Assembly (NCBI GenBank): GCA_031431335.1 | Contig: JANPDG010000143.1 | Coordinates: forward strand, 608-64,607 | Source of the DNA: Polaromonas sp. | GTDB lineage: Bacteria > Pseudomonadota > Gammaproteobacteria > Burkholderiales > Burkholderiaceae_C | Direction of reading: 5' to 3' | DNA: 64,000 nt | In this document: one piece after another, positions 1 through 64,000 of the stretch | How the letters are laid out: the number at the start of each line of letters is the position of its first letter | Position numbering within the stretch: position 1 is the first letter of the stretch | Notes under the pieces: generated by a model | Database searches by the model: none | What the model saw: the letters and a program-made list of their open reading frames with translations, nothing else | Told to the model about the DNA's origin: nothing | Position numbers and translations under genes: made by a program

Positions 1-440
1 CGCAGCATGCGGTTGAAAAATCCGATATTGAGCTCGCGCGAGGCAACAGCCTCAGGGCTGTCAGGCGGCAATACCTCTACCTCCACCCCCGCGTCCCGCA
101 GCATCTGCACCCCACGGCCCGACACCAATGGGTTAGGGTCGAGCACCGCCACCACCACTTTGGCGATACCCGCCTCAATCAAAGCATGACAACACGGCGG
201 CGTGCGCCCAAAGTGAGAGCAGGGCTCTAAAGTCACATAAGCCGTAGCGCCTTTGACCGAGATGCCCCGAGACGCCGCGTCCAGCAGAGCCATGACTTCA
301 GCATGGTCGTGGCCTCGGGGTTGGGTGTGGCCGAATGCAATTGTTACCTTGTCCGTTGTAGATCGTAGTAGCACACAGCCAACACTTGGATTGGGCGCAC
401 ATTTTGATTTTGACGCGTGCAACATGGCAAGGTTCATCAT
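1..440 (-). CDS. ribD: Riboflavin biosynthesis protein RibD, N-terminal deaminase domain (5' part only; gene runs off left edge)
   Basis: Own reverse-strand translation from ATG (complement of 438-440): MMNLAMLHASKSKCAPNPSVGCVLL...GHDHAEVMALLDAASRGISVKGATAYVTLEPCSHFGRTPPCCHALIEAGIAKVVVAVLDPNPLVSGRG. HAE and PCSHFGRTPPC zinc-deaminase motifs present. Not in ORF track because no stop lies in the window. Confidence 0.85.
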   Translation of the reverse strand, partial: MMNLAMLHASKSKCAPNPSVGCVLLRSTTDKVTIAFGHTQPRGHDHAEVMALLDAASRGISVKGATAYVTLEPCSHFGRTPPCCHALIEAGIAKVVVAVLDPNPLVSGRGVQMLRDAGVEVEVLPPDSPEAVASRELNIGFFNRML

Positions 441-551
441 GTCAAGCTTGCGGCGTTAAGGCTGGTCATTAAATTACCGTTGATTCGTGTGATGAAACCG
501 TTCATCAGTCATACACATATTGTTTAAGTGTATTTGATTAACATACATGTT

Positions 552-1166
552 ATGAAATGCAAGTCTCCAAGTCATAATAATTTTAGACACTTCACAACCC
601 CTAAATTTTTTTTAGGGTTTTCCCTGGTAGAGGTCATGGTTGTAGTGGCAATCATAGGTATTTTGGCTGCATTGGCTGCGCCATCTTTTACTGAATTGCT
701 GAGAAATAACAGACTGACCAGTGCATCTTCTGCTTTACAAGTGTCACTAAATTTAGCTAGATCAGAGGCTATAAAACGCGGATTTGATGCAAAGGTCACC
801 GTTGCAGCGAACACAACTGCCGGTGCTTGGACAAACGGATGGACTGTTTTTGAAGACAAAACGACGAACGCAAACGGTTCTGTTGGCTTGGCTGCATCTG
901 GGGTAAACGGTACCCAACTAGAAATCGTGGCTGCACCCTCTGGTCCGTTGAGTGCAAGTCTAACGTTCCCTACGCTCAATTCATTTACTTACAACGGCCA
1001 AGGTCGAATTATTGATCCCTCAACGGGCGTAAGTGGGGTAACCAATAAATCTTTTTGGTTTTTTGATGGCGCAAGTCAGAGATATTGTTTGGTATTAAAC
1101 AATTCTGGCAGAGTTCGAATAGCACGCGTGGATAGCGCCACTGCATGCCCTTCCGATACTAATTAA
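552..1166 (+). CDS. fimT: Type IV pilus minor pilin, FimT/FimU (GspH) family
   Basis: Prepilin motif [27 protein letters not shown] followed by LRNNRLTSASSALQVSLNLARSEAIKRG. First gene of the minor-pilin operon. In-frame ATG at 552 preferred over GTG at 528. Confidence 0.75.
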   Translation: MKCKSPSHNNFRHFTTPKFFLGFSLVEVMVVVAIIGILAALAAPSFTELLRNNRLTSASSALQVSLNLARSEAIKRGFDAKVTVAANTTAGAWTNGWTVFEDKTTNANGSVGLAASGVNGTQLEIVAAPSGPLSASLTFPTLNSFTYNGQGRIIDPSTGVSGVTNKSFWFFDGASQRYCLVLNNSGRVRIARVDSATACPSDTN

Positions 1167-1180
1167 ATTACAAATTAAAA

Positions 1181-1726
1181 ATGCAAACTCACCGTAAAAA
1201 AAACACCTTGCAAGTATCGGGCTTGCTTGGTTTCAGGCCTAGCAAAGAATTGCTAGGCTTTAGTTTGATAGAGGTTTTAGTAACTTTAGTTATCTTGTCT
1301 CTTGGTCTTTTGGGTGTTGCTGGGTTGTTGGTAAGTGGTATATCTAACGCGGCATCCTCTGAATCTACATCTAAGGCGAATCAGTTGGCTGCAGATATGG
1401 CTGATCGCATAAGGGCAAATTCTGCTGTTGGAGCATCGGCTACAAGCGAATACATCACAACTTACTCTGAAACTGCTACATCAATTGGTACAGGCACTCT
1501 CAGTATTGCTAGAAAAGATAAAAGCGATTGGTTGCAGTCGCTTGAAACGCAGCTGCCGCAAGGTCGGGGTCAAATCAGTAGCTCCTCCAGCGGATCGGTA
1601 CGCAAGCTGGATATTGAAATTCGCTGGAACAACTGCTTCGGTACATTAAGCCAGGACGATAAAGACAGTTGCACAACTACTTCTGCGGCTAGCTACAAAA
1701 CTGTGACCTATGAGCTGCACCTATGA
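1181..1726 (+). CDS. pilV: Type IV pilus modification/minor pilin protein PilV
   Basis: N-terminal LLG/FSLIEVLVTLVILSLGLLGVAGLL prepilin-like segment. Lies between fimT and pilW. Confidence 0.8.
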   Translation: MQTHRKKNTLQVSGLLGFRPSKELLGFSLIEVLVTLVILSLGLLGVAGLLVSGISNAASSESTSKANQLAADMADRIRANSAVGASATSEYITTYSETATSIGTGTLSIARKDKSDWLQSLETQLPQGRGQISSSSSGSVRKLDIEIRWNNCFGTLSQDDKDSCTTTSAASYKTVTYELHL

Positions 1727-2901
1727 CTGATAGAACCCGTAAATTTACCCCTCGAACGCATCTGGGCTTTACTCTGGTTGAGCTGCTAGTTGCTCTTGCA
1801 TTGGGATTATTTGTATTGATTGGTTTGACATCGGTTTTTGTTGCTGTTAAACAGTCGTTCCGATTTCAAGAAACCAGTGGCAGACTGCAAGAAGATGCTG
1901 GTTTCGCGCTTGATACCATTTCTAGAGATCTACGTATGGCTGGTCAAGCTGGATGCTTGGGGGTAAGCAAAATAACTACTGGAACTGGACCTTCGGCAGT
2001 AAGCACTTATTTTCCTGGCAGTGTAATTGGTCCTGGGTATGCAAACGGACTTGGTATGGCGAATCCAATGTCACAAGTTCTAACTTCGGAGGTCGAAGTG
2101 ACTGCACAGCCTATGACTGCATTTAACTTTGTGCGCGGATTTGACGGCATACCAGCAGCGATGTTTTCAAGTTCACCACCTTCAAACGCGGCGACAGATA
2201 GCTTATTCTTTATGGGAGCCAGTTCTAAAGCGGTTGCTTTGAGCGCACCAATGACCGTTGCCAACTCTGCATTGACTATTGCATCAGACCCATTCAATTG
2301 GCGAAGTGCGAGTAACAATACGCGCACATTCATTATTTCTAATTGTGCATCTTCTAGTGTTTTTATTGGACAAACATCAGCACTTGGTGCTGGGGCGCAA
2401 ATTGTGCATGGCACAGCGCAGGGAAATTCTGTAGATAGTTTTACTTCCAGTACAGTTTTTGGTACAGACACAGTTGTCATGCCTCTTGAGTGGAGTTTTT
2501 ACTATGTTGCAACACGGGCAGGTGCTGACACCCCAAGCCTGTATCGTATTTTTTATAATGGATCAGACCGTTCTAATGCAGAAGAAATAGTATCTAACGT
2601 TGAGAGCATGCAAGTTCATTATGGTGAGAGTAATTTAGATGCTACATCGGGTCTTTCAACCTTAAAGGTAGATGTCTGGCGCACTAGTCCAGGTGCGGTG
2701 AGTGACTGGTCACGCGTGGTCGCAGTGCGTGTCGGGCTGATGCTTGTGAGCTCTCTGGACAACGCAAATCCCGGCGTTACTCTCACTACCCCTACTTTAC
2801 TTGGGGCGACCTACACGCTACCTACTGGTGCATCTGCTAATCGTTTACGCAAAGAATTTTCTACTACAGTAGTTCTCCGTAATGCTGTGGCTGCTCGCTA
2901 A
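1723..2901 (+). CDS. pilW: Type IV pilus assembly protein PilW
   Basis: HLG/FTLVELLVALALGLFVLIGLTSVF N-terminus, 392 aa. ATG overlaps the pilV stop (ATGA). Confidence 0.8.
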   Translation: MTDRTRKFTPRTHLGFTLVELLVALALGLFVLIGLTSVFVAVKQSFRFQETSGRLQEDAGFALDTISRDLRMAGQAGCLGVSKITTGTGPSAVSTYFPGSVIGPGYANGLGMANPMSQVLTSEVEVTAQPMTAFNFVRGFDGIPAAMFSSSPPSNAATDSLFFMGASSKAVALSAPMTVANSALTIASDPFNWRSASNNTRTFIISNCASSSVFIGQTSALGAGAQIVHGTAQGNSVDSFTSSTVFGTDTVVMPLEWSFYYVATRAGADTPSLYRIFYNGSDRSNAEEIVSNVESMQVHYGESNLDATSGLSTLKVDVWRTSPGAVSDWSRVVAVRVGLMLVSSLDNANPGVTLTTPTLLGATYTLPTGASANRLRKEFSTTVVLRNAVAAR

Positions 2902-2907
2902 AACTAT

Positions 2908-3537
2908 ATGCTAGTCAACATGCAAACCAAGAATCAACTTTCTATGTCTCAAGCCAATGTTTGTGCCGAGATGAATGATGCTTGTGACTGCGTTCGCGTA
3001 GATCACCCAAGATCAAAAAAGCAGCGCGGCATGACTTTACTCATTGGCTTAATTTTATTGGCTATGCTAACGGTAATTAGTATTATTGGTTTTCGTAATA
3101 CTACTTTGTCTGAGAGAATCACCGGAAATTCAGTTGATAGAAATACTTCTTTTCAGTCGGCTGAAAACGCAGGCAAAGAGGCCATAGGCAAGATAGTTGA
3201 TGGTTTATTCGTGCCTGGAACTGCCGGGTACTACAGTACACCTTTACCGCTTGGTGGAAATTCTGAGCACTGGACTAAAGGCGTGAGTACTGGTTCGATT
3301 GCCTATGCATCGTGCGCAAACAATGTTCCTTTTCACTGGGAAAGCTGTGCTGCAGAAGTCCCAACAATCTACGCAAGGAACAGATTTAAAGCTCAATACG
3401 TGATTGAGCTTTTATCTTCTTCCAGCAGTGGCGGAAGTACAGTTTCAAATTACCGCATATCTTCTCGAAGCACTGGCGGTTCTGGTACAGCTGAAGTTGT
3501 TTTGCAAACCATTTATACGCGCACTACCACGCCCTAG
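2908..3537 (+). CDS. pilX: Type IV pilus minor pilin PilX-like protein
   Basis: PilX-type N-terminal hydrophobic segment KKQRGMTLLIGLILLAMLTVISIIGFRNTTLSERITGN. Lies between pilW and pilY1. True start uncertain (several in-frame ATGs). Confidence 0.7.
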   Translation: MLVNMQTKNQLSMSQANVCAEMNDACDCVRVDHPRSKKQRGMTLLIGLILLAMLTVISIIGFRNTTLSERITGNSVDRNTSFQSAENAGKEAIGKIVDGLFVPGTAGYYSTPLPLGGNSEHWTKGVSTGSIAYASCANNVPFHWESCAAEVPTIYARNRFKAQYVIELLSSSSSGGSTVSNYRISSRSTGGSGTAEVVLQTIYTRTTTP

Positions 3538-3575
3538 TGTTGCAATTTAAAGAATAAAATTTTGGAGAACTAGCT

Positions 3576-6500
3576 ATGAATATTCAAGCTATCAAATCTA
3601 CTACACGAACATTTGCATTGGGCGCATTTTTCGCTCTAAGCTCATTGTTATGTTTATCGTCTCAAGCCGCAACTACTGTTGACTTGGCGTCGACTCCACT
3701 CTTGGCTCTTAAAAATGCCCCAGGTCTGGTCATGTTGAATATGAGCCGTGACCATCGTCTTTTATACGCTGCTTACAACGATACCTCTGACATTAATGGA
3801 GACGGTGCTATTGATGTCGGATTCAAACCCGACATAACGTATTATGGTTACTTTGTTAGCGATCGCTGCTACAGTTACTCTAACTCTGACGGACATTACA
3901 GGCCTCGCAGTATAGCAAGTACAACGACCGGATGCAAAAGCGCCCCTAACACTGCAAGATGGCATGGTAATTGGCTTAATTGGGTAAATACTTCTAGGAT
4001 GGACTCACTTCGCAAAGTCCTCTATGGCGGTTACAGGTCTGAAGACACTACAACTCGAACAATACTAGAGGCTGTGCACATTCCTGGCGACAGTCATGTT
4101 TGGGGTAAGGAGTACCGTCCTACCAACGTAGGAGGCCCGGATGCTTACGACATCAGTCACTACGCTAGACTGGATATGCCGGGCACGGGACAAATGCATA
4201 TCTTTCTGCAAAAAAGCGAAGGCAGTGCAGCAAACGTTTATACGGGCAGACAGCCGCCTACACTCCGTGTTGCAAAAAACGTAGATGCTAATATTGACCG
4301 CGTGTGGATTTGGGCATCGAGTGAGCGCCCTATTGGTAATGCAAACGGCGACTTTAGCTACAACAGGCCTTCTTATAGTTTTGTGAACGGGTTGCCTGGT
4401 TACAAAAATCGTCCTACACCCTACGATGCTAAGAATTTCCCTGCTGAATTCACGCTAATCGGCCGGGTACGTGCCTGCGTTGCTATATCTGGCAATCGAG
4501 AAGCTGGTTGTGTTGGTTACCCTGCTGCAAACCCGACTGTTTGGAAGCCCACTGGCGTGCTTCATGAATACTCGGTGAACGACGCTTTAAAATTTGGCCT
4601 CATCACTGGTAGCTATCAAAACAATTATTCTGGTGGTGTCGTGCGTAAAGACATTGAATCTTTTCAAAACGAAATTGATCCTGCCACAGGTATTTTTACA
4701 GCAACCAATGGCATTGCTAAAACTATTAACGCGGTCGGTACCTACGGCTACGATGGCGTAGGAAGTTACGAGTATGAGTGCGGCTTTCTGTTCAACGCGC
4801 TTAGGCCACAGTCATCGTGTCATATGTGGGGATCCCCAGTAGCAGAAATGATGTACGAGGGCCTGCGATACTTTGGCGGTAAAGCTCCTACAGCAGCTTT
4901 TACTGCAAACGTCGATGCATCAGACAGTCCCGATACACGGTTGGGTTTGCCATTGGTATCTACGTGGGCTAATCCATATCGGCCTAAAAATTCTGGGGGA
5001 AGTCCTATCTGCTCTAAGCCTGTGCAAATGGTGATTGCCGACCCTATTACGAGTTTTGATTCTGATCAGTTGCCTGGTGCAGCCTTTCCGATTGTTTCGG
5101 CAAATGGAGCCGCCTTGAATGCTGATTCAGAAAAGCTGAATCTCTTAAGTCCACTGAATGTGTCTGCGCAGGCAAATACAATCTGGGCCAGCGAAATACT
5201 AGGGACTACAACTGTGACCACAGTAGCTGGCACAACCGCCACAGTAGCTCCTGGCACTTTGTATGGTTTAGTCAATAATTTCTTTATGGGTCAAACCACG
5301 TTAGCTAATTCTGACGGCAACCCCACCGCTAAAGCCGCGACAACTTTTGCAACTATGCGAGGCCACGGGCCTGACGAAACTAACACTCAGGGTAGCTACT
5401 ACGCTGCCAGCGTAGCAAGATATGGACAGAAGACAGGTATTGATATCTCTGATGGGGCTGGAGGAACGCGCGTAACATCGGTTGATCAAATTTCAGTTGC
5501 TCTAGGTTCAGTGGTTCCTCGAATTGAATTTAAATACAACAACCAAAATATCACCATAGTTCCGCTGTCTAAATCTGTAAGTGGGGGTAGTATTGCCTCT
5601 GCCAACAGCGTTCCAAATGGTTTTCAGCCCACTGGTTTAATCACACTTCTTTATTTTGATCAAATTCATAACACCTCACCGTCTAACACAACGTCTACAG
5701 TCAACGGAGGACGGCCATTTTTGCGATTCATGGCTAGTTTTTCAGATATCGATCAAGGTGCTGACAATGAGGCTGACGCTAACGTGTATTACACAGTTTT
5801 GATTGATACTTCGGGGCAGCTACAAATTCAAACTGACGCGTATTACGAAGCGGGCGGTATTAAGCAGAATATGGGCTATATTATTTCTGGAACCACTAAA
5901 GATGGCGTTTATTTAGAGGTGGCAGATGAAGGAGATAACCCAGTTTATTATTTAGATACATTGACAGGGCAAGATCCTGCTCCATCGGTAGGAAGAACAG
6001 TCGTAAACCCCACTCGACTACCTTCGTCGAATTTACGGACATTCACCTTGGGCGCGGGCAGTGGGGCAACTTTTGTGCCTAAAGATCCGCTTTGGTACGC
6101 CGCCAAGTACGGCGGTGCGGGCGTAGTTGACAGCAAAGGCGATCCTACCAATTATTTTAGAATCACTAATCCCTCTGAGCTTCCCACACAAATGGGCAAA
6201 GCTTTCAAGAGTGCTGCGTCACTAGCTGCGGTCGCTAGTACCAGTGTGGTGGGTGTAGGGCAGCGTAGTGCAGGTTCTGCTGCAGTCTATCAAGCCAACT
6301 ATGACTCGTTGACATGGTCTTCTCGGCTGTATTCTTTTAAAGTTCAGCCTAGCGGCGCGGTTTCAAACACCGCAACATGGGAAGTATCTGAAAAGATACC
6401 TGATCCAAGTTTGCGCGCTAACATGTATCTTGGCCGCGGAGCAACAGCGCCTTTCAACTTAACGCCGTCCAACTATGCCTCATTGACTGCCGCTGAAAAA

Positions 6501-8189
6501 ACTGATTTTGGTGGAACCCCCACGTATACCTACTTGTTGGGTGACAAAAGCGGCGAGGAGCGCAAAGGTGGAAATTTCCGTAACCGCGGCACCACCGCCG
6601 GAGGAGAGTATGGCTCGGTATTAGGTGACATAGTTAACTCTGACCCGCAAATCATATCCAAGAAGGATTATGACTACGCTTCAAGTGATGTTGACTACAC
6701 TACATTTCTGAACGGGATTGATTTTGAAATGCTGGCCGTTGGCACTAACAATGGTTTCTTTCATATCTTTGACGCAGAAGCCGATGCTAGCGGTGGTGGA
6801 GAATTACTAGCCTTCATGCCACAAGCAGCTCGTCGTGATATTAAGGATCTGGCATCACGCGACTATAAGCACCGCAACTTTGTTGATGGTCCTATCGGCG
6901 TAGGTCATGCCAAGATCGCTGTGCCGGGCGATCCTACTGCAAGATGGCGTACAGTGGCAATCGGTGCTGGTGGCGATGGTGCACAAACTGTGTTTGCTGT
7001 GGATGCCTCAACTAAAACTTTTACTGCTAACAGTATTTTGTGGGAAATTAACACCGCAACTCTCACAGTTAATGCGCCGACTCAGGTCGCCAAATTTGGA
7101 AATATTATGGGCAAACCTGCTTTAGGCAAGTTGTCTGATGGAACTTGGGTCGCTATTTTCGGTAATGGCTACAACAGCACTGGAGGACAGTCACATTTGT
7201 TTGTAGTTCGTTTAGATACTGGTGCTATTGTGAGAGTCATCTCTACCAACTCTACAACTGGGAACGGGCTAGGATCGATTGAAATCGTGCGTAAAACATC
7301 TGGCAATCGCGATACGATTGATTATGTTTATGGCTCTGATTTCAGAGGCCAAGTTTGGAGATTTAACCCCAATGTAAACACTGCTGGTGCCTTGATTTAT
7401 AAAACTCCGAATGGACGCCCTATCACCGCAGAAATTAAAGTGGATGACGCGCCTGCCAGCCCATTGACCACTGGCGGCAAGATGGTGTACTTTGGAACAG
7501 GGAGTTACCTTAGCCCTACGGACCCCAGCACTACAACCACTCAGGCGCTGTATGGTGTCTATGATGACTTGGTTCACAGCATTAATACGAGCGCTTTTGC
7601 GGCAGAGACAGACTTAACTTTTAATTCCTTGCTGGCCACTGCCGGAGCCGATACTCGCTCTAGCACTTCATCCGTCACCCCTGCTTGGTACACAGTTACT
7701 GGCAAAAAAGGATGGGTTTTAGAGCTAACAGGCACCAACGTGCAAGCTGGCGAGCGTGTTATTGCACCACCAGTGCGCTATAAAGTTAGCGGGGTCGTGG
7801 ATGCTTTTTTATTCACATCTATCGTGCCTGGTACTGATGATTGCGAGCCCGGTATCAACTCATGGATTACAGGCGTTGATGCGCTTACTGGGGGCTATGC
7901 CAAAGTATTTAGGAATAATATAGAAAACTCTGTGCGAGTATCTGGAGGATCACCAAGGGGTGTTTTTGTATTATCGGATGGCGGAAGACCCGTACTATTT
8001 ACGAGCCAAACAGTGTTTAATAATTCTATAGTTACAAGTAGTTATATAACTGGCACCGGCGGCGATCAAAGCGTGAGTATTAACGGCGTGGTTGGACGAA
8101 CCCGCATCTTGTCTATTGATCTGAATGCAGCTGAGCCAGCGCCAGGAAGCAATGTGAATAGCAGACAAGTCTGGCGTCAGCTCAAGTAA
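3576..8189 (+). CDS. pilY1: Type IV pilus tip-associated adhesin PilY1/PilC family, unusually long (1537 aa)
   Basis: RBS GGAGA before the ATG and a signal peptide. Motifs [21 protein letters not shown] and ELLAFMP are typical of the PilY1/PilC C-terminal propeller. DINGDGAID is a Ca-binding-like loop near the N-terminus. Operon position after pilX. Confidence 0.85.
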
Positions 8190-8212
8190 TTATTAAAAAC
8201 AGAGGTGAAAAA

Positions 8213-8647
8213 TTGAAATTAATCACGAAAAATCGCGGATTCACTTTGATTGAATTAATGATTGTTGTTGCGATCATCGGAATCTTGGCGGCCATTGCGA
8301 TACCTTCTTATCAGCAATATATTGCTCGAGGTAACAGGTCGGCTGCTAAATCGGTTCTACTTGAAGTTGCGCAGTTTATGGAGCGATATCGGTCTAGTAA
8401 TTTTCGCTACTCCACAGCTATAAACGGCACAACAGCTCCAACTTTGCCTACAGGCTTGCAGCAGGCACCCCAATCTGGTACTGCTAGATATAACATTGCT
8501 GTAACCACTGTGAGTGAGACAGCTTTTTTACTAACTGCCACACCAACAGGTTGGACCGATGCGCTGTGCGGTAACTTGACTTTGGATAATTTGGGGCAAA
8601 AAAGTGAAAGTGGAACTGGCGACCTCGCCGAGTGTTGGAATCGTTAA
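8213..8647 (+). CDS. pilE: Type IV pilin PilE-like (minor pilin)
   Basis: TTG start after [54 protein letters not shown] is a classic class III signal peptide plus alpha1 helix. C-terminal Cys pair. Confidence 0.85.
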
Positions 8648-8669
8648 TTGCTAGAGCCTATATTCGACA

Positions 8670-9119
8670 TCACCTCTTCACCTCATCCACCAGCGCCCGA
8701 AACTCATCAATATCCTCAAAACTGCGGTAAACGCTGGCAAAGCGCACGTAGGCCACTTTATCTAGCTTCTTTAATTCCCGCATCACTAGCTCGCCTAGGC
8801 GGGGGCTGGGGACTTCGCGCTGGCCTAGGTTTAGTAGCTTTTCTTCGATGCGCTCTATGGCGCTGTCTACCTGCTCGGTGCTGACGGGGCGTTTGCGCAG
8901 GGCGAGGTTGAAGCTGGCTTGCAGCTTGCTACGCTCATACTCTATGCGGCGGCCGTCTTTTTTGACCACGGCCGGAAAGTTGACCTCGGGGCGTTCGTAG
9001 GTGGTGAAGCGCTTTTCACATGCGCCGCACTGGCGGCGGCGGCGGATAAAGCCCGCGTCTTCAGAGATGCGCGTTTCGACCACTTGGGTGTCGAGGTGGT
9101 TGCAAAACGGGCATTTCAT
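8670..9119 (-). CDS. nrdR: Transcriptional repressor NrdR
   Basis: [42 protein letters not shown] zinc ribbon plus ATP-cone, 149 aa. Confidence 0.97.
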
Positions 9120-9134
9120 CTGTTGTTAACTGCT

Positions 9135-9200
9135 TTAGGTAACTTTTTAAGCACTTTTCCGACGTGGATATTAAATAGTTCGCTATATATTTAATAGCGA
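9135..9200 (+). repeat. AT-rich ~65-bp interspersed repeat, copy A
   Basis: TTTAGGTAACTTTTTAAGCACTTTTCCGACGTGGATATTAAATAGTTCGCTATATATTTAATAGCG. Lies between the glyA stop and the nrdR start. Confidence 0.9.
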
Positions 9201-9208
9201 CCTACGGC

Positions 9209-10453
9209 TTAGCCATAGACCGGGAAGCGGCTGGTCAGCGCCACCACTTTGGCGCGCACGGCCTCAATATTGGCTGCGTCGCGCGGGTTGTCTAGTACGT
9301 CGGCTATCAGGTGGGCTGTGGCGCGGGCTTCTTCTTCTTTAAAGCCGCGGGTGGTCATGGCGGGGGTGCCTATGCGGATGCCGCTGGTGACCATCGGCTT
9401 TTCTGGGTCTTTGGGGATGGCGTTTTTGTTGATGGTCATGTAAGCGTCGCCCAAAATAGTCTCAGCGTCCTTGCCTGTAATGCCCTTCGAGCGCAGGTCA
9501 ACCAGCATCAGGTGGCTCTCGGTGCGGCCGCTGACAATGCGCAGGCCGCGCTGCACCAGCGTTTCGGCTACGACCACAGCGTTTCTCATGATTTGCTGTT
9601 GGTACACCTTAAAGCTGGGCTCCAGTGCTTCTTTGAATGCTATCGCTTTGGCAGCAATGACATGCATCAGCGGGCCGCCTTGCAGGCCAGGGAATATGGC
9701 GCTGTTGATGGCTTTTTCGTGCTCGGCTTTCATCAATATGATGCCTCCGCGCGGGCCGCGCAGGCTTTTGTGGGTGGTGCTGGTGACCACGTCGGCAAAC
9801 GGCACGGGGCTAGGGTACACGCCGCCGGCAATCAGGCCAGAGTAGTGCGCCATGTCGACCATAAATATCGCGCCAACCGCCTTGGCCACCTTGGCAAAGC
9901 GCTCAAAGTCGATGCGCAGAGCATAGGCTGACGCGCCAGCGATGATGAGCTTGGGCTTGTGCTCATGCGCCAACGCTTCCATTTTGTCGTAGTCGATCTC
10001 CTCGGCTTCGTTCAGGCCGTAGCTCACCACGTTAAACCATTTGCCGCTCATGTTCAGCGGCATGCCGTGGGTCAAGTGACCGCCTTCGGCCAGGCTCATG
10101 CCCATGATGGTGTCGCCGGGCTTTAAAAATGCCAAAAACACCGCTTGGTTGGCAGACGCGCCGCAGTGCGGCTGCACGTTGGCGGCTTCTGCGCCATAAA
10201 GCTGTTTGAGGCGGTTAATGGCCAGCGTTTCGGCCACGTCTACGTTCACGCAGCCGCCGTAGTAGCGCTTGCCTGGGTAGCCTTCGGCGTATTTGTTGGT
10301 CAGCTGGGTGCCTTGGGCGGCCATGACGGCGGGGGAGGCGTAGTTCTCAGAGGCAATCAGCTCAATATGGTGCTCTTGGCGGGCGTTCTCGGCCACGATA
10401 GAGGCGTACAGCTCAGGGTCGGCTTGTTCGATAAGGATGTTACGGTTGAACAT
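9209..10453 (-). CDS. glyA: Serine hydroxymethyltransferase
   Basis: 414 aa. [14 protein letters not shown] and [12 protein letters not shown] (PLP lysine) motifs. Confidence 0.97.
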
Positions 10454-10494
10454 GGTGTGGCAGTCCTAGGTTGGTAAGGAGTGTCCTCTAAGAG

Positions 10495-10600
10495 TAGAGG
10501 CTGCCCAGGCGAACGGCTAAAACGCGAATCATGCGCCCCAAGGCGCACAGTGCGGCACGCTCCCTAGTGGTGGCCCACGTCGGCGCTGGTGCTTTTGTGA
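10495..10600 (-). promoter_or_regulatory. Candidate ZTP (pfl-motif) riboswitch in the glyA leader (tentative)
   Basis: Minus strand reads GUGGGCCACCAC-UA-GGGAGC ... UGCGCC-UUGG-GGCGCA ... GUUCGCCUGGGCAG, then a CCUCUA/UAGAGG hairpin, then the glyA ATG. This resembles the ZTP P2-GGGGAGC and CCGCCUGGGCA blocks. The GACUGGCG pseudoknot partner is not evident. Confidence 0.35.
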
Positions 10601-10653
10601 AAAAAAGCCAGCGCCTATCGCCAGTTGCGTACAGGCCTAAGTGTACCTTAAGC

Positions 10654-11487
10654 TTATGAGTTTGCCAGCGCAGCGATGGTGTCTTCGATGTCGGTTTTAG
10701 GCTTCACAGGCGCTATCACGGGGATGGTCTGCGGCGTAAAAGGTGTGATCGTAGGCACAGGCTTGCCGCCTGCCACTTCGCGCAGCCGGGCGTGCTCGGC
10801 CATTACTTTGGCGGTATAGCCGCCCTCAGTGGCGTCGCTGGTTGCGCCCACATATTGACGCAGACCGCCTTCGATCGAGCCAGCGCGGGCAATACAGTCT
10901 TGCAGCACTTTAACGCCCACGCGCAGGTTAGTGACCGGGTCAAAAGCTGCAAATTTGCCGCCAAAGCCTTCGTATTTATCGCTGTGTATATTAGTCATCA
11001 CCTGCATCAGCCCTTGCGCACCTACGGGGCTCTGGGCAAACGGGTTAAAGCTCGACTCGATGGCCATGATGGCCAAAATGAGGGTTGGCTCGATTTTGGT
11101 TTTAGCACCCACCTCGTAAGCCTCGGCCACTAGGGCAGAGATGGGCTCAGGAGCGACACTGTATTTTTTGCTCAGCCAGTAGGCCACTGCGGCTTGCTGT
11201 TTGGGCAGGTCTTTGGGGTTGGCTGCAGTGGCGCGGTCAATGGCTTCGGGCTCGGCCACGAGTGCCGAGGCATCGGCCACAACCACTGGCTGGCGAGCCT
11301 GTAGCCAGCCCATCAAGGCTGCCTCGCTCTGCAAGCGAAGCTCAGGTTTGGCCACCATCGTCAAAGCCAAGAACGCCAATACCAAGCCCACCATGGCCAA
11401 GCCATTGTGCGCAATCTCAAAAAATCCTTGTGCCACATCGCCTGCGAAAGTTCGCACGCCCTGGCCAAAACGCTTAATCACTGTCAT
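10654..11487 (-). CDS. Lytic transglycosylase (SLT) domain protein
   Basis: AIMAIESSFNPFAQSPVGAQGLMQVM catalytic SLT motif and an N-terminal TM segment. ATG at 11487 (MTVIKRFGQGV) has a GAAAGG RBS. The track ORF extends to 11634. Confidence 0.85.
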   Translation of the reverse strand: MTVIKRFGQGVRTFAGDVAQGFFEIAHNGLAMVGLVLAFLALTMVAKPELRLQSEAALMGWLQARQPVVVADASALVAEPEAIDRATAANPKDLPKQQAAVAYWLSKKYSVAPEPISALVAEAYEVGAKTKIEPTLILAIMAIESSFNPFAQSPVGAQGLMQVMTNIHSDKYEGFGGKFAAFDPVTNLRVGVKVLQDCIARAGSIEGGLRQYVGATSDATEGGYTAKVMAEHARLREVAGGKPVPTITPFTPQTIPVIAPVKPKTDIEDTIAALANS

Positions 11488-11911
11488 ATCACGCCTTTCT
11501 ACGCGGGGGCAAACTTCACATGACTGCAGCTTGTTAGCTGTGCAGCCAAATGATGTGCCCCTCGTTTGGATTGGAAACACTGGTATCGCGGACTGCACAT
11601 ATATAGTATGTGTGCAAGGCAGTCTCATCGACACCCTACCGAACTTGGTAGCAGAACGGGCCGTTGGCTCTAAGGGGAGCCAAGGGTTAGCCCGTGGTTT
11701 TTGATTACAGGCAAATTGTAGGGGCCTTGCTCATACACGGTCAAGCATTTGGTATCTATTTGATATATCAAATTAGGCATTAAAACCCGTTGGACGTGGT
11801 GTTTTGCACGGTTTTGAGCGTTTAAAGCTCTAAAACGGCTGACTTAGAGACTAATGCTTAAACCGGGTGACTGCGGTTTGGGCGGGTTGTTTTGCCGGGT
11901 TGTGTGACATT

Positions 11912-11978
11912 TAGTATGAAAATAATAGCAAACTATTGAATATCTACGTCGGAAAAGTGCTCATTTTTCTTCCAAAAG
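11912..11978 (-). repeat. AT-rich ~65-bp interspersed repeat, copy B
   Basis: Minus strand: TTTTGGAAGAAAAATGAGCACTTTTCCGACGTAGATATTCAATAGTTTGCTATTATTTTCATACTA. Confidence 0.9.
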
Positions 11979-12099
11979 CGTGATTGATGAGATGAAACGG
12001 GCTGTTGAGCTGACTAAGTGGTTTCCGGTGGGATTCATTAATCAGGCTTTTGTGGCCTTGGGGTGAGTTTCGTTTGGCTTGGCTTGATTGTGTGGCTTT

Positions 12100-12173
12100 G
12101 GTGAGATGGCGTATGCAAATCGCCCTCACACTGGGGTACCAGAGATCGGTCAATTTGCATACGCCATCTCACC
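12100..12173. repeat. Perfect 21-bp inverted repeat (hairpin, 32-nt loop)
   Basis: GGTGAGATGGCGTATGCAAAT (12100-12120) is exactly complementary to ATTTGCATACGCCATCTCACC (12153-12173). Confidence 0.95.
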
Positions 12174-12256
12174 TGCGACCACCTAGGCGCGCTGCCCGTA
12201 GCTTCGTCAAAGACTACGTGTTCAATACCGGCAGCGCTCTACATTAATCAGATCAA

Positions 12257-12324
12257 GTGTGTGGGTGTCCCTCTCGCCGGGTGTAAGGGTACTCCCGTGC
12301 CAGGCGAGAGGGACACCCACACAC
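12257..12324. repeat. Perfect 22-bp inverted repeat (hairpin, 24-nt loop)
   Basis: GTGTGTGGGTGTCCCTCTCGCC (12257-12278) is exactly complementary to GGCGAGAGGGACACCCACACAC (12303-12324). Confidence 0.95.
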
Positions 12325-12493
12325 GCAGAGACAAAGCCAGCGAATACAAGGAAAATCAGCCACTCAAGCAAATCAAAGTCTTCAGGTAAATGGCAGATAA
12401 CTGACGGAAAATCCCGCCAAACTGGCCTGCAAGTCATTTTGGTTACTTCTTCGCAGTATCATTAGCAAATTAGCATCACCAGGCACCCAATTC

Positions 12494-13756
12494 ATGGCCG
12501 ACCGTAAAGGCTCTCCGAGCGAAAAAACACTGCATTGCTCCTTTTGCGGCAAAAGCCAGCACGAGGTCAAAAAACTGATCGCTGGTCCGTCAGTGTTTAT
12601 CTGTGACGAATGCATCGACCTGTGCAACGACATCATCCGCGATGAAGTGCTGCCAGAGTCAGAGCGCGAAGCGCGCGGCGACCTGCCCACGCCGCTGGAG
12701 ATTAAAAACAACCTCGACAGCTACGTCATTGGCCAAGACCCGGCCAAACGCGCGCTGGCCGTGGCCGTGTACAACCACTACAAGCGCCTGCGCTACAAAG
12801 ACAAGTCCAAAACAGGCGAGGTCGAGCTGACCAAAAGCAATATTTTGCTTATCGGCCCCACTGGCTCGGGCAAGACCCTGCTGGCCCAAACCATGGCCCG
12901 CATGCTCAATGTGCCGTTTGTCATGGCAGACGCCACCACGCTCACTGAAGCAGGCTACGTGGGCGAAGACGTTGAAAACATCATCTCCAAGCTGCTGCAA
13001 ACCTGCAACTACGACGTCGAAAAAGCCCAGCAAGGCATTGTGTATATTGACGAAATCGACAAAATCTCGCGCAAGTCTGACAACCCGTCCATCACCCGCG
13101 ATGTATCGGGCGAGGGCGTGCAACAGGCGTTGCTCAAGATCATCGAAGGCACCATGGCCAGCGTGCCGCCCCAAGGCGGGCGCAAGCACCCCAACCAAGA
13201 CTTTTTGCAGATCGACACGACCAATATTTTGTTTATCTGCGGCGGCGCATTTGCGGGGCTAGAAAAGGTCATCGAAGCGCGCACCGAAGCCTCGGGCATC
13301 GGGTTTGGCGCAACCGTCAAGAGCAAAAAACAGCGCTCTTTAAGCCAGAGCTTTTTAGAGATCGAGCCAGAAGACTTGATCAAATATGGCCTGATTCCTG
13401 AGCTGATTGGCCGCATGCCCGTAGTGGCGGCGCTGTCTGAGCTGTCTGAGGATGCAATGGTACAGATTTTGACCGAGCCTAAAAACGCGCTGGTTAAGCA
13501 ATACGCCAAGCTGCTGGCTATGGAAGGCGCTGAGCTGGAAGTGCGCCCCAGCGCGCTCAAAGCCATTGCGCGCAAGGCGCTGGTGCGCAAGACTGGTGCC
13601 CGCGGCCTGCGTTCGATCCTAGAAAACGCGCTGATCGACACCATGTTTGACCTGCCCAATGCGGGCAATGTTGAAAAAGTGGTGCTGGATGAGTCCACCA
13701 TTGACGAAAACAAACCGCCGCTCTTGGTGTACCGCGAAACAGCCAAAAAGGCGTGA
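12494..13756 (+). CDS. clpX: ATP-dependent Clp protease ATP-binding subunit ClpX
   Basis: Zinc-binding [30 protein letters not shown], Walker A GPTGSGKT, 420 aa. Confidence 0.98.
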
Positions 13757-13816
13757 AATTGACCCGCGTGAACATGCCTGGCCCGAACACCTGATCACGG
13801 CTGAAACATCTGGGGG

Positions 13817-13845
13817 CTTGAAATCTTCGAACTTTGCCCTGATAT
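13817..13845 (+). promoter_or_regulatory. Probable sigma-32 (RpoH) heat-shock promoter of lon
   Basis: CTTGAAA-N13-CCCTGATAT lies about 35 nt upstream of the lon ATG. Resembles the CTTGAAA-N13/14-CCCCATnT consensus. Confidence 0.5.
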
Positions 13846-13880
13846 TTCGCTCTACAACCCATAAAAGCTGAAAGACAACC

Positions 13881-16322
13881 ATGTCAGGCAACACCACCCT
13901 ACCGTCCGAGCCGATTGACCTGCCGCTGCTGCCGCTGCGTGATGTGGTGGTCTTTCCGCACATGGTCATTCCGCTATTTGTGGGCCGCGCCAAGAGCATC
14001 AAGGCGCTAGAGTCGGCCATGGAGTCTGAGCGGCGCATTATGTTGGTGGCGCAAAAGGCGGCCGCCAAAGACGAGCCAGCGGTCGAAGACATGTTTGCGG
14101 TGGGCTGCGTGTCCACCATTTTGCAAATGCTCAAGTTGCCTGACGGTACCGTAAAGGTGTTGGTAGAAGGCCAGCAGCGCGCCATAGTCAACCAAATTAC
14201 CGATGGTGAGGTGCACTTTAGCGCCAATGTGACGCCCATCGTGCCCGAAGAGCTGACCGAGCCGCGCACCAATGACATTGAGGCGCTGCGCCGCGCAGTG
14301 ATTGGCCAGTTTGACCAGTATGTCAAATTAAATAAAAAAATCCCCCCCGAGATTTTGACCTCTATCTCCAGCATCGACGACGCGGGCCGCTTGGCCGACA
14401 CCATCGCCGCGCATGTGCCGCTCAAGCTGGACAGCAAACAAGCTGTGCTCGATTTGTCAGATGTGAAGGCGCGGCTAGAAAACGTGTACGAGCAGATTGA
14501 GCGCGAAGTTGATATTTTGAATGTCGACAAAAAAATCCGTGGCCGCGTGAAGCGCCAGATGGAAAAAAACCAGCGCGACTTTTATTTGAATGAGCAAGTT
14601 AAAGCGATTCAAAAAGAACTCGGCGACGGCGAAGAGGGTGCAGACATTGAAGAGCTCGACAAAAAGATCAAGCTCGCCAAAATGCCCAAAGACGCGCTTA
14701 AAAAAGCCGAGAGCGAACTCAAAAAGCTCAAGCTCATGTCGCCCATGTCGGCCGAGGCCAGCGTGGTGCGCAACTATATTGAAGTGCTGATCAACCTGCC
14801 GTGGTCTAAAAAGACCAAGATCAAACACAACCTGGGTCACGCCGAAGAGGTGCTCAATGCCGACCACTTTGGACTGGAAAAAGTCAAAGACCGCATTTTG
14901 GAATATCTCGCAGTGCAGCAGCGCGTGGACAAAGTCAAAGCGCCGATTTTGTGCCTCGTAGGCCCGCCAGGTGTGGGCAAGACCTCGTTGGGTCAGTCGA
15001 TAGCCAAAGCCACGGGCCGCAAGTATGTGCGCATGGCGCTGGGCGGCATGCGTGACGAGGCCGAGATTCGCGGGCACCGCCGCACTTACATTGGCGCGCT
15101 GCCAGGCAAGGTGCTGCAAAGCCTGACCAAGGTGGCCACACGGAACCCGCTGTTCTTGCTTGACGAGATCGACAAGCTGGGCACCGAGTACCGTGGTGAC
15201 CCATCAAGCGCGCTGCTCGAGGTGCTAGACCCCGAGCAAAACCACACTTTCAGCGACCATTATGTGGACGTTGACTTTGACCTGAGCGATGTGATGTTTG
15301 TGGCGACCAGCAACTCGATGAACATTCCGCCTGCGCTCTTAGACCGCATGGAAGTGATTCGCCTGTCGGGTTATACCGAAGACGAAAAAACCAGTATTGC
15401 AATGCGCTACCTCTCGCCCAAACAGCTAGAGAACAACGGCGTGAAAGACACCGAGCTGGAGATCACCGAATCGGCTGTGCGCGACATCGTGCGCTACTAC
15501 ACCCGCGAGGCGGGCGTGCGCTCGCTCGAGCGCGAGCTGTCTAAGATTTGCCGCAAAGTGGTCAAGGGTTTGCAGCTCAAGACCTACACCAGCAAAGTGG
15601 TGGTCAAGGCGGAGAATTTGAACGACTTTTTAGGGGTGCAAAAATTCACCTACGGCCGCGCCGAAAAAGACAACCAAGTAGGCCAAGTGGTCGGCTTGGC
15701 GTGGACCGAAGTGGGCGGCGATTTGCTAACCATTGAAGCTGCGCTCATGCCCGGTAAGGGCGTGATTACGCGCACCGGTTCGCTGGGCGATGTGATGAAA
15801 GAGTCGGTCGAGGCCGCGCGCACTGTGGTGCGCTCGCGCGCGCGCCGCTTGGGCATCAAAGACGAAGCGTTTGAAAAGAAAGACCTGCACATTCACGTGC
15901 CTGACGGCGCAACACCCAAAGACGGGCCGAGCGCAGGCGCAGCCATGACGACTGCATTTGTCTCAGCGCTCACCGGTATTCCTGTGCGCGCTGATGTGGC
16001 CATGACGGGCGAGATCACGCTGCGCGGCGAAGTTACCGGTATTGGTGGCCTGAAAGAAAAGCTGCTTGCAGCCTTGCGCGGCGGTATTAAAACCGTGCTG
16101 ATCCCTGAAGAGAACGCTAAAGACTTGCAAGATATTCCAGAAAATGTGAAAAATGGTTTGGAAATCGTGCCCGTGAAATGGATCGACCAAGTGCTGGCGA
16201 TTGCGCTAGAGCGTATGCCAGCAGCGTTGCCGGATGAAGAGCCGATAGCTGCTGCAGTAGCGGTTGCTGTAGAGGCTGCAAAAATTTCTGCAACTGAATC
16301 TTCTGCCTCTGTAAAACACTAA
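13881..16322 (+). CDS. lon: Endopeptidase La (Lon protease)
   Basis: 813 aa. Walker [10 protein letters not shown] and catalytic PKDGPSAG. Follows clpX. Confidence 0.98.
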
Positions 16323-16350
16323 AAAGTTCTGCTACAATCGTAGCTTCGAT

Positions 16351-16426
16351 GCGGGAATAGCTCAGTTGGTAGAGCGCAACCTTGCCAAGGTTGAGGTCGA
16401 GAGTTCGAGACTCTTTTCCCGCTCCA
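16351..16426 (+). tRNA. tRNA-Gly (anticodon GCC)
   Basis: GCGGGAA acceptor pairs with TTCCCGC. Anticodon loop TTGCCAA, GTTCGAGAC T-loop, CCA end. 76 nt. Confidence 0.95.
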
Positions 16427-16439
16427 CATCGCTAAAAAA

Positions 16440-16464
16440 GGGAAGCAACAGCTTCCCTTTTTTT
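16440..16464 (+). terminator. Rho-independent terminator after tRNA-Gly
   Basis: GGGAAGC-AACA-GCTTCCC followed by TTTTTTT. Confidence 0.8.
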
Positions 16465-16541
16465 CTCTGGTTTTTATGTCAAGCAACTTTGGCAAGTTGA
16501 ACCAGCAGGCTTTTACGAGTTTGCTGGAGGTTAAGTTAAGT

Positions 16542-16615
16542 GGCGCGGTAGCAAAGCGGTTATGCCCCGGATTGCAAATCCGGTTAGCCCAGTTCGACTC
16601 TGGGCCGCGCCTCCA
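16542..16615 (+). tRNA. tRNA-Cys (anticodon GCA)
   Basis: GGCGCGG/CCGCGCC acceptor, anticodon loop TTGCAAA, GTTCGACTC T-loop, CCA end. 74 nt. Confidence 0.95.
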
Positions 16616-16665
16616 GTTTGAGTATGCTTCGCAAGCCACCTTGCGCGGTACGAGTAGTCCTAGTA

Positions 16666-16758
16666 GCCTGAGTGGTGGAATTGGTAGACACAGCGGACTT
16701 AAAATCCGCCGCTTCGTTCATAGCGGGCGTACCGGTTCGATTCCGGTCTCAGGCACCA
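16666..16758 (+). tRNA. tRNA-Leu (anticodon UAA), long variable arm
   Basis: GCCTGAG/CTCAGGC acceptor, anticodon stem GCGGA/TCCGC with loop CTTAAAA, variable arm CGCT-TCGTTCAT-AGCG, GGTTCGATTCC T-arm, ACCA end. 93 nt by my count. Confidence 0.85.
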
Positions 16759-16811
16759 CAAAAATCCTTATAGCCTCTTGCACTTGTTTGCAGTGGTACT
16801 ACACTCTACTT

Positions 16812-17444
16812 ATGTCATCGAATTCCCAGCCCTATGAAATCCACGTGCATGGCGATGTGCCCGTGCGTGACGACGTGACCTTTGCGCAGCTTGAAGAGGC
16901 GCTCAAACCTCTGTGGTCCTATGCGGGTGCCAAATCGCTGGTGCGCGGCGCGGTTAGCTCTTATGAAGAAGAGCCGGGCTTGCGTTTTGACGCCAAAGAG
17001 CATGTGCTGCACATGTGCTGGACTGTGCCTGCCGATGAAGATATTCGCCAAGCCCTAGAAGAGATGTGCATGGGTCTCAACGAGCTGGCCTCTGCAGGCG
17101 CAGCCATCGAAATCAGCATTTACGACACCGAGTTTGACGAAGACGATGAAGATGAGGACGACGAAGCCGAGTCACGCGATGACTTCTTGATGTTATTTGT
17201 CGGCCCAACACCGGGCGACATCATGCAGGTGCAGCGCGACATGCTGGTAGAAGACGTGATGGCCGTAGTGGAGCGGCACTTTGACCGCGCCGAGATGCAG
17301 GGCATCGTGACGGAGGTGGACAAGCTGTTCGCCCAGCGCTTTGACAAGCTGGTCAGCTCACTGCAAGTGGGCCGCCCGCCGCGCGGTTCAGGCGGCAATG
17401 GGCCAGGCAGCCACGGCGGCCGCAAGCCTCGGCATCTGCACTAA
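16812..17444 (+). CDS. Hypothetical acidic protein (Asp/Glu run, Gly/Arg-rich C-terminus)
   Basis: ATG at 16812 (MSSNSQPYEIHVHGD...). The track ORF from 16476 overlaps tRNA-Cys and tRNA-Leu, so its N-terminal part is spurious. No motif I recognise. Confidence 0.6.
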   Translation: MSSNSQPYEIHVHGDVPVRDDVTFAQLEEALKPLWSYAGAKSLVRGAVSSYEEEPGLRFDAKEHVLHMCWTVPADEDIRQALEEMCMGLNELASAGAAIEISIYDTEFDEDDEDEDDEAESRDDFLMLFVGPTPGDIMQVQRDMLVEDVMAVVERHFDRAEMQGIVTEVDKLFAQRFDKLVSSLQVGRPPRGSGGNGPGSHGGRKPRHLH

Positions 17445-18013
17445 TAAAAACAATCGGGGCACAGGCCTCGGTAGCGGGCGTTGCCACCAATGAGCACCTG
17501 CTCGCCTTCACGGATGCGCTCGCCGTCGTCGTTAAAGCGGGCGTTCATGCTGGCTTTTTTGCCGCATTCACAAATGGTTTTCATCTCTTCAATATCATCT
17601 GCTAGTACCAACAAGGTAGCGGCTCCGGCAAAGGCTTTGCCCTGAAAGTCGCTGCGCAGGCCGTAGCACATGACTGGTGTGTTGTGCGTGTGCGCCCAGC
17701 GGTGCAGCTCTTCGACTTGGGGCACTGTTAAAAACTGTGCTTCGTCTATCAGCACACAGGCCAGTTTGGATATCCACTTGGCTTGCTGTGCATGGGCGAT
17801 ACGCTCGGCCATGCTATGGCTTGGGTTGAATGTGACTGCTTCGCGGCTCAGGCCTAGGCGCGAGGCGATCATGCCGGTGCCGCCTCGGTTGTCCAGCTCA
17901 GCCGTGAGCAGCACCACGGCCATGCCGCGCTCTTCGTAGTTGTAGGCGGCTTGCAAGAGCGAGGTGGATTTGCCGGCGTTCATCGCGGCATAGCGGAAAT
18001 ACAGTTTGGCCAT
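17441..18013 (-). CDS. tdk: Thymidine kinase
   Basis: MAKLYFRYAAMNAGKSTSLLQAAYNYEERG P-loop and C-terminal CECGKKA...CPDC zinc site. 190 aa. Confidence 0.95.
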   Translation of the reverse strand: MAKLYFRYAAMNAGKSTSLLQAAYNYEERGMAVVLLTAELDNRGGTGMIASRLGLSREAVTFNPSHSMAERIAHAQQAKWISKLACVLIDEAQFLTVPQVEELHRWAHTHNTPVMCYGLRSDFQGKAFAGAATLLVLADDIEEMKTICECGKKASMNARFNDDGERIREGEQVLIGGNARYRGLCPDCFY

Positions 18014-18080
18014 GGCGTTTTATCTTCTAGACCTTGAGCTTACCGCACATAATGAGGCTTCACCTTGAGGAGCTTCCCCG

Positions 18081-19379
18081 ATGGCCATATTCAATCAAGA
18101 TGCTTTAAACCCCGGCGTGCGAAAGCGCGAGGTATTTGGTTGGGCAATGTACGATTTTGCCAACTCTGGCTACATCACGGTGGTTATTACCGCTGTCTTC
18201 GCGGCTTACTTTGTGGGCGGTATTGCCAAAGGTGCTGAATGGGCCACCTTTGCCTGGACGCTGGCGCTGAGTATCTCGTATGCCATCGTCATGCTGACCA
18301 TGCCCAGCCTGGGCGCGTATGCAGATGCCCACGCGGCCAAAAAGAAGCTGTTGATGCTGTCAACAGGGCTGTGCGTGGTGTCCACAGCGGCGCTGGCTTT
18401 TGCGGGGCCGGGTAGTGTTGCGCTGGCGTTTGTATTGATCGTGGTGTCCAACACGTTTTACAGCTACGGCGAGTCGCTCACGGCATCGTTTTTGCCCGAG
18501 CTGGCACGGCCCGAGGGCATGGGCAAGGTGAGCGGTTGGGGCTGGAGCTTTGGCTACTTTGGCGGCATGCTGGCGCTGGGAATTTGCCTAGGCTATGCGA
18601 TCTGGGCAGGCCAGCGCGGCATCAGCGCCGACAGCTTTGTACCCGTGACCATGCTGATCACGGCTGCACTGTATGGCGGCGCAGCGCTGGTGACGTTTAA
18701 GCTGCTCAAAGAGCGCGCAGTGCCTAGGCCGTTGGCGCAGGGTGCGGGCGGATTTAAGGCCTCTTTGGTGCAACTGCAAGCCACCTTTCACCAAGCCAAG
18801 CGTTACCAAGACTTTATGTGGCTGCTGGTGTGCGCGGTGTTTTACCAAGGTGGTGTGGCGGTGGCCATTACTTTGGCTGCAATTTACGCTGAGCAGGTGA
18901 TAGGGTTTAAACAGCAAGAGACGATGGTGCTGATCTTTGTGCTCAACTTGGCTGCTGCGGGCGGTGCGTTTGCTTGCGGCTATGTGCAAGACCGTTTGGG
19001 TCATAAGCTGGCGCTGGGTATCACGCTGGTAGGCTGGGGCGCTACCTGTGTGATTGCGGCGCTGACCACCACCAAGGGCGGGTTTTGGTATGCCGCCGCG
19101 CTGGCCGGCTTGTGCATGGGCAGCAGCCAATCTGCAGGCCGCGCGATGGCGGCCATGCTGTCGCCGCCTGCGCAATCGGGCGAGTTTTTTGGTTTGTGGA
19201 CGTTTGCAACCCGCTTGGCCAGCATCATCGGGCCGCTGACTTACGGCGCTATCACCTGGGCCACAGGCGGCGACCAGCGTGTGGCGATTGGTTCGACAGC
19301 CGTGCTGTTTGTGGTGGGGCTGGCAGTTCTGCAAAAGGTGGACATGGCGCGTGGGCGCGCAGCCACCCAGGCTATTTAG
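18081..19379 (+). CDS. MFS transporter (UMF1/Atg22-like family)
   Basis: 432 aa with about 12 predicted hydrophobic segments. N-terminus FGWAMYDFANSGYITVV is typical of this MFS family. Confidence 0.8.
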   Translation: MAIFNQDALNPGVRKREVFGWAMYDFANSGYITVVITAVFAAYFVGGIAKGAEWATFAWTLALSISYAIVMLTMPSLGAYADAHAAKKKLLMLSTGLCVVSTAALAFAGPGSVALAFVLIVVSNTFYSYGESLTASFLPELARPEGMGKVSGWGWSFGYFGGMLALGICLGYAIWAGQRGISADSFVPVTMLITAALYGGAALVTFKLLKERAVPRPLAQGAGGFKASLVQLQATFHQAKRYQDFMWLLVCAVFYQGGVAVAITLAAIYAEQVIGFKQQETMVLIFVLNLAAAGGAFACGYVQDRLGHKLALGITLVGWGATCVIAALTTTKGGFWYAAALAGLCMGSSQSAGRAMAAMLSPPAQSGEFFGLWTFATRLASIIGPLTYGAITWATGGDQRVAIGSTAVLFVVGLAVLQKVDMARGRAATQAI

Positions 19380-20172
19380 AGGCGAGTGACACCGGGCCGT
19401 AATACGCTTTGGCTTGGCTGCGCGTGTTGTCGGTGTCGGTCATCAGCGCTATGCCCAGCAACGCGCCCGGAGCCTCACCAAAGGCGCGCTCAAAGTCGGC
19501 TTTGATGTCGCGCTCGTAGTCCAGCCATTGGTTTAAATTTTTAGTGCCCGACTCGATCACGATTTTGCGAATGCGGTCGGTGCGGGCGTTGTGCACTATG
19601 GTGCCGGGTGCGCGCTTTTTGCTCCACACATACATCAGCGTTGCGTAGGGCAGCTCTTCGCCAGTGATGGCTCGGCTGAGCTCAGAGAGAATGGCGTTTT
19701 TGGCTGAAAATTGCGACCGGTCGCCTTCAAATGCCAGCACGATGCGCACGGGTGCGTCGTCGCGCTCGCGCAGAGCCAGGTCAGCTTCTTCGATCAGCCC
19801 AGGCACCTTCCACGAAAAGCGCACCTGCTGCAACTCGCTGGCCGGAATGCGCAGGTTTTGGCGCAGCATGCTGGCGGACGCGCTGGCCACTGCCAGCATG
19901 GCGTTGCGGCCGTCCATGCTGACGGGGCTGAATATGGTGGGCTGCTTGCCGGGCAGGCGGTAGGTTTGCCAGCTTTTATTGTCAGTCCAGACAAACTTTT
20001 GGGTCGCAGAGCCAGACTCACCCGCGCTGGCCGAGTCTGTGTCAGGCGCTACAGTGGCGCAGCCCGTGGCCATGAGCAACGCGCACATCGCTGCGCAAGC
20101 GCGCATGTCCGCAGAAAGCCCCCGGCGATAGGGGTGCAGTGATGGGGCGGCAGTAGCGGTGAAGCGGGACAT
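19372..20172 (-). CDS. DUF3047 domain-containing secreted/lipoprotein-like protein
   Basis: Signal/lipobox-like N-terminus (LLMATGCA). Body resembles the DUF3047 family (RFSWKV...DDAPVRIVLAFEGD). Confidence 0.6.
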   Translation of the reverse strand: MSRFTATAAPSLHPYRRGLSADMRACAAMCALLMATGCATVAPDTDSASAGESGSATQKFVWTDNKSWQTYRLPGKQPTIFSPVSMDGRNAMLAVASASASMLRQNLRIPASELQQVRFSWKVPGLIEEADLALRERDDAPVRIVLAFEGDRSQFSAKNAILSELSRAITGEELPYATLMYVWSKKRAPGTIVHNARTDRIRKIVIESGTKNLNQWLDYERDIKADFERAFGEAPGALLGIALMTDTDNTRSQAKAYYGPVSLASK

Positions 20173-20376
20173 GAGATTTCACTGAAACGGGTTTTAAGGG
20201 TACGAGGCAAATACAGCGAACCGTGACTTATGTTACGTATATTGCTTTTACGTAAAATAATGTATTTTAGATGCATGACAGCACGGTGATTGGGTGATTA
20301 ACCCTAGGCAAGACGTAACAAGTCTGCCTTGCAGGCTTTGCATGTGCCCAGGCGCTGTGGTCTTGCCGCAGCTCAG

Positions 20377-21270
20377 TTAGTCGGGCATGCAGTGCAGCGG
20401 CAGGTCGTGAAGCTGTGCCAGTGCGTTGATTTGCAAACAGCTGCGCACTGCAAAAAACGCTGTCAGTGCAGTGTGCGTCTCTGGCAGTAGCATGTCCGCC
20501 GTGTCTGCTGTTGCAATGAAAGCTGCTTTGCACAGTGCCAGTGCGAAATGGGGCTCTAGCGCAGCAACAGCCACGCGGCCATCGGCGCAGCGGTACACGC
20601 GGTAGCCTGCATGTGCGCCACCCACCGTGCCGCTGGGCTCTGTCATGCCCCAGGCGCGGGGCAGGGCCAAGTGCTCGGCTGCGCTAGACAGCGCCACTTC
20701 TTGGCAGCTGGCTAAGCCTTGGGTGCGATAGAGCAGCACAGCTTGCAGCACGGCTTCAGTAGCCATCAGCGCGCCTGCCATGTCTGCGTACAAAGTGGCG
20801 GGCAGCTCAGTGCTGGTGACCAAGCCGTGCTCGGCTAAATACGTCAGGTCGTGGCCCGGCTCGTCTGCACGTGCGCCTGGGCTGCCTACGATGCTCACCA
20901 TGCACAGCTGTGGGTGCTGGCGGTGCAGTGTGGGCCAGTCTAGCTGCAGCTTGCGTAGTGCAGCAGGGCGAAACGAGGTGAGCAGCACTTGGGATTGCGA
21001 CAGCTCTGCGTGCAGCGCGGCTTGGTCTTTGGGGGTCTTCAGGTCGAGTGTGAGGGTGCGTACGCCGTCGTGCAACTGCGCGTAGGCAGGTGCGCTGTAG
21101 CTGCGCATCAGGTCGCCGCTGGGGCCTTCTACCTTAGTGCACTGAGCGCCCATACCGTGCAGTCGCATGAGTGCGGCGGGGCCGGGCAGGTTGAGTGCCA
21201 GGCTGATGACATGCACTCCTTGCAACGGCTTGGCAGAGTGTGCGAGAGGGGATGCTTGGTGTATGTTCAT
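20377..21270 (-). CDS. CoA-transferase family III (CaiB/BaiF-like) protein
   Basis: LQGVHVISLALNLPGPAALMRLHGMGAQCTKVE N-terminal fold and a GHDLTY motif. 297 aa (short for the family). Confidence 0.7.
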   Translation of the reverse strand: MNIHQASPLAHSAKPLQGVHVISLALNLPGPAALMRLHGMGAQCTKVEGPSGDLMRSYSAPAYAQLHDGVRTLTLDLKTPKDQAALHAELSQSQVLLTSFRPAALRKLQLDWPTLHRQHPQLCMVSIVGSPGARADEPGHDLTYLAEHGLVTSTELPATLYADMAGALMATEAVLQAVLLYRTQGLASCQEVALSSAAEHLALPRAWGMTEPSGTVGGAHAGYRVYRCADGRVAVAALEPHFALALCKAAFIATADTADMLLPETHTALTAFFAVRSCLQINALAQLHDLPLHCMPD

Positions 21271-21277
21271 GAGAATA

Positions 21278-21343
21278 TTTTAGGTGAAAATATTGGCATT
21301 TTCCGACGTGGATATTGAATAGTTAGCTATTAAATTAATAGTA
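21278..21343 (+). repeat. AT-rich ~65-bp interspersed repeat, copy C
   Basis: TTTAGGTGAAAATATTGGCATTTTCCGACGTGGATATTGAATAGTTAGCTATTAAATTAATAGTAA. Lies between the pobA stop and the CoA-transferase start. Confidence 0.9.
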
Positions 21344-21368
21344 ATCTGTGCAAATTTAAGCCCATCAA

Positions 21369-22580
<1,212 letters not shown>

Positions 22581-22622
22581 CTAAGACACTCGGCGCGAAG
22601 TGCAAAGTAGCTTGGTACTATA

Positions 22623-22661
22623 TTGCGCGATTAAAAGTATATTTGCGCGATAATCGCGCAA
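22623..22661. promoter_or_regulatory. Operator-like repeats in the pobA/regulator divergent region
   Basis: Perfect 19-bp palindrome TTGCGCGAT-A-ATCGCGCAA (22643-22661) plus a third half-site TTGCGCGAT at 22623-22631. Confidence 0.55.
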
Positions 22662-23494
22662 TGAAATCATTGCAACTGCTGGCTAAAGCCGATGTGATTG
22701 AAGGCGCAGTGCGGGCGCTGGCTGTTTTGGAGGCGTTTAGCGCAGAGCGCCAGCGGTTGAATGCCACCCAAGTGGCTGAGCGCGCAGGCATCACACGCGC
22801 TGCTGCGCGCAGGTACTTGCTCACATTGCAAGCGCTGGGCTATTTGGAAGGCGAGCGCGGTGTGTATTGGTTGGGTGTGCGTGTGCTGCGCTTGGCGGGC
22901 AATTATTTGGCCTCAGCGCGCCTGCCGCGCGTGGTGCAGCCCACACTCAACCGCTTAAGCGCAACGCTGGACTGCGCTGTGTCTGTGGCGGTGCTAGACG
23001 ATGCTGATGTGGTTATTGTGGCGCGCAGCGGCGAGCAGCGCATGCTCAGGCGTGCCTTGCCTTTTGGCACCCACCTAGGGGCACGGTTGCCAGCGTTTGC
23101 CACCAGCACAGGGCGCATTTTATTGGCGCAGCTTAGCCGTGTGCAGCTCTCGACATGGCTTGAGGACAAAGTACTGCAGCGATTAACACCGCACACCACA
23201 ACAGGAAAATTAGCTTGGAAAGCCTGTGTGCAGCGCGCTGCAGAGCAGGGCTATTGCGTTGCTAACCAAGAGCATGAGTTGGGCGTACAGGCACTGGCGG
23301 TGCCGCTGCGCGATAGCTCTGGCAGGGTAGTAGCGGCGCTCAATGTAGTGGTGCCAGCCGATGCTGATGCTACTTGGCCTGTGCAGGTTAATAAAGCGCA
23401 AAAAACTCGCCTATCAGCTCACACCTTGGCGCTGGTGCCTTCATATTTGCCTGCGATGCTGGCAGCAGCAGATGAAGTGCGCTTGCTACTCTGA
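22661..23494 (+). CDS. IclR family transcriptional regulator (PobR/PcaU-like by context)
   Basis: N-terminal wHTH (LNATQVAERAGITRAAARRYLLTLQALGYL) and a C-terminal IclR effector domain. Divergent from pobA. ATG at 22661 preferred over TTG at 22643. Confidence 0.85.
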   Translation: MKSLQLLAKADVIEGAVRALAVLEAFSAERQRLNATQVAERAGITRAAARRYLLTLQALGYLEGERGVYWLGVRVLRLAGNYLASARLPRVVQPTLNRLSATLDCAVSVAVLDDADVVIVARSGEQRMLRRALPFGTHLGARLPAFATSTGRILLAQLSRVQLSTWLEDKVLQRLTPHTTTGKLAWKACVQRAAEQGYCVANQEHELGVQALAVPLRDSSGRVVAALNVVVPADADATWPVQVNKAQKTRLSAHTLALVPSYLPAMLAAADEVRLLL

Positions 23495-23508
23495 ACGCAG
23501 TGCCAAAG

Positions 23509-25053
23509 TCAAGCGCGGTGCGAAATTTCTACCACCAAGCTGCGCGTAGCCAAAACGTCAATAAGACGCTGCGCTTTGGCGCGATTGACTGCATCTAGGT
23601 TGGCGTCCCACTCATCGAGCAAATAGATGGCAGCATGGGTCTGGTTGACGATTTCTGTTAGCGACTGCAACTGCCGCTCGCCTGATGAGAACCCTGCGCT
23701 AGCCTCGGCTGTGGGTGCCACTTGATTGGTGGTGGGAGCGGCGGTGGTGTCATCTTCGTCAGCCGCATCTTCCTCCTTGGCGGCCGCTTCGGCTGCTGCA
23801 AAATCAAAAGCCAGCTTAGTGCTGGTGGGCCAGTAATAAGCGTTGCCACCGATGTGGTGCTTGAGTGCTGCTAGCAAGGTTGACTTGCCAGCGCCGTTGC
23901 TCCCGCGCACTTGGACTACGCCGCGTTCCAGCTGACTTAGCATCGCGCAAGCGGCTTCAAAGCTGGCCAAGGGCAATGGTGTGGCAATCTGAACGCTGGC
24001 ATCGGTCAATAGGGCTGACGGCACACCAGGCGGCAGGTATGTCAGGTGCAACTCGCTCATATTAATTCGATCATTAAAATCCTCATCCGCTTGGGCCTGC
24101 ATAGCTTGGCTCGCACCAACCATGCGAATCCAAATAGCTTGCAGATCGTTCCAGCCAGCGGCTAAATCATGCACGTTGTACGACAGCTCGATTTGGCGCG
24201 GCAGCGTAGCAGCCAAAGCAATGAGGAGGGCAGTGTTTTGCGTATTGTGACCCGCGACATAGGCCAAATACGCCATAATGATCATCAGGGATGCGATACC
24301 ACTGAAAGCGGCTACGCCCTGTTTGGCCACGATGGTGCGAATTTGCGCGCGCAGGGCATCGCGCAGGCGCTTTTTAAAACCCGCGTGCCATACTCGAAAG
24401 TTATAGCGATTTCCGCTGGTGATATTGTCCCAAGCCGTGTAGGTGCGTGCTGTCATGCTATTGGTAGCACGTTGGTTTTCAGCGTAGGTGGCACTCACCC
24501 ATTTGCGCACGGCGTACTGCAGCAGCATCAAAGCCACAAACACACCTGCGTAGATAAACGGCAAGCCCGCATCAATCGCTAAGCCCAGCACGATCGAGTT
24601 AAACAACAGGCTGAACAAAAGTTTGAGGTCGGCTTCCAGCTCATAGATGAGCTCAAAAATCAGGTGAAAGGTTTCGTTGGTTAAAAACGGCTCCACCTTT
24701 TCGCGCTGTGCGGTGCCTGAAAATAAACGTGCGTCGCTGCGGTTTTCTCGTGCAAAGCGCAGCATGTAGCGGCCAAACGTGCCAAAGCCTGCGCGCTCGG
24801 CATACACCCAACTGATAGCACCCACAGCATAAGAGGCAGACTGCGCCAGCACGATCCAACCAAAGTCAGCCAACAAGAAGTCTTCGTTGGCCAGGTCTTG
24901 GCCCGCTTGAATGACCAGCCAGGTAGTCAGTGCGGCCAATGCAGCTTCGACCATCAGTAAGCCCAACATGCCGTAGAAAGGTGGGCACAACATCAAGCCC
25001 GCAAAATCACGGGACTTGAAGAGTTTGCGCGCTTTAAGAGAGGCAGATGGCAT
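23509..25053 (-). CDS. Fused ABC transporter permease/ATP-binding protein, atypical short NBD
   Basis: N-terminal multi-TM domain, Walker A GSNGAGKST, signature FSSGERQ and Walker B IYLLDEWD. An Ala/Asp/Glu-rich insert lies between Walker A and the signature. Confidence 0.75.
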   Translation of the reverse strand: MPSASLKARKLFKSRDFAGLMLCPPFYGMLGLLMVEAALAALTTWLVIQAGQDLANEDFLLADFGWIVLAQSASYAVGAISWVYAERAGFGTFGRYMLRFARENRSDARLFSGTAQREKVEPFLTNETFHLIFELIYELEADLKLLFSLLFNSIVLGLAIDAGLPFIYAGVFVALMLLQYAVRKWVSATYAENQRATNSMTARTYTAWDNITSGNRYNFRVWHAGFKKRLRDALRAQIRTIVAKQGVAAFSGIASLMIIMAYLAYVAGHNTQNTALLIALAATLPRQIELSYNVHDLAAGWNDLQAIWIRMVGASQAMQAQADEDFNDRINMSELHLTYLPPGVPSALLTDASVQIATPLPLASFEAACAMLSQLERGVVQVRGSNGAGKSTLLAALKHHIGGNAYYWPTSTKLAFDFAAAEAAAKEEDAADEDDTTAAPTTNQVAPTAEASAGFSSGERQLQSLTEIVNQTHAAIYLLDEWDANLDAVNRAKAQRLIDVLATRSLVVEISHRA

Positions 25054-25274
25054 GGGTGAAATAGGCGCTGTAAGCTGGGGTTTAGTTCGGATAAGTAGTT
25101 ACCCTTATTTGAATAACTCTGTGTGGTTTTTGAGCTTCAGTCGTGTGCTTTGTCAACGTATTTTGGTTATTTCACGTTGTGTCAACAGGCCAATAGGATC
25201 AACTTATTGGTTACACTGGTTCACCTGCTGAAAAGTAGGTGAATATTAACCCCTCAAACCGAAGGAAGACAATC

Positions 25275-25334
25275 ATGGCAAAGAAAATGAAGAAAAAAGC
25301 CGGCAAAAAGCCAGCAGCTCCAGCCGCTAAGTAA
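25275..25334 (+). CDS. Candidate 19-aa lysine-rich small protein (MAKKMKKKAGKKPAAPAAK)
   Basis: GAAGGAAG RBS 6-13 nt upstream of the ATG and a strong terminator about 15 nt after the TAA. Too short for the ORF track. Confidence 0.4.
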   Translation: MAKKMKKKAGKKPAAPAAK

Positions 25335-25350
25335 TTAGCCGCTTAAAGCG

Positions 25351-25380
25351 AAAAATACCCGCTTAAGCGGGTATTTTTTT
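25351..25380. terminator. Bidirectional rho-independent terminator
   Basis: AAAAATACCCGC-TTAA-GCGGGTATTTTTTT between the small ORF (+) and the ABC ATPase gene (-). Confidence 0.85.
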
Positions 25381-25442
25381 GTCTGCTGTGAATATGAGCA
25401 ACCGATGCAAGAGGGTACTTTTGCAGAGGTCGCCTGTCCAGA

Positions 25443-26156
25443 TCAAACTCCTAAGTAGCGGGTCAGCAGCCCAGGTTGACGGTGCAGTTCGGCAGAGCTG
25501 CCTGTGAACACCACCTCGCCCTTGACCAAGATCACATTGCGGTCGGTGATCTGGGTCACGTGCTGGTAGTTTTTGTCCACAATCACACTGCTCATACCTG
25601 TTTGCTTGATGGTCTCGCAAATACGCCAAATGTCTTTGGCAATCAAGGGTGCCAAGCCTTCGGTGGCTTCGTCCAAAATCAAAACATCGGGGTTGGTCAT
25701 CAGCGCGCGGCCAATGGTCAGCATTTGCTGCTCGCCGCCCGACAGCTGCTGCCCGCCGTGGCCTAAGCGCTCTTTGAGGCGCGGAAACGTGTCCAGCACA
25801 CGCTCATATGTCCAGTCGCACTGCTTGCGTGTGCCCGCGCGCGCAGCCATGAGCAAGTTTTCTTTGACATTCAAATTGCCAAAGATGCCGCGCCCCTCGG
25901 GTACATACGCAATGCCTAGGTGGGCTACTTCATAAGCCGAACGGCCCGTCATCTCTTGGCCCGCAATATGCACACTGCCGCGCGCAGGTTTGACCAAGCC
26001 CATGATGGACTTGAGCAAAGTTGATTTGCCCATGCCGTTGCGCCCCATTAGGCCAATGGTTTCACCTACGCCTACAGTAAAGTCAATGCCTTTTAAGATG
26101 TGGCTTGCGCCATAGTAGCTGTGCAGACCTTGCACCTGAATCAGTGGCGTGCCCAT
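25443..26156 (-). CDS. HAAT-family (branched-chain amino acid type) ABC transporter ATP-binding protein, LivF-like
   Basis: GRNGMGKSTLLKSIMG Walker A, LSGGEQQML and LILDEATEGLAP. 237 aa. Confidence 0.92.
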   Translation of the reverse strand: MGTPLIQVQGLHSYYGASHILKGIDFTVGVGETIGLMGRNGMGKSTLLKSIMGLVKPARGSVHIAGQEMTGRSAYEVAHLGIAYVPEGRGIFGNLNVKENLLMAARAGTRKQCDWTYERVLDTFPRLKERLGHGGQQLSGGEQQMLTIGRALMTNPDVLILDEATEGLAPLIAKDIWRICETIKQTGMSSVIVDKNYQHVTQITDRNVILVKGEVVFTGSSAELHRQPGLLTRYLGV

Positions 26157-26158
26157 GC

Positions 26159-26908
26159 TCAGTGCGCCTCGCCTAGATAGGCTGCTTGTACCGCAGGGTC
26201 TGCGCGCACCTGCGCAGGCTGTCCACTGGCAATCATTTGGCCATTCACCATGACGGTGAGTTGGTCAGCCAGTGTAAATACGGCATCCATATCGTGCTCC
26301 ACCAGCAAGATGGCGTGCTGGGGTTTGAGAGCCTGCAGGAGTTCGATCATCTTGTGCGCCTCGGCCGTGCCCATGCCTGCCAAAGGTTCGTCGAGTAGCA
26401 GCACTTGGGGCTGAGTGGCCAGCGCCATAGCGATCTCTAGCTGGCGTTGCTCTCCGTGGGATAGCGCAGCCGCTTGCGCGCTCTCGCGCCCGCTCAAGCC
26501 TGCCTGCGTTATGGACTGCGCCGTCAATTGATTGCTAGCGTCAAACGCACTGGCGCGGGCCAGCCAGCGCAACGCGTGCTGCGCGCGAGACTGCGCAGCC
26601 AAGTGCACGTTGTCCCATACCGTCAGGGGCAAAAAGATATTGGTTTTTTGGTAGCTACGGCCCAAGCCACTGCGCGAGATTGTCTCGGGTGCTGCACCGG
26701 TCACATCGTGGCCTAATAAATGCACGCTGCCCGAGGTGGGGCGCAGATCGCCCGAGAGCAGGTTGGTCAGTGTTGACTTGCCTGCACCGTTGGGGCCGAT
26801 GACAGCGTGAATGGTGTTGCGCACCAGTGTGATCGATAGTTCGCTCACGGCAGCCAAGCCGCCAAACCGTTTGGTCAGATTGCGGGCGACGAGCAATACG
26901 TCGCTCAT
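26159..26908 (-). CDS. HAAT-family ABC transporter ATP-binding protein, LivG-like
   Basis: GPNGAGKSTLTNLLSG, LSHGEQRQLEIAMAL and LLLDEPLAGM. 249 aa. Confidence 0.92.
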   Translation of the reverse strand: MSDVLLVARNLTKRFGGLAAVSELSITLVRNTIHAVIGPNGAGKSTLTNLLSGDLRPTSGSVHLLGHDVTGAAPETISRSGLGRSYQKTNIFLPLTVWDNVHLAAQSRAQHALRWLARASAFDASNQLTAQSITQAGLSGRESAQAAALSHGEQRQLEIAMALATQPQVLLLDEPLAGMGTAEAHKMIELLQALKPQHAILLVEHDMDAVFTLADQLTVMVNGQMIASGQPAQVRADPAVQAAYLGEAH

Positions 26909-27891
26909 GGCTTGTCACCTTTGGCACCAGAGAACTTTTCAATCAAGCCAAGCAGGCCGCGTGGAGCAAGAATAACCACCGCAACGATAAACGCGCCCAT
27001 CAACAGCTGCCAATGTTTGGTGATGTCTTTGAACACATGCAAAAACATCTCAAACGCAAACGCGCCCACAATGGCACCCGCAAAATTGCCCATGCCGCCT
27101 AAGATGACCATCATGATCACATGGGCGCTGTTGTGAAAACCCATGAGCTCGGGGTTGATGTAGCCAGTCTGCACGCCCCATAAATAGCCCGCCACACCCG
27201 CCAGCGCACCCGCTAAGGTGAAGGCTGCCAGCTTGTAGCTGTAGGTACGGTAGCCCATAGCGCGCATGCGGTGTTCGTTGATGCGTATGCCGCTCAGCGT
27301 GCGGCCAAAGGGGCTAAAAAGTACACGGCGCAAAAAGAAATACACCGCCAACATCAGTACAAAAACCAAAAAATAAAGGCTGCGCTTATTGTCCAGGTTC
27401 AGTAGCTCGATACTGCCCAGCGCTACCACTGGCTTGAGGTTGATATACAGCCCGTCTGAGCCGCCCAGAGCTTTGTTGTCAAAGAATGCAAAAAACACCA
27501 TTTGGGCAAACGCCATCGTGACCATGATGAAGTAAATACCGTGCGTGCGCACCACAAAAAACCCAATCACCGCCGCCGCCAACGCCGATGCACCCACCGC
27601 CAAGGGCAGACTCCACCAAATACTTGCGCCACTGGCCTCGGGCGAGACAAACGCCAGCACATAACCCGCTAAGCCAAAGTAGGCCGCGTGGCCCAGCGAA
27701 ACCAAGCCTGTAACGCCCTGCAGCACATCTAGGCTCATCGCAAAGATCGCCATGATCATCATGCGTGTGACCAGCCCCAAATAAAAGTCACTGCCCACAA
27801 ACGGAAACACCGCCAGCGCGAGTGCGCCCAAGCCCAGCGTGAACCGCAGGCTGCGCGGCAGGCGCTCAAGATTGGTTTGTGCGGCGCTCAT
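26905..27891 (-). CDS. HAAT-family ABC transporter permease, LivM-like
   Basis: 328-aa polytopic membrane protein. GLVSLGHAAYFGLAGY motif. Start overlaps the upstream gene. Confidence 0.9.
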   Translation of the reverse strand: MSAAQTNLERLPRSLRFTLGLGALALAVFPFVGSDFYLGLVTRMMIMAIFAMSLDVLQGVTGLVSLGHAAYFGLAGYVLAFVSPEASGASIWWSLPLAVGASALAAAVIGFFVVRTHGIYFIMVTMAFAQMVFFAFFDNKALGGSDGLYINLKPVVALGSIELLNLDNKRSLYFLVFVLMLAVYFFLRRVLFSPFGRTLSGIRINEHRMRAMGYRTYSYKLAAFTLAGALAGVAGYLWGVQTGYINPELMGFHNSAHVIMMVILGGMGNFAGAIVGAFAFEMFLHVFKDITKHWQLLMGAFIVAVVILAPRGLLGLIEKFSGAKGDKP

Positions 27892-27901
27892 GGCAGTGTG
27901 C

Positions 27902-28765
27902 TCATTGTTTAAACAGCCCTTCGGGCTTGAACAGCAGCACGAGCGCCATCAGCACATACACCAGCATGCTGGCCACAGACGGAAACAGCACTTTGCCAAA
28001 GGTGTCTACCAAGCCCACCAGCAGCGCTGCAATGAGTGCGCCGCGCACCGAGCCGATGCCGCCAATCACGACGACCACAAAGCACATGATCAGCACGCTC
28101 GAACCCATATTGGGGTAGACCGACGAGATGGGTGCGGCAATCATGCCCGCAATCGCTGCCAATGCTGTGCCCAAGGCAAACACGATCATTTGAATGCGCT
28201 TGACGTTCACGCCCAGTGCCTGCGCCATCTCACTGTTAAAGGCACCCGCACGAATTTTCATGCCCAGCTTGGTTTTAGAGATCAGCAAATACAAGCCGAT
28301 GGCCAAAGCGATGCACAAACCGCTCATGAACAGTCGGTAGACAGGGTAGGACAAATTTTCGGTCAGCGGGATGGACGCAGACAGCGCATCAGGAATATTC
28401 ACGCCATGCACATCGTCGCCCCAGACGATAGAGCGCGTCTCTTCAAAGATATAAATCAGGCCAAAGGTCAGCAGCACTTGGTCAAGATGGCTGCGCTGGT
28501 AGAAGTGGCGAAACAGCAGCCACTCAAGCGCCAAGCCAAACAGCACTGCGAGCACTGCGCCCAAGACGATGGCCAATGTAAAGCTGCCGGTCAGGGTGGC
28601 CAGCGACCACGCCATATAAGCGCCCAGCATATAAAAGCTGCCGTGTGCCAAGTTGACCACGCCCATGATGCCGAAGATCAGCGTTAAACCTGCGGCCAGC
28701 ATGAACAGCAGCAACCCATACTGCACGCTGTTGAGCAACTGGATAAGAAAAGTACCGAAATCCAT
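27902..28765 (-). CDS. HAAT-family ABC transporter permease, LivH-like
   Basis: 287 aa. GVVNLAHGSFYMLGAY motif is typical of LivH. Confidence 0.9.
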   Translation of the reverse strand: MDFGTFLIQLLNSVQYGLLLFMLAAGLTLIFGIMGVVNLAHGSFYMLGAYMAWSLATLTGSFTLAIVLGAVLAVLFGLALEWLLFRHFYQRSHLDQVLLTFGLIYIFEETRSIVWGDDVHGVNIPDALSASIPLTENLSYPVYRLFMSGLCIALAIGLYLLISKTKLGMKIRAGAFNSEMAQALGVNVKRIQMIVFALGTALAAIAGMIAAPISSVYPNMGSSVLIMCFVVVVIGGIGSVRGALIAALLVGLVDTFGKVLFPSVASMLVYVLMALVLLFKPEGLFKQ

Positions 28766-28782
28766 CAGTCAGAATCCAAGGC

Positions 28783-29409
28783 TTATTTACGCGCAGCCAA
28801 TAGCAAGCAGCCCATGCCTGCAAATAGCCCGCCCGAGACGCGGTTAAACACCCGTGCGCGGCCCGCTTGGCGCAGCCAAGGTGCAATGCGTGCGGCAAAC
28901 AGTGTGCACACGCTGAGTGTGGTGAACTCAAAGGCTACGAACGTGAGCGCCAAAATAGCAAACTGCGGTGCCCAAGCCTGCGTGCTGTCGACAAACTGCG
29001 GAAAGAACGCCGCAAAAAACAACAGCGCCTTAGGGTTGCTCGCGCCCACCAGCATGCCTTGCAAATACAGCTGCTTCATGCAGACGCCACTGTCTGCGCT
29101 GGCCGCAGGCAAGTCAAAGCTGCTGACTGGGCTGCGGAAGGTTTTGATACCGAGGTAAATTAAATATGCACCACCCACCAGTTTCAAAATCCAAAACGCG
29201 GTGTCTGACGCAGCCAGCACAGCGCCTAAACCCAGCGACGACAGCAAAATCATGCCCAGCGCAGCGGTGATGCTGCCGCTGGCCGAGGCCATGGCTTTAG
29301 GCGCACCGTGGGCTATGGCATTGGTCATGCTCATCAGCATGGTGGGGCCTGGTGTGAGCACCAGCAGTGCGACAGCAGCGAGGTAGAGCAGGTAGGTAGA
29401 TAAGGTCAT
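28783..29409 (-). CDS. LysE/RhtB family amino-acid exporter
   Basis: 208 aa, 6 TM. N-terminal LLVLTPGPTMLMSMTNAIAHG is LysE-type. Confidence 0.85.
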   Translation of the reverse strand: MTLSTYLLYLAAVALLVLTPGPTMLMSMTNAIAHGAPKAMASASGSITAALGMILLSSLGLGAVLAASDTAFWILKLVGGAYLIYLGIKTFRSPVSSFDLPAASADSGVCMKQLYLQGMLVGASNPKALLFFAAFFPQFVDSTQAWAPQFAILALTFVAFEFTTLSVCTLFAARIAPWLRQAGRARVFNRVSGGLFAGMGCLLLAARK

Positions 29410-29501
29410 AGTGCATTGAGCTTAAACGAAACTGAAACTAAAAAAGCGCATCCGAAAAAAGGGAGGTCCAAGCCTCCCTTTTGCTGGGGCGACGCGTGTG
29501 G

Positions 29502-30689
29502 TTAGCCCATTTTGCAGCCCGCGCCGCTGTCAGCCAGCGCTTTGGCGGCTATGCCGATGACTTTGTTTTCTTTGTTTTCGACCTGGCGCACATAAATGTC
29601 TTGCACCGGGTTGTGCGACTTGCTCATGGTCCATTTGCCGCGCGGGCTGTCGATGGTGGCGCCTTCCATAGCGGCGTACAAAGCCGCTTTGTTCGACAAG
29701 TCGCCTTTGACAGCATTGGCACCTTGAATCAGCAGCAAGCCCGTGTCGTAGCCTTGTACGGCGTACACATCGGGCTGCGACTTGAATGCCTTGGCGTAGG
29801 CCAAGCGGAAGTTTTTGTTGCGCGGGGTGTTCAGCGAGTCGCTGTAGTGCATGGTAGTGATAATGCCATCGGCAGCAGGGCCCGCAGCGTCCAGCACGCC
29901 TTCGGTCAAGAAGCCCGAGCCGTACAGCGGGATTTTGCCTTTGAGGCCCGCAGCAGCGTAGTCCTTAATAAACTTGGCTGCGCCGCCACCTGCCCAGAAG
30001 CAGGCCACAGCGTCAGGCTTGAGCGAGGCAATCTCAGTAAGGAAGGCTTGAAATTCGACGTTAGGAAACGGCAGGCTCATCTCTTTGATGATGGTGCCGC
30101 CTGCGGCCAAGTAGCCTTCTTTAAAGCCTTCCAGCGCTTCGTCGCCTGCAGCGTATTTCCAGGTGATCCACACGGCAGTTTTGTGGCCTTTGTCGAACAT
30201 GACTTTGCCCAAAGCGCGGGTAGGCTGGCTGTTGCTAAAGCTGGTGCGAAACACGTTGGGCGCGCACAGTGCGCGCGTAGCGGCGTGCACGCCTGCGTTC
30301 GGGATTAAGCTCAATACACCTGACTCACGGGCGACCTTTTGAATGCCCATTTGCACGCCAGAGTGCACCGTACCTACCAGCACGTCTACTTTATCGCGCT
30401 GCACTAATTTGGTCGCGTTTTCTACGCCTTTGGATGGGTCTGATTCATCATCCACCTTAAAAAACTCCACCTCACGGCCACCCAGCTTGCCGCCTTGCTC
30501 ATTGAGCGCCATGCGAAAGCCGTTTTCAATGGCTACGCCCAGTTGAGCGAATGTGCCGGTGTTGGGCAGCATCATGCCGACGCGGATTTTGCCCGCCTGT
30601 GCGCTGGCCATGCCAGGCAATAGCAGGCCGGTGGACGCTGCGCCCACAAGGGCGGCGCTGCGAGATAAAACAAGGCGGCGGGTGGTCAT
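29502..30689 (-). CDS. ABC transporter substrate-binding protein (Leu/Ile/Val-binding family)
   Basis: ATG at 30689 preceded by a GGAGA RBS. Tat/Sec-like signal MTTRRLVLSRSAALVGAASTGLLLPGMASA. Type I periplasmic binding fold. Confidence 0.9.
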   Translation of the reverse strand: MTTRRLVLSRSAALVGAASTGLLLPGMASAQAGKIRVGMMLPNTGTFAQLGVAIENGFRMALNEQGGKLGGREVEFFKVDDESDPSKGVENATKLVQRDKVDVLVGTVHSGVQMGIQKVARESGVLSLIPNAGVHAATRALCAPNVFRTSFSNSQPTRALGKVMFDKGHKTAVWITWKYAAGDEALEGFKEGYLAAGGTIIKEMSLPFPNVEFQAFLTEIASLKPDAVACFWAGGGAAKFIKDYAAAGLKGKIPLYGSGFLTEGVLDAAGPAADGIITTMHYSDSLNTPRNKNFRLAYAKAFKSQPDVYAVQGYDTGLLLIQGANAVKGDLSNKAALYAAMEGATIDSPRGKWTMSKSHNPVQDIYVRQVENKENKVIGIAAKALADSGAGCKMG

Positions 30690-30804
30690 AACGGGATCTC
30701 CAAAAAAAAATAGTTTAGGCTTAAAGTAATTTACTGCAAACAAGCGCGCCAAGTATTAGCGCTAACCCGAGGTGAAGTGAACAATAGCTGGTACAGAGCA
30801 AAGT

Positions 30805-31275
30805 TTATACCGGCTTGATGATGGAATTAGGAATTAAATCGTTGTCAAAAATCGCTTGGCGTGACGCAAACTTCCATGCCCCACCAAGCTGCACCAGCGT
30901 GTCGATATAACGGCCTGTGCTCAGGATCTGGGGCATGCTGTCGCGCTGCGTGCGAATAACGATATAGCTCGACTCAGCATGCATGCCGCCGTGCGCGTCC
31001 AAGTGCAGCGCAGGCGCGCCACACACATGGCGCTGGTAATACGGCTCATGGTAGATCGTGTGCGCCACGGCGTACACGCGGTCGCGCAGCATGGCTTGGC
31101 TAGTCAGGTGCATGACCGACAGCGGCAGCCCAGCGTCAAAGTTTTCGCGCGACTGCAGCTGGTATTGACCATGAGTGCAAAACAAATCGGGCCAAGTGGC
31201 GAGGTCGTTGCTGTCCAAAATCTGGTCAGACTGGCGCAGCAATGCGGCGATGGCTTGGGCTGTAGAAAAATCCAT
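30805..31275 (-). CDS. Aromatic-ring-hydroxylating dioxygenase beta subunit-like protein
   Basis: 156-aa SnoaL/NTF2-like protein immediately downstream of the Rieske alpha subunit. Confidence 0.8.
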   Translation of the reverse strand: MDFSTAQAIAALLRQSDQILDSNDLATWPDLFCTHGQYQLQSRENFDAGLPLSVMHLTSQAMLRDRVYAVAHTIYHEPYYQRHVCGAPALHLDAHGGMHAESSYIVIRTQRDSMPQILSTGRYIDTLVQLGGAWKFASRQAIFDNDLIPNSIIKPV

Positions 31276-31341
31276 ATACTATAATTTTAATAGCTAACTA
31301 TCTAATATCCCCGTCGGAAAATGCCAAAAAAGTCACCTAAA
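31276..31341 (-). repeat. AT-rich ~65-bp interspersed repeat, copy D
   Basis: Minus strand: TTTAGGTGACTTTTTTGGCATTTTCCGACGGGGATATTAGATAGTTAGCTATTAAAATTATAGTAT, directly followed by the beta-subunit ATG. Confidence 0.9.
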
Positions 31342-31355
31342 CACCACCGATGAAT

Positions 31356-32726
31356 CTAAATACCCATCTGGTCGCGCCAGTAGGTGTACATGCCGCGAAT
31401 CAGGGTTTCGGTGACGTTGTGGTCTGCGTTGGCTACGCCCGTGCCGTCTTGCTCGCTGATGGTACGCGCCTGTTGGTTGGCGGCATACGCCTGCTGTACA
31501 AACTCAATCACCTCACCGTCATCGGCTGACACAAAGCCTGCCGGGCCAAATAAGTTGGCTTGGCGCAGGCGGCGCTGGGTCATCTCGGGGGTGTCGTCTT
31601 CAAAGCCAAAGTGTGTCCATACAAAGTCAAACACTCCCGGCTCCACGGGCTGAATATGCCGTGTTGACAGCGAGTTGACTTGCTGCTGAATGATGAGGCT
31701 TGGGAACAGGGTCATCATCACTACAGTAGGGCCTGCACCAGAGGTGCTGCCAGAATTCCACCAAGCCTCAGGCACGATGTCGAGCAGCGATTTGTCACCC
31801 AGCTGCATGTCTTCTTTAAAACTCGTCACGCCCTGCGTCACCGCACCTGCGCCGCCGTCGTTGCGCCGCGAGATCATGCACGCGTGGCGGTGTTTGGCGT
31901 CCATCACCATCTTGCTTTGCTGGTCAGCGCGCCACAGGCCAAAGGTCACAAACCAGGTGTGCAGCAGGCCAGGGTGGTAGGGGTCTTTGATGTTTTCTTG
32001 CATCAGCTTCCAGTTGGCGGGGATGCGTTGGCGGTTAACACCTAAGAGCTTGAGCGGCTTATGAAACACACGGTCAAAGTAGGGCAATACATCAGGCCCG
32101 AGATAGTCTTCGAAGGGCTCGACATCATGGTCAAAGCTGGCAAACACCACGCCACCGCGCCGCGCCACCTTGAGCTTGGTCAGGCCGTGGTCGCACAGAT
32201 TAAAGTCTGCGTCCATACCGCCTTGCTGGGTTGTGCTGCCGTCCTCGTTAGCGCGCTCTACGCCATTGCGAAAGGTCAGGCCCACCAAGTCGCCGTTCAG
32301 TTTATAGGTCCACTGGTGATAAGGGCAGACAAAGCTACGCGCATTGCCTGTGCGCTCGCGCACAAACTGTACACCCCGGTGGGCGCAGCGGTTTTCCACC
32401 ACATGAATCTGGTCGGGCTGGCCCGGCCTGCCGCGCTCGCGCACCATCACCACGCTGCGCTCGCCAATCTGCGTGCGCTTGTAGTCGCCTGCTTTAGGTA
32501 TTTCGCACTCCAAGCCCACATAGCACCAGTGGCCTTTATAGAACAGCTGCTCCATCTCGCGTGCATAGACCTGTGGGTTGCTGTACACCCAGCCGGGCGC
32601 GCGGCTGGTGGGCGCGTCGCCCCACGCAGGCACAGTGCCTGGGGTGGTGGGGCCAGGCTGGGCTGGGTGAATAGGAATAATCGCGTGCATACGCCGCAGT
32701 GTCGGCCAAATGTTAGATGTTGCCAA
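31356..32726 (-). CDS. Rieske (2Fe-2S) aromatic-ring-hydroxylating oxygenase alpha subunit
   Basis: Rieske motif CAHRGVQFV...CPYHQW. 456 aa from TTG at 32726; alternative ATG at 32690. Confidence 0.9.
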   Translation of the reverse strand: MATSNIWPTLRRMHAIIPIHPAQPGPTTPGTVPAWGDAPTSRAPGWVYSNPQVYAREMEQLFYKGHWCYVGLECEIPKAGDYKRTQIGERSVVMVRERGRPGQPDQIHVVENRCAHRGVQFVRERTGNARSFVCPYHQWTYKLNGDLVGLTFRNGVERANEDGSTTQQGGMDADFNLCDHGLTKLKVARRGGVVFASFDHDVEPFEDYLGPDVLPYFDRVFHKPLKLLGVNRQRIPANWKLMQENIKDPYHPGLLHTWFVTFGLWRADQQSKMVMDAKHRHACMISRRNDGGAGAVTQGVTSFKEDMQLGDKSLLDIVPEAWWNSGSTSGAGPTVVMMTLFPSLIIQQQVNSLSTRHIQPVEPGVFDFVWTHFGFEDDTPEMTQRRLRQANLFGPAGFVSADDGEVIEFVQQAYAANQQARTISEQDGTGVANADHNVTETLIRGMYTYWRDQMGI

Positions 32727-32748
32727 GAGAATGGCGTGAACTGTGTAT

Positions 32749-32763
32749 ATTCACTATGTGAAT
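32749..32763. promoter_or_regulatory. LysR-type T-N11-A box
   Basis: ATTCAC-TAT-GTGAAT perfect palindrome in the divergent region between the oxygenase and the LysR gene. Confidence 0.5.
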
Positions 32764-32809
32764 GACATAATGCTACACCACTGCGCCATTCAAGTGCACT
32801 ATTCAAGCT

Positions 32810-33796
32810 ATGAAACTGCCCGTCGCCGCCACACTCGCTTCGATCGACATGAACCTGCTGCGCGTGCTGGACGTGCTGATGCAAGAGCGCAAGGTCGCGC
32901 CCGCTGCCGCACGCCTGGGCCTGTCGCAGCCTGCGGTGAGCAACGCACTGGCGCGCCTGCGCGTGGCGCTGGGCGACGAGCTGCTAACTCGCTCGTCCCA
33001 AGGCATGCAGCCCACCGCCTACGCGCTGGCCGTGCACGCCACGCTCGCGCCGTCGCTAGCGGCCATCGACACATCGCTTAAAAATAAAAATGCTTTCAAC
33101 CCACTGACCGCGCAGTGGAGCGTGCGCTTGGCCATGACCGACATTGGCGAGATTGTGTTTTTGCCGCCGCTTTTGGCCCACCTGCGGCGCGCCGCGCCCG
33201 GCTTGACCATATCCACAGTGCAAAGCGCCCCTGCCGGCCTGAACGCCGCCATGGCCGAGGGCACCATCGACCTGGCATTGGGCTGGCTGCCTGATGTGCC
33301 CCAAGGCTTCTACCAGCGCCGCCTGTTCAAACAGCGCTATGTGTGCCTGATGCGCAGCGGCCATCTACTGGCCAAGGCCAAACTGACATTGGAGCAATTT
33401 CTGCAAGCTGAGCATGTCGCCATTGATGCGCAGGGCACTGGTCATGCCAAGGCAGATGCGCGCTTGCAAGCGCTCAGTAGCAAGCGCCCCACTAATTTAG
33501 TTAAAGCCGCAGACACCACAGACACCGCATCCACCAGCACGCTGCAGCGCACAGTGGCAGTGCGCGTACCCAGCTTTTTAAGCGTGCCGTATTTGCTGGC
33601 CACATCCGATTTGATCGCCACCGTGCCCGAGCGCCTAGCCCAGCAAGCCTGCCAGCCATTTGGTCTGGTGGCTAAGGCACACCCCGTCAAAGTCTCCGAG
33701 TTTGAAGTCAAAATGTTTTGGCACCGCCGGGTGCACCAAGACGCAGCCAATCAGTGGCTGCGCGAGTGGCTGGCTGCTGAATTTACTGCGCAGTGA
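32810..33796 (+). CDS. LysR family transcriptional regulator
   Basis: N-terminal HTH LLRVLDVLMQERKVAPAAARLGLSQPAVSNALARLR. 328 aa, divergent from the oxygenase operon. Confidence 0.92.
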   Translation: MKLPVAATLASIDMNLLRVLDVLMQERKVAPAAARLGLSQPAVSNALARLRVALGDELLTRSSQGMQPTAYALAVHATLAPSLAAIDTSLKNKNAFNPLTAQWSVRLAMTDIGEIVFLPPLLAHLRRAAPGLTISTVQSAPAGLNAAMAEGTIDLALGWLPDVPQGFYQRRLFKQRYVCLMRSGHLLAKAKLTLEQFLQAEHVAIDAQGTGHAKADARLQALSSKRPTNLVKAADTTDTASTSTLQRTVAVRVPSFLSVPYLLATSDLIATVPERLAQQACQPFGLVAKAHPVKVSEFEVKMFWHRRVHQDAANQWLREWLAAEFTAQ

Positions 33797-33979
33797 TTCA
33801 CTCACTGCTTTTATTGGGTTCTAAATTTACAGCGAACCAATAATTACCTCTTCCAAAGGCCAGCTCACTACGTGTATTGATTACATATTCATTGCATGAA
33901 TAAGCTCCATTAACGAACAGGACGCGCGCTAAGCCCATATTGCTGGCCAAATTCACCAAGTAAATAAAGGACATCACAC

Positions 33980-35092
33980 ATGCTGCGCCGCTCATTGATT
34001 CAAAGCACCCTGGTTACTCTGGCAGCGCCTGCTGTTTGGGGGCAAAACAAGGCAAGCAACGTGTGGCGCGTAGGCCGTGTTTTGCCACTCACTGGTTCGC
34101 AAATCTCTTACGGTGAAGCAAAGCGAGATGGTGGTGATGCTTTTGCTGCTGCGATAAACGCAAAAGGCGGTATTGCGGGCAAGAGGTTGGAATTTGTGAC
34201 GGCAGATGATGCCTACTCTGAGGTGCGTACAGCCGAAAACATCATTCAGCTTGCCCAAACCCAATCTCCTGTTGCTTTTAGTGGATTTTTTGGTGCTCCA
34301 CATTGTGCAGCTGCAGCCAAAGCATTGGCAGAGTTCAAACAAGTTGGGGTGGGGTTTACTACTGGCTCAAATGCGTTTCGCATCAAACCGCAGCGTGAGG
34401 TATTTCCTGTGCGTGCCAGCTTTGCACAAGAAACAGCAGCAATCATTAAGCACCACAAAACGACAGGTGTGCAAGAGGCGACCATTGCGTATGTGAATAT
34501 TCCTTTTGGGCAGCTGGCCAAGGCAAGCTTTGAAACTGCTGCCGCAGCCGAAAAATTACGCTTGCTAGCCGCTGTCGAGATCAAAACGGATGGCAGCAAT
34601 ATGAAAGAAGCAGTCGCTGCCCTTGAGAAGACCAACGTCGTCTTAATGGCTTTGCACACACCTAGCGCGATGGCTTTAGTTCAGGCTATGCGCGATGTGA
34701 GCCAAGGCAAGCAAGTATGGTGTTTGTCCGCTGTGGACACTGAAATCATGCTAAGCAAGTTGAAACAGTCTGCGCGAGGGGTATCTACCTCGCTGGTCGT
34801 ACCTGCGATCAGTAAAACCGCTATTCCGATAGTTCGTGAGTACCTTGCTGCCACTAAGGCAATTGGCAAGCCTGCTACCAGCTATGGCTTGGAAGCGTTC
34901 ATCGAAATGAAAACATTGGCTTTAGGACTGGCCAGAACTAAAAGCAACGATCCTGCGGCATTGATCGTGGCTCTAGAGTCCGTGGGCAAAGCTGACTTGG
35001 GTGGTTTTGAAGTGCTGTACGGCCCTGGTGACCGCACAGGCTCGCGTTTTGTTGATCTTGCAATTATCAGTGATCAACGTGTAATGAGCTAG
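33980..35092 (+). CDS. ABC transporter substrate-binding protein (type I periplasmic binding fold), orphan
   Basis: Signal peptide MLRRSLIQSTLVTLAAPAVWG followed by a Leu/Ile/Val-binding-like body. No adjacent permease on the same strand. Confidence 0.8.
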   Translation: MLRRSLIQSTLVTLAAPAVWGQNKASNVWRVGRVLPLTGSQISYGEAKRDGGDAFAAAINAKGGIAGKRLEFVTADDAYSEVRTAENIIQLAQTQSPVAFSGFFGAPHCAAAAKALAEFKQVGVGFTTGSNAFRIKPQREVFPVRASFAQETAAIIKHHKTTGVQEATIAYVNIPFGQLAKASFETAAAAEKLRLLAAVEIKTDGSNMKEAVAALEKTNVVLMALHTPSAMALVQAMRDVSQGKQVWCLSAVDTEIMLSKLKQSARGVSTSLVVPAISKTAIPIVREYLAATKAIGKPATSYGLEAFIEMKTLALGLARTKSNDPAALIVALESVGKADLGGFEVLYGPGDRTGSRFVDLAIISDQRVMS

Positions 35093-35125
35093 CGCACAGG
35101 CTGCAGCGCCTGCGTCATACCCAGT
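35091..35125 (+). repeat. Direct repeat DR1 (duplicate of the 3' end of the LysM/FecR gene)
   Basis: AGCGCACAGGCTGCAGCGCCTGCGTCATACCCAG. The first 24 nt are identical to 37062-37085, and 32 of 35 nt match overall. Confidence 0.9.
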
Positions 35126-35166
35126 CCCGCGCATGAGGTTGATTTTGGCTAGATGCAATCGGCGTT

Positions 35167-36750
35167 TTAAGCCAATCGGCTGCGTATGGCTCTGATGGCT
35201 GCTTTAAACTTCGAGGCCACTTCAGCCTCAGACATATTCTTGACTGCACCAGCATCTACCACCACGCGGCCATTGACCAATACCGTGGTGATGTCTTTCA
35301 TGCCTGCATTAGCTATAAAGTTAAACACCACATCACTGGCTTCTGCATAACGTAAATCAGATATGTCAGCGATGCTAATGTCCGCCATCTTTCCCACTAC
35401 CAAAGAGCCAGTTTTGTCACCCAGCCCCACAGCTTTAGCGCCGTTAGCGGTGCCCATTTGAAAAGCATTGAGCGCTTGTACCACCTGGGCATCATTGGCT
35501 GCCTCGTTGTACATCATGGCAAAGTGCATGTGCGTGGGCATGGGCGAATCGTTCCAGCCGCTGCCGTCTGAGCCTAGGCAGGTGTTGATACCTTGGCGAA
35601 TCATTTTTACCCCCGCGCCAGCGCTGATGGTGTTTTCTCCGCTCTGTGCATACTTAGCGGGTGCGAGTGAAGCACTGGCACCGGCATTTTTAATCTTAGT
35701 GATCTCACTGTCTGACAGCCAAGCCATGTGGGTGCCCATAAACCTTGAGCTGAGCAAGCCAAGGCTGTCCAAGCGGTCAATCGGCGATGCACCGTAGATT
35801 GCTTGGGTAAAAGCCACTTCGCTTCTCAGTGCGGCGGTGTGTCCGCCGTAACACAGGTTGTGCGTATCCGCTAATGTTTTGATGCCTGTTAACAGCCGAT
35901 CGCTGGCCATGGGCGCGTAGGCGTACACCACCCAAGGGTGCACTAAACCAGAAGGGTGGTTAAGCCAAGTGCCAATGTAGTCGCTAGCACCGGTCAAAAT
36001 TTGGTCTGTGTCTGCAATAGATTGGACCGCATTTCCCTGGAGCATGGCGCGGTCAACCAGCGAGAAAGCTGGCACTACTCGCATGCCCAGGTCTAGTGCA
36101 ACTTGGGGCAACACATCTCCAAAAGGTCCGCTCATCTCTACCACAGTGGTCGTTCCAGCTCGCAACATGGGCAGCAATTGCGCTGCCACACACAGGTAAG
36201 CTTCCTCTGGCGTGATGCTTAAATTGTCAGTGAGCGTAAATAGGGCTGCCAGCGCATCAGACACTCCAGGCATGTTGCCACCGCGGTCAAAGCTAGAGCT
36301 GTTGCTGGTCTCTAGCGTTTCTTCGTAAGCCTCAGCGCGAAACACATGGGTTGCGTGCCAGTGCGTGTTGACAAACCCGGGCATCACCAGCTTGCCTGTG
36401 CCGTCGATAACTAAATCTGCGGCTGGATACTGTGCCATCACCGCAGAGGTTTCTCCCACCGCTTTGATGATTCCGTTTTGGATAAATACTGCGCCGTCTC
36501 TAAAGATGGTGTTGCTGGCATCAGCAGTGGCTACGCGCGCGTTGCGAATTAAAACGGTGTTTTGCGCCACGGGGGGCGACAGCACATCGACTGGCGCTGC
36601 AGCCGCACCGCCGCAGGCCTGGAGCAGGGGCGCAGTGGCCAAAGCGCCCATCAGTCCTAAGGAACGCAAAAAACTACGCCGTGAGTCATCGCCTTGTCCT
36701 AAGCAGGTAGGGCAAAAAGGTGAAAATACATTGCTGTGACCGTGAATCAT
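35167..36750 (-). CDS. Amidohydrolase family protein with Tat signal
   Basis: ATG at 36750 after an AAGGAGA RBS. Twin-arginine SRRSFLRSLGLMGALATAPLLQA and metal motif NTHWHATH. The track ORF extends to 36942. Confidence 0.85.
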   Translation of the reverse strand: MIHGHSNVFSPFCPTCLGQGDDSRRSFLRSLGLMGALATAPLLQACGGAAAAPVDVLSPPVAQNTVLIRNARVATADASNTIFRDGAVFIQNGIIKAVGETSAVMAQYPAADLVIDGTGKLVMPGFVNTHWHATHVFRAEAYEETLETSNSSSFDRGGNMPGVSDALAALFTLTDNLSITPEEAYLCVAAQLLPMLRAGTTTVVEMSGPFGDVLPQVALDLGMRVVPAFSLVDRAMLQGNAVQSIADTDQILTGASDYIGTWLNHPSGLVHPWVVYAYAPMASDRLLTGIKTLADTHNLCYGGHTAALRSEVAFTQAIYGASPIDRLDSLGLLSSRFMGTHMAWLSDSEITKIKNAGASASLAPAKYAQSGENTISAGAGVKMIRQGINTCLGSDGSGWNDSPMPTHMHFAMMYNEAANDAQVVQALNAFQMGTANGAKAVGLGDKTGSLVVGKMADISIADISDLRYAEASDVVFNFIANAGMKDITTVLVNGRVVVDAGAVKNMSEAEVASKFKAAIRAIRSRLA

Positions 36751-36974
36751 TGTTGTCTCCTTGTGTGGCAGCCGTAACTGCTTGAAAGTCAACAATAAGG
36801 ATATCCAAGCGTTTTCACTGCGTCTACAGCTACGGGTCAATATGCAAGGTTCAGACGGTGAATAATGCTGCGCTGCAGTCAACTCTTTTTCAATGGGACG
36901 CTGGTTTTTAAGCTCAAGCGTGGAGTATTCCAATCTATTCAAGTCAACGGTTGTTTGCCAAGACCGCAGCCTTA

Positions 36975-37040
36975 AACTCCTAAATAAATAGCAAACTATT
37001 GAATATCCACGTCGAAAAACTGCCTAAAAAGTTACCTAAA
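36975..37040 (-). repeat. AT-rich ~65-bp interspersed repeat, copy E
   Basis: Minus strand: TTTAGGTAACTTTTTAGGCAGTTTTTCGACGTGGATATTCAATAGTTTGCTATTTATTTAGGAGTT. Confidence 0.9.
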
Positions 37041-37059
37041 CTCTTCAATTCAAGATAAC

Positions 37060-38514
37060 TCAGCGCACAGGCTGCAGCGCCTGCGCCATGCCTAGCACCG
37101 TGGTGCCCCAGTTGCCTGGTACGTCCATGATGAACGTGGCGCTTGCACCTTGTTGGCCGGGGGCGCTGCTGGTAAACCGCACATAGCTGCGTTGGCCCAC
37201 GGGAATGTTGGCCAGCAGCGCGGTGGCGTTGGCGGCCAAGGGCACCGATTGCATGGCTTGGGTGAACGCGGCGTCGCTGGCTACTTGCACAGTCAGCTGC
37301 TGCGGCTTGTCCGGGCTTTGGCTGTAGACCTTTAGGAGCAAGCCCTCGGGCGTGTAGCTGGCGGCTGCGCCAATAGCGATCTCGCTGGGCCATACCAAGT
37401 TGCTTTTGATCTCGACCAGTTTGACCGCGTCAAAGCCTTCGATACCTGCGGGGTCGATGCCGCGCACGCGGGCGTAGTAGCTGCCGTTGGACAGCGCGCT
37501 CACGTTGATGGCGGGGCTGGCGGATTTGAAGTCGCCGCGAATCTGGGCAAACTGGGCGTCGGTGGCAAACTGCGCGCGGTAGCCTGCTGCACCGGGCAGT
37601 GTGCCCACGGTCCAAGCGGCGTTGGCCACAGCAGACGCACTGGCTGCGCCGGTGCGCACGACCTGCGCAGGCAGCTGCGCCAGCGCCAAGGCGGGCAGCA
37701 AAGGCACCACTTTGACTTCACGGTCAGCAGGCTTAAAGGCCGCGCCAAATCCGCCGCCTACTTCAGCGCCTACTTTTTGCGCAGAATTGTCGCTGCGCAC
37801 TTTGCCTTCGATGACTTCGGTGCGGGCTGTGCCGCTGGCCGGGTCTTCATACGCCACGCGAAACTGGGTGCCGCGCACGCCAACCACCGAGGTGGGGGTG
37901 GTGACTTCCAGCGGGGTAATGCGGTTGGCTTTCTTCTCGGCCAAGGTGTCCAGCACGCCTTCGACCAAGCGAATCGCGCCCGAGAACCACGTGGTCGATG
38001 CGCTGCTGGCCGGGTCGCGCAGGGCGTAGCCGTGTTGGCGGGTGACTTCAGCCAATGTCTTGGGCATGAGCTGCATGCGCGAGCCGTCGGCCAGCTGCAC
38101 CACGGCAGAGCTGTTAGGCCCTGTTTGCAGGCGCGCGCCTTCGGGCACGGCTGCGCCCACTTGGGCTGCTTGGCCGCCGATTTTGACGTCGCCTTCAACG
38201 CTAATGACTTTGCCACTCAGGGCGATACGCGGCTGCGAGCTCAGGTTAATCAGGCTTTTGGGCACATCAATGATCTGGCCTGGATAAATGAGGTTGGCGT
38301 TCTTCAGGCCGTTGAGCTTGGCAACTTGGGGCCACTGCGATGGCTTTTGCAGCAAAGTGCGGGTGAGGCCCTGCAGGGTGTCTTTGGACTGCACGGTGTA
38401 GCGCACAAACGGCTCGTTCATGGCGGCCCAAGCGGTGGGTTGCAAGCAGCAGGCTGATACTAAAAGCATAGCAAACTTTGTAATACCAACGTCGGAAAAC
38501 TTATTATTTTTCAT
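37060..38514 (-). CDS. LysM and FecR domain-containing periplasmic protein
   Basis: Signal peptide, then LysM (YTVQSKDTLQGLTRTLL...NLIYPGQIIDVP), then a FecR-like beta-rich region. ATG at 38514 (MKNNKF...) preferred over 38556. Confidence 0.8.
   Translation of the reverse strand: MKNNKFSDVGITKFAMLLVSACCLQPTAWAAMNEPFVRYTVQSKDTLQGLTRTLLQKPSQWPQVAKLNGLKNANLIYPGQIIDVPKSLINLSSQPRIALSGKVISVEGDVKIGGQAAQVGAAVPEGARLQTGPNSSAVVQLADGSRMQLMPKTLAEVTRQHGYALRDPASSASTTWFSGAIRLVEGVLDTLAEKKANRITPLEVTTPTSVVGVRGTQFRVAYEDPASGTARTEVIEGKVRSDNSAQKVGAEVGGGFGAAFKPADREVKVVPLLPALALAQLPAQVVRTGAASASAVANAAWTVGTLPGAAGYRAQFATDAQFAQIRGDFKSASPAINVSALSNGSYYARVRGIDPAGIEGFDAVKLVEIKSNLVWPSEIAIGAAASYTPEGLLLKVYSQSPDKPQQLTVQVASDAAFTQAMQSVPLAANATALLANIPVGQRSYVRFTSSAPGQQGASATFIMDVPGNWGTTVLGMAQALQPVR
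37062..37096 (+). repeat. Direct repeat DR2 (authentic 3' end of the LysM/FecR gene)
   Basis: AGCGCACAGGCTGCAGCGCCTGCGCCATGCCTAG. Encodes ...LGMAQALQPVR-stop on the minus strand. Confidence 0.9.
38461..38514 (-). repeat. Degenerate copy F of the AT-rich repeat, translated as the N-terminus of the LysM/FecR protein
   Basis: Minus strand: ATGAAAAATAATAAGTTTTCCGACGTTGGTATTACAAAGTTTGCTATGCTTTTA = MKNNKFSDVGITKFAMLL. Confidence 0.75.
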
Positions 38515-38565
38515 CTTATTCAATTCTTCACAATACAGGTAAAACCGCTTTGGCAATGATGCAAA

Positions 38566-39150
38566 TCAAGCCGCTTGCACCCGCTGCGCAGACTTGGGCC
38601 GAAACGCTTTGCACACCGCGTCGTGTGTTTCTATGTACGGCCCGCCAATCAAATCTACACAGTACGGCACCGCCGCAAAAATCCCTGAAGTCTGGTGTTC
38701 CCCCGACTGTATCCCCTCTAACGTTTCTTGTATCGATTTGGGTTGACCAGGCAAATTGATTATGAGACTTCTTCCACGAATCACGGCGCATTGGCGCGAC
38801 AGTATGGCCGTGGGTACGAACTTAAGACTTATCTGGCGCATCTGCTCGCCAAACCCCGGCATTACTTTGTCAGCTACTGCAAGCGTAGCCTCCGGCGTCA
38901 CGTCCCGCAGCGCAGGCCCGGTGCCGCCGGTGGTCAGCACCACACTACAGCCTGCGTCTGCCAGCGCAATCAGCGCCGCACTGATGCCCGCCTGTTCATC
39001 CGGGATCAGCCGCGCCTCAAACGTGATCGGGTTTTTAAGCGCTTTTGTTAACCAGTCTTTCAGCGCTGGCAAGCCCTTGTCTTCATACACGCCGCTGCTC
39101 GCGCGGTCGCTGATGGACACAATACCGATGGTGATGGGGTCGTATGTCAT
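38566..39150 (-). CDS. mog: Molybdopterin adenylyltransferase MogA
   Basis: ITIGIVSISDRASSGVYEDKGLPAL and TTGGTGPALRDVTPEAT motifs. 194 aa. Confidence 0.92.
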   Translation of the reverse strand: MTYDPITIGIVSISDRASSGVYEDKGLPALKDWLTKALKNPITFEARLIPDEQAGISAALIALADAGCSVVLTTGGTGPALRDVTPEATLAVADKVMPGFGEQMRQISLKFVPTAILSRQCAVIRGRSLIINLPGQPKSIQETLEGIQSGEHQTSGIFAAVPYCVDLIGGPYIETHDAVCKAFRPKSAQRVQAA

Positions 39151-39182
39151 GGCGGTGAATTCAAGTAGCGTAGGACTTCAGA

Positions 39183-39917
39183 TTAATTTTCGTCAGAACT
39201 GTTTGCAGCGTCCGCACGCTCAGCTTCGTCTGCCGCTGACTGGTTGGCTGCGCGCAGCACGTCGCGCACCATCTGAAAAATCTCGCGGTAAGAGCGGCCT
39301 TGTCGCGGGGCTTCGCCGGGTTTGCCTGCAAGCAGGTCTTTGCGGCCTTGCCTGATGAGCGAGCGCAGCTGCTGCAGGTCATAGCTACCAGAGTCGGCTG
39401 GGTGCTCAGCAATCCAGCGGGGCAGGGCGTCGTCGTTGGCGATCAGGTCGTCGCGCCACAACTCAGCGCGGTGCAGGGCCAGGGTGTCGGCGGCGCTGCC
39501 GGTGCGGGCGGCGTCTACGGCGGCGCGGATCGGCTCGGGCTCGACCTTGCGCATCAGCTTGCCGATGTACTGCATCTGGCGGCGCTTGCCCTCAAAGTTG
39601 GTGATGCGCTTGGCCTCGGCTACGGCGTCCACCAGCTTCTCGGGCAGGTCGAGTTTGGCAATTTGTGCCACAGACAAAATCAGCAGTTGCTCGCCCAGCT
39701 TTTGCAGCTCGGTGCTTTCGTCTTTGGCCACCGATTTGCTGTTGGCAAACTCGCTTTTGAGCTCCAGGTCCAGCTCGCTGCCTTCGGCCACAAACACGCC
39801 GCGCACGTAGTAGCCCTTTTTCATGCCGCGCTTGGGCTTGGTGGACGCTGCGCCCGGCTCGGGCAGCTCTTTGCCGCGCCCCGCGCTCAGGTCGTCCGAA
39901 AAGTTCATGCCGCTCAT
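39183..39917 (-). CDS. yjgA: Ribosome-associated protein YjgA (DUF615)
   Basis: LQKLGEQLL...LDLPEKLVDAVAEAKRITNFEGKRRQMQYIGKLMR is typical of YjgA. ATG at 39917 overlaps the tautomerase stop (ATGA). Confidence 0.85.
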   Translation of the reverse strand: MSGMNFSDDLSAGRGKELPEPGAASTKPKRGMKKGYYVRGVFVAEGSELDLELKSEFANSKSVAKDESTELQKLGEQLLILSVAQIAKLDLPEKLVDAVAEAKRITNFEGKRRQMQYIGKLMRKVEPEPIRAAVDAARTGSAADTLALHRAELWRDDLIANDDALPRWIAEHPADSGSYDLQQLRSLIRQGRKDLLAGKPGEAPRQGRSYREIFQMVRDVLRAANQSAADEAERADAANSSDEN

Positions 39918-40102
39918 TTTTTCTCCGACCACTGCACGCCGCCCGTCGCCCAGTTTTGGCGCGGGATGTCGTAGAGCAAAATATCTACCGACTCCGGCTT
40001 GGAGCCTAGGCTGTCGACCACAGCTTGCGTCAGGGCTTTGACCAGAGCGGTTTTTTGCTCGGGGGTGCGGCCTTCCATCATGTCAACGCGAATAGTGGGC
40101 AT
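39914..40102 (-). CDS. 4-oxalocrotonate tautomerase family enzyme
   Basis: 62 aa with an MPTIRVDMMEGRTPEQK Pro-1 tautomerase N-terminus. Confidence 0.9.
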   Translation of the reverse strand: MPTIRVDMMEGRTPEQKTALVKALTQAVVDSLGSKPESVDILLYDIPRQNWATGGVQWSEKK

Positions 40103-40278
40103 AGGGGTTCTCCTTAGAAATAAACGGGGTGTGGCGCGAAACGAGTTCGCTGTGTCTGGCCTCTACAAAGTGTCGCCTGTGCTACGCAAAAGCCATTGCA
40201 CTTACCTTGGGCATCAGATATGTTCGATACTCTGAGTCTAAACTACCCCAACAACAAACATTACTATTAGGAGCCAAT

Positions 40279-41187
40279 ATGCTAAATGTTGTCAACCAAG
40301 GCCATGTTGCCCAAGCCCAATCTTTGCTTTGCAGCGAAAACGGTGAGCAGGGTGCCACCCGCCGCACCGCGCTCAAAGCCGCTTTAGGCGTGGGTTATGC
40401 CGCCAGCGTGGGCGCGGCCGTTGCCCAGTCCGCTATCAAAACCTCGTCCGAGGGCTTGACCACGGGTGAGTTTGTGGTGGAGGTGAACGGTTTTAAGGTG
40501 CGTTCGTACCGCGCTGCGCCTGCGGGCAAGACCAATCTGCCCATCGTGCTGGTGGTGCAAGAGATTTTTGGTGTGCACGAGTACATTGCCGACACTTGCC
40601 GCCGGTTTGCCAAAATGGGCTACATGGCCATAGCGACCGAGCTGTTTGACCGCCAAGGCGACCCCACCAAATACAACGCAGTGCCTGAACTGATCAAAGA
40701 AGTGGTCAGCAAAGTGCCTGACGCACAGGTGATGGCTGATTTGGACGCAATGGTCAAGTGGGCGGGTGCAAATGGCGGCGACGTGAACAAAGTGGCAGTG
40801 ACGGGCTTTTGCTGGGGCGGACGCATTACCTGGCTCTATGCAGCGCATAACAAGTCGGTTAAGGCCGGGGTGGCTTGGTATGGCCGCCTGCTGGGCGCTA
40901 CCAACGAGCTGACACCTAAAAACCCGATTGACTTGGCAGGCAGCATCCACGGGCCCGTGCTGGGCCTGTATGGCGGCGCTGATACTGGCATTCCGGTAGA
41001 CACTGTCGATAAAATGAAAGTTGCGCTCAAAGATGGCAGCCCAGCGGCCAAAAAGTCAGAGTTTGTGGTCTATGACGGCGCTCCGCATGCCTTTCATGCT
41101 GACTACCGCGCAAGCTACCGCAAAGAGCCTGCCGAAGACGGATTTAAGCGCGCTGTAGACTGGTTTAAAGCCAACGGCGTGGCCTGA
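40279..41187 (+). CDS. Dienelactone hydrolase family protein with Tat signal
   Basis: AGGAG RBS before the ATG at 40279. TRRTALKAALGVGYAASVGAAVA and nucleophile motif GFCWGGR. The track ORF from 40129 is over-extended. Confidence 0.88.
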   Translation: MLNVVNQGHVAQAQSLLCSENGEQGATRRTALKAALGVGYAASVGAAVAQSAIKTSSEGLTTGEFVVEVNGFKVRSYRAAPAGKTNLPIVLVVQEIFGVHEYIADTCRRFAKMGYMAIATELFDRQGDPTKYNAVPELIKEVVSKVPDAQVMADLDAMVKWAGANGGDVNKVAVTGFCWGGRITWLYAAHNKSVKAGVAWYGRLLGATNELTPKNPIDLAGSIHGPVLGLYGGADTGIPVDTVDKMKVALKDGSPAAKKSEFVVYDGAPHAFHADYRASYRKEPAEDGFKRAVDWFKANGVA

Positions 41188-41241
41188 TGACGTAAACTAG
41201 GGCGTTCCAAGGCGTTCTAGGGCGCTTAAGTAGCAGCACAC

Positions 41242-41267
41242 AAAACCGCCTCTTGGGGCGGTTTTTT
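41242..41267 (+). terminator. Rho-independent terminator
   Basis: AAAACCGCC-TCTTGG-GGCGGTTTTTT. Confidence 0.85.
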
Positions 41268-41274
41268 ATTGAGT

Positions 41275-41340
41275 TTTACCTGTTTTTTAGTCACTTTTCC
41301 GACGTGGAATATAGATAGTTAGCTATCATAATAATAGTTT
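41275..41340 (+). repeat. AT-rich ~65-bp interspersed repeat, copy G
   Basis: TTTACCTGTTTTTTAGTCACTTTTCCGACGTGGAATATAGATAGTTAGCTATCATAATAATAGTTT, directly followed by the ATG of the ZIP transporter. Confidence 0.9.
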
Positions 41341-42147
41341 ATGAATTTACTTACCATCATCTTTGCCACGCTGTGTGCAGGCGTAGGCAGCGTGTGGATA
41401 GCGGGCGCGCTGACCTACGGCGTGCTGGCGCGGTTTACCCAGCATTTGCTCAGCCTGGCGGCTGGCGCGCTGCTGGCCACCGCGTTCATGCACCTGCTGC
41501 CTGAGGCTTTTGAAAGCCAGGCCGGCGCGCAGGCGCTGTTTGGCACGCTACTGGCAGGGCTGATATTTTTCTTTTTGCTCGACAAGGCCCAGCTGTACCA
41601 CCATGGTCACGAGCATGCGCATAACGACTCTCATGCACACGAGCACGACCATGCGCATGCAGCCGGGCATACCCACGACGTTAAACACAACCACGCCAGC
41701 GGCGGCTGGGCTGTGCTGCTGGGCGACAGTGTGCACTGCTTTGGCGACGGTATTTTGATTGCGGCGGCTTTTATGGCCGACATCAAGCTCGGCTTGGCCG
41801 CCACGGTGGCCGTACTGGTGCACGAGGTGCCGCACCACATGGGCGACCTGGTGGCGCTGCGCCAAGCCCAGCAAAGCGCCACGCAAGCTATGGTCAAGCT
41901 CAGCGCTGCGGGGGCGGTGACGGTGCTGGGCGGCGTGCTGGGCTATGTGCTGGTAGACCAGCTGCAAAGTGCACTGCCGTATCTTCTGGTCATCGCGTCT
42001 AGCAGTTTTATGTATGTAGCGCTGGCAGACTTGATACCTCAGCTTCAAAAGCGCCTGAGCCTGCGCGAGACAGTGGCCCAAGTGGCTTGGCTGGCGGTCG
42101 GCATGGCGCTGGTCGTGGCGAGCACCGCTGTGGCGCATGGCCACTAG
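41341..42147 (+). CDS. ZIP family divalent metal transporter (ZupT/GufA-like)
   Basis: 8-TM profile, His-rich loop HHGHEHAHNDSHAHEHDHAHAAGHTHDVKHNH and an HEVPHHMGD motif. Confidence 0.88.
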   Translation: MNLLTIIFATLCAGVGSVWIAGALTYGVLARFTQHLLSLAAGALLATAFMHLLPEAFESQAGAQALFGTLLAGLIFFFLLDKAQLYHHGHEHAHNDSHAHEHDHAHAAGHTHDVKHNHASGGWAVLLGDSVHCFGDGILIAAAFMADIKLGLAATVAVLVHEVPHHMGDLVALRQAQQSATQAMVKLSAAGAVTVLGGVLGYVLVDQLQSALPYLLVIASSSFMYVALADLIPQLQKRLSLRETVAQVAWLAVGMALVVASTAVAHGH

Positions 42148-42163
42148 CTAACGCGCGCAATAC

Positions 42164-43171
42164 TTAGCGGGCCGATGCTGCAGCGCTTTTGCCGTTGCCA
42201 GGCAGCGGAATAAAACCTGCTTGACGTGCCTGCGCGTCACCTTGGGCTACAGCGGCTTGCACAAAAGGCAGGGCAGTTTTGCGGCCCGCTTTAGGCACTA
42301 CAGGCATGAGCGCGTAAGCTACAGCGCTCATGGGGTAGGCGCTGGTGCCTGCTGCGCCGTCCAAGTCGGCTGCATTGGCGTCGGTTGACCACTGGGCGTT
42401 TTCTAGCGCTGCGCTCACGTTGGCGGCATTCGGGGCTACGCTTTTGCCCGCTGCGTTGAGCAGCTCAGCCACGGGCAGACCCGCTTTTTGGGCCGCGCCC
42501 AAGCCGTCGTAGCCAATGGCGCCGGGTGTGGCCTTGACCGCATCGACCATGGCTTGACCGCCTTTGACGCCTTTGCCTGTACTGAGGTTTAAATTGTTGG
42601 TCGAGGCGATAGCGCGGCGCCATTTGGAATTGCCGCGGGCCAGATAGCCTGAAAACACATACGACTGGCCCGAGCCGTCGGCGCGCCATATCGGCACGAT
42701 TGGCTTGTTGGGCAGGGCTAAACCAGCATTGGCACCTGCAATTTGCGAGTGGTTCCAGGTGGTGATCGCACCTTGGTAAATGTCGGCCAATATATCGCCG
42801 TTGAGTTTGATGGGCTTGCCCGCCAGTTCAGGCAGGTTCACCATCACCACCACAGCAGACGCCACCAAGGGCACTTGGCGCAAACCGGCTTGGCGCAGGG
42901 CTGCGCCTGTGAGCGGTACATCACTGACACCAAAGTCCACGCTTTGGTCAGTAGCGCGCGCCACTCCCGCAGACGAGCCGGTAGCCTCGTAGCTCACACC
43001 GCCCGCCAAAGCGCCATACTGGCTAGACCAGCTGCCCATCAGCTCGCGCACCGAGCTGGCACCCGTACCCGTCAGCTGTGCGTGCGCAGCGCCTGCGCAC
43101 AGCAGCCAGGCTGCGCTGACGAGACTGAGCTTGCGAGCCCAAGGGGCATTGGAGGTATGGTGTGAGGTCAT
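42164..43171 (-). CDS. PstS-family (phosphate-type) ABC substrate-binding protein
   Basis: AAGGA RBS before the ATG at 43171, signal peptide, then GTGASSVRELMGSWSSQYG...ATGSSAGV PBP motifs. Confidence 0.8.
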   Translation of the reverse strand: MTSHHTSNAPWARKLSLVSAAWLLCAGAAHAQLTGTGASSVRELMGSWSSQYGALAGGVSYEATGSSAGVARATDQSVDFGVSDVPLTGAALRQAGLRQVPLVASAVVVMVNLPELAGKPIKLNGDILADIYQGAITTWNHSQIAGANAGLALPNKPIVPIWRADGSGQSYVFSGYLARGNSKWRRAIASTNNLNLSTGKGVKGGQAMVDAVKATPGAIGYDGLGAAQKAGLPVAELLNAAGKSVAPNAANVSAALENAQWSTDANAADLDGAAGTSAYPMSAVAYALMPVVPKAGRKTALPFVQAAVAQGDAQARQAGFIPLPGNGKSAAASAR

Positions 43172-43475
43172 CGTTGAGTTCCTTCGTGGCGCAGCGGCCA
43201 ACTGTTAATGTATTGTCCGTATGAAACCCATACTTTGCGCCGCATGGGTGCCACAAATGAAAATTCAGTGGCATTAATGTGACATATTGGTGCATTTTGT
43301 GGGCGTTTTAGGTGGCTCGGCACATGTCAAGTGAAGATGCTGCACTTAACGTCGCTGCGATACTGCGGTCGACCTCATCCAAATCGACAGATGTTACGTA
43401 GACTATGACTGGGTCGCTGTGCAGACTCAAGTCGTGCATGTTTTGACGAACCACATCACTTTTACGCTCTAATCT

Positions 43476-44303
43476 ATGATTTATTGGTTCAAAATCAGTC
43501 TCGCCATCGCCGTTGGCCTGGCATTTTTGTTGTATTGTCTTGCCGTGGGCTGGCTGTGGTTTGCCCAAGAAAAGCTCATCTTTATGCCCACGGTGTTGCC
43601 CGCAGATGCGGTGCTGAGCCAGCGCCCAGATGTGCGTGAGGTGGTGGTCAATGTGCCGGGCGCACAGCTGTCGGCGCTGCACCTCAAGCACAGTGCACCC
43701 AAAGGCGTGGTGTTCTTCTTGCATGGCAATGCTGGCAACGCCGTGACGTGGCTAATCGACCCAGATTTCTACAGCCGTGCCAACTTTGACGTGGTGATGC
43801 TCGACTACCGAGGCTATGGCAAAAGCACGGGCCGCATCACCAGCGAGGCGCAGTTGCGCTCGGATGTGCGCGCTGTGTGGAATCATTTTGCGCCGCAATA
43901 CCAAGGCCAAGACAAAAAATGGCTGCTCCTGGGCCGCTCGCTTGGCACATCCTTGGCCGCGGGCTTGGCAACGGACTTGGCCCAAGCGGGCAGGGCGCCT
44001 GATGCCACCATTCTCGTCTCGCCGTACGAAAACTTCATCGCACTGACCGCGCAGCACTATCCACTGGTGCCCAAAGCCGTGCTGCGTTACCCCATGCGCA
44101 CCGACCAGCTGGTTGCCAGCATACCCAACTTGCTGCTACTGCACGGCGACCAAGACAGTGTCATCCCCCTGCGCCACAGCCAAGCCCTGACCAAAATAGC
44201 ACCCAAAGCCAAACTGCAAGTCATCCAAGGTGCAGCGCACAACGACCTGCAGGACTTTGCGAGTTACACCGGCGCTATTGAAGCGGTGATGCGCGGGTTG
44301 TAG
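43476..44303 (+). CDS. Alpha/beta hydrolase
   Basis: N-terminal TM, HGNAGN oxyanion region and nucleophile elbow GRSLGTS. 275 aa. Confidence 0.85.
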   Translation: MIYWFKISLAIAVGLAFLLYCLAVGWLWFAQEKLIFMPTVLPADAVLSQRPDVREVVVNVPGAQLSALHLKHSAPKGVVFFLHGNAGNAVTWLIDPDFYSRANFDVVMLDYRGYGKSTGRITSEAQLRSDVRAVWNHFAPQYQGQDKKWLLLGRSLGTSLAAGLATDLAQAGRAPDATILVSPYENFIALTAQHYPLVPKAVLRYPMRTDQLVASIPNLLLLHGDQDSVIPLRHSQALTKIAPKAKLQVIQGAAHNDLQDFASYTGAIEAVMRGL

Positions 44304-44493
44304 TTTATTTTGCCAAGCATCAGCACCTCAAAGCATGCTCGCATGGGCAATGGGGAGTGTCAGCATTTCTGTGTGTGAGGCGGCTTAGGGTTTATCCACG
44401 CAGGTGAGCCGCTGTTTGTACCCGCACTAGCGGGCGGGTTGGGCTGAATGGCTTTGAGCTTTGTATTTGGCTATACCGCCTCAATGTACTGAG

Positions 44494-44560
44494 TTTTGGA
44501 ATAAAATATAGCATTTTTCCGACGTGGGTATTCAATAGTTTGCTATAAAATTAATAGTGA
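44494..44560 (+). repeat. AT-rich ~65-bp interspersed repeat, copy H
   Basis: TTTTGGAATAAAATATAGCATTTTTCCGACGTGGGTATTCAATAGTTTGCTATAAAATTAATAGTGA. Lies between convergent genes. Confidence 0.9.
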
Positions 44561-44602
44561 TTTACTCAGCCGAAATTCACACGATGCATCCGCCAAACTG
44601 CA

Positions 44603-45484
44603 TCAACCCCGCGCCACTGGCAAGTCTGGTCGGTGGCTCCACTCACTCCAGCTGCCTGCAAACAGTGCGCTGGCTGGGTAGCCGGCTATGAGCATGGCCA
44701 GTACGTTGGGCACGGCGCTCACACCGCTGCCGCAGTGGTGAATTACCTGGGCACTGTCGCGCCCGGCCAGCAGAGCGTCAAACTCGGCGCGCAGCACAGC
44801 GGGGCTTTTGAACAGGCCGTCTGTGCCGATATTGAGCGCAAAAGGGCGATTCAGCGCCCCCGGAATATGCCCCGCCACCGGGTCAAGCGGCTCTACCTCG
44901 CCGCGAAACCGCGCACCGGCGCGGGCGTCGATGATGGTGTGGCTACCGGTGCGCACTGCATTTGCTACATCATCAATAGCAAACTTCTTAATATCCACGT
45001 CGGAAATATCGTATTTTGGCTTGCTAAAGTCGGCAACCAATGGGGCCGCTCCACTGGCCACTGCGCTGCCCGCAGCTGTCCAAGCCTGTAGCCCGCCGTC
45101 TAGCACCGCTACCGCGCTGTGGCCGCACCAGCGCAGCATCCACCAAGCCCGGCCGCAATAGTTCACGCCGTTGCGGTCGTACACCACCACCTGATCGCCC
45201 GGTGCGACGCCTACTGCGCCTAGCCAAGCGGCCAGCTTATTGCGGTCAGGCAGAGGATGGCGGCCACCGCTGGCCTTGTCGGCGGCACTGGTTTTGTCGC
45301 TCAGATCGGTGTCTAAGTGGACATAACGCGCACCGGCAATATGGCTTTGCTCAAACGCCTGCGGCCCTGCCAAAGGGTCCATCAGGTCAAAACTGCAGTC
45401 CCACAAGTGCAGTTTGGCCCCCTCGCTTTGCAGGGCTTGGAGTTGGGCGACTGAAATAAGGGTTGAAAACATCGTGGTTTGCAT
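44603..45484 (-). CDS. sseA: 3-mercaptopyruvate/thiosulfate sulfurtransferase (tandem rhodanese)
   Basis: Two rhodanese domains. Active-site loop HCGSGVSA is the mercaptopyruvate-sulfurtransferase type (CGSGV[TS]A). Confidence 0.85.
   Translation of the reverse strand: MQTTMFSTLISVAQLQALQSEGAKLHLWDCSFDLMDPLAGPQAFEQSHIAGARYVHLDTDLSDKTSAADKASGGRHPLPDRNKLAAWLGAVGVAPGDQVVVYDRNGVNYCGRAWWMLRWCGHSAVAVLDGGLQAWTAAGSAVASGAAPLVADFSKPKYDISDVDIKKFAIDDVANAVRTGSHTIIDARAGARFRGEVEPLDPVAGHIPGALNRPFALNIGTDGLFKSPAVLRAEFDALLAGRDSAQVIHHCGSGVSAVPNVLAMLIAGYPASALFAGSWSEWSHRPDLPVARG
44971..45010 (-). repeat. Copy H2 of the AT-rich repeat core, embedded in-frame in the sulfurtransferase inter-domain linker
   Basis: Minus strand: ATTTCCGACGTGGATATTAAGAAGTTTGCTATTGATGAT = ISDVDIKKFAIDD. 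About 33 of 36 nt match the repeat consensus. Confidence 0.8.
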
Positions 45485-45681
45485 AGGGTGGGTTGCTTAA
45501 TCTGGGTGGCTTTCGGGGTGGGGCGTCTGTAATGGGCATGGCAGTAGGTTTAAAAGGCTATAATAGAGGGCTTTCCCCTTGCTGCACCACATCCGACGCT
45601 GTGGGTAGCTTTTTATCACGGTTGCTGGTAGGTTTGCTTCAATAGCAGATGGGCCGCAGCCAAAATCCTTAAGGAGTACAT

Positions 45682-46128
45682 ATGCGTCATTACGAGATCG
45701 TCTTGATGATCCACCCGGATCAGAGCGAACAAGTTCCAGCTATGCTGGAGCGTTACAAAAGCATGATTACCACCCCCGGTGGCAAAATTCATCGCGTGGA
45801 AGACTGGGGCCGCCGCCAACTGGCGTACCAGATCAACAAGCTGGCCAAGGCACACTACATTTGTGTGAACATTGAAGCCGACCAAACTGTGATGGCTGAG
45901 CTGGAGCATGCCTTCAAGTTCAACGACGCAGTGCTGCGCCACCTGACTGTGCTCAAAAAGACAGCCGAGACCGGCCCATCTTCGATGATGAAGCAGGTCG
46001 AGCGTGAAGAAGCCCGCAAACTGCAGCAAGAGCAGTACGCTAGCCAAGACCGTGGCGGTGACCGCCCTGATCGTGGTGGCGATCGTGGCGGTGAGCGCCA
46101 AGAGCGCGGCGAGCGCCAAGAGCGTTAA
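45682..46128 (+). CDS. rpsF: 30S ribosomal protein S6
   Basis: [18 protein letters not shown]... with an AAGGAG RBS. C-terminal DRGG/ERQ repeat tail. Confidence 0.97.
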
Positions 46129-46162
46129 TTAGCGTTGCACCCGTGTTATTGACCTAGGAGTC

Positions 46163-46450
46163 GTGAACCAACTTACCTTGACCGCCAGCATCGCCGAGAT
46201 CAGCGCCCAGCGCTACACCCCGGCAGGTGTCCCCGCAGTCGATATGATGCTCTCGCATGAGAGCGAACAAGTCGAAGCAGGAACGTTGCGTACAGTCAAA
46301 GTCAGCCTCAAAGCAGTCGCCATCGGGCCCGTTGCGGAAACCCTTCGCAAACAACCGATAGGTAAGCTGCTCAAGTTCAGCGGATTCTTATGCCAAACAC
46401 GCAACGCCAAAGGCACACTGTTTCACATTCAAGCATTTGAATTAATTTAA
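46163..46450 (+). CDS. priB: Primosomal replication protein N (PriB)
   Basis: 95-aa OB-fold protein between rpsF and rpsR. GTG start after GGAG. Confidence 0.9.
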   Translation: MNQLTLTASIAEISAQRYTPAGVPAVDMMLSHESEQVEAGTLRTVKVSLKAVAIGPVAETLRKQPIGKLLKFSGFLCQTRNAKGTLFHIQAFELI

Positions 46451-46467
46451 ATTTTTAGGAGTCCACC

Positions 46468-46752
46468 ATGGCCGGACCATCACGTTTTAAAAAGACTGAC
46501 AAGCGCCCAAAGCGCCCCGCACAAAACCTGCTGTTTAAGCGCAAGCGCTTTTGCCGCTTTACCGTCACAGGCGTCGTCGAGATCGACTACAAAGATGTAG
46601 ACACCTTGCGTGACTTCATCGCCGAAAACGGCAAAATCATCCCCGCACGCCTGACCGGCACCCGTGCGATTTACCAGCGCCAGCTCAACACCGCGATCAA
46701 ACGCGCTCGCTTTTTGGCCCTCGCGCCATACAGCGACCAGCACCGCGTATAA
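46468..46752 (+). CDS. rpsR: 30S ribosomal protein S18
   Basis: [10 protein letters not shown]...[13 protein letters not shown]...[11 protein letters not shown]. 94 aa. Confidence 0.97.
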
Positions 46753-46774
46753 GCTGTAGCTCAGGAGAAACACT

Positions 46775-47227
46775 ATGCAAATTATTCTGCTCGAAAAAGT
46801 CATTAACCTCGGCAACCTGGGCGAAATCGTCAAGGTCAAAGACGGCTATGCACGCAATTTTTTAATCCCTGAACGCAAAGCACGCCGCGCCACCGAATCA
46901 GCCAAAGCTGAATTCGAAGCCAAGCGCGCTGAGCTAGAAAAAGCCGCCGCCGTCAAGCTGGCCGAAAGCCAAGCGATTGGCGAAAAGCTCGCTGGCTCCA
47001 CAGTCAAAGTGTCCCAAAAAGCGGGCGTTGACGGCCGCCTGTTTGGCTCCGTCACTAACCATGACGTGGCTGAAGAACTGGGCAAGATGGGCTTTAAAGT
47101 GCTCAAGTCGCAAGTTCGTATGCCTACCGGCCCTGTCAAAGTGGTTGGCGACAGCAAAGTCAGCGTGGCACTGCACACCGACGTGGTGGTAGAAGTGACC
47201 GTGTCTGTTTTGGGCGAGACCGCTTAA
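46775..47227 (+). CDS. rplI: 50S ribosomal protein L9
   Basis: [32 protein letters not shown]. 150 aa. Confidence 0.97.
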
Positions 47228-47261
47228 GATTTAAGCGTTCCACCTAAGCGTTCCCCGTACA

Positions 47262-47294
47262 AGCCCTGCGTTGTGAAACGCGGGGCTTTTTTTA
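47262..47294 (+). terminator. Rho-independent terminator of the rpsF operon
   Basis: AGCCCTGCG-TTGTGAAA-CGCGGGGCT followed by TTTTTTT. Confidence 0.85.
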
Positions 47295-47309
47295 TGCCTA
47301 AAAATTCAC

Positions 47310-47891
47310 CTAAATAATATCAAAGTGGTGAAATCCAAAGTTTCCCGATGCGGCGTCTGCAAAGTACCGCTCTAGCGTATCGCGCACCGTGCGAAAGGCA
47401 ATCTCGTCCCACGGGATCTCGGCTTGGGTAAACAAGCGCGCTTCCATGGTTTCAAAGCCGATGTCCAGCGCTTCGCTGAGCAGCTTGGCGCGGTAGAAAA
47501 AGTGCACCTGACCTACGCGCGGCACGTTGATCAAGGTGAACAGGTCTTGCATTTCAATCTGCGCACCCGCTTCTTCATCGGTCTCGCGCGCTGCGCCTTG
47601 GGCCGCAGTCTCGCCAAGCTCCATAAAGCCTGCAGGCAAAGTCCACAGACCTTTGCGCGGTTCGATGTTGCGTTTGCACAGCAGCACGCGGTGCACGCCC
47701 TGCGCATCGATCATGATAGGCACGGTGCCCACCACGTTAAGCGGGTTTTCGTAGTGCACGGTGCCGCATGCGGTGCACACAGCGCGCAGCTTGGTGTCGC
47801 CATCGTCCGGCTGGCGGTAGGCGACTGCTGCGCCACAGGCTTTGCAGTGCTTGATCGGTGGGCGTGGGTACATGCACATGAGTGTACGCAA
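47310..47891 (-). CDS. NUDIX hydrolase with N-terminal zinc ribbon
   Basis: CKACGAA...CTACG zinc ribbon and Nudix box GFMELGETAAQGAARETDEEAG. Confidence 0.9.
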   Translation of the reverse strand: MRTLMCMYPRPPIKHCKACGAAVAYRQPDDGDTKLRAVCTACGTVHYENPLNVVGTVPIMIDAQGVHRVLLCKRNIEPRKGLWTLPAGFMELGETAAQGAARETDEEAGAQIEMQDLFTLINVPRVGQVHFFYRAKLLSEALDIGFETMEARLFTQAEIPWDEIAFRTVRDTLERYFADAASGNFGFHHFDII

Positions 47892-47921
47892 AAAAATAGG
47901 CTCTGGTGGGAGCCTATTTTT
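47891..47921 (-). terminator. Rho-independent terminator after the TRAP dctP gene (symmetric)
   Basis: AAAAAATAGGCTC-TGGTGG-GAGCCTATTTTT. Confidence 0.8.
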
Positions 47922-47971
47922 AGAGCTTGAGCAAACAAGCTTAATTAAGTTAAATCAATCTAAATCAGCAT

Positions 47972-49060
47972 TTAAGCTTTCTTGGCTGGCGTTTTGGCTG
48001 CGGGTGCGACAGGAGCTACCTTGCTGTGCTTTTCAATCAAATTTCGGGCAGTTTCTAGCAGTTTTTGGCCATCAAAGCCGCGCTTGTTCATGTCTTGTAC
48101 CCATTCCACTTCCACGGTGCGCGATGCACGGCGGAACTGCTGGGCTTCTTCTACGCCCACGGTAAATATGGTGTTGCTGCGGTCAGTAGCCGACTTGCGG
48201 CCTGCAATGTCACCTGCTTGCTGGGTTTTGCCCAGCCATGCTGAGGTGGCCATGCCAGAATTGTCGTCGATGACTTTTTTCAGGTCAGCAGGCAAGCTGT
48301 TGTACTTGGCTTTGTTCATGGCCATGACAAAGGTGGTGGTGTACAGCGCGCCGCCAGCAGGGTCAAACTCGGCGTGAAACTTGGTCAGCTCGTGCACTTT
48401 GACCGATGGCACTACTTCCCACGGAATCACTGCGCCTTGGATGGTGCCTTTAGACAGCGCATCAGGAATACCGGGCAGCGGCATGCCTACAGGAGTAGCG
48501 CCCAGGCTGCCCATCAGCTTGGTGACTTGGCGGGTTGGGGCGCGCATTTTCACACCCTTGAGGTCGGCAACCGATTTCACAGGCTTGTCTGTGGTGTGAA
48601 TCACGCCGGGGCCGTGCACTTGCAGCGCCAGCACTTGCACTTCTTTGAACTCGTCTGGAGCCATGGTTTGTACATATTCCCAATACGCTTTGGACGTGGC
48701 CTCGGCATTGGTCATCATGAACGGCAGTTCAAACACTTCAACGCGTGGAAAGCGCCCTGCGGTGTTGCCTGGTAGTGTCCAGATAATGTCCACCACGCCG
48801 TCGCGCGCTTGGTCATACAGCTGCACAGGCGTGCCGCCCAGTTGCATGGCAGGGTAGCCCTCAAACTTGATACGACCACCAGATTCTTTTTCGACCTTGT
48901 CCATCCATGCTTTGTGCATGTTGAGCCACACGTTAGACTGCGGCGACATGAAGGTGTGAAACTTCAGGGTGACCACGGGCTGCTGCGCAATGGCGGACAG
49001 CGCGGTGCTGCCTACAGCGGCAGCGATGCCAGATTTGAGAAGAGCGCGGCGTTGAACCAT
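47972..49060 (-). CDS. TRAP transporter substrate-binding protein (DctP family)
   Basis: Signal peptide with RRALLKSGIAAAVG, 362 aa. Last gene of a dctQ-dctM-dctP order. Confidence 0.9.
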   Translation of the reverse strand: MVQRRALLKSGIAAAVGSTALSAIAQQPVVTLKFHTFMSPQSNVWLNMHKAWMDKVEKESGGRIKFEGYPAMQLGGTPVQLYDQARDGVVDIIWTLPGNTAGRFPRVEVFELPFMMTNAEATSKAYWEYVQTMAPDEFKEVQVLALQVHGPGVIHTTDKPVKSVADLKGVKMRAPTRQVTKLMGSLGATPVGMPLPGIPDALSKGTIQGAVIPWEVVPSVKVHELTKFHAEFDPAGGALYTTTFVMAMNKAKYNSLPADLKKVIDDNSGMATSAWLGKTQQAGDIAGRKSATDRSNTIFTVGVEEAQQFRRASRTVEVEWVQDMNKRGFDGQKLLETARNLIEKHSKVAPVAPAAKTPAKKA

Positions 49061-49192
49061 ATCGAAAACTCCAAAAATAAAGAGAACTAAAACTAAGCTG
49101 AATTTAGCAAATTATCCCTGACCTAACCATAACGCACAGGAACCAAAACGGTTGATCGGACATACCCTAAATGCATCCTGATGGGCGGTGGC

Positions 49193-50524
49193 TTAGTCCA
49201 TAAACCTCAGTACATACAAAGCAATCATTGGGAAGAACAAGAGCAGCAGCGTGCGAATGGTGTCGCTGACCAGAAAGGGTATCACGCCTTTGTAGCTCTC
49301 AGCTATCGGCACAGCATCGCCCTTGCGTTTGGTCATGCCGTTAACGACATACACGTTAAGCCCCACAGGAGGCGCGAGCATGCCAAAGCCCACCGTCATT
49401 AGCACCATGATGCCAAACCAGATGGCTGTGTACTCTTTGCTCATGCCAAAGTCCAGCGCCATGATCATGGGGAAAAAGATAGGTACGGTGAGCAAAATCA
49501 TGCTCAGCTCGTCCATCACCGCGCCCAGCACCACATACAGCAGCATGATGCAGGCCACCACCATATACGGTGATAAGCCCCAAGTGCCCACCACCTGCGC
49601 CAGCTGCGCGGGCACTTGCGTGAGCGCGAGTGCGGCGTTCATCAAGTCGGCACCCAAGAAGATCAAAAAGATCATGGCCGAGCTCTCTGCGGTAGCATAA
49701 AAACAGTTTTTAAACTTCTCCCATGTCATTTCGCGTTTGAGCAAAGCAGCCACAAAAGTGGCAAACGCGCCCACTGCTGCGCCCTCGGTAGGCGTGAAAA
49801 ATCCGCCATAGATGCCGCCAAAAACAATGACGAAAATCGCGGCAATCGGCCCAATGCCGAGCAGGGCGCTGCCAATATTGTTTTTGGCCACCTCATCATG
49901 CTCGGGCGCATGACCGGGCACAACGCGCACGTAGATGGCAATCGCAATCATGTAGCCCAGCATGGCGATGATGCCCGGCACCATGGCTGCAGCAAATAGC
50001 TTGGCAATGTTTTGCTCGGTCAAAATAGCGTAGATCACCAGCGGCACAGACGGCGGGATCAAAATGCCCAGTGTGCCGCCAGCGGCTAGCGTGCCGGTAG
50101 TTAGGCGGCCCGAATAGCCGTGCTTGCGCATCTCGTCATAGGCCACATTGGTGATGGTGGCCGCCGTGGCCACTGACGATCCGCAAATTGCGCCAAAGGC
50201 TGCGCAGGCCAGCACCGCGCCCATCGCCAAGCCGCCCTTAAACCGGCCCATCACACCAGCGGCAAAGGCAAACAGTGCTTTGCTGATACCGCCTTGCGTG
50301 GCAAAGTGACCCATTAAGATAAACAGCGGAATGACCGACAGGTCGTAGCTGGCAAAGCGGGCGTAGGCCTGGCTATTTAAAAAATTGGCCAGAGGTGACC
50401 AGCCGGTTTGCAGCACATAGCCAACGGCCCCCGCCACAAACATACAGGCCGCAATCGGCACGCGCACGGCCATGAGCAGCAGCATGAGCCCAAAAATCAT
50501 CAAGGTGAGTTCAATACCGCTCAT
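49193..50524 (-). CDS. TRAP transporter large permease (DctM family)
   Basis: 443-aa polytopic membrane protein. Start overlaps the dctQ stop. Confidence 0.93.
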   Translation of the reverse strand: MSGIELTLMIFGLMLLLMAVRVPIAACMFVAGAVGYVLQTGWSPLANFLNSQAYARFASYDLSVIPLFILMGHFATQGGISKALFAFAAGVMGRFKGGLAMGAVLACAAFGAICGSSVATAATITNVAYDEMRKHGYSGRLTTGTLAAGGTLGILIPPSVPLVIYAILTEQNIAKLFAAAMVPGIIAMLGYMIAIAIYVRVVPGHAPEHDEVAKNNIGSALLGIGPIAAIFVIVFGGIYGGFFTPTEGAAVGAFATFVAALLKREMTWEKFKNCFYATAESSAMIFLIFLGADLMNAALALTQVPAQLAQVVGTWGLSPYMVVACIMLLYVVLGAVMDELSMILLTVPIFFPMIMALDFGMSKEYTAIWFGIMVLMTVGFGMLAPPVGLNVYVVNGMTKRKGDAVPIAESYKGVIPFLVSDTIRTLLLLFFPMIALYVLRFMD

Positions 50525-51018
50525 ACCGCCAGCTCCGGGTTGTCTTCAGAGGGCTCATCTGCAAAGCCACATACAGCTTGGTACAGCGCAATCAGCACCG
50601 TCAGTGCCAAGGGCGGCACCATGCCGATGTAGACGATCCACTCAGGCAAGCCCAGCATCATGGTGCCGCTCTGGGTAGTCCAAGCGTTAAGCCCGCCCAA
50701 GGTAGTGCGCCAGGTCATCAGCGCCATCACGCAGGCTAGCACCAGCGCGCCCAGTCGGTCCATCATGTCTTGCGCAGCTTTTGATGCTTTAGTGGTGAAA
50801 AAGTCCACCATAATATTTCCGCGCTTGAACTGGCACCACGGCATAAACAGCGCAATAGCAGCACCTGCAGCAGCGCCCGAGAGTTCAAAATCGCCGACGA
50901 TGGTTTTGCCTATCGTGTCACGGCCTATCACACTGATCACCGTCATCAGCGTGATAAATATCAGCAGTAAACCTGCTGCAATAGCGCAGAGCTTGGCCAG
51001 AGTTTGAAGGAGTCTCAC
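50521..51018 (-). CDS. TRAP transporter small permease (DctQ family)
   Basis: 165 aa, 4 TM. Immediately upstream of dctM with a 4-nt overlap. Confidence 0.9.
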   Translation of the reverse strand: MRLLQTLAKLCAIAAGLLLIFITLMTVISVIGRDTIGKTIVGDFELSGAAAGAAIALFMPWCQFKRGNIMVDFFTTKASKAAQDMMDRLGALVLACVMALMTWRTTLGGLNAWTTQSGTMMLGLPEWIVYIGMVPPLALTVLIALYQAVCGFADEPSEDNPELAV

Positions 51019-51060
51019 GCGCTTCCTTGTTAGATTGATTGATGTGGTGATGAATTAAAC

Positions 51061-51125
51061 ACTACTAAAATAATAGCTAACTATTTAATATCCACGTCGG
51101 AAAAGTGCCTAAAAAGTTATCTAAC
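51061..51125 (-). repeat. AT-rich ~65-bp interspersed repeat, copy I
   Basis: Minus strand: GTTAGATAACTTTTTAGGCACTTTTCCGACGTGGATATTAAATAGTTAGCTATTATTTTAGTAGTG. The left arm overlaps the stop codon of the FAH gene. Confidence 0.9.
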
Positions 51126-51812
51126 TAGCACTGTGATGCTCTGCAGACCCGCCACGCTGCCTAGCATCGTGTCGCCGCTCACCACTGCGCCCACACCCTC
51201 TGGCGTGCCGGTGTAGATCAAGTCGCCGGGCATCAGCTCCCATGCCTTGGACAAGTGCTCAATCGTCTCGGCCATGTTCCAAATCAGTTTGCTGACATTG
51301 CTGCGCTGGCGGTCAACGCCATTGACTTGCACAGACAGTTCAGCATTAATAATGTCACCTGCCTGCGCAGCAGGGGTGATGTGGCCAATCGGCGATGAAT
51401 GGTCAAAGGCTTTGCCAATGCACCATGGGCGGCCCGCTTTTTTCATCTCGCTTTGCAAGTCGCGGCGCGTCATGTCCAATCCCACAGCGTAGCCGAAGAT
51501 ATGCTTCATCGCATCAGCTGCCTTGATGTTTTTGCCACCCGTGCCAATGCATGCTACCAGCTCAATCTCGTGGTGGTAGTTTTGGGTCAAGCTAGGGTAG
51601 GGCACGCTACCTGTCTCGCCTGGGTTCACCACCACGATGGTGTTGGCAGGTTTTAAAAAGAAAAACGGCGGCTCACGGCCTGTAAAGCCCATTTCTTTGG
51701 CATGCTCTTCGTAATTGCGGCCAACGCAGTAAATACGGTTGACGGGAAAGCGCTCTGCGCGGCCCAACACGGGCACGCTCACGGTCGCTTGAGGGGTAAA
51801 AACATAGTTCAT
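51117..51812 (-). CDS. Fumarylacetoacetate hydrolase family protein (fumaryl-/maleylpyruvate hydrolase by context)
   Basis: 231 aa. Motifs YCVGRNYEEHAKEMG and HHEIELV are typical of the FAH fold. Start overlaps the gentisate dioxygenase stop. Confidence 0.85.
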   Translation of the reverse strand: MNYVFTPQATVSVPVLGRAERFPVNRIYCVGRNYEEHAKEMGFTGREPPFFFLKPANTIVVVNPGETGSVPYPSLTQNYHHEIELVACIGTGGKNIKAADAMKHIFGYAVGLDMTRRDLQSEMKKAGRPWCIGKAFDHSSPIGHITPAAQAGDIINAELSVQVNGVDRQRSNVSKLIWNMAETIEHLSKAWELMPGDLIYTGTPEGVGAVVSGDTMLGSVAGLQSITVLVR

Positions 51813-52900
51813 GCGGATAGCCTTTCTTCTCTGTAAATACCCAATGCTTCGTGCACAGGGCGGTCTGAATAACTAAATAGCACGCAGCCTGGCCTGCTTG
51901 CGAGCTGTAACGTGTGCCAAGAGGGCACCACGAAATGGTCACGCGGACCAAACTCAAATTGCACCGTGCCGTGGTGCGATGTGATCTGAGCAGTACCCGC
52001 ACCTTCGACCACGCTGAACACTGCGCCATCGGTTTGGCGGTACGGCTTGCCACTAAAGGCTGCTGGCAGTCGCTGCATAAACGTGCCCATGGTGGGCATG
52101 GCATAGCCGCCAGTGAGCGGATGGGTGTAGCGCAGCTTGATGCCATCCCAGTGGTCTATGGGTGCAGATTGCTCTAGGTGGTGCAGCGCCTCGCGGGTGC
52201 GGGTGTAGGGGTAGCTAAAGATCGGGCTGGTTTTGCCGTAGGGCGATAGGCCGCGCACCGGTGCCATGTTGTGGCCGTAGCGCGCAAAGCTGGTGCCTTC
52301 GGGCGACTGTGGTGCTTGAGATTTGGTAGCGTCGTTTTCTGCAAACCCTGCGTCAAAAAAGCGCAGCATCGGTATGTCTAGGCCGTCTAACCACACCATG
52401 GGGTCGGTGCCGCTGTGTCCGTGATCGTGCCACGCCATTGACGGTGTAGTAATAAAGTCGCCTGGCTGCATGGTAGTGCGCTCACCGTCTACAGCTGTGT
52501 ACGCGCCAGAGCCTTCCACAATAAAGCGCAGTGCAGACTGAGTGTGGCGGTGACTCGGTGCCACTTCGCCGGGCAAGATTAATTGCAAACCAGCGTACAA
52601 AGACTGCGTGATGCAGCTTTGGCCACGCAGGGCGGGGTTTTCTAATATCAACACCCGCCGGATTGCCTCTTCGGCCGTGATGGCTGCGCCCGCGCGCATG
52701 AGGAACGGGCGCACATCCGCATACTTCCACAGTGCAGCGACGCACGGTGTCACAGGCTGCTGCGGCACCAGCGCGTGCAACACCTCCCACAGCGGGGTGA
52801 GGTGGCGTGGCGACATATCAGCGTAGAGCTGAGCGCGGTCGGGGTGCTGCGGTGTGGTCATGGTGGTCTGGTTACTCAATTTTGATACCGCGTGTGTCAA
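51809..52900 (-). CDS. Gentisate 1,2-dioxygenase
   Basis: Bicupin. PGEVAPSHRHTQSALRFIVEGSGAYTAVDGERTTMQPGDFITTPSMAWHDH is typical of gentisate dioxygenases. Alternative ATG at 52861 would remove the overlap with the upstream gene. Confidence 0.88.
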   Translation of the reverse strand: MTHAVSKLSNQTTMTTPQHPDRAQLYADMSPRHLTPLWEVLHALVPQQPVTPCVAALWKYADVRPFLMRAGAAITAEEAIRRVLILENPALRGQSCITQSLYAGLQLILPGEVAPSHRHTQSALRFIVEGSGAYTAVDGERTTMQPGDFITTPSMAWHDHGHSGTDPMVWLDGLDIPMLRFFDAGFAENDATKSQAPQSPEGTSFARYGHNMAPVRGLSPYGKTSPIFSYPYTRTREALHHLEQSAPIDHWDGIKLRYTHPLTGGYAMPTMGTFMQRLPAAFSGKPYRQTDGAVFSVVEGAGTAQITSHHGTVQFEFGPRDHFVVPSWHTLQLASRPGCVLFSYSDRPVHEALGIYREERLSA

Positions 52901-53867
52901 TAATGCCCTTCATGATGGCAGTTTCAGATTTGACGCGGTTTTGCAGGCCCTCGGGGGACGAGCCCACAGCTTGCCAGCCTTGGTTAAACAGCTTTTGGCG
53001 CGTGTCGACTTCACGGATCGCTTTACCCACTTCAACAGCCAGCTTGGCTTTGGCGGCAGGTGACAAGTTGGCTGGGCCGACCAGCGCTGTCCAGACTTCT
53101 AAATTAAAGTCAGCTACCCCCGCCTCGGCCAGTGAGGGAAGGTCAGCCAATAGTGTGCTGCGCCCACCTGTCACGCCAATGGCTTTGAGCTTGCCTGCGC
53201 GCACCTGCGGCATGGCCACGCCCGGTGCCATCAATGCCACTTGCACTTGGCCTCCCAGCATGGCAGTGGCCACCTGTGGGTAGCCGGGGTAGGGCACATG
53301 CACTGGGTTTAAGCCGCTGACTTTGGTTTTAAGGTATTCCATGCCCAAGTGGCCCACGGTGCCATTACCGGGGCTGCCGTAGTTCCATTTGTCAGCGCCA
53401 GCGCGCGCAACGTTAAAAAATTCTGAGCCGCCGGGCTGGTTAGGCGTGGTCACTAACACCAGCGGCGACGTGGCCATGAGTGAGATGTAAGTGAAATCTT
53501 TGGCTGGGTCATAAGGCAGCTTGCTGTAGAGCATTTTGGCCGATGTCAGGTTGCCATTGATGACTACGCCAATGGTGTGATCGTCAGTGGCCTTGGCCAC
53601 CAAGTCAGCGGCAATATTGCCTGATGCACCCGGTTTGTTTTCAATCACGATGGGTTGCCCCAGCGCTTTGGACAAGGGCTCGGCTAAAGTTCGTGCAGCC
53701 ATATCGGGGGTGGTGCCGCCCGGAAAGCCGACAATGATTTTGACCGGCTTAGTGGGCCAGTTCTCAAGAGGCGCTTTGGCGGCCTTTTGGGCCATCGCAC
53801 CGATGGGCAGCGCGCAAGTTACTGCAAGCATGGTCGTAGAAAAAATTGCTGTGCTGCGAAAGATCAT
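52872..53867 (-). CDS. Tripartite tricarboxylate transporter substrate-binding protein (Bug/TctC family)
   Basis: Signal peptide then WPTKPVKIIVGFPGGTTPDMAAR...GASGNIAADLVAK, the Bug family signature. 331 aa. Confidence 0.92.
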   Translation of the reverse strand: MIFRSTAIFSTTMLAVTCALPIGAMAQKAAKAPLENWPTKPVKIIVGFPGGTTPDMAARTLAEPLSKALGQPIVIENKPGASGNIAADLVAKATDDHTIGVVINGNLTSAKMLYSKLPYDPAKDFTYISLMATSPLVLVTTPNQPGGSEFFNVARAGADKWNYGSPGNGTVGHLGMEYLKTKVSGLNPVHVPYPGYPQVATAMLGGQVQVALMAPGVAMPQVRAGKLKAIGVTGGRSTLLADLPSLAEAGVADFNLEVWTALVGPANLSPAAKAKLAVEVGKAIREVDTRQKLFNQGWQAVGSSPEGLQNRVKSETAIMKGIIDTRGIKIE

Positions 53868-53917
53868 GAAATTCCTTAAAGGCAGGGTGAAATATGAAAA
53901 CCTAGAGCGTACCTTAT

Positions 53918-55165
53918 CTAGGTGCCCAGTTGTTTTCCTGCGCCATGGGATTGGACGTTTTCACTCTCAAACATGCTGTCGGGGTCGATGCCTTCATACA
54001 TCCATTTGAGCCCGGCAAACCCCGTACTCTCTTGGCCGCTTTGGAACAAAGCGTTGCGTAGTTCGCGGGTTGCGCCGCTGGCGTGGTAAATATCGCCGTA
54101 CAAGCGGGCGGTCAGTTGCACCCGGGCAGTGCGCAGGTAGCGCTTGTCTTGGTAGGCCAGAAACGCTGCTGCAAAGTCGCCTTGGCAATGCTCTAGCGCT
54201 TTGCCCAGCACCACGGCATCCTCAATAGCCTGGCCTGCGCCTTGGGCTAAATACTGCAGCATGGGGTGCGCCGCATCGCCCAGTAGCGTGACACGGCCCT
54301 GGCTCCAGTTTTTCACCGGCTCGCGGTCGCACAGCACCCACATTTTCCAAGCGTTGATTTTGGCTAACAAAGCTCTGACCGTAGGGTGCGCGTCTTTGAA
54401 GCGCTCAGTCAGCTCGCTGGTATCGCCAAAGGTGTCCCAGCCCTCGTCGTATTTGTGGCTGTGAAAGACCGCTACCAAGTTGAACAACTCGCCTCGGCGC
54501 AGTGGGTAAGTCACCAGATGGGTTTTTTCTCCGCCCCACAGTTGCACTTCATCACTCCACAGCTCGGGCGGGACATCTTCCTTTTTGAGTACAGCGCGGT
54601 AGGCGATATGGCCACTTACGCGGGGCTTGCCGTCACCCACAATGGCTTCGCGAATTTTGCTCCACAGGCCATCTGCACCGATCAGGGCTGCGCCCAGCAA
54701 GGTTTCGCCGCCAGCCAGCTTGACAGTGACGCTGCTGGTATTTTGGCTGAACGACTCAAACTTGGCATTGGTACGCAGCGAGATGCCCGCTTCTGCACGG
54801 CAAGCGTTTAGCAGCGCGTCGTGCAAATCTTTGCGGTAGATCACCCCATAGGCAAATCCGCCGTAGGCCGCACGCGCTGCATCACCCATTTGCACGCACA
54901 CCACTTGCTCGCCCGTGCGCACATCGCGCATGCCCATCGCGGGCGGAAAATAAGCCTGTTGGTTAATCTGCTCTGTCAGACCCAGGCGAGCGAGCATTTT
55001 GAAAATATTAGGCCCTAGCTGAATGCCCGCCCCAATCTCGCCAAACTCACTGGCTTGCTCCAGCACAGTGACTGTGTGGCCTGATCGCGCTAGAACCAAG
55101 GCCGCAGCCAAACCGCCAATACCTCCGCCGGAGATCAAAATAGGATGTGAGCTTGTATGTAGCAT
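53918..55165 (-). CDS. FAD-dependent monooxygenase, 3-hydroxybenzoate 6-hydroxylase-like
   Basis: ILISGGGIGGLAAALVLA FAD motif and LLGDAAHPMLQYLAQGAGQAIEDA. Context with gentisate dioxygenase. ATG at 55165 preferred. Confidence 0.85.
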   Translation of the reverse strand: MLHTSSHPILISGGGIGGLAAALVLARSGHTVTVLEQASEFGEIGAGIQLGPNIFKMLARLGLTEQINQQAYFPPAMGMRDVRTGEQVVCVQMGDAARAAYGGFAYGVIYRKDLHDALLNACRAEAGISLRTNAKFESFSQNTSSVTVKLAGGETLLGAALIGADGLWSKIREAIVGDGKPRVSGHIAYRAVLKKEDVPPELWSDEVQLWGGEKTHLVTYPLRRGELFNLVAVFHSHKYDEGWDTFGDTSELTERFKDAHPTVRALLAKINAWKMWVLCDREPVKNWSQGRVTLLGDAAHPMLQYLAQGAGQAIEDAVVLGKALEHCQGDFAAAFLAYQDKRYLRTARVQLTARLYGDIYHASGATRELRNALFQSGQESTGFAGLKWMYEGIDPDSMFESENVQSHGAGKQLGT

Positions 55166-55256
55166 GATGCAGATAATAAGTATACATATCATTCGCATGC
55201 ATAGTACTTACCCTAGAGTGTCAATCCATGAACATCACCGTACACTTCCAACTGAT

Positions 55257-55688
55257 ATGCCAAGTTTTGATTTCACCCATGCGCCAGGCCATTTAATTCG
55301 GCGTGCGCACCAAGTCTCGATAGCGCTGTTCACGCAGGAGTTGGCTTCGTTTGACGTCACGGCAGTGCAATTTGCTATTTTGCAAACCTTGCTGGATTCC
55401 CCAGGCGCCGACCAAATTACTGTGGCGCAACACGTGGCTTTTGACGCAGCAACCTCAGGCTCAGTGATTGGCCGATTAGAGGCGCGGGGTTGGCTGCGCC
55501 GTGAGGCTGATACCTTAGACAAACGGCGCAAACTGTTGTGGCTGACGGCCGAAGGCAGAAAAGCTGCTTTGCAAATGAAAAAACCGGTCGAAAAAGTGCA
55601 ATCCAAATTATTGGCGGCGCTAAGTACCGCAGAGCAAAAGCAGTTGATAGACTTACTACAAAAAATCAGCACAGTGCAAAGCGTGTAA
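55257..55688 (+). CDS. MarR family transcriptional regulator
   Basis: PGHLIRRAHQVSIALFTQEL...VTAVQFAILQTL...DKRRKLLWLTAEG winged-helix pattern. Divergent from the gentisate cluster. The track ORF from 55023 is over-extended. Confidence 0.88.
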   Translation: MPSFDFTHAPGHLIRRAHQVSIALFTQELASFDVTAVQFAILQTLLDSPGADQITVAQHVAFDAATSGSVIGRLEARGWLRREADTLDKRRKLLWLTAEGRKAALQMKKPVEKVQSKLLAALSTAEQKQLIDLLQKISTVQSV

Positions 55689-55894
55689 CTTGTGCGACGC
55701 TTCCTTGCAGAACCCTGAAGCCTCACTGCTTGTCAGTCTATCTCAAGGGTAAACCCCGTGGGTCTGTAGCAGATGCGGTTCCTAAAATTCACCTTGACTA
55801 AAACAAGTCCTCATCTCAGGCCAATCCGCTTGAAGATGGGTTGTTCAACCGGGCTCGAGATACACATCAACCAGCCCAATCGGAGATAGACAAG

Positions 55895-56977
55895 ATGGAT
55901 CGTCGTTCCCTAATTAAAAACGCTGGCATTGCTGGCGTGCTGGCAGCTGGCGCTGCTCCTGCAATAGTTCAAGCCCAAGCCGCAGTGCGCTGGCGTTTGT
56001 CGTCGAGCTTTCCTAAAGCGCTCGACACCATCTTTGGCGCTGCTGAAGTGTTCTCCAAAAAAGTCAAGGAAATGTCTGGCGGCAAGTTTGAGATCTCTGT
56101 CCACGCGGGCGGCGAGATCACTCCACCGTTTGGCGTGGTAGATGCTGTTCAGCAAGGCTCAATCGAGTGCGCGCACACAGCCCCTTACTACTTCTTCGGC
56201 AAGAACGAGGCGTTTGCTCTGGGTTGTGCCATTCCGTTTGGCCTGAACAGCCGCCAGATGACTGCTTGGATGTACGAAGGCAACGGCATGAAGCTGATGC
56301 GCGAGTTCTACGCTAAGTACAACATGGTGAACTTCCCGATGGGTAACACCGGTGCGCAGATGGGCGGCTGGTACCGCAAAGAGATCAAGTCCGCTAAAGA
56401 CATTAAAGGCCTGAAGATGCGCATCGGCGGCTTCGCAGGCAAAGTGTTTGAGCGTATGGGCGGCGTGCCACAAAACATACCTGGCGGCGAGATTTACTCG
56501 GCCCTCGAAAAAGGCACCATCGACGCAGCAGAGTGGGTAGGGCCGTACGACGACCAGAAGCTGGGCTTCAACAAGGTCGCTCCGTTCTACTACTACCCAG
56601 GTTGGTGGGAGGGTGGCCCTCAGTTGGATCTGTTTGTTAACGACAAGGCTTACAACGCATTGTCAGCAGAGAACAAAGCCATTGTGGAAGCCGCAGCCGC
56701 TGTAGCCCACACCGAGATGCAAGCGCGCTACGATGCCAAGAACCCAACCGCACTCAAGCAGTTGGTAGGTGCTGGCACCAAGCTGCGTCCGTTCTCTAAC
56801 GACGTGATGGCTCTGGCATTCAAAGAAGCCATGGCTCTGTACGAAGAACTCAATGCGAAGAACGAAGACTGGAAGAAGATTTACGCTGACTACAGCAAGT
56901 TCCGCGCAGATTCCAACCTGTGGTTCCGCTTCACCGAAGCCAAGTTCGACAGCTTCATGCAGTCACAAAAGCTGTAA
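55895..56977 (+). CDS. TRAP transporter substrate-binding protein with Tat-type signal
   Basis: GGAGATAG RBS and MDRRSLIKNAGIAGVLAAGAAPAIVQA. About 360 aa. Confidence 0.9.
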   Translation: MDRRSLIKNAGIAGVLAAGAAPAIVQAQAAVRWRLSSSFPKALDTIFGAAEVFSKKVKEMSGGKFEISVHAGGEITPPFGVVDAVQQGSIECAHTAPYYFFGKNEAFALGCAIPFGLNSRQMTAWMYEGNGMKLMREFYAKYNMVNFPMGNTGAQMGGWYRKEIKSAKDIKGLKMRIGGFAGKVFERMGGVPQNIPGGEIYSALEKGTIDAAEWVGPYDDQKLGFNKVAPFYYYPGWWEGGPQLDLFVNDKAYNALSAENKAIVEAAAAVAHTEMQARYDAKNPTALKQLVGAGTKLRPFSNDVMALAFKEAMALYEELNAKNEDWKKIYADYSKFRADSNLWFRFTEAKFDSFMQSQKL

Positions 56978-57020
56978 CGCAGTGCTGCTTGAAAAAGCAG
57001 CTTCGCATCAGTTTTCAAAA

Positions 57021-57041
57021 GCCGCCCTCGGGCGGCTTTTT
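57021..57041. terminator. Rho-independent terminator between convergent genes
   Basis: AAAAGCCGCC-CTCG-GGCGGCTTTTT. Confidence 0.85.
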
Positions 57042-57052
57042 GCGTTTGACAG

Positions 57053-58306
57053 TCACATAGCGCAGGTTCTGAATCCCCAGAACCCACTGTCCATCTGCGG
57101 TGCAGCGAACCCGCGAAACGTGGGCTGCTTCATTCGGGCGCGGGTGGCAAACGAGCCGCCGCGCAAGACCTTGCACTGGCCAAAGCTCTTGGTGCTGTAG
57201 GTGTGCCACGGCCCGGCTTCAAAGCCGGGGTAGGGGCTAAAGGTGTTGGCTGTCCATTCCCATACATCGCCCCAGCGAAAGCCTTGGCCCTGTGCGGTGC
57301 GCGCTGCGATTTCCCATTCCACCTCGGTGGCCAAGCGGCGGCCTGCCCAGTGGGCGTAGGCTTGGGCTTCAAACCATGTCATGTGCATGGCGCTGCTGTG
57401 GCCTGCTGCGCGCAGCGGCGTGCCAAAGCGCGTGAGCATCACCGCGCCACTGGCCACGCCTATCTGGTCGACAAAGCGCGGGCCTCGGCGGCCTTCTTGA
57501 TTGGCGGTGTCTTGCAGCCACAGCCAACCCTGGGGCGACCAGTGCGCGGCATCGTCATAGCCCCCATCGTCAATAAACTCGACATACTGCGCCCAGCTGA
57601 TGGGCTGCGCATCGATTTCAAACTCTGGCACAGCCACTTCGTGGCGCGCACGCTCGTTGTCCCATGCAAAGCCGCCGCCCGCTGCGCCTAGCTGCCAACG
57701 CGTGGCGGGCAGCAGCAAGGGCGCGCGCGGTGTCCATGTAGGGCTTGTGGGCATGGTGATTTTCAGACCCAAAGCTTGCGCGAGGACGGCAAACTGCTCA
57801 CCAATCTGGTCTTCGCGAGACAGGGCCAGCCGGTAAAAATACAGCGCAGCATCGCTGTCATCGGTTTTCTCTAGCAGCTCTAGTGTGGTCTCTAGGGTTT
57901 CTAGCAGATAGGCTTTGATGGTGCCGAGATCGGGGTAGCTCTGCAGCCAGCGCTCAGACCGTGTGGCCAGAGCAGGGTTCCAAAGCATATCGGCGCGGGG
58001 CTCGATGGAGGCCAGGCGCAGACTCTGTGCGGGGCACAGCGACCCCAGGCTGCGCTGCGCATTGCGGCCAATCCACCATTCTTGAAACCAACCCACATAG
58101 CCTAATAGCCAGAGCGGCGGCAGAGCCTGTGCAACGTGGGGCACGCTCAGGTCGTTAGCAAAACGCTGCTGAGGGATTGCGCTTTCAAACTGTCCCATGA
58201 GGTGCAGGGTATGGTTGCGCGCATCCATCAAAGCCAATGAGAGCACTTCACGCCCCGCTTGGCGCGTGGTGATGGTGTCGATAGACGGCGGGGTGCGAAT
58301 CAGCAT
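57053..58306 (-). CDS. SUMF1/EgtB/PvdO-family non-heme iron enzyme (DinB-like N-terminus plus FGE-sulfatase-like C-terminus)
   Basis: 417 aa. C-terminal WEWTANTF...RGGSFATR is typical of the FGE/EgtB fold. N-terminal His-containing DinB-like region (ARNHTLHLM). Confidence 0.8.
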   Translation of the reverse strand: MLIRTPPSIDTITTRQAGREVLSLALMDARNHTLHLMGQFESAIPQQRFANDLSVPHVAQALPPLWLLGYVGWFQEWWIGRNAQRSLGSLCPAQSLRLASIEPRADMLWNPALATRSERWLQSYPDLGTIKAYLLETLETTLELLEKTDDSDAALYFYRLALSREDQIGEQFAVLAQALGLKITMPTSPTWTPRAPLLLPATRWQLGAAGGGFAWDNERARHEVAVPEFEIDAQPISWAQYVEFIDDGGYDDAAHWSPQGWLWLQDTANQEGRRGPRFVDQIGVASGAVMLTRFGTPLRAAGHSSAMHMTWFEAQAYAHWAGRRLATEVEWEIAARTAQGQGFRWGDVWEWTANTFSPYPGFEAGPWHTYSTKSFGQCKVLRGGSFATRARMKQPTFRGFAAPQMDSGFWGFRTCAM

Positions 58307-58450
58307 CAGCCATTATCGCGCGTGCACCGGGAAAGTGCTCGTTGCACGGCTTTGGAGTTTAGGGTTAACCCGGCAGTGATCTGTCAGGCTTTTGCCAGTG
58401 CAAGCGACGAGTCTTTGCGACAATACACTTATAAATTATTGGAGCACACC

Positions 58451-58990
58451 ATGTCTGTACTTTTAAAGTTTGCCCTTGCGGTGGACTGGATCAACGAACG
58501 GTTTAGTAAGCTGGCAGCTTGGGCGGTGTTTATCTCCGCGATGATTTGTGCAGGCAACGCCTTCATTCGCTACGGCTTTGACATGAGCTCCAACGGTTGG
58601 ATCGAGATCCAGTGGTATTTGTTTGCAGTCACCGTGATGCTGGGCGCGCCCTACGTGCTGAAAATGAACGAGCATGTGCGTGTTGACTTGGTCTACGGCA
58701 AACTCAAAGGCAATGGCCCCGTATATGTAGACCTGTTTGGCCTGATCTTCTTTTTGATGCCCGTGGTTATTGTGCTGCTTTACATGTGCGTGCCGTATTT
58801 TTACCAAGCCTTTTTGTCCAAAGAGATGAGCCAAAACGCTGGCGGCCTGATTCGCTGGCCTGCCATCTTGACGCTGCCAGTAGGCTTTGCATTGCTGTTG
58901 GCGCAGGGCGTATCAGAGATCATCAAGCGCGTGGCCTATTTGACCGGCAGCTACCAGATGGACACCCATTACGAGAAGCCGCTGCAGTAA
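58451..58990 (+). CDS. TRAP transporter small permease
   Basis: ATG at 58451 after GGAG, 4 TM, precedes the large permease. The track ORF from 58259 is over-extended. Confidence 0.88.
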   Translation: MSVLLKFALAVDWINERFSKLAAWAVFISAMICAGNAFIRYGFDMSSNGWIEIQWYLFAVTVMLGAPYVLKMNEHVRVDLVYGKLKGNGPVYVDLFGLIFFLMPVVIVLLYMCVPYFYQAFLSKEMSQNAGGLIRWPAILTLPVGFALLLAQGVSEIIKRVAYLTGSYQMDTHYEKPLQ

Positions 58991-59047
58991 GCAGCTACCT
59001 ACCTTCACACACAACAATACAACCTAACTTTTGAATAGAGTACCAAA

Positions 59048-60643
59048 ATGGTGATGGAAAATTTTGCCCCGATCATGTTCGCGGGTCTTGTGGTGATCAT
59101 GCTGATAGGTTTTCCGGTGGCGTTTTCGCTTGCGGCACTGGGCTTGGGCTGCGGCTTCTTTGCTATTCAGATGGGCTGGTTTCCGGCTGCATATTTGAGT
59201 AACTTGCCCCTGGCCTTGTTTTCTATTTTGTCTAACGAGCTGCTGCTGGCGATTCCGTTTTTTACCTTCATGGGGACGATCTTAGAAAAATGCGGCTTGG
59301 CTGAAGACATGCTCGATTCAATGGGCCAGCTGTTTGGCCCTATGAAAGGCGGCTTAGGCTACTCGGTCATTATTGTGGGCTTTATCTTGGGTGCTATTAC
59401 CGGCACGGTTGCAGGCCAAGTGATCGCTATGGCGCTGATTTCGCTGCCTGTGATGATGCGCTACGGCTACAACATGCGCTACGCGACCGGCGTGTTGGCG
59501 GCTTCGGGCACCATCACCCAGCTTGTGCCTCCATCATTGGTGTTGGTGGTTCTGGCTGACCAGTTGGGCAGGCCCGTGGGCGACATGTACAAAGGCGCTT
59601 GGGGACCTTCGATTTTGCAAGTCCTGTTTTTTGCAGCCTACACATTCGCGCTGACCTTGGCCAAGCCAGACTACCTGCCGGGCGTGCCTAAAACAGAGCG
59701 AACGCTCAATGGTTGGGCGCTGTGGTCAAAATGCCTGCGCGGTATTATTCCATCGGCTATTTTGATCTTCACTGTGCTGGGTTCGATGGGTGGTTTGCCA
59801 TTCCAAAAGACAGCTATTGCCACGCCGACAGAAGCTGGCGCGATGGGCGTGGTGGGCGCACTCGTTTTAGCGGCTATGTACAAACGCCTGTCCAAGGCTT
59901 TGCTCTGGGACGCTATGGTCGGCACGATGAGACTGACCGCCATGGTGGTGTTTATCCTGATCGGCTCGCGCGTGTTCAGCCAAGTGTTCCAAGGGGTGGA
60001 TGGCGCTAAATGGGTAGAGCATTTACTCACCGGTTTGCCAGGCGGCCAAGTGGGCTTCTTGATTGTGGTGAACGTGTTTGTGTTCTTCTTAGCGTTCTTC
60101 TTGGACTTCTTTGAAATCGCCTTCATTATTGTGCCCATGCTCGCACCTGTAGCTGAGAAGCTGGGCATCAACCTGGTGTGGTTTGGCGTGCTGTTGTGCG
60201 TGAACTTGCAAACCAGCTTCATGCACCCGCCATTTGGTTTTGCGCTGTTCTATTTGAGAGGTATATCGGACACGCTGTTCAAAGAAAAGCGTATTCCTGA
60301 AGCAGTTAAATCTAACGATATTTACCTTGGCTCGATCCCGTGGATCATCATGCAGTTGATCTTGGTGGCTGTAGTTATTTTTGTACCAGAGACCGTTACG
60401 GTGTTCTTAGACAAAGAGATCGTGGTCGATGTAGATAAAGTCAAAATCGAGATACCTGCCGATGCAGAGGCTGCCGCTAAAGACCCAGCTTCTGCCCTGA
60501 TGCCTGCTGCATCTTCGCCAGCTACCACAGGCACTGCTGCTGAGAATGCTGCTGCAGATCTGGCTAACAGTGGAACTGCTGCTGACAAAGCAGCGGAAGA
60601 AGAGCAAAAGAAAATGGACGAACTCTTTAAAGAGAAAAAGTAA
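59048..60643 (+). CDS. TRAP transporter large permease with low-complexity C-terminal extension
   Basis: 531-aa DctM-type polytopic core plus an Ala/Glu/Lys-rich tail of about 90 aa. Confidence 0.9.
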   Translation: MVMENFAPIMFAGLVVIMLIGFPVAFSLAALGLGCGFFAIQMGWFPAAYLSNLPLALFSILSNELLLAIPFFTFMGTILEKCGLAEDMLDSMGQLFGPMKGGLGYSVIIVGFILGAITGTVAGQVIAMALISLPVMMRYGYNMRYATGVLAASGTITQLVPPSLVLVVLADQLGRPVGDMYKGAWGPSILQVLFFAAYTFALTLAKPDYLPGVPKTERTLNGWALWSKCLRGIIPSAILIFTVLGSMGGLPFQKTAIATPTEAGAMGVVGALVLAAMYKRLSKALLWDAMVGTMRLTAMVVFILIGSRVFSQVFQGVDGAKWVEHLLTGLPGGQVGFLIVVNVFVFFLAFFLDFFEIAFIIVPMLAPVAEKLGINLVWFGVLLCVNLQTSFMHPPFGFALFYLRGISDTLFKEKRIPEAVKSNDIYLGSIPWIIMQLILVAVVIFVPETVTVFLDKEIVVDVDKVKIEIPADAEAAAKDPASALMPAASSPATTGTAAENAAADLANSGTAADKAAEEEQKKMDELFKEKK

Positions 60644-60715
60644 AGTTTTAGCGCCTCCAATGGTGCGCTGCGAAAGTAAGCTGCGCGCTACACACAGGCC
60701 ATGTTTCATCCTCAC

Positions 60716-60763
60716 AGCCCCTGCAGTTTGCGTCTTAGGCGTAAGTTGTCAGGGGCTTTTTTA
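60716..60763 (+). terminator. Rho-independent terminator
   Basis: AGCCCCTG...CAGGGGCT followed by TTTTTT. Confidence 0.75.
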
Positions 60764-60798
60764 TCTTTTGAGTTGACCTGTTGTATGGGGTGTGCGCT

Positions 60799-61350
60799 AT
60801 GTTAGAGATTCGACCGATGGACCATCTGGGTCCTCCTCCATTCCCGTTTCGTCCGTCGTCCGACCCTTTGGTCAGCCCAGCTTTTTCCATCGTGTTCCGT
60901 GCACTGGCTTTGGTGATTGTGTTGGGCTGCACCTATGGCGTGTGGTCACTGTGGTTTGGTGGGCATTTGACATCGCCCGTTGCAGCCTCGGCACCCGCTG
61001 CGGCTACAGGTGCTGCGTCTGCCAACAGCATGTATGGCTCTGGCCTGATCTGGGCGCTGTCTGCGCTCGCGCTGCTGCTCTACACGCTGTGGTGCATTTT
61101 GACCAGCGTGACCACCTTGACCCACTCCACCATAGAGCAGACTTTTGTCTGGAACAAAAAGCTCGAGCTGCGCGAACTGGCCTACGTCAAGCTGATCCGC
61201 GTGCCTGGGCTGGACTGGTTGATTGCGCCGCGCTTGTACTGCCGTACTTTGTTAGGTAAATTTGCAGTTTTTTATACGGCTGACGCACACATGATTGGGG
61301 AATTTGAGCGCTTGCGTGATGAGTTGAGCGCGTTTCGTAAAGTACGTTAA
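60799..61350 (+). CDS. Hypothetical membrane protein
   Basis: Two or three hydrophobic segments. No recognisable motif. ATG at 60799 preferred over TTG at 60781. Confidence 0.55.
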   Translation: MLEIRPMDHLGPPPFPFRPSSDPLVSPAFSIVFRALALVIVLGCTYGVWSLWFGGHLTSPVAASAPAAATGAASANSMYGSGLIWALSALALLLYTLWCILTSVTTLTHSTIEQTFVWNKKLELRELAYVKLIRVPGLDWLIAPRLYCRTLLGKFAVFYTADAHMIGEFERLRDELSAFRKVR

Positions 61351-61362
61351 GTTGACTTGTTT

Positions 61363-61427
61363 GGTTGATTATTTTGGCATTTTTCCGACGTGGATATTAA
61401 ATAGTTAGCTATTAAAATAATAGTAAC
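61363..61427 (+). repeat. AT-rich ~65-bp interspersed repeat, copy J
   Basis: GGTTGATTATTTTGGCATTTTTCCGACGTGGATATTAAATAGTTAGCTATTAAAATAATAGTAAC. Confidence 0.9.
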
Positions 61428-61511
61428 TCCTAAGAGTTAACAGGGCCGTAAACACCGCCCAGAGGTTTCTCCTGATAAGGCCCTGCGCTTTACGCAGGTA
61501 ACATCAGCACA

Positions 61512-62225
61512 TTGAACACCTTGTTTGAAAGCGCGCTGTCTGCGCTACATCTGATGACATCGGCTGATCCCGCGCTGGTGGCGATTGTGCTGCGCTCGCT
61601 TGCGGTGAGCGCGCTGGCCTGCGCGCTGGCGTGCAGCGTGGGGTTGCTGCTGGGCGCATGGCTGGGCGTGGCCCGGTTTGCAGGGCGGGGCGCGGTGCTG
61701 GCCTTGGTCAACACCCTGCTGGCGTTACCTGCAGTGGTGGTGGGGTTGCTGGTCTACATACTGCTCTCGCGCAGCGGGCCGCTGGGCTTTTTAGGTTGGC
61801 TTTTTTCTTTCAAGGCCATGGTACTGGCCCAAGCAGTGTTGGTGTTGCCGGTGGCTGTTGCGCTGTCTCAGCAAGTGGTGCATGACGCGCAGGCCCAGCA
61901 TGGCGAGCAGCTGCAGTCGATGGGCGCTGGCACGGCGCTGCGCGCGCTGCTGCTGGGCTGGGACGAGCGCTACGCCTTGCTGATGGTGCTGCTCACAGCC
62001 TTTGGTCGCGCCATCTCAGAGGTGGGCGCAGTGATGATTGTGGGCGGTAACATCGACGGTTTTACCCGCGTGATGACCACGGCCATAGCGCTTGAGACCA
62101 GCAAGGGCGATTTGCCTTTGGCGCTCGGGCTAGGCATGGTGTTGCTGCTGATTGTGCTGCTGCTCAATGTGGCCGTGGCCTTAGTCAAGCACTGGCGCGA
62201 GCGCGTAGAAGAGGCTGCTCTATGA
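61512..62225 (+). CDS. tupB: Tungstate-type ABC transporter permease (TupB-like)
   Basis: 237 aa. C-terminal TTAIALETSKGDLPLALGLGMVLL is typical of TupB-like permeases. TTG start. Confidence 0.75.
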   Translation: MNTLFESALSALHLMTSADPALVAIVLRSLAVSALACALACSVGLLLGAWLGVARFAGRGAVLALVNTLLALPAVVVGLLVYILLSRSGPLGFLGWLFSFKAMVLAQAVLVLPVAVALSQQVVHDAQAQHGEQLQSMGAGTALRALLLGWDERYALLMVLLTAFGRAISEVGAVMIVGGNIDGFTRVMTTAIALETSKGDLPLALGLGMVLLLIVLLLNVAVALVKHWRERVEEAAL

Positions 62226-62926
62226 CAACGTTGCGAGCCGGTGTGGTGGTTGAGCTAGACGGCGCAAGTGTGCGTTTTGGCCGCGTGCAGGCTTTGCACA
62301 GCGTGTCGCTGCACATTGAGCGCGGCGAATCGCTTGCCTTGGTGGGCGCGAACGGCAGTGGTAAGAGTACGCTGCTGCGCTTAGCGCATGGCCTGGTCAA
62401 GCCCACCAGCGGCGCAGTGAAACAGGGCACTGATCTACGGCAAGCCTTTGTATTCCAGCGCCCGTTTGTGCTGCGCAGCACGGTGCTGGCCAATGTGGCG
62501 CTGGCCGTTTGGCTGGGCGGCATGCCTTGGGCGCAGGCCAAGGCGCGTGCGTTGCAGGCGCTCAATGAGGTGGACATGCAGGCACTGGCCACGCGCCAAG
62601 CCCGCACTTTGTCGGGCGGGCAACTGCAGCGCTTGGCGTTTGCACGCGCGCTGGCTGTGCAGCCCGAGCTGCTGCTGCTGGACGAACCCACCGCCAGCCT
62701 TGCGCCACAAGCCAAGCGCGATGTAGAGGCGCTGATGGCGCAGTGCACAGCGCGCGGCATGACCCTAATTTTTGCCAGCCATAACCTTGGGCAGGTCAAA
62801 CGCTTGGCTACGCGCGTGGTTTGTTTAGATGCAGGCCGTTTGGTAGCTGACAAACCCACCGCAGAATTCTTCAGTCACAGTCTGCCGCAGCTAGCAGCCC
62901 AGCTAGCAGAAAGTGAGATTTTATGA
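62222..62926 (+). CDS. tupC: ABC transporter ATP-binding protein (TupC-like)
   Basis: GANGSGKSTLLRL, LSGGQLQRLAFARAL and LLLDEPTASL. Start overlaps the permease stop. Confidence 0.85.
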   Translation: MTTLRAGVVVELDGASVRFGRVQALHSVSLHIERGESLALVGANGSGKSTLLRLAHGLVKPTSGAVKQGTDLRQAFVFQRPFVLRSTVLANVALAVWLGGMPWAQAKARALQALNEVDMQALATRQARTLSGGQLQRLAFARALAVQPELLLLDEPTASLAPQAKRDVEALMAQCTARGMTLIFASHNLGQVKRLATRVVCLDAGRLVADKPTAEFFSHSLPQLAAQLAESEIL

Positions 62927-63594
62927 ATACGACACCTGCATGGATGCAATTTTTGCAGCGCGCTATCGCGGCATTAGGGCTGTGCCTACTGGGCTTGCCC
63001 ATGACAGCCAATGCCCAAATCGTCGTGGCATCCACCACTTCGACAGAGCAATCGGGCTTGTTTACATTTTTGCTTCCTGAGTTCAAGCGTGACTCAGGCA
63101 TAGACATCAAAGTGGTGGCTTTGGGTACGGGCCAAGCGATTGACATGGGCCGCAGAGGCGATGCAGATGTTTTGTTTGTTCACGACCAAGTGGCAGAGGA
63201 TAAGTTTGTTGCCGATGGCTTTGGCATTAAACGCTACCCAGTGATGTACAACGATTTCGTTCTGATTGGCCCTGCCAGTGATCCGGTGGGCGTGCGCGGC
63301 AAAGACATTGTGAGCGCCTTGCAAAAGCTGGGCGCAGCGAATGCGGCGTTCGTGTCGCGCGGCGATAAGTCTGGTACCCACGCAGCTGAGCTGCGCTACT
63401 GGGGTATGGCTGCTGGCGTAGACAAAAAAGGCAATGCGTACAAAGAGTGTGGCTGCGGCATGGGCCCTGCGCTTAATATTGCGGCGTCCACCAACGCCTA
63501 CGTGCTGGCCGACCGCGGTACTTGGCTTAATTTTAAAAACCGCGCAGAGTTGGCTATTCTTGTACAAGGCGATAGCAAGCTATTCAACCAATAA
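62923..63594 (+). CDS. tupA: Tungstate-type substrate-binding protein (TupA-like), truncated by an in-frame TAA
   Basis: Signal peptide, TTSTEQSGL and RGDKSGTH anion-binding motifs. Ends ...KLFNQ-TAA where homologues continue. Confidence 0.8.
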   Translation: MNTTPAWMQFLQRAIAALGLCLLGLPMTANAQIVVASTTSTEQSGLFTFLLPEFKRDSGIDIKVVALGTGQAIDMGRRGDADVLFVHDQVAEDKFVADGFGIKRYPVMYNDFVLIGPASDPVGVRGKDIVSALQKLGAANAAFVSRGDKSGTHAAELRYWGMAAGVDKKGNAYKECGCGMGPALNIAASTNAYVLADRGTWLNFKNRAELAILVQGDSKLFNQ

Positions 63595-63750
63595 GGTGTA
63601 ATTGCTGTGAGCCCTGCCAAGCACCCGCATGTTAAAGCAGTGCAGGCGCAAAAGTTTGTCGACTGGATACTCTCTGGCGCCGGACAAACCGCGATTGCCA
63701 GCTATAAAATTGGCGCAGAGCAGCTGTTTTTTCCGAATGCTGCGAAGTAA
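63595..63750 (+). other. In-frame continuation of tupA after the internal stop (C-terminal 51 codons)
   Basis: Same frame reads GVIAVSPAKHPHVKAVQAQKFVDWILSGAGQTAIASYKIGAEQLFFPNAAK-stop, which looks like the normal C-terminus of this binding-protein family. Confidence 0.7.
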
Positions 63751-63812
63751 ATACAAGTAACTCAGCAGACTATGGAATAGACCATCAGGGACTTAAGATT
63801 GTGGAGCAAACA

Positions 63813-64000
63813 ATGCCGACACCGCTTGACCAAGTAGAAGCTCTGCTAGCGCAGCAGCGCCTGGCGCAAGCGCAACTGGGCCAAGCTCTAAAAGCCGCCC
63901 GCACAGAGCAGGAGTCAGGCTACCTTGGTGCGGCGATCACGTTGCCTAGCCCGCATTGGGGCAGTTTCGCGGCCATCGGATTGGCCTTGCTCATGTGCGC
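63813..64000 (+). CDS. Hypothetical protein (5' part; runs off right edge)
   Basis: GTGGAG RBS, then ATG at 63813. MPTPLDQVEALLAQQRLAQAQLGQALKAARTEQESGYLGAAITLPSPHWGSFAAIGLALLMC...; a hydrophobic segment begins at the edge. Confidence 0.5.
   Translation, partial: MPTPLDQVEALLAQQRLAQAQLGQALKAARTEQESGYLGAAITLPSPHWGSFAAIGLALLMC

Follow-up and report, generated by a model that had tools for sequence, protein, structure and literature searches.

A lineage-specific interspersed repeat of Polaromonas that looks like a protein-recognised DNA element

The AT-rich repeats scattered through the window (the whole 64,000-nt stretch of DNA that was analysed) are one subfamily, "A", of a larger repeat family confined to one Polaromonas-like clade. 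The repeat looks like a DNA element recognised by a protein rather than an RNA or a promoter, because it stays nearly unchanged amid diverged neutral DNA, overwrites brief segments of two protein-coding genes and recurs at a spacing of about 6 kb. Three features had escaped the first-pass annotation: the window repeats are just one subfamily, the coding copies are replacements of equal length, and orthologous copies switch subfamily together with the genome.

A scan for the core TTTTCCGACGTGGATATT with up to 3 mismatches returned exactly 11 matches in the window against a chance expectation of 0 from 100 dinucleotide shuffles, and an independent repeat search recovered all 11 again, in two families of 64-73 nt, so that all the copies first reported lie where they had been placed (Table 1). 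They are distributed symmetrically over the strands (5 on +, 6 on -). An HMM made from the 11 copies found no additional full copies within the window; a twelfth, partial copy is a solo left arm (TTTAGGTGAATTTTTAGGCA, 0 mismatches). The repeat is small (~65 bp) and multi-copy, with stop codons in all frames of its consensus, and it is as AT-rich as had been described (GC 0.27-0.38 vs 0.56 for the window). New gene calls reproduced the earlier tally of contexts (seven copies facing the downstream gene, two reversed, one between convergent genes and one within a CDS) and the presence of a start codon less than 100 nt from most copies; the flanking genes have unrelated, Pfam-annotated functions. 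The repeat is also dense, as claimed, at ~1 copy per 5.9 kb across 146 kb of same-lineage DNA, a figure biased upwards because these loci were fetched via genes adjoining copies.

Table 1 Copies of the repeat in the window, with the position and strand of each core match
Copy	Position	Strand	Core match	Context
w1	9135..9200	+	9155+	glyA-nrdR spacer; reverse complement aimed at the nrdR ATG, 15 nt off
w2	11912..11978	-	11939-	divergent SLT/clpX spacer; type II left arm TTTTGGAAGAAAAATGAGCAC
w3	21278..21343	+	21299+	FAD-monooxygenase stop to CoA-transferase start; reversed vs both genes
w4	31276..31341	-	31304-	between ring-hydroxylating dioxygenase alpha and beta genes; 3' end adjoins the beta ATG
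w5	36975..37040	-	37002-	LysM/FecR gene stop to amidohydrolase start
w6	38445..38526	-	38482-	translated as LysM/FecR signal peptide (MKNNKFSDVGITKFAMLLV...); element TAG codon is AAG here
w7	41275..41340	+	41295+	3' of a terminator-like hairpin; 3' end abuts the ZIP transporter ATG
w8	44494..44560	+	44515+	between convergent alpha/beta-hydrolase and rhodanese genes
w9	44956..45036	-	44990-	full-length in-frame homologue; encodes linker (DFSKPKYDISDVDIKKFAIDDVA) of two-domain rhodanese, 44603-45484(-)
Solo left arm	47295..47314	-		overlaps NUDIX stop codon
w10	51061..51125	-	51087-	FAA-hydrolase/dctQ spacer; upstream stop codon within left arm
w11	61363..61427	+	61381+	between two co-directional genes; next start codon 85 nt downstream

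A copy consists of a variable left arm with two T-tract decamers (TTTAGGTAAC-TTTTTAGGCAC or, in type II, TTTTGGAAGAAAAATGAGCAC), a near-invariant core of ~31 bp (TTTTCCGACGTGGATATTnAnTAGTTnGCTAT) and a right part formed by the 5-7-5 palindrome GCTAT-N7-RTAGY. The start of the core, TTTTCCGACG, is a third decamer in phase with the two of the left arm, and the T-tracts lie 10-11 bp apart. The element ends in (A/G)TAG(C/T) on the right; its left end (TTTAGGTAAC) and the reverse complement of its right end (ACTATTATTT) are mismatched, in contrast to the termini of a MITE, and both the repeat search and the alignments agree with the earlier statement that terminal inverted repeats are absent. The single internal inverted repeat, of 13 nt, is confined to type I arms, and the sole hairpin is 5 bp long. 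The first-pass annotation had noted only a weak half-palindrome and was right that there is no strong hairpin, but the motif that it named, ATAGTTAGCTAT, is not the main palindrome, which is GCTAT-N7-ATAGY. The flanks of 22 copies contained no common motif and no conserved flanking target.

Two of the roles first proposed, a small-RNA or UTR family and a portable sigma-70 promoter, did not hold up. RNAalifold, applied to both strands of 22 A copies and 27 B-E copies, gave no consensus structure (0-5 predicted pairs), the copies folded no more stably than shuffled sequences (minimum free energies, z -0.9 to +0.9), the palindrome exhibited no covariation above shuffled controls, and Rfam gave no match, whether at the gathering threshold or at relaxed ones, nor did a relaxed search of the w11 region (61300-61520). 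We therefore consider it very improbable that the copies are small RNAs or cis-acting RNA modules (UTR, processing or stability elements) working in transcripts; A-type copies between co-directional genes are mostly co-oriented, and variation in the palindrome always preserves G-U pairing on the forward strand, but reversed, convergent and intragenic antisense copies also occur. As for a promoter, a standard sigma-70 scan detected sites less often than in shuffles, with none common to the copies, and the copies have no uniform orientation relative to flanking genes (11 co-oriented, 5 reversed, nrdR orthologues counted once). A borderline TGGATA-N16/17-TAAAAT (8-9/12 promoter matches) is present in several copies.

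Beyond the window, in relatives without subfamily A, an HMM of the nrdR-spacer variants detected 3-6 further copies in each 4-20-kb locus. All subfamilies share the frame TTTAG-N43-GCTAY-N7-RTAGY, with its 48-nt spacing and palindrome, and differ in their ~30-nt cores; those of A and C are unlike at most positions. The related copies are restricted to Polaromonas MAGs and close relatives. The repeat matched no catalogued family in Rfam, literature string searches were likewise empty, and its enrichment extends past the window over the (upward-biased) 146 kb. Among PLSDB plasmids there was no match to any subfamily consensus. Candidate phage matches were rejected as chance 17-mers. The copy upstream of nrdR is of type A, B, C, D or E depending on the lineage and is wholly missing from this site in outgroups; it is present in every relative with an NrdR identity of at least 92% and missing where the spacer is only 8-21 nt. 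At the conserved sites (nrdR upstream region, rhodanese linker, LysM/FecR signal peptide and DUF349), the copy always belongs to the dominant subfamily of its genome.

Such lineage-specific subfamilies at orthologous sites recall DNA uptake signals, where a competence receptor would prefer core-bearing DNA, transformation would replace decayed alleles by intact ones, and lineages would evolve their own "dialects". Copies in both orientations, constraint at each locus with locus-specific variants kept, coding copies that occupy tolerant regions in one reading frame with protein length unchanged, and the lack of the element on plasmids and phages would all fit, and nrdR adjoins a type IV pilus cluster that encodes a pilin with a ComP_DUS domain. 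However, this pilin does not co-vary with the subfamily, although another receptor may do so: within the A lineage it is only 31-72% identical, and the pilin of the window and that of a C-type genome share 65% identity. The element is also 3-6 times longer and ~6 times less dense than known uptake signals, it is gained and lost as a whole, which point-mutation drive would not produce, and the A and C cores differ by more than the stepwise drift of a dialect would bring about among such near relatives. We thus judge an uptake signal distinctly unlikely.

Whole-unit gain and loss, without terminal inverted repeats or target-site duplications, was seen at several sites. The window shows a 62-nt gap at the position of L008:6337-6409 (related loci are cited by number), and in L008, 92 nt are inserted between the stop codons of TK and DUF6806. 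At the NUDIX stop codon, a full copy in L033 corresponds to a solo arm in the window and in L035, and a C-type copy in the ribD-ribE spacer is missing from the A lineage. Comparison of filled and empty sites revealed no target-site duplication. Hence, of the "MITE-like mobile spacer" first suggested, presence or absence of the whole unit between close relatives was confirmed, and neither the terminal inverted repeats nor the target-site duplications that were looked for were found.

The copies that persist are strongly conserved. The w10 orthologues in L033 and L035 are identical at 40-41 of 44 positions (~93%), compared with 0.60-0.72 (~62%) at fourfold sites of the flanking genes (binomial probability 4.5e-6 for 41/44). 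The orthologue of w2 (L008:6990-7060) retains 40/44 identities over the core and right arm, and w8 is orthologous to L035:10911-10979. At orthologous loci the arms and flanks drift, and because the core there is under strong constraint, a putative protein-binding site is the role that we favour among those listed in the first-pass annotation. Locus-specific variants, for example in the N7 loop and at the TTnGC position, are kept among orthologues, which disfavours frequent recent overwriting; the retained variants fit purifying selection at each locus at least as well.

The same observations suit an architectural or regulatory site of the host, in which a chromosomal protein, for instance a global regulator or nucleoid-associated protein, would bind the core and palindrome, perhaps with the aid of DNA bending at the phased T-tracts, with each copy under purifying selection and occasionally serving as a promoter or UP-like module. 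The 10-11-bp spacing of the T-tracts, the start codons within 100 nt of most copies and the borderline promoter-like pairs point the same way. We nevertheless regard this explanation as fairly unlikely: the flanking functions are unrelated, orientation is mixed with some copies between convergent genes or within CDSs, the standard scan yielded no consistent sigma-70 promoter, near-identity over ~30 bp far exceeds known regulator sites, and the element is entirely missing upstream of nrdR in outgroups. Moreover, selection alone could hardly switch the core at hundreds of sites between close lineages.

The coding copies also take part in this switch. Two copies had been described as translated, and this is correct for w6 (signal peptide) and w9 (rhodanese linker). 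Both lie in tolerant protein regions, are read in one reading frame and are in-frame replacements of equal length rather than insertions, altering the protein sequence and leaving its length unaltered. In w6, the true N-terminus of the LysM/FecR protein includes the copy at 38461-38514, with the ATG at 38514, and homologues of equal length have a signal peptide that follows the translation of the C/D-type element (LAQVNTAQAAIIFIV). The NCBI start for this gene omits the element-encoded signal peptide, which is a caution for gene callers. In w9 (nhmmer E = 3e-16 against model positions 2-82), the linker reads DISDVDIKKFAIDDVA in A genomes and PLAQQNIAQAAIDYVA, which agrees with the translated C-type element, in the next clade; the LysM/FecR signal peptide and DUF349 switch with the subfamily in the same manner.

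The rhodanese linker may be either the source or the target of the repeat family. Homologues with identities as low as 43% have a linker of the same length, which means that the segment is not an insertion. If it were the source, the repeats would be a passively amplified fragment of the linker-coding segment of the sseA-like gene (44956-45036), spread and homogenised by general recombination alone (RecA gene conversion or illegitimate recombination) without a dedicated protein, and the frame motifs would be codons of conserved rhodanese residues. Indeed, the element aligns colinearly over its whole length with codons D152-A176 of the rhodanese, at the identical 48-nt spacing (TTTAG as F-S, GCTAT as A-I, GTAGC as V-A), the part that varies between subfamilies coincides with variable linker residues, outgroup linkers have the same length, and the two nearest outgroup clusters share 5/19 residues with the element translation. 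However, a permutation test over all outgroups was not significant (the observed score was reached in 3547/20000), and the GC3 of the segment (0.24-0.36, with 0.36 in w9, vs 0.70 elsewhere in the gene) makes it look element-derived rather than native. In addition, RecA conversion is unable to put a 65-nt unit at new non-homologous loci, and the locus-specific variants that are kept argue against pervasive conversion. We consider such a passive origin unlikely.

Our preferred reading, held tentatively and at somewhat less than an even chance, is that the repeat is a DNA-level recognition element for a putative lineage-specific trans-acting protein that copies and overwrites its members. The element would act as DNA rather than structured RNA, and the core and palindrome would be recognised by a DNA-binding or recombination protein whose gene lies elsewhere in the genome, in an arrangement loosely like REPIN-RAYT. 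This protein would place copies of the unit in AT-rich spacers and overwrite existing members between the frame motifs TTTAG ... GCTAY-N7-RTAGY, resulting in one core in all copies of a genome, the intragenic ones included. We infer both the dedicated protein and its dual role in copying and overwriting, since no trans-acting protein was found: the genes called in ~400 kb of related loci and in the window include no Y1/RAYT, IS110 or tyrosine recombinase gene, and in genomes of 4-5 Mb a single gene is easily missed in such a sample. No known transposition chemistry is indicated, because terminal inverted repeats, target-site duplications and a conserved flanking target are absent and the 5-bp hairpin lacks covariation. 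Against overwriting, the subfamilies share only 5-10 nt of frame, and a mechanism for it is purely putative. A more far-reaching and fairly improbable version of the idea is that the repeats are the genome-wide "address" of a putative sequence-overwriting system, which would rewrite TTTAG ... GCTAY-N7-RTAGY sites with the current master core. Its agent might be either a replicator that started out from the rhodanese linker segment or a protein specific to the lineage. Its reach would extend to coding DNA, tying the sequence of a signal peptide and of a housekeeping enzyme's linker to that of hundreds of intergenic copies, all changing in step.

Bacteria commonly harbour small interspersed repeats. 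What is unusual here is a repeat with no terminal inverted repeat, target-site duplication or stable hairpin and yet with a ~30-bp core constrained as strongly as non-synonymous codon positions, whose copies at conserved sites adopt the genome-dominant subfamily even within a rhodanese gene and a signal peptide. A dedicated protein, if real, would represent a novel system of repeat maintenance, with potential as a tool for sequence-specific DNA writing; without one, the repeats would be a clean natural case of concerted evolution of coding and non-coding DNA. The element is also a marker for a glacier and freshwater Polaromonas clade.

The repeat resembles several known systems in part. Like REP/BIME and REPIN-RAYT sequences, it is a short intergenic repeat (<100 bp) of a lineage-specific type with hundreds of copies, persists vertically at orthologous sites without terminal inverted repeats or target-site duplications, and presumably depends on a single trans-acting protein. 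However, REPs are GC-rich, strong hairpins with a 5' GTAG that usually occur as inverted doublets, whereas the element has ~29% GC and a 5-bp palindrome, folds at the level of shuffled sequence and occurs singly; no Y1/RAYT gene was seen in the window or among the ~400 kb of related loci. With bacterial MITEs (Correia/NEMIS, ERIC, RUP and Nezha) it shares the small size, the non-coding, multi-copy and mostly intergenic nature, occasional ORF read-through and whole-unit differences between strains, but not terminal inverted repeats, target-site duplications or a recognisable parent IS, and its core is constrained at old orthologous copies where MITE relics normally decay. The MITEs reported for Polaromonas sp. 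JS666 (Mattes et al. 2008, as cited in PMC10969869) are likewise small non-autonomous repeats of the same genus-level host; no subfamily consensus matches a PLSDB plasmid, assuming that PLSDB covers the JS666 plasmids. The DUS of Neisseriaceae and USS of Pasteurellaceae have comparable lineage "dialects", both orientations, maintenance at each locus, and coding copies in tolerant regions in one frame with unchanged protein length. They are, however, 10-32 bp long, have a density of ~1 per kb and originate through point substitutions, in contrast to a ~65-bp element (conserved block ~31 bp) at ~1 per 6 kb that appears as a unit and whose adjacent ComP-type pilin shows no subfamily co-variation. 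Finally, Rickettsia palindromic elements are also translated in frame inside genes, in structurally tolerant regions; those elements are palindromic and add 30-50 residues to the host protein, whereas the coding copies described here replace an equal length and change subfamily along with the genome.

Searching the window for the 18-nt core TTTTCCGACGTGGATATT with up to three mismatches returned 11 matches, against 0 expected in shuffled sequence, and an unbiased repeat search recovered the same 11 copies as two families of 64-73 nt, with five copies on the + strand and the other six on the - strand. The number and positions of the copies given in the first-pass annotation were reproduced by both searches, and Pfam and ORF analysis led to the same tally of their gene positions and orientations. 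A search with an HMM of these 11 copies detected no further full copy in the window, and a left-arm pattern search yielded a twelfth, partial copy, a perfect left arm TTTAGGTGAATTTTTAGGCA that overlaps a NUDIX gene's stop codon. The element has a GC content of 27-38% versus 56% for the background of the window.

The anatomy of the element was derived from an alignment of 22 distinct copies. The left arm is variable and occurs in two forms, TTTAGGTAACTTTTTAGGCAC or TTTTGGAAGAAAAATGAGCAC; the arm and the beginning of the core together give three T-tract decamers at intervals of 10-11 bp. The core, TTTTCCGACGTGGATATT-nAn-TAGTT-n-GCTAT, is nearly invariant, and its GCTAT pairs with (A/G)TAG(C/T) in the right arm across an AT-rich spacer of 7 nt. 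This palindrome varies only in its 3' half, and pair counts revealed no covariation beyond shuffled controls. One copy of this subfamily (A) in the related locus L033 contains an additional decamer, TTTTCGGGCG, directly 5' of the core's TTTTTTCGACG, which suggests that the T-tract unit of ~10 nt composing the left half of the element has been duplicated in tandem.

Coordinates of the features discussed (window positions unless a related locus is named)
Feature	Position	Strand	Remark
Partial twelfth copy	47295-47314	-	left arm only
Rhodanese linker copy (w9)	44956-45036		aligns to the element model end to end
LysM/FecR gene	37060-38514	-	P0241, annotated as 453 aa
Dioxygenase beta subunit, ATG	31275
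ZIP transporter, ATG	41341
Minor-pilin cluster	1-8650		convergent with nrdR
ZMP/ZTP (pfl) riboswitch	10496-10638	-	upstream of glyA
Hairpin, clpX-SLT spacer	12098-12175		35-nt arms; conserved in L008
Hairpin, clpX-SLT spacer	12254-12327
tRNA-Gly(GCC), tRNA-Cys(GCA), tRNA-Leu(TAA) cluster	16351-16758	+	directly downstream of lon
A copy with additional decamer	L033:8167-8225
15-nt tandem repeat	L007:9704-9868		~8 copies
MmeI-family type IIL restriction-modification gene	L024:1-2725

Small RNA and portable promoter were among the roles first proposed for the element. Rfam at the gathering threshold gave no match on the element in the window and five related loci, nor did relaxed searches on two copies; RNAalifold found no consensus fold on either strand for 22 A copies and 27 copies of the other subfamilies (B-E), and single-copy folds were not more stable than shuffles. 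With neither a consensus structure, nor covariation beyond controls, nor an Rfam match, the small-RNA proposal was abandoned, and an RNA element of any kind is very improbable. The promoter proposal fared no better, since our own hexamer scan and a standard scan returned no consistent sigma-70 site and none common to the copies; the hexamer scan gave a borderline TGGATA-N16/17-TAAAAT in some copies. For sigma-54, sigma-28 and ECF promoter motifs, inspection by eye found no convincing match, only partial ones in some variants. The string TTTAGGTGAC equals the SP6 promoter in its first 10 nt, but lacks the initiation region, and we treated the match as coincidence. The element is neither an RNA gene nor a generic promoter.

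Related genomes carry the element in other versions. In L007, L010 and L019-L028, whose NrdR is 92-97% identical and which have no A element, another ~65-nt sequence lies upstream of nrdR in the same place and orientation, and an HMM built from these nrdR-upstream variants detected 3-6 more copies per 4-20-kb locus in the same genomes. The resulting subfamilies A-E have the frame TTTAG-N43-GCTAY-N7-RTAGY in common and differ in their cores (for the C type, for example, ...TAGCCCAATAGAACATAGCACAAGCAGCTAT...). GCA_013297865.1 is an example of a B genome and GCA_043766985.1 of a C genome. The window contains only A copies; the L002 and L006 contigs have A-type and D-like copies together. Since the glyA-nrdR spacer is 8-21 nt long and has no element in outgroups (one of them an Acidovorax) at 89% and 87% NrdR identity, the family is, in the sequences compared, confined to one clade and its nrdR copy is an old insertion.

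The ZMP/ZTP riboswitch upstream of glyA has an Rfam score of 46 bits (gathering score 39), and the same arrangement occurs in L019, L020 and L024. The tandem repeat GGTAGCTTGGCTTGG occupies part of the glyA-nrdR spacer of L007 upstream of the B-type copy, and the restriction-modification gene adjoins two D-type copies in one relative. At the dioxygenase beta subunit and ZIP transporter genes, the ATG lies 1-3 nt past the 3' end of an element. Because a Shine-Dalgarno sequence is absent from both, and likewise from nrdR, the sequences suggest leaderless or Shine-Dalgarno-independent initiation at these three genes, or start codons that may be misassigned.

Outside the window, a 31-nt degenerate pattern matched only Polaromonas sp. 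MAGs (at least four contigs) among the matches listed from the genome collection, and one contig in a metagenome scan. Exact element strings had no match in the literature searched. As possible origins, plasmids were rejected on a blastn search of PLSDB with the A, C and D consensus, which gave no match, and phages on the 11 matches of the core 17-mer in IMG/VR, which show no similarity past the 17-mer and, by a rough estimate, are within the range of chance. Homologues of NrdR, rhodanese and LysM/FecR served to gather ~400 kb of related loci. Same-lineage DNA totalling 146 kb contained 25 copies, about one per 5.9 kb, an estimate biased upwards because the anchor genes themselves adjoin copies.

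Comparison of orthologous loci revealed that copies come and go as whole units. Relative to the window, L008 has a clean extra segment of 62 nt, exactly one element, in the clpX-SLT spacer and an insertion of 92 nt, made up of the element and 27 nt more, between the overlapping TK and DUF6806 stop codons; at one site L033 has the element in full and the window and L035 only its left arm; and a copy downstream of ribD in C-type genomes is absent from A-type genomes. These junctions (L008, L033, ribD) have no target-site duplication, terminal inverted repeats or conserved target. The MITE-like mobile spacer suggested by the first-pass annotation fits the presence or absence of whole units in relatives, but not the termini and the lack of duplications. 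An IS200/IS605-type target was also rejected: no tetranucleotide is fixed in the copy flanks, where TT is weakly preferred at most, and the orientations are five on + and six on -. The clpX-SLT spacer of the window also contains two long, GC-rich, perfect or near-perfect hairpins, for which a relaxed Rfam search gave only spurious miRNA-precursor matches; these could represent a second type of repeat, REP-like in kind, or else sRNA/terminator structures.

The window, L033 and L035 share an orthologous copy in the FAA-hydrolase/dctQ spacer. The core and right arm of this copy are identical at 40-41 of 44 positions, its left arm at 17 of 24, and the fourfold-degenerate sites of the flanking genes show identities of only 0.60-0.72; at a neutral identity of 0.63, the binomial P of 41/44 identities is 4.5e-6. 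In other orthologous pairs, too, the ~30-nt core is kept and most differences lie in the N7 spacer. Judging from these alignments, the core is clearly maintained at orthologous loci. A host architectural or regulatory site is a doubtful reading of the element. Comparison by eye with the IHF, DnaA-box, dif and NrdR-box consensus gave no convincing match, only partial ones in some variants.

The two copies previously seen to be translated proved to be w9, which codes the inter-domain linker of a two-domain rhodanese, and w6, which codes the signal peptide of a LysM/FecR protein. The rhodanese linker does not differ in length from those of close and distant homologues, down to 43% identity, and this equality with the outgroups rules out a simple insertion. 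In the A lineage the linker reads DFSKPKYDISDVDIKKFAIDDVA; this holds for L033 and L035 too, which have A copies between the genes of their loci as well. In the next clade it reads DFSKPNYPLAQQNIAQAAIDYVA, nearly what intergenic C-type copies give on conceptual translation, ...NRPLAQ*NIAQAAIKYVA. The GC3 of the element segment is 0.24-0.36 versus 0.70 in the remainder of the gene, and its AT-rich codons look element-derived. Similarly, the LysM/FecR signal peptide is MKNNKFSDVGITKFAMLLV in A-lineage homologues and MKKQRLAQVNTAQAAIIFIV, the C/D-type translation, in other homologues of equal length, and DUF349 contains an in-frame copy whose type is B in L007 and C-like in L019-L023. Every coding copy has the one stop codon of its frame replaced (TAG to AAG in the A type). 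The genic members are thus equal-length replacements that track the dominant subfamily of the genome at the cost of protein sequence. A genome-wide sequence-overwriting system that would rewrite coding DNA as well is an unlikely reading of the element. The public annotation of the LysM/FecR protein begins at a downstream ATG; since homologues of 480-495 aa have a conserved 31-residue signal peptide upstream of this point, translation probably begins at the ATG at 38514.

The frame motifs fall on rhodanese residues that are invariant among closer homologues (TTTAG on F153-S154, GCTAT on A169-I170 and GTAGC on V173-A174), the 48-nt spacing is identical, and the subfamily-specific core corresponds to variable linker residues. 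This correspondence points to a possible seeding of the family from the rhodanese segment, or to coding copies as a possible anchor of the frame. Rhodanese as the proven source was rejected, as a permutation test that compared the C-type translation with 15 outgroup linkers was not significant. A gene fragment passively amplified and homogenised by general recombination is an improbable origin; recent wholesale homogenisation among paralogues is itself unlikely because locus-specific variants are retained.

The data favour an element that works as DNA, with the ~30-bp core and palindrome as a putative recognition site for a protein. We tentatively favour a REPIN-RAYT-like arrangement, in which we infer a putative lineage-specific trans-acting protein that would copy the unit into AT-rich spacers. 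The same protein would overwrite existing members between the frame motifs, leading to subfamily switching at orthologous sites. An uptake-signal-like drive seems quite improbable and is weakened by the ComP-type pilin next to nrdR, which does not co-vary with subfamily; a link to this particular pilin as the uptake receptor was rejected. This ComP_DUS-domain pilin belongs to a low-GC (45-49%) type IV minor-pilin cluster with PilW/PilX/PilY1. Its gene order varies among strains with 99-100% identical NrdR, and the pilins are only 31-72% identical; the cluster looks like a recombining, horizontally exchanged island.

Among known systems, the element is like REP/REPIN and MITE families in how many copies occur, where they lie and how they vary among strains, but differs structurally, having neither the terminal inverted repeats and target-site duplications of MITEs nor the stable GC-rich hairpin of REP/REPIN sequences. 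MITEs in Polaromonas sp. JS666, cited in a review (PMC10969869), may be identical with the element. Like RPEs, the element is translated, but it does not lengthen its host proteins. Its dialects and frame-restricted coding copies are as in DUS/USS, although the element is far longer and sparser and is gained as a unit.
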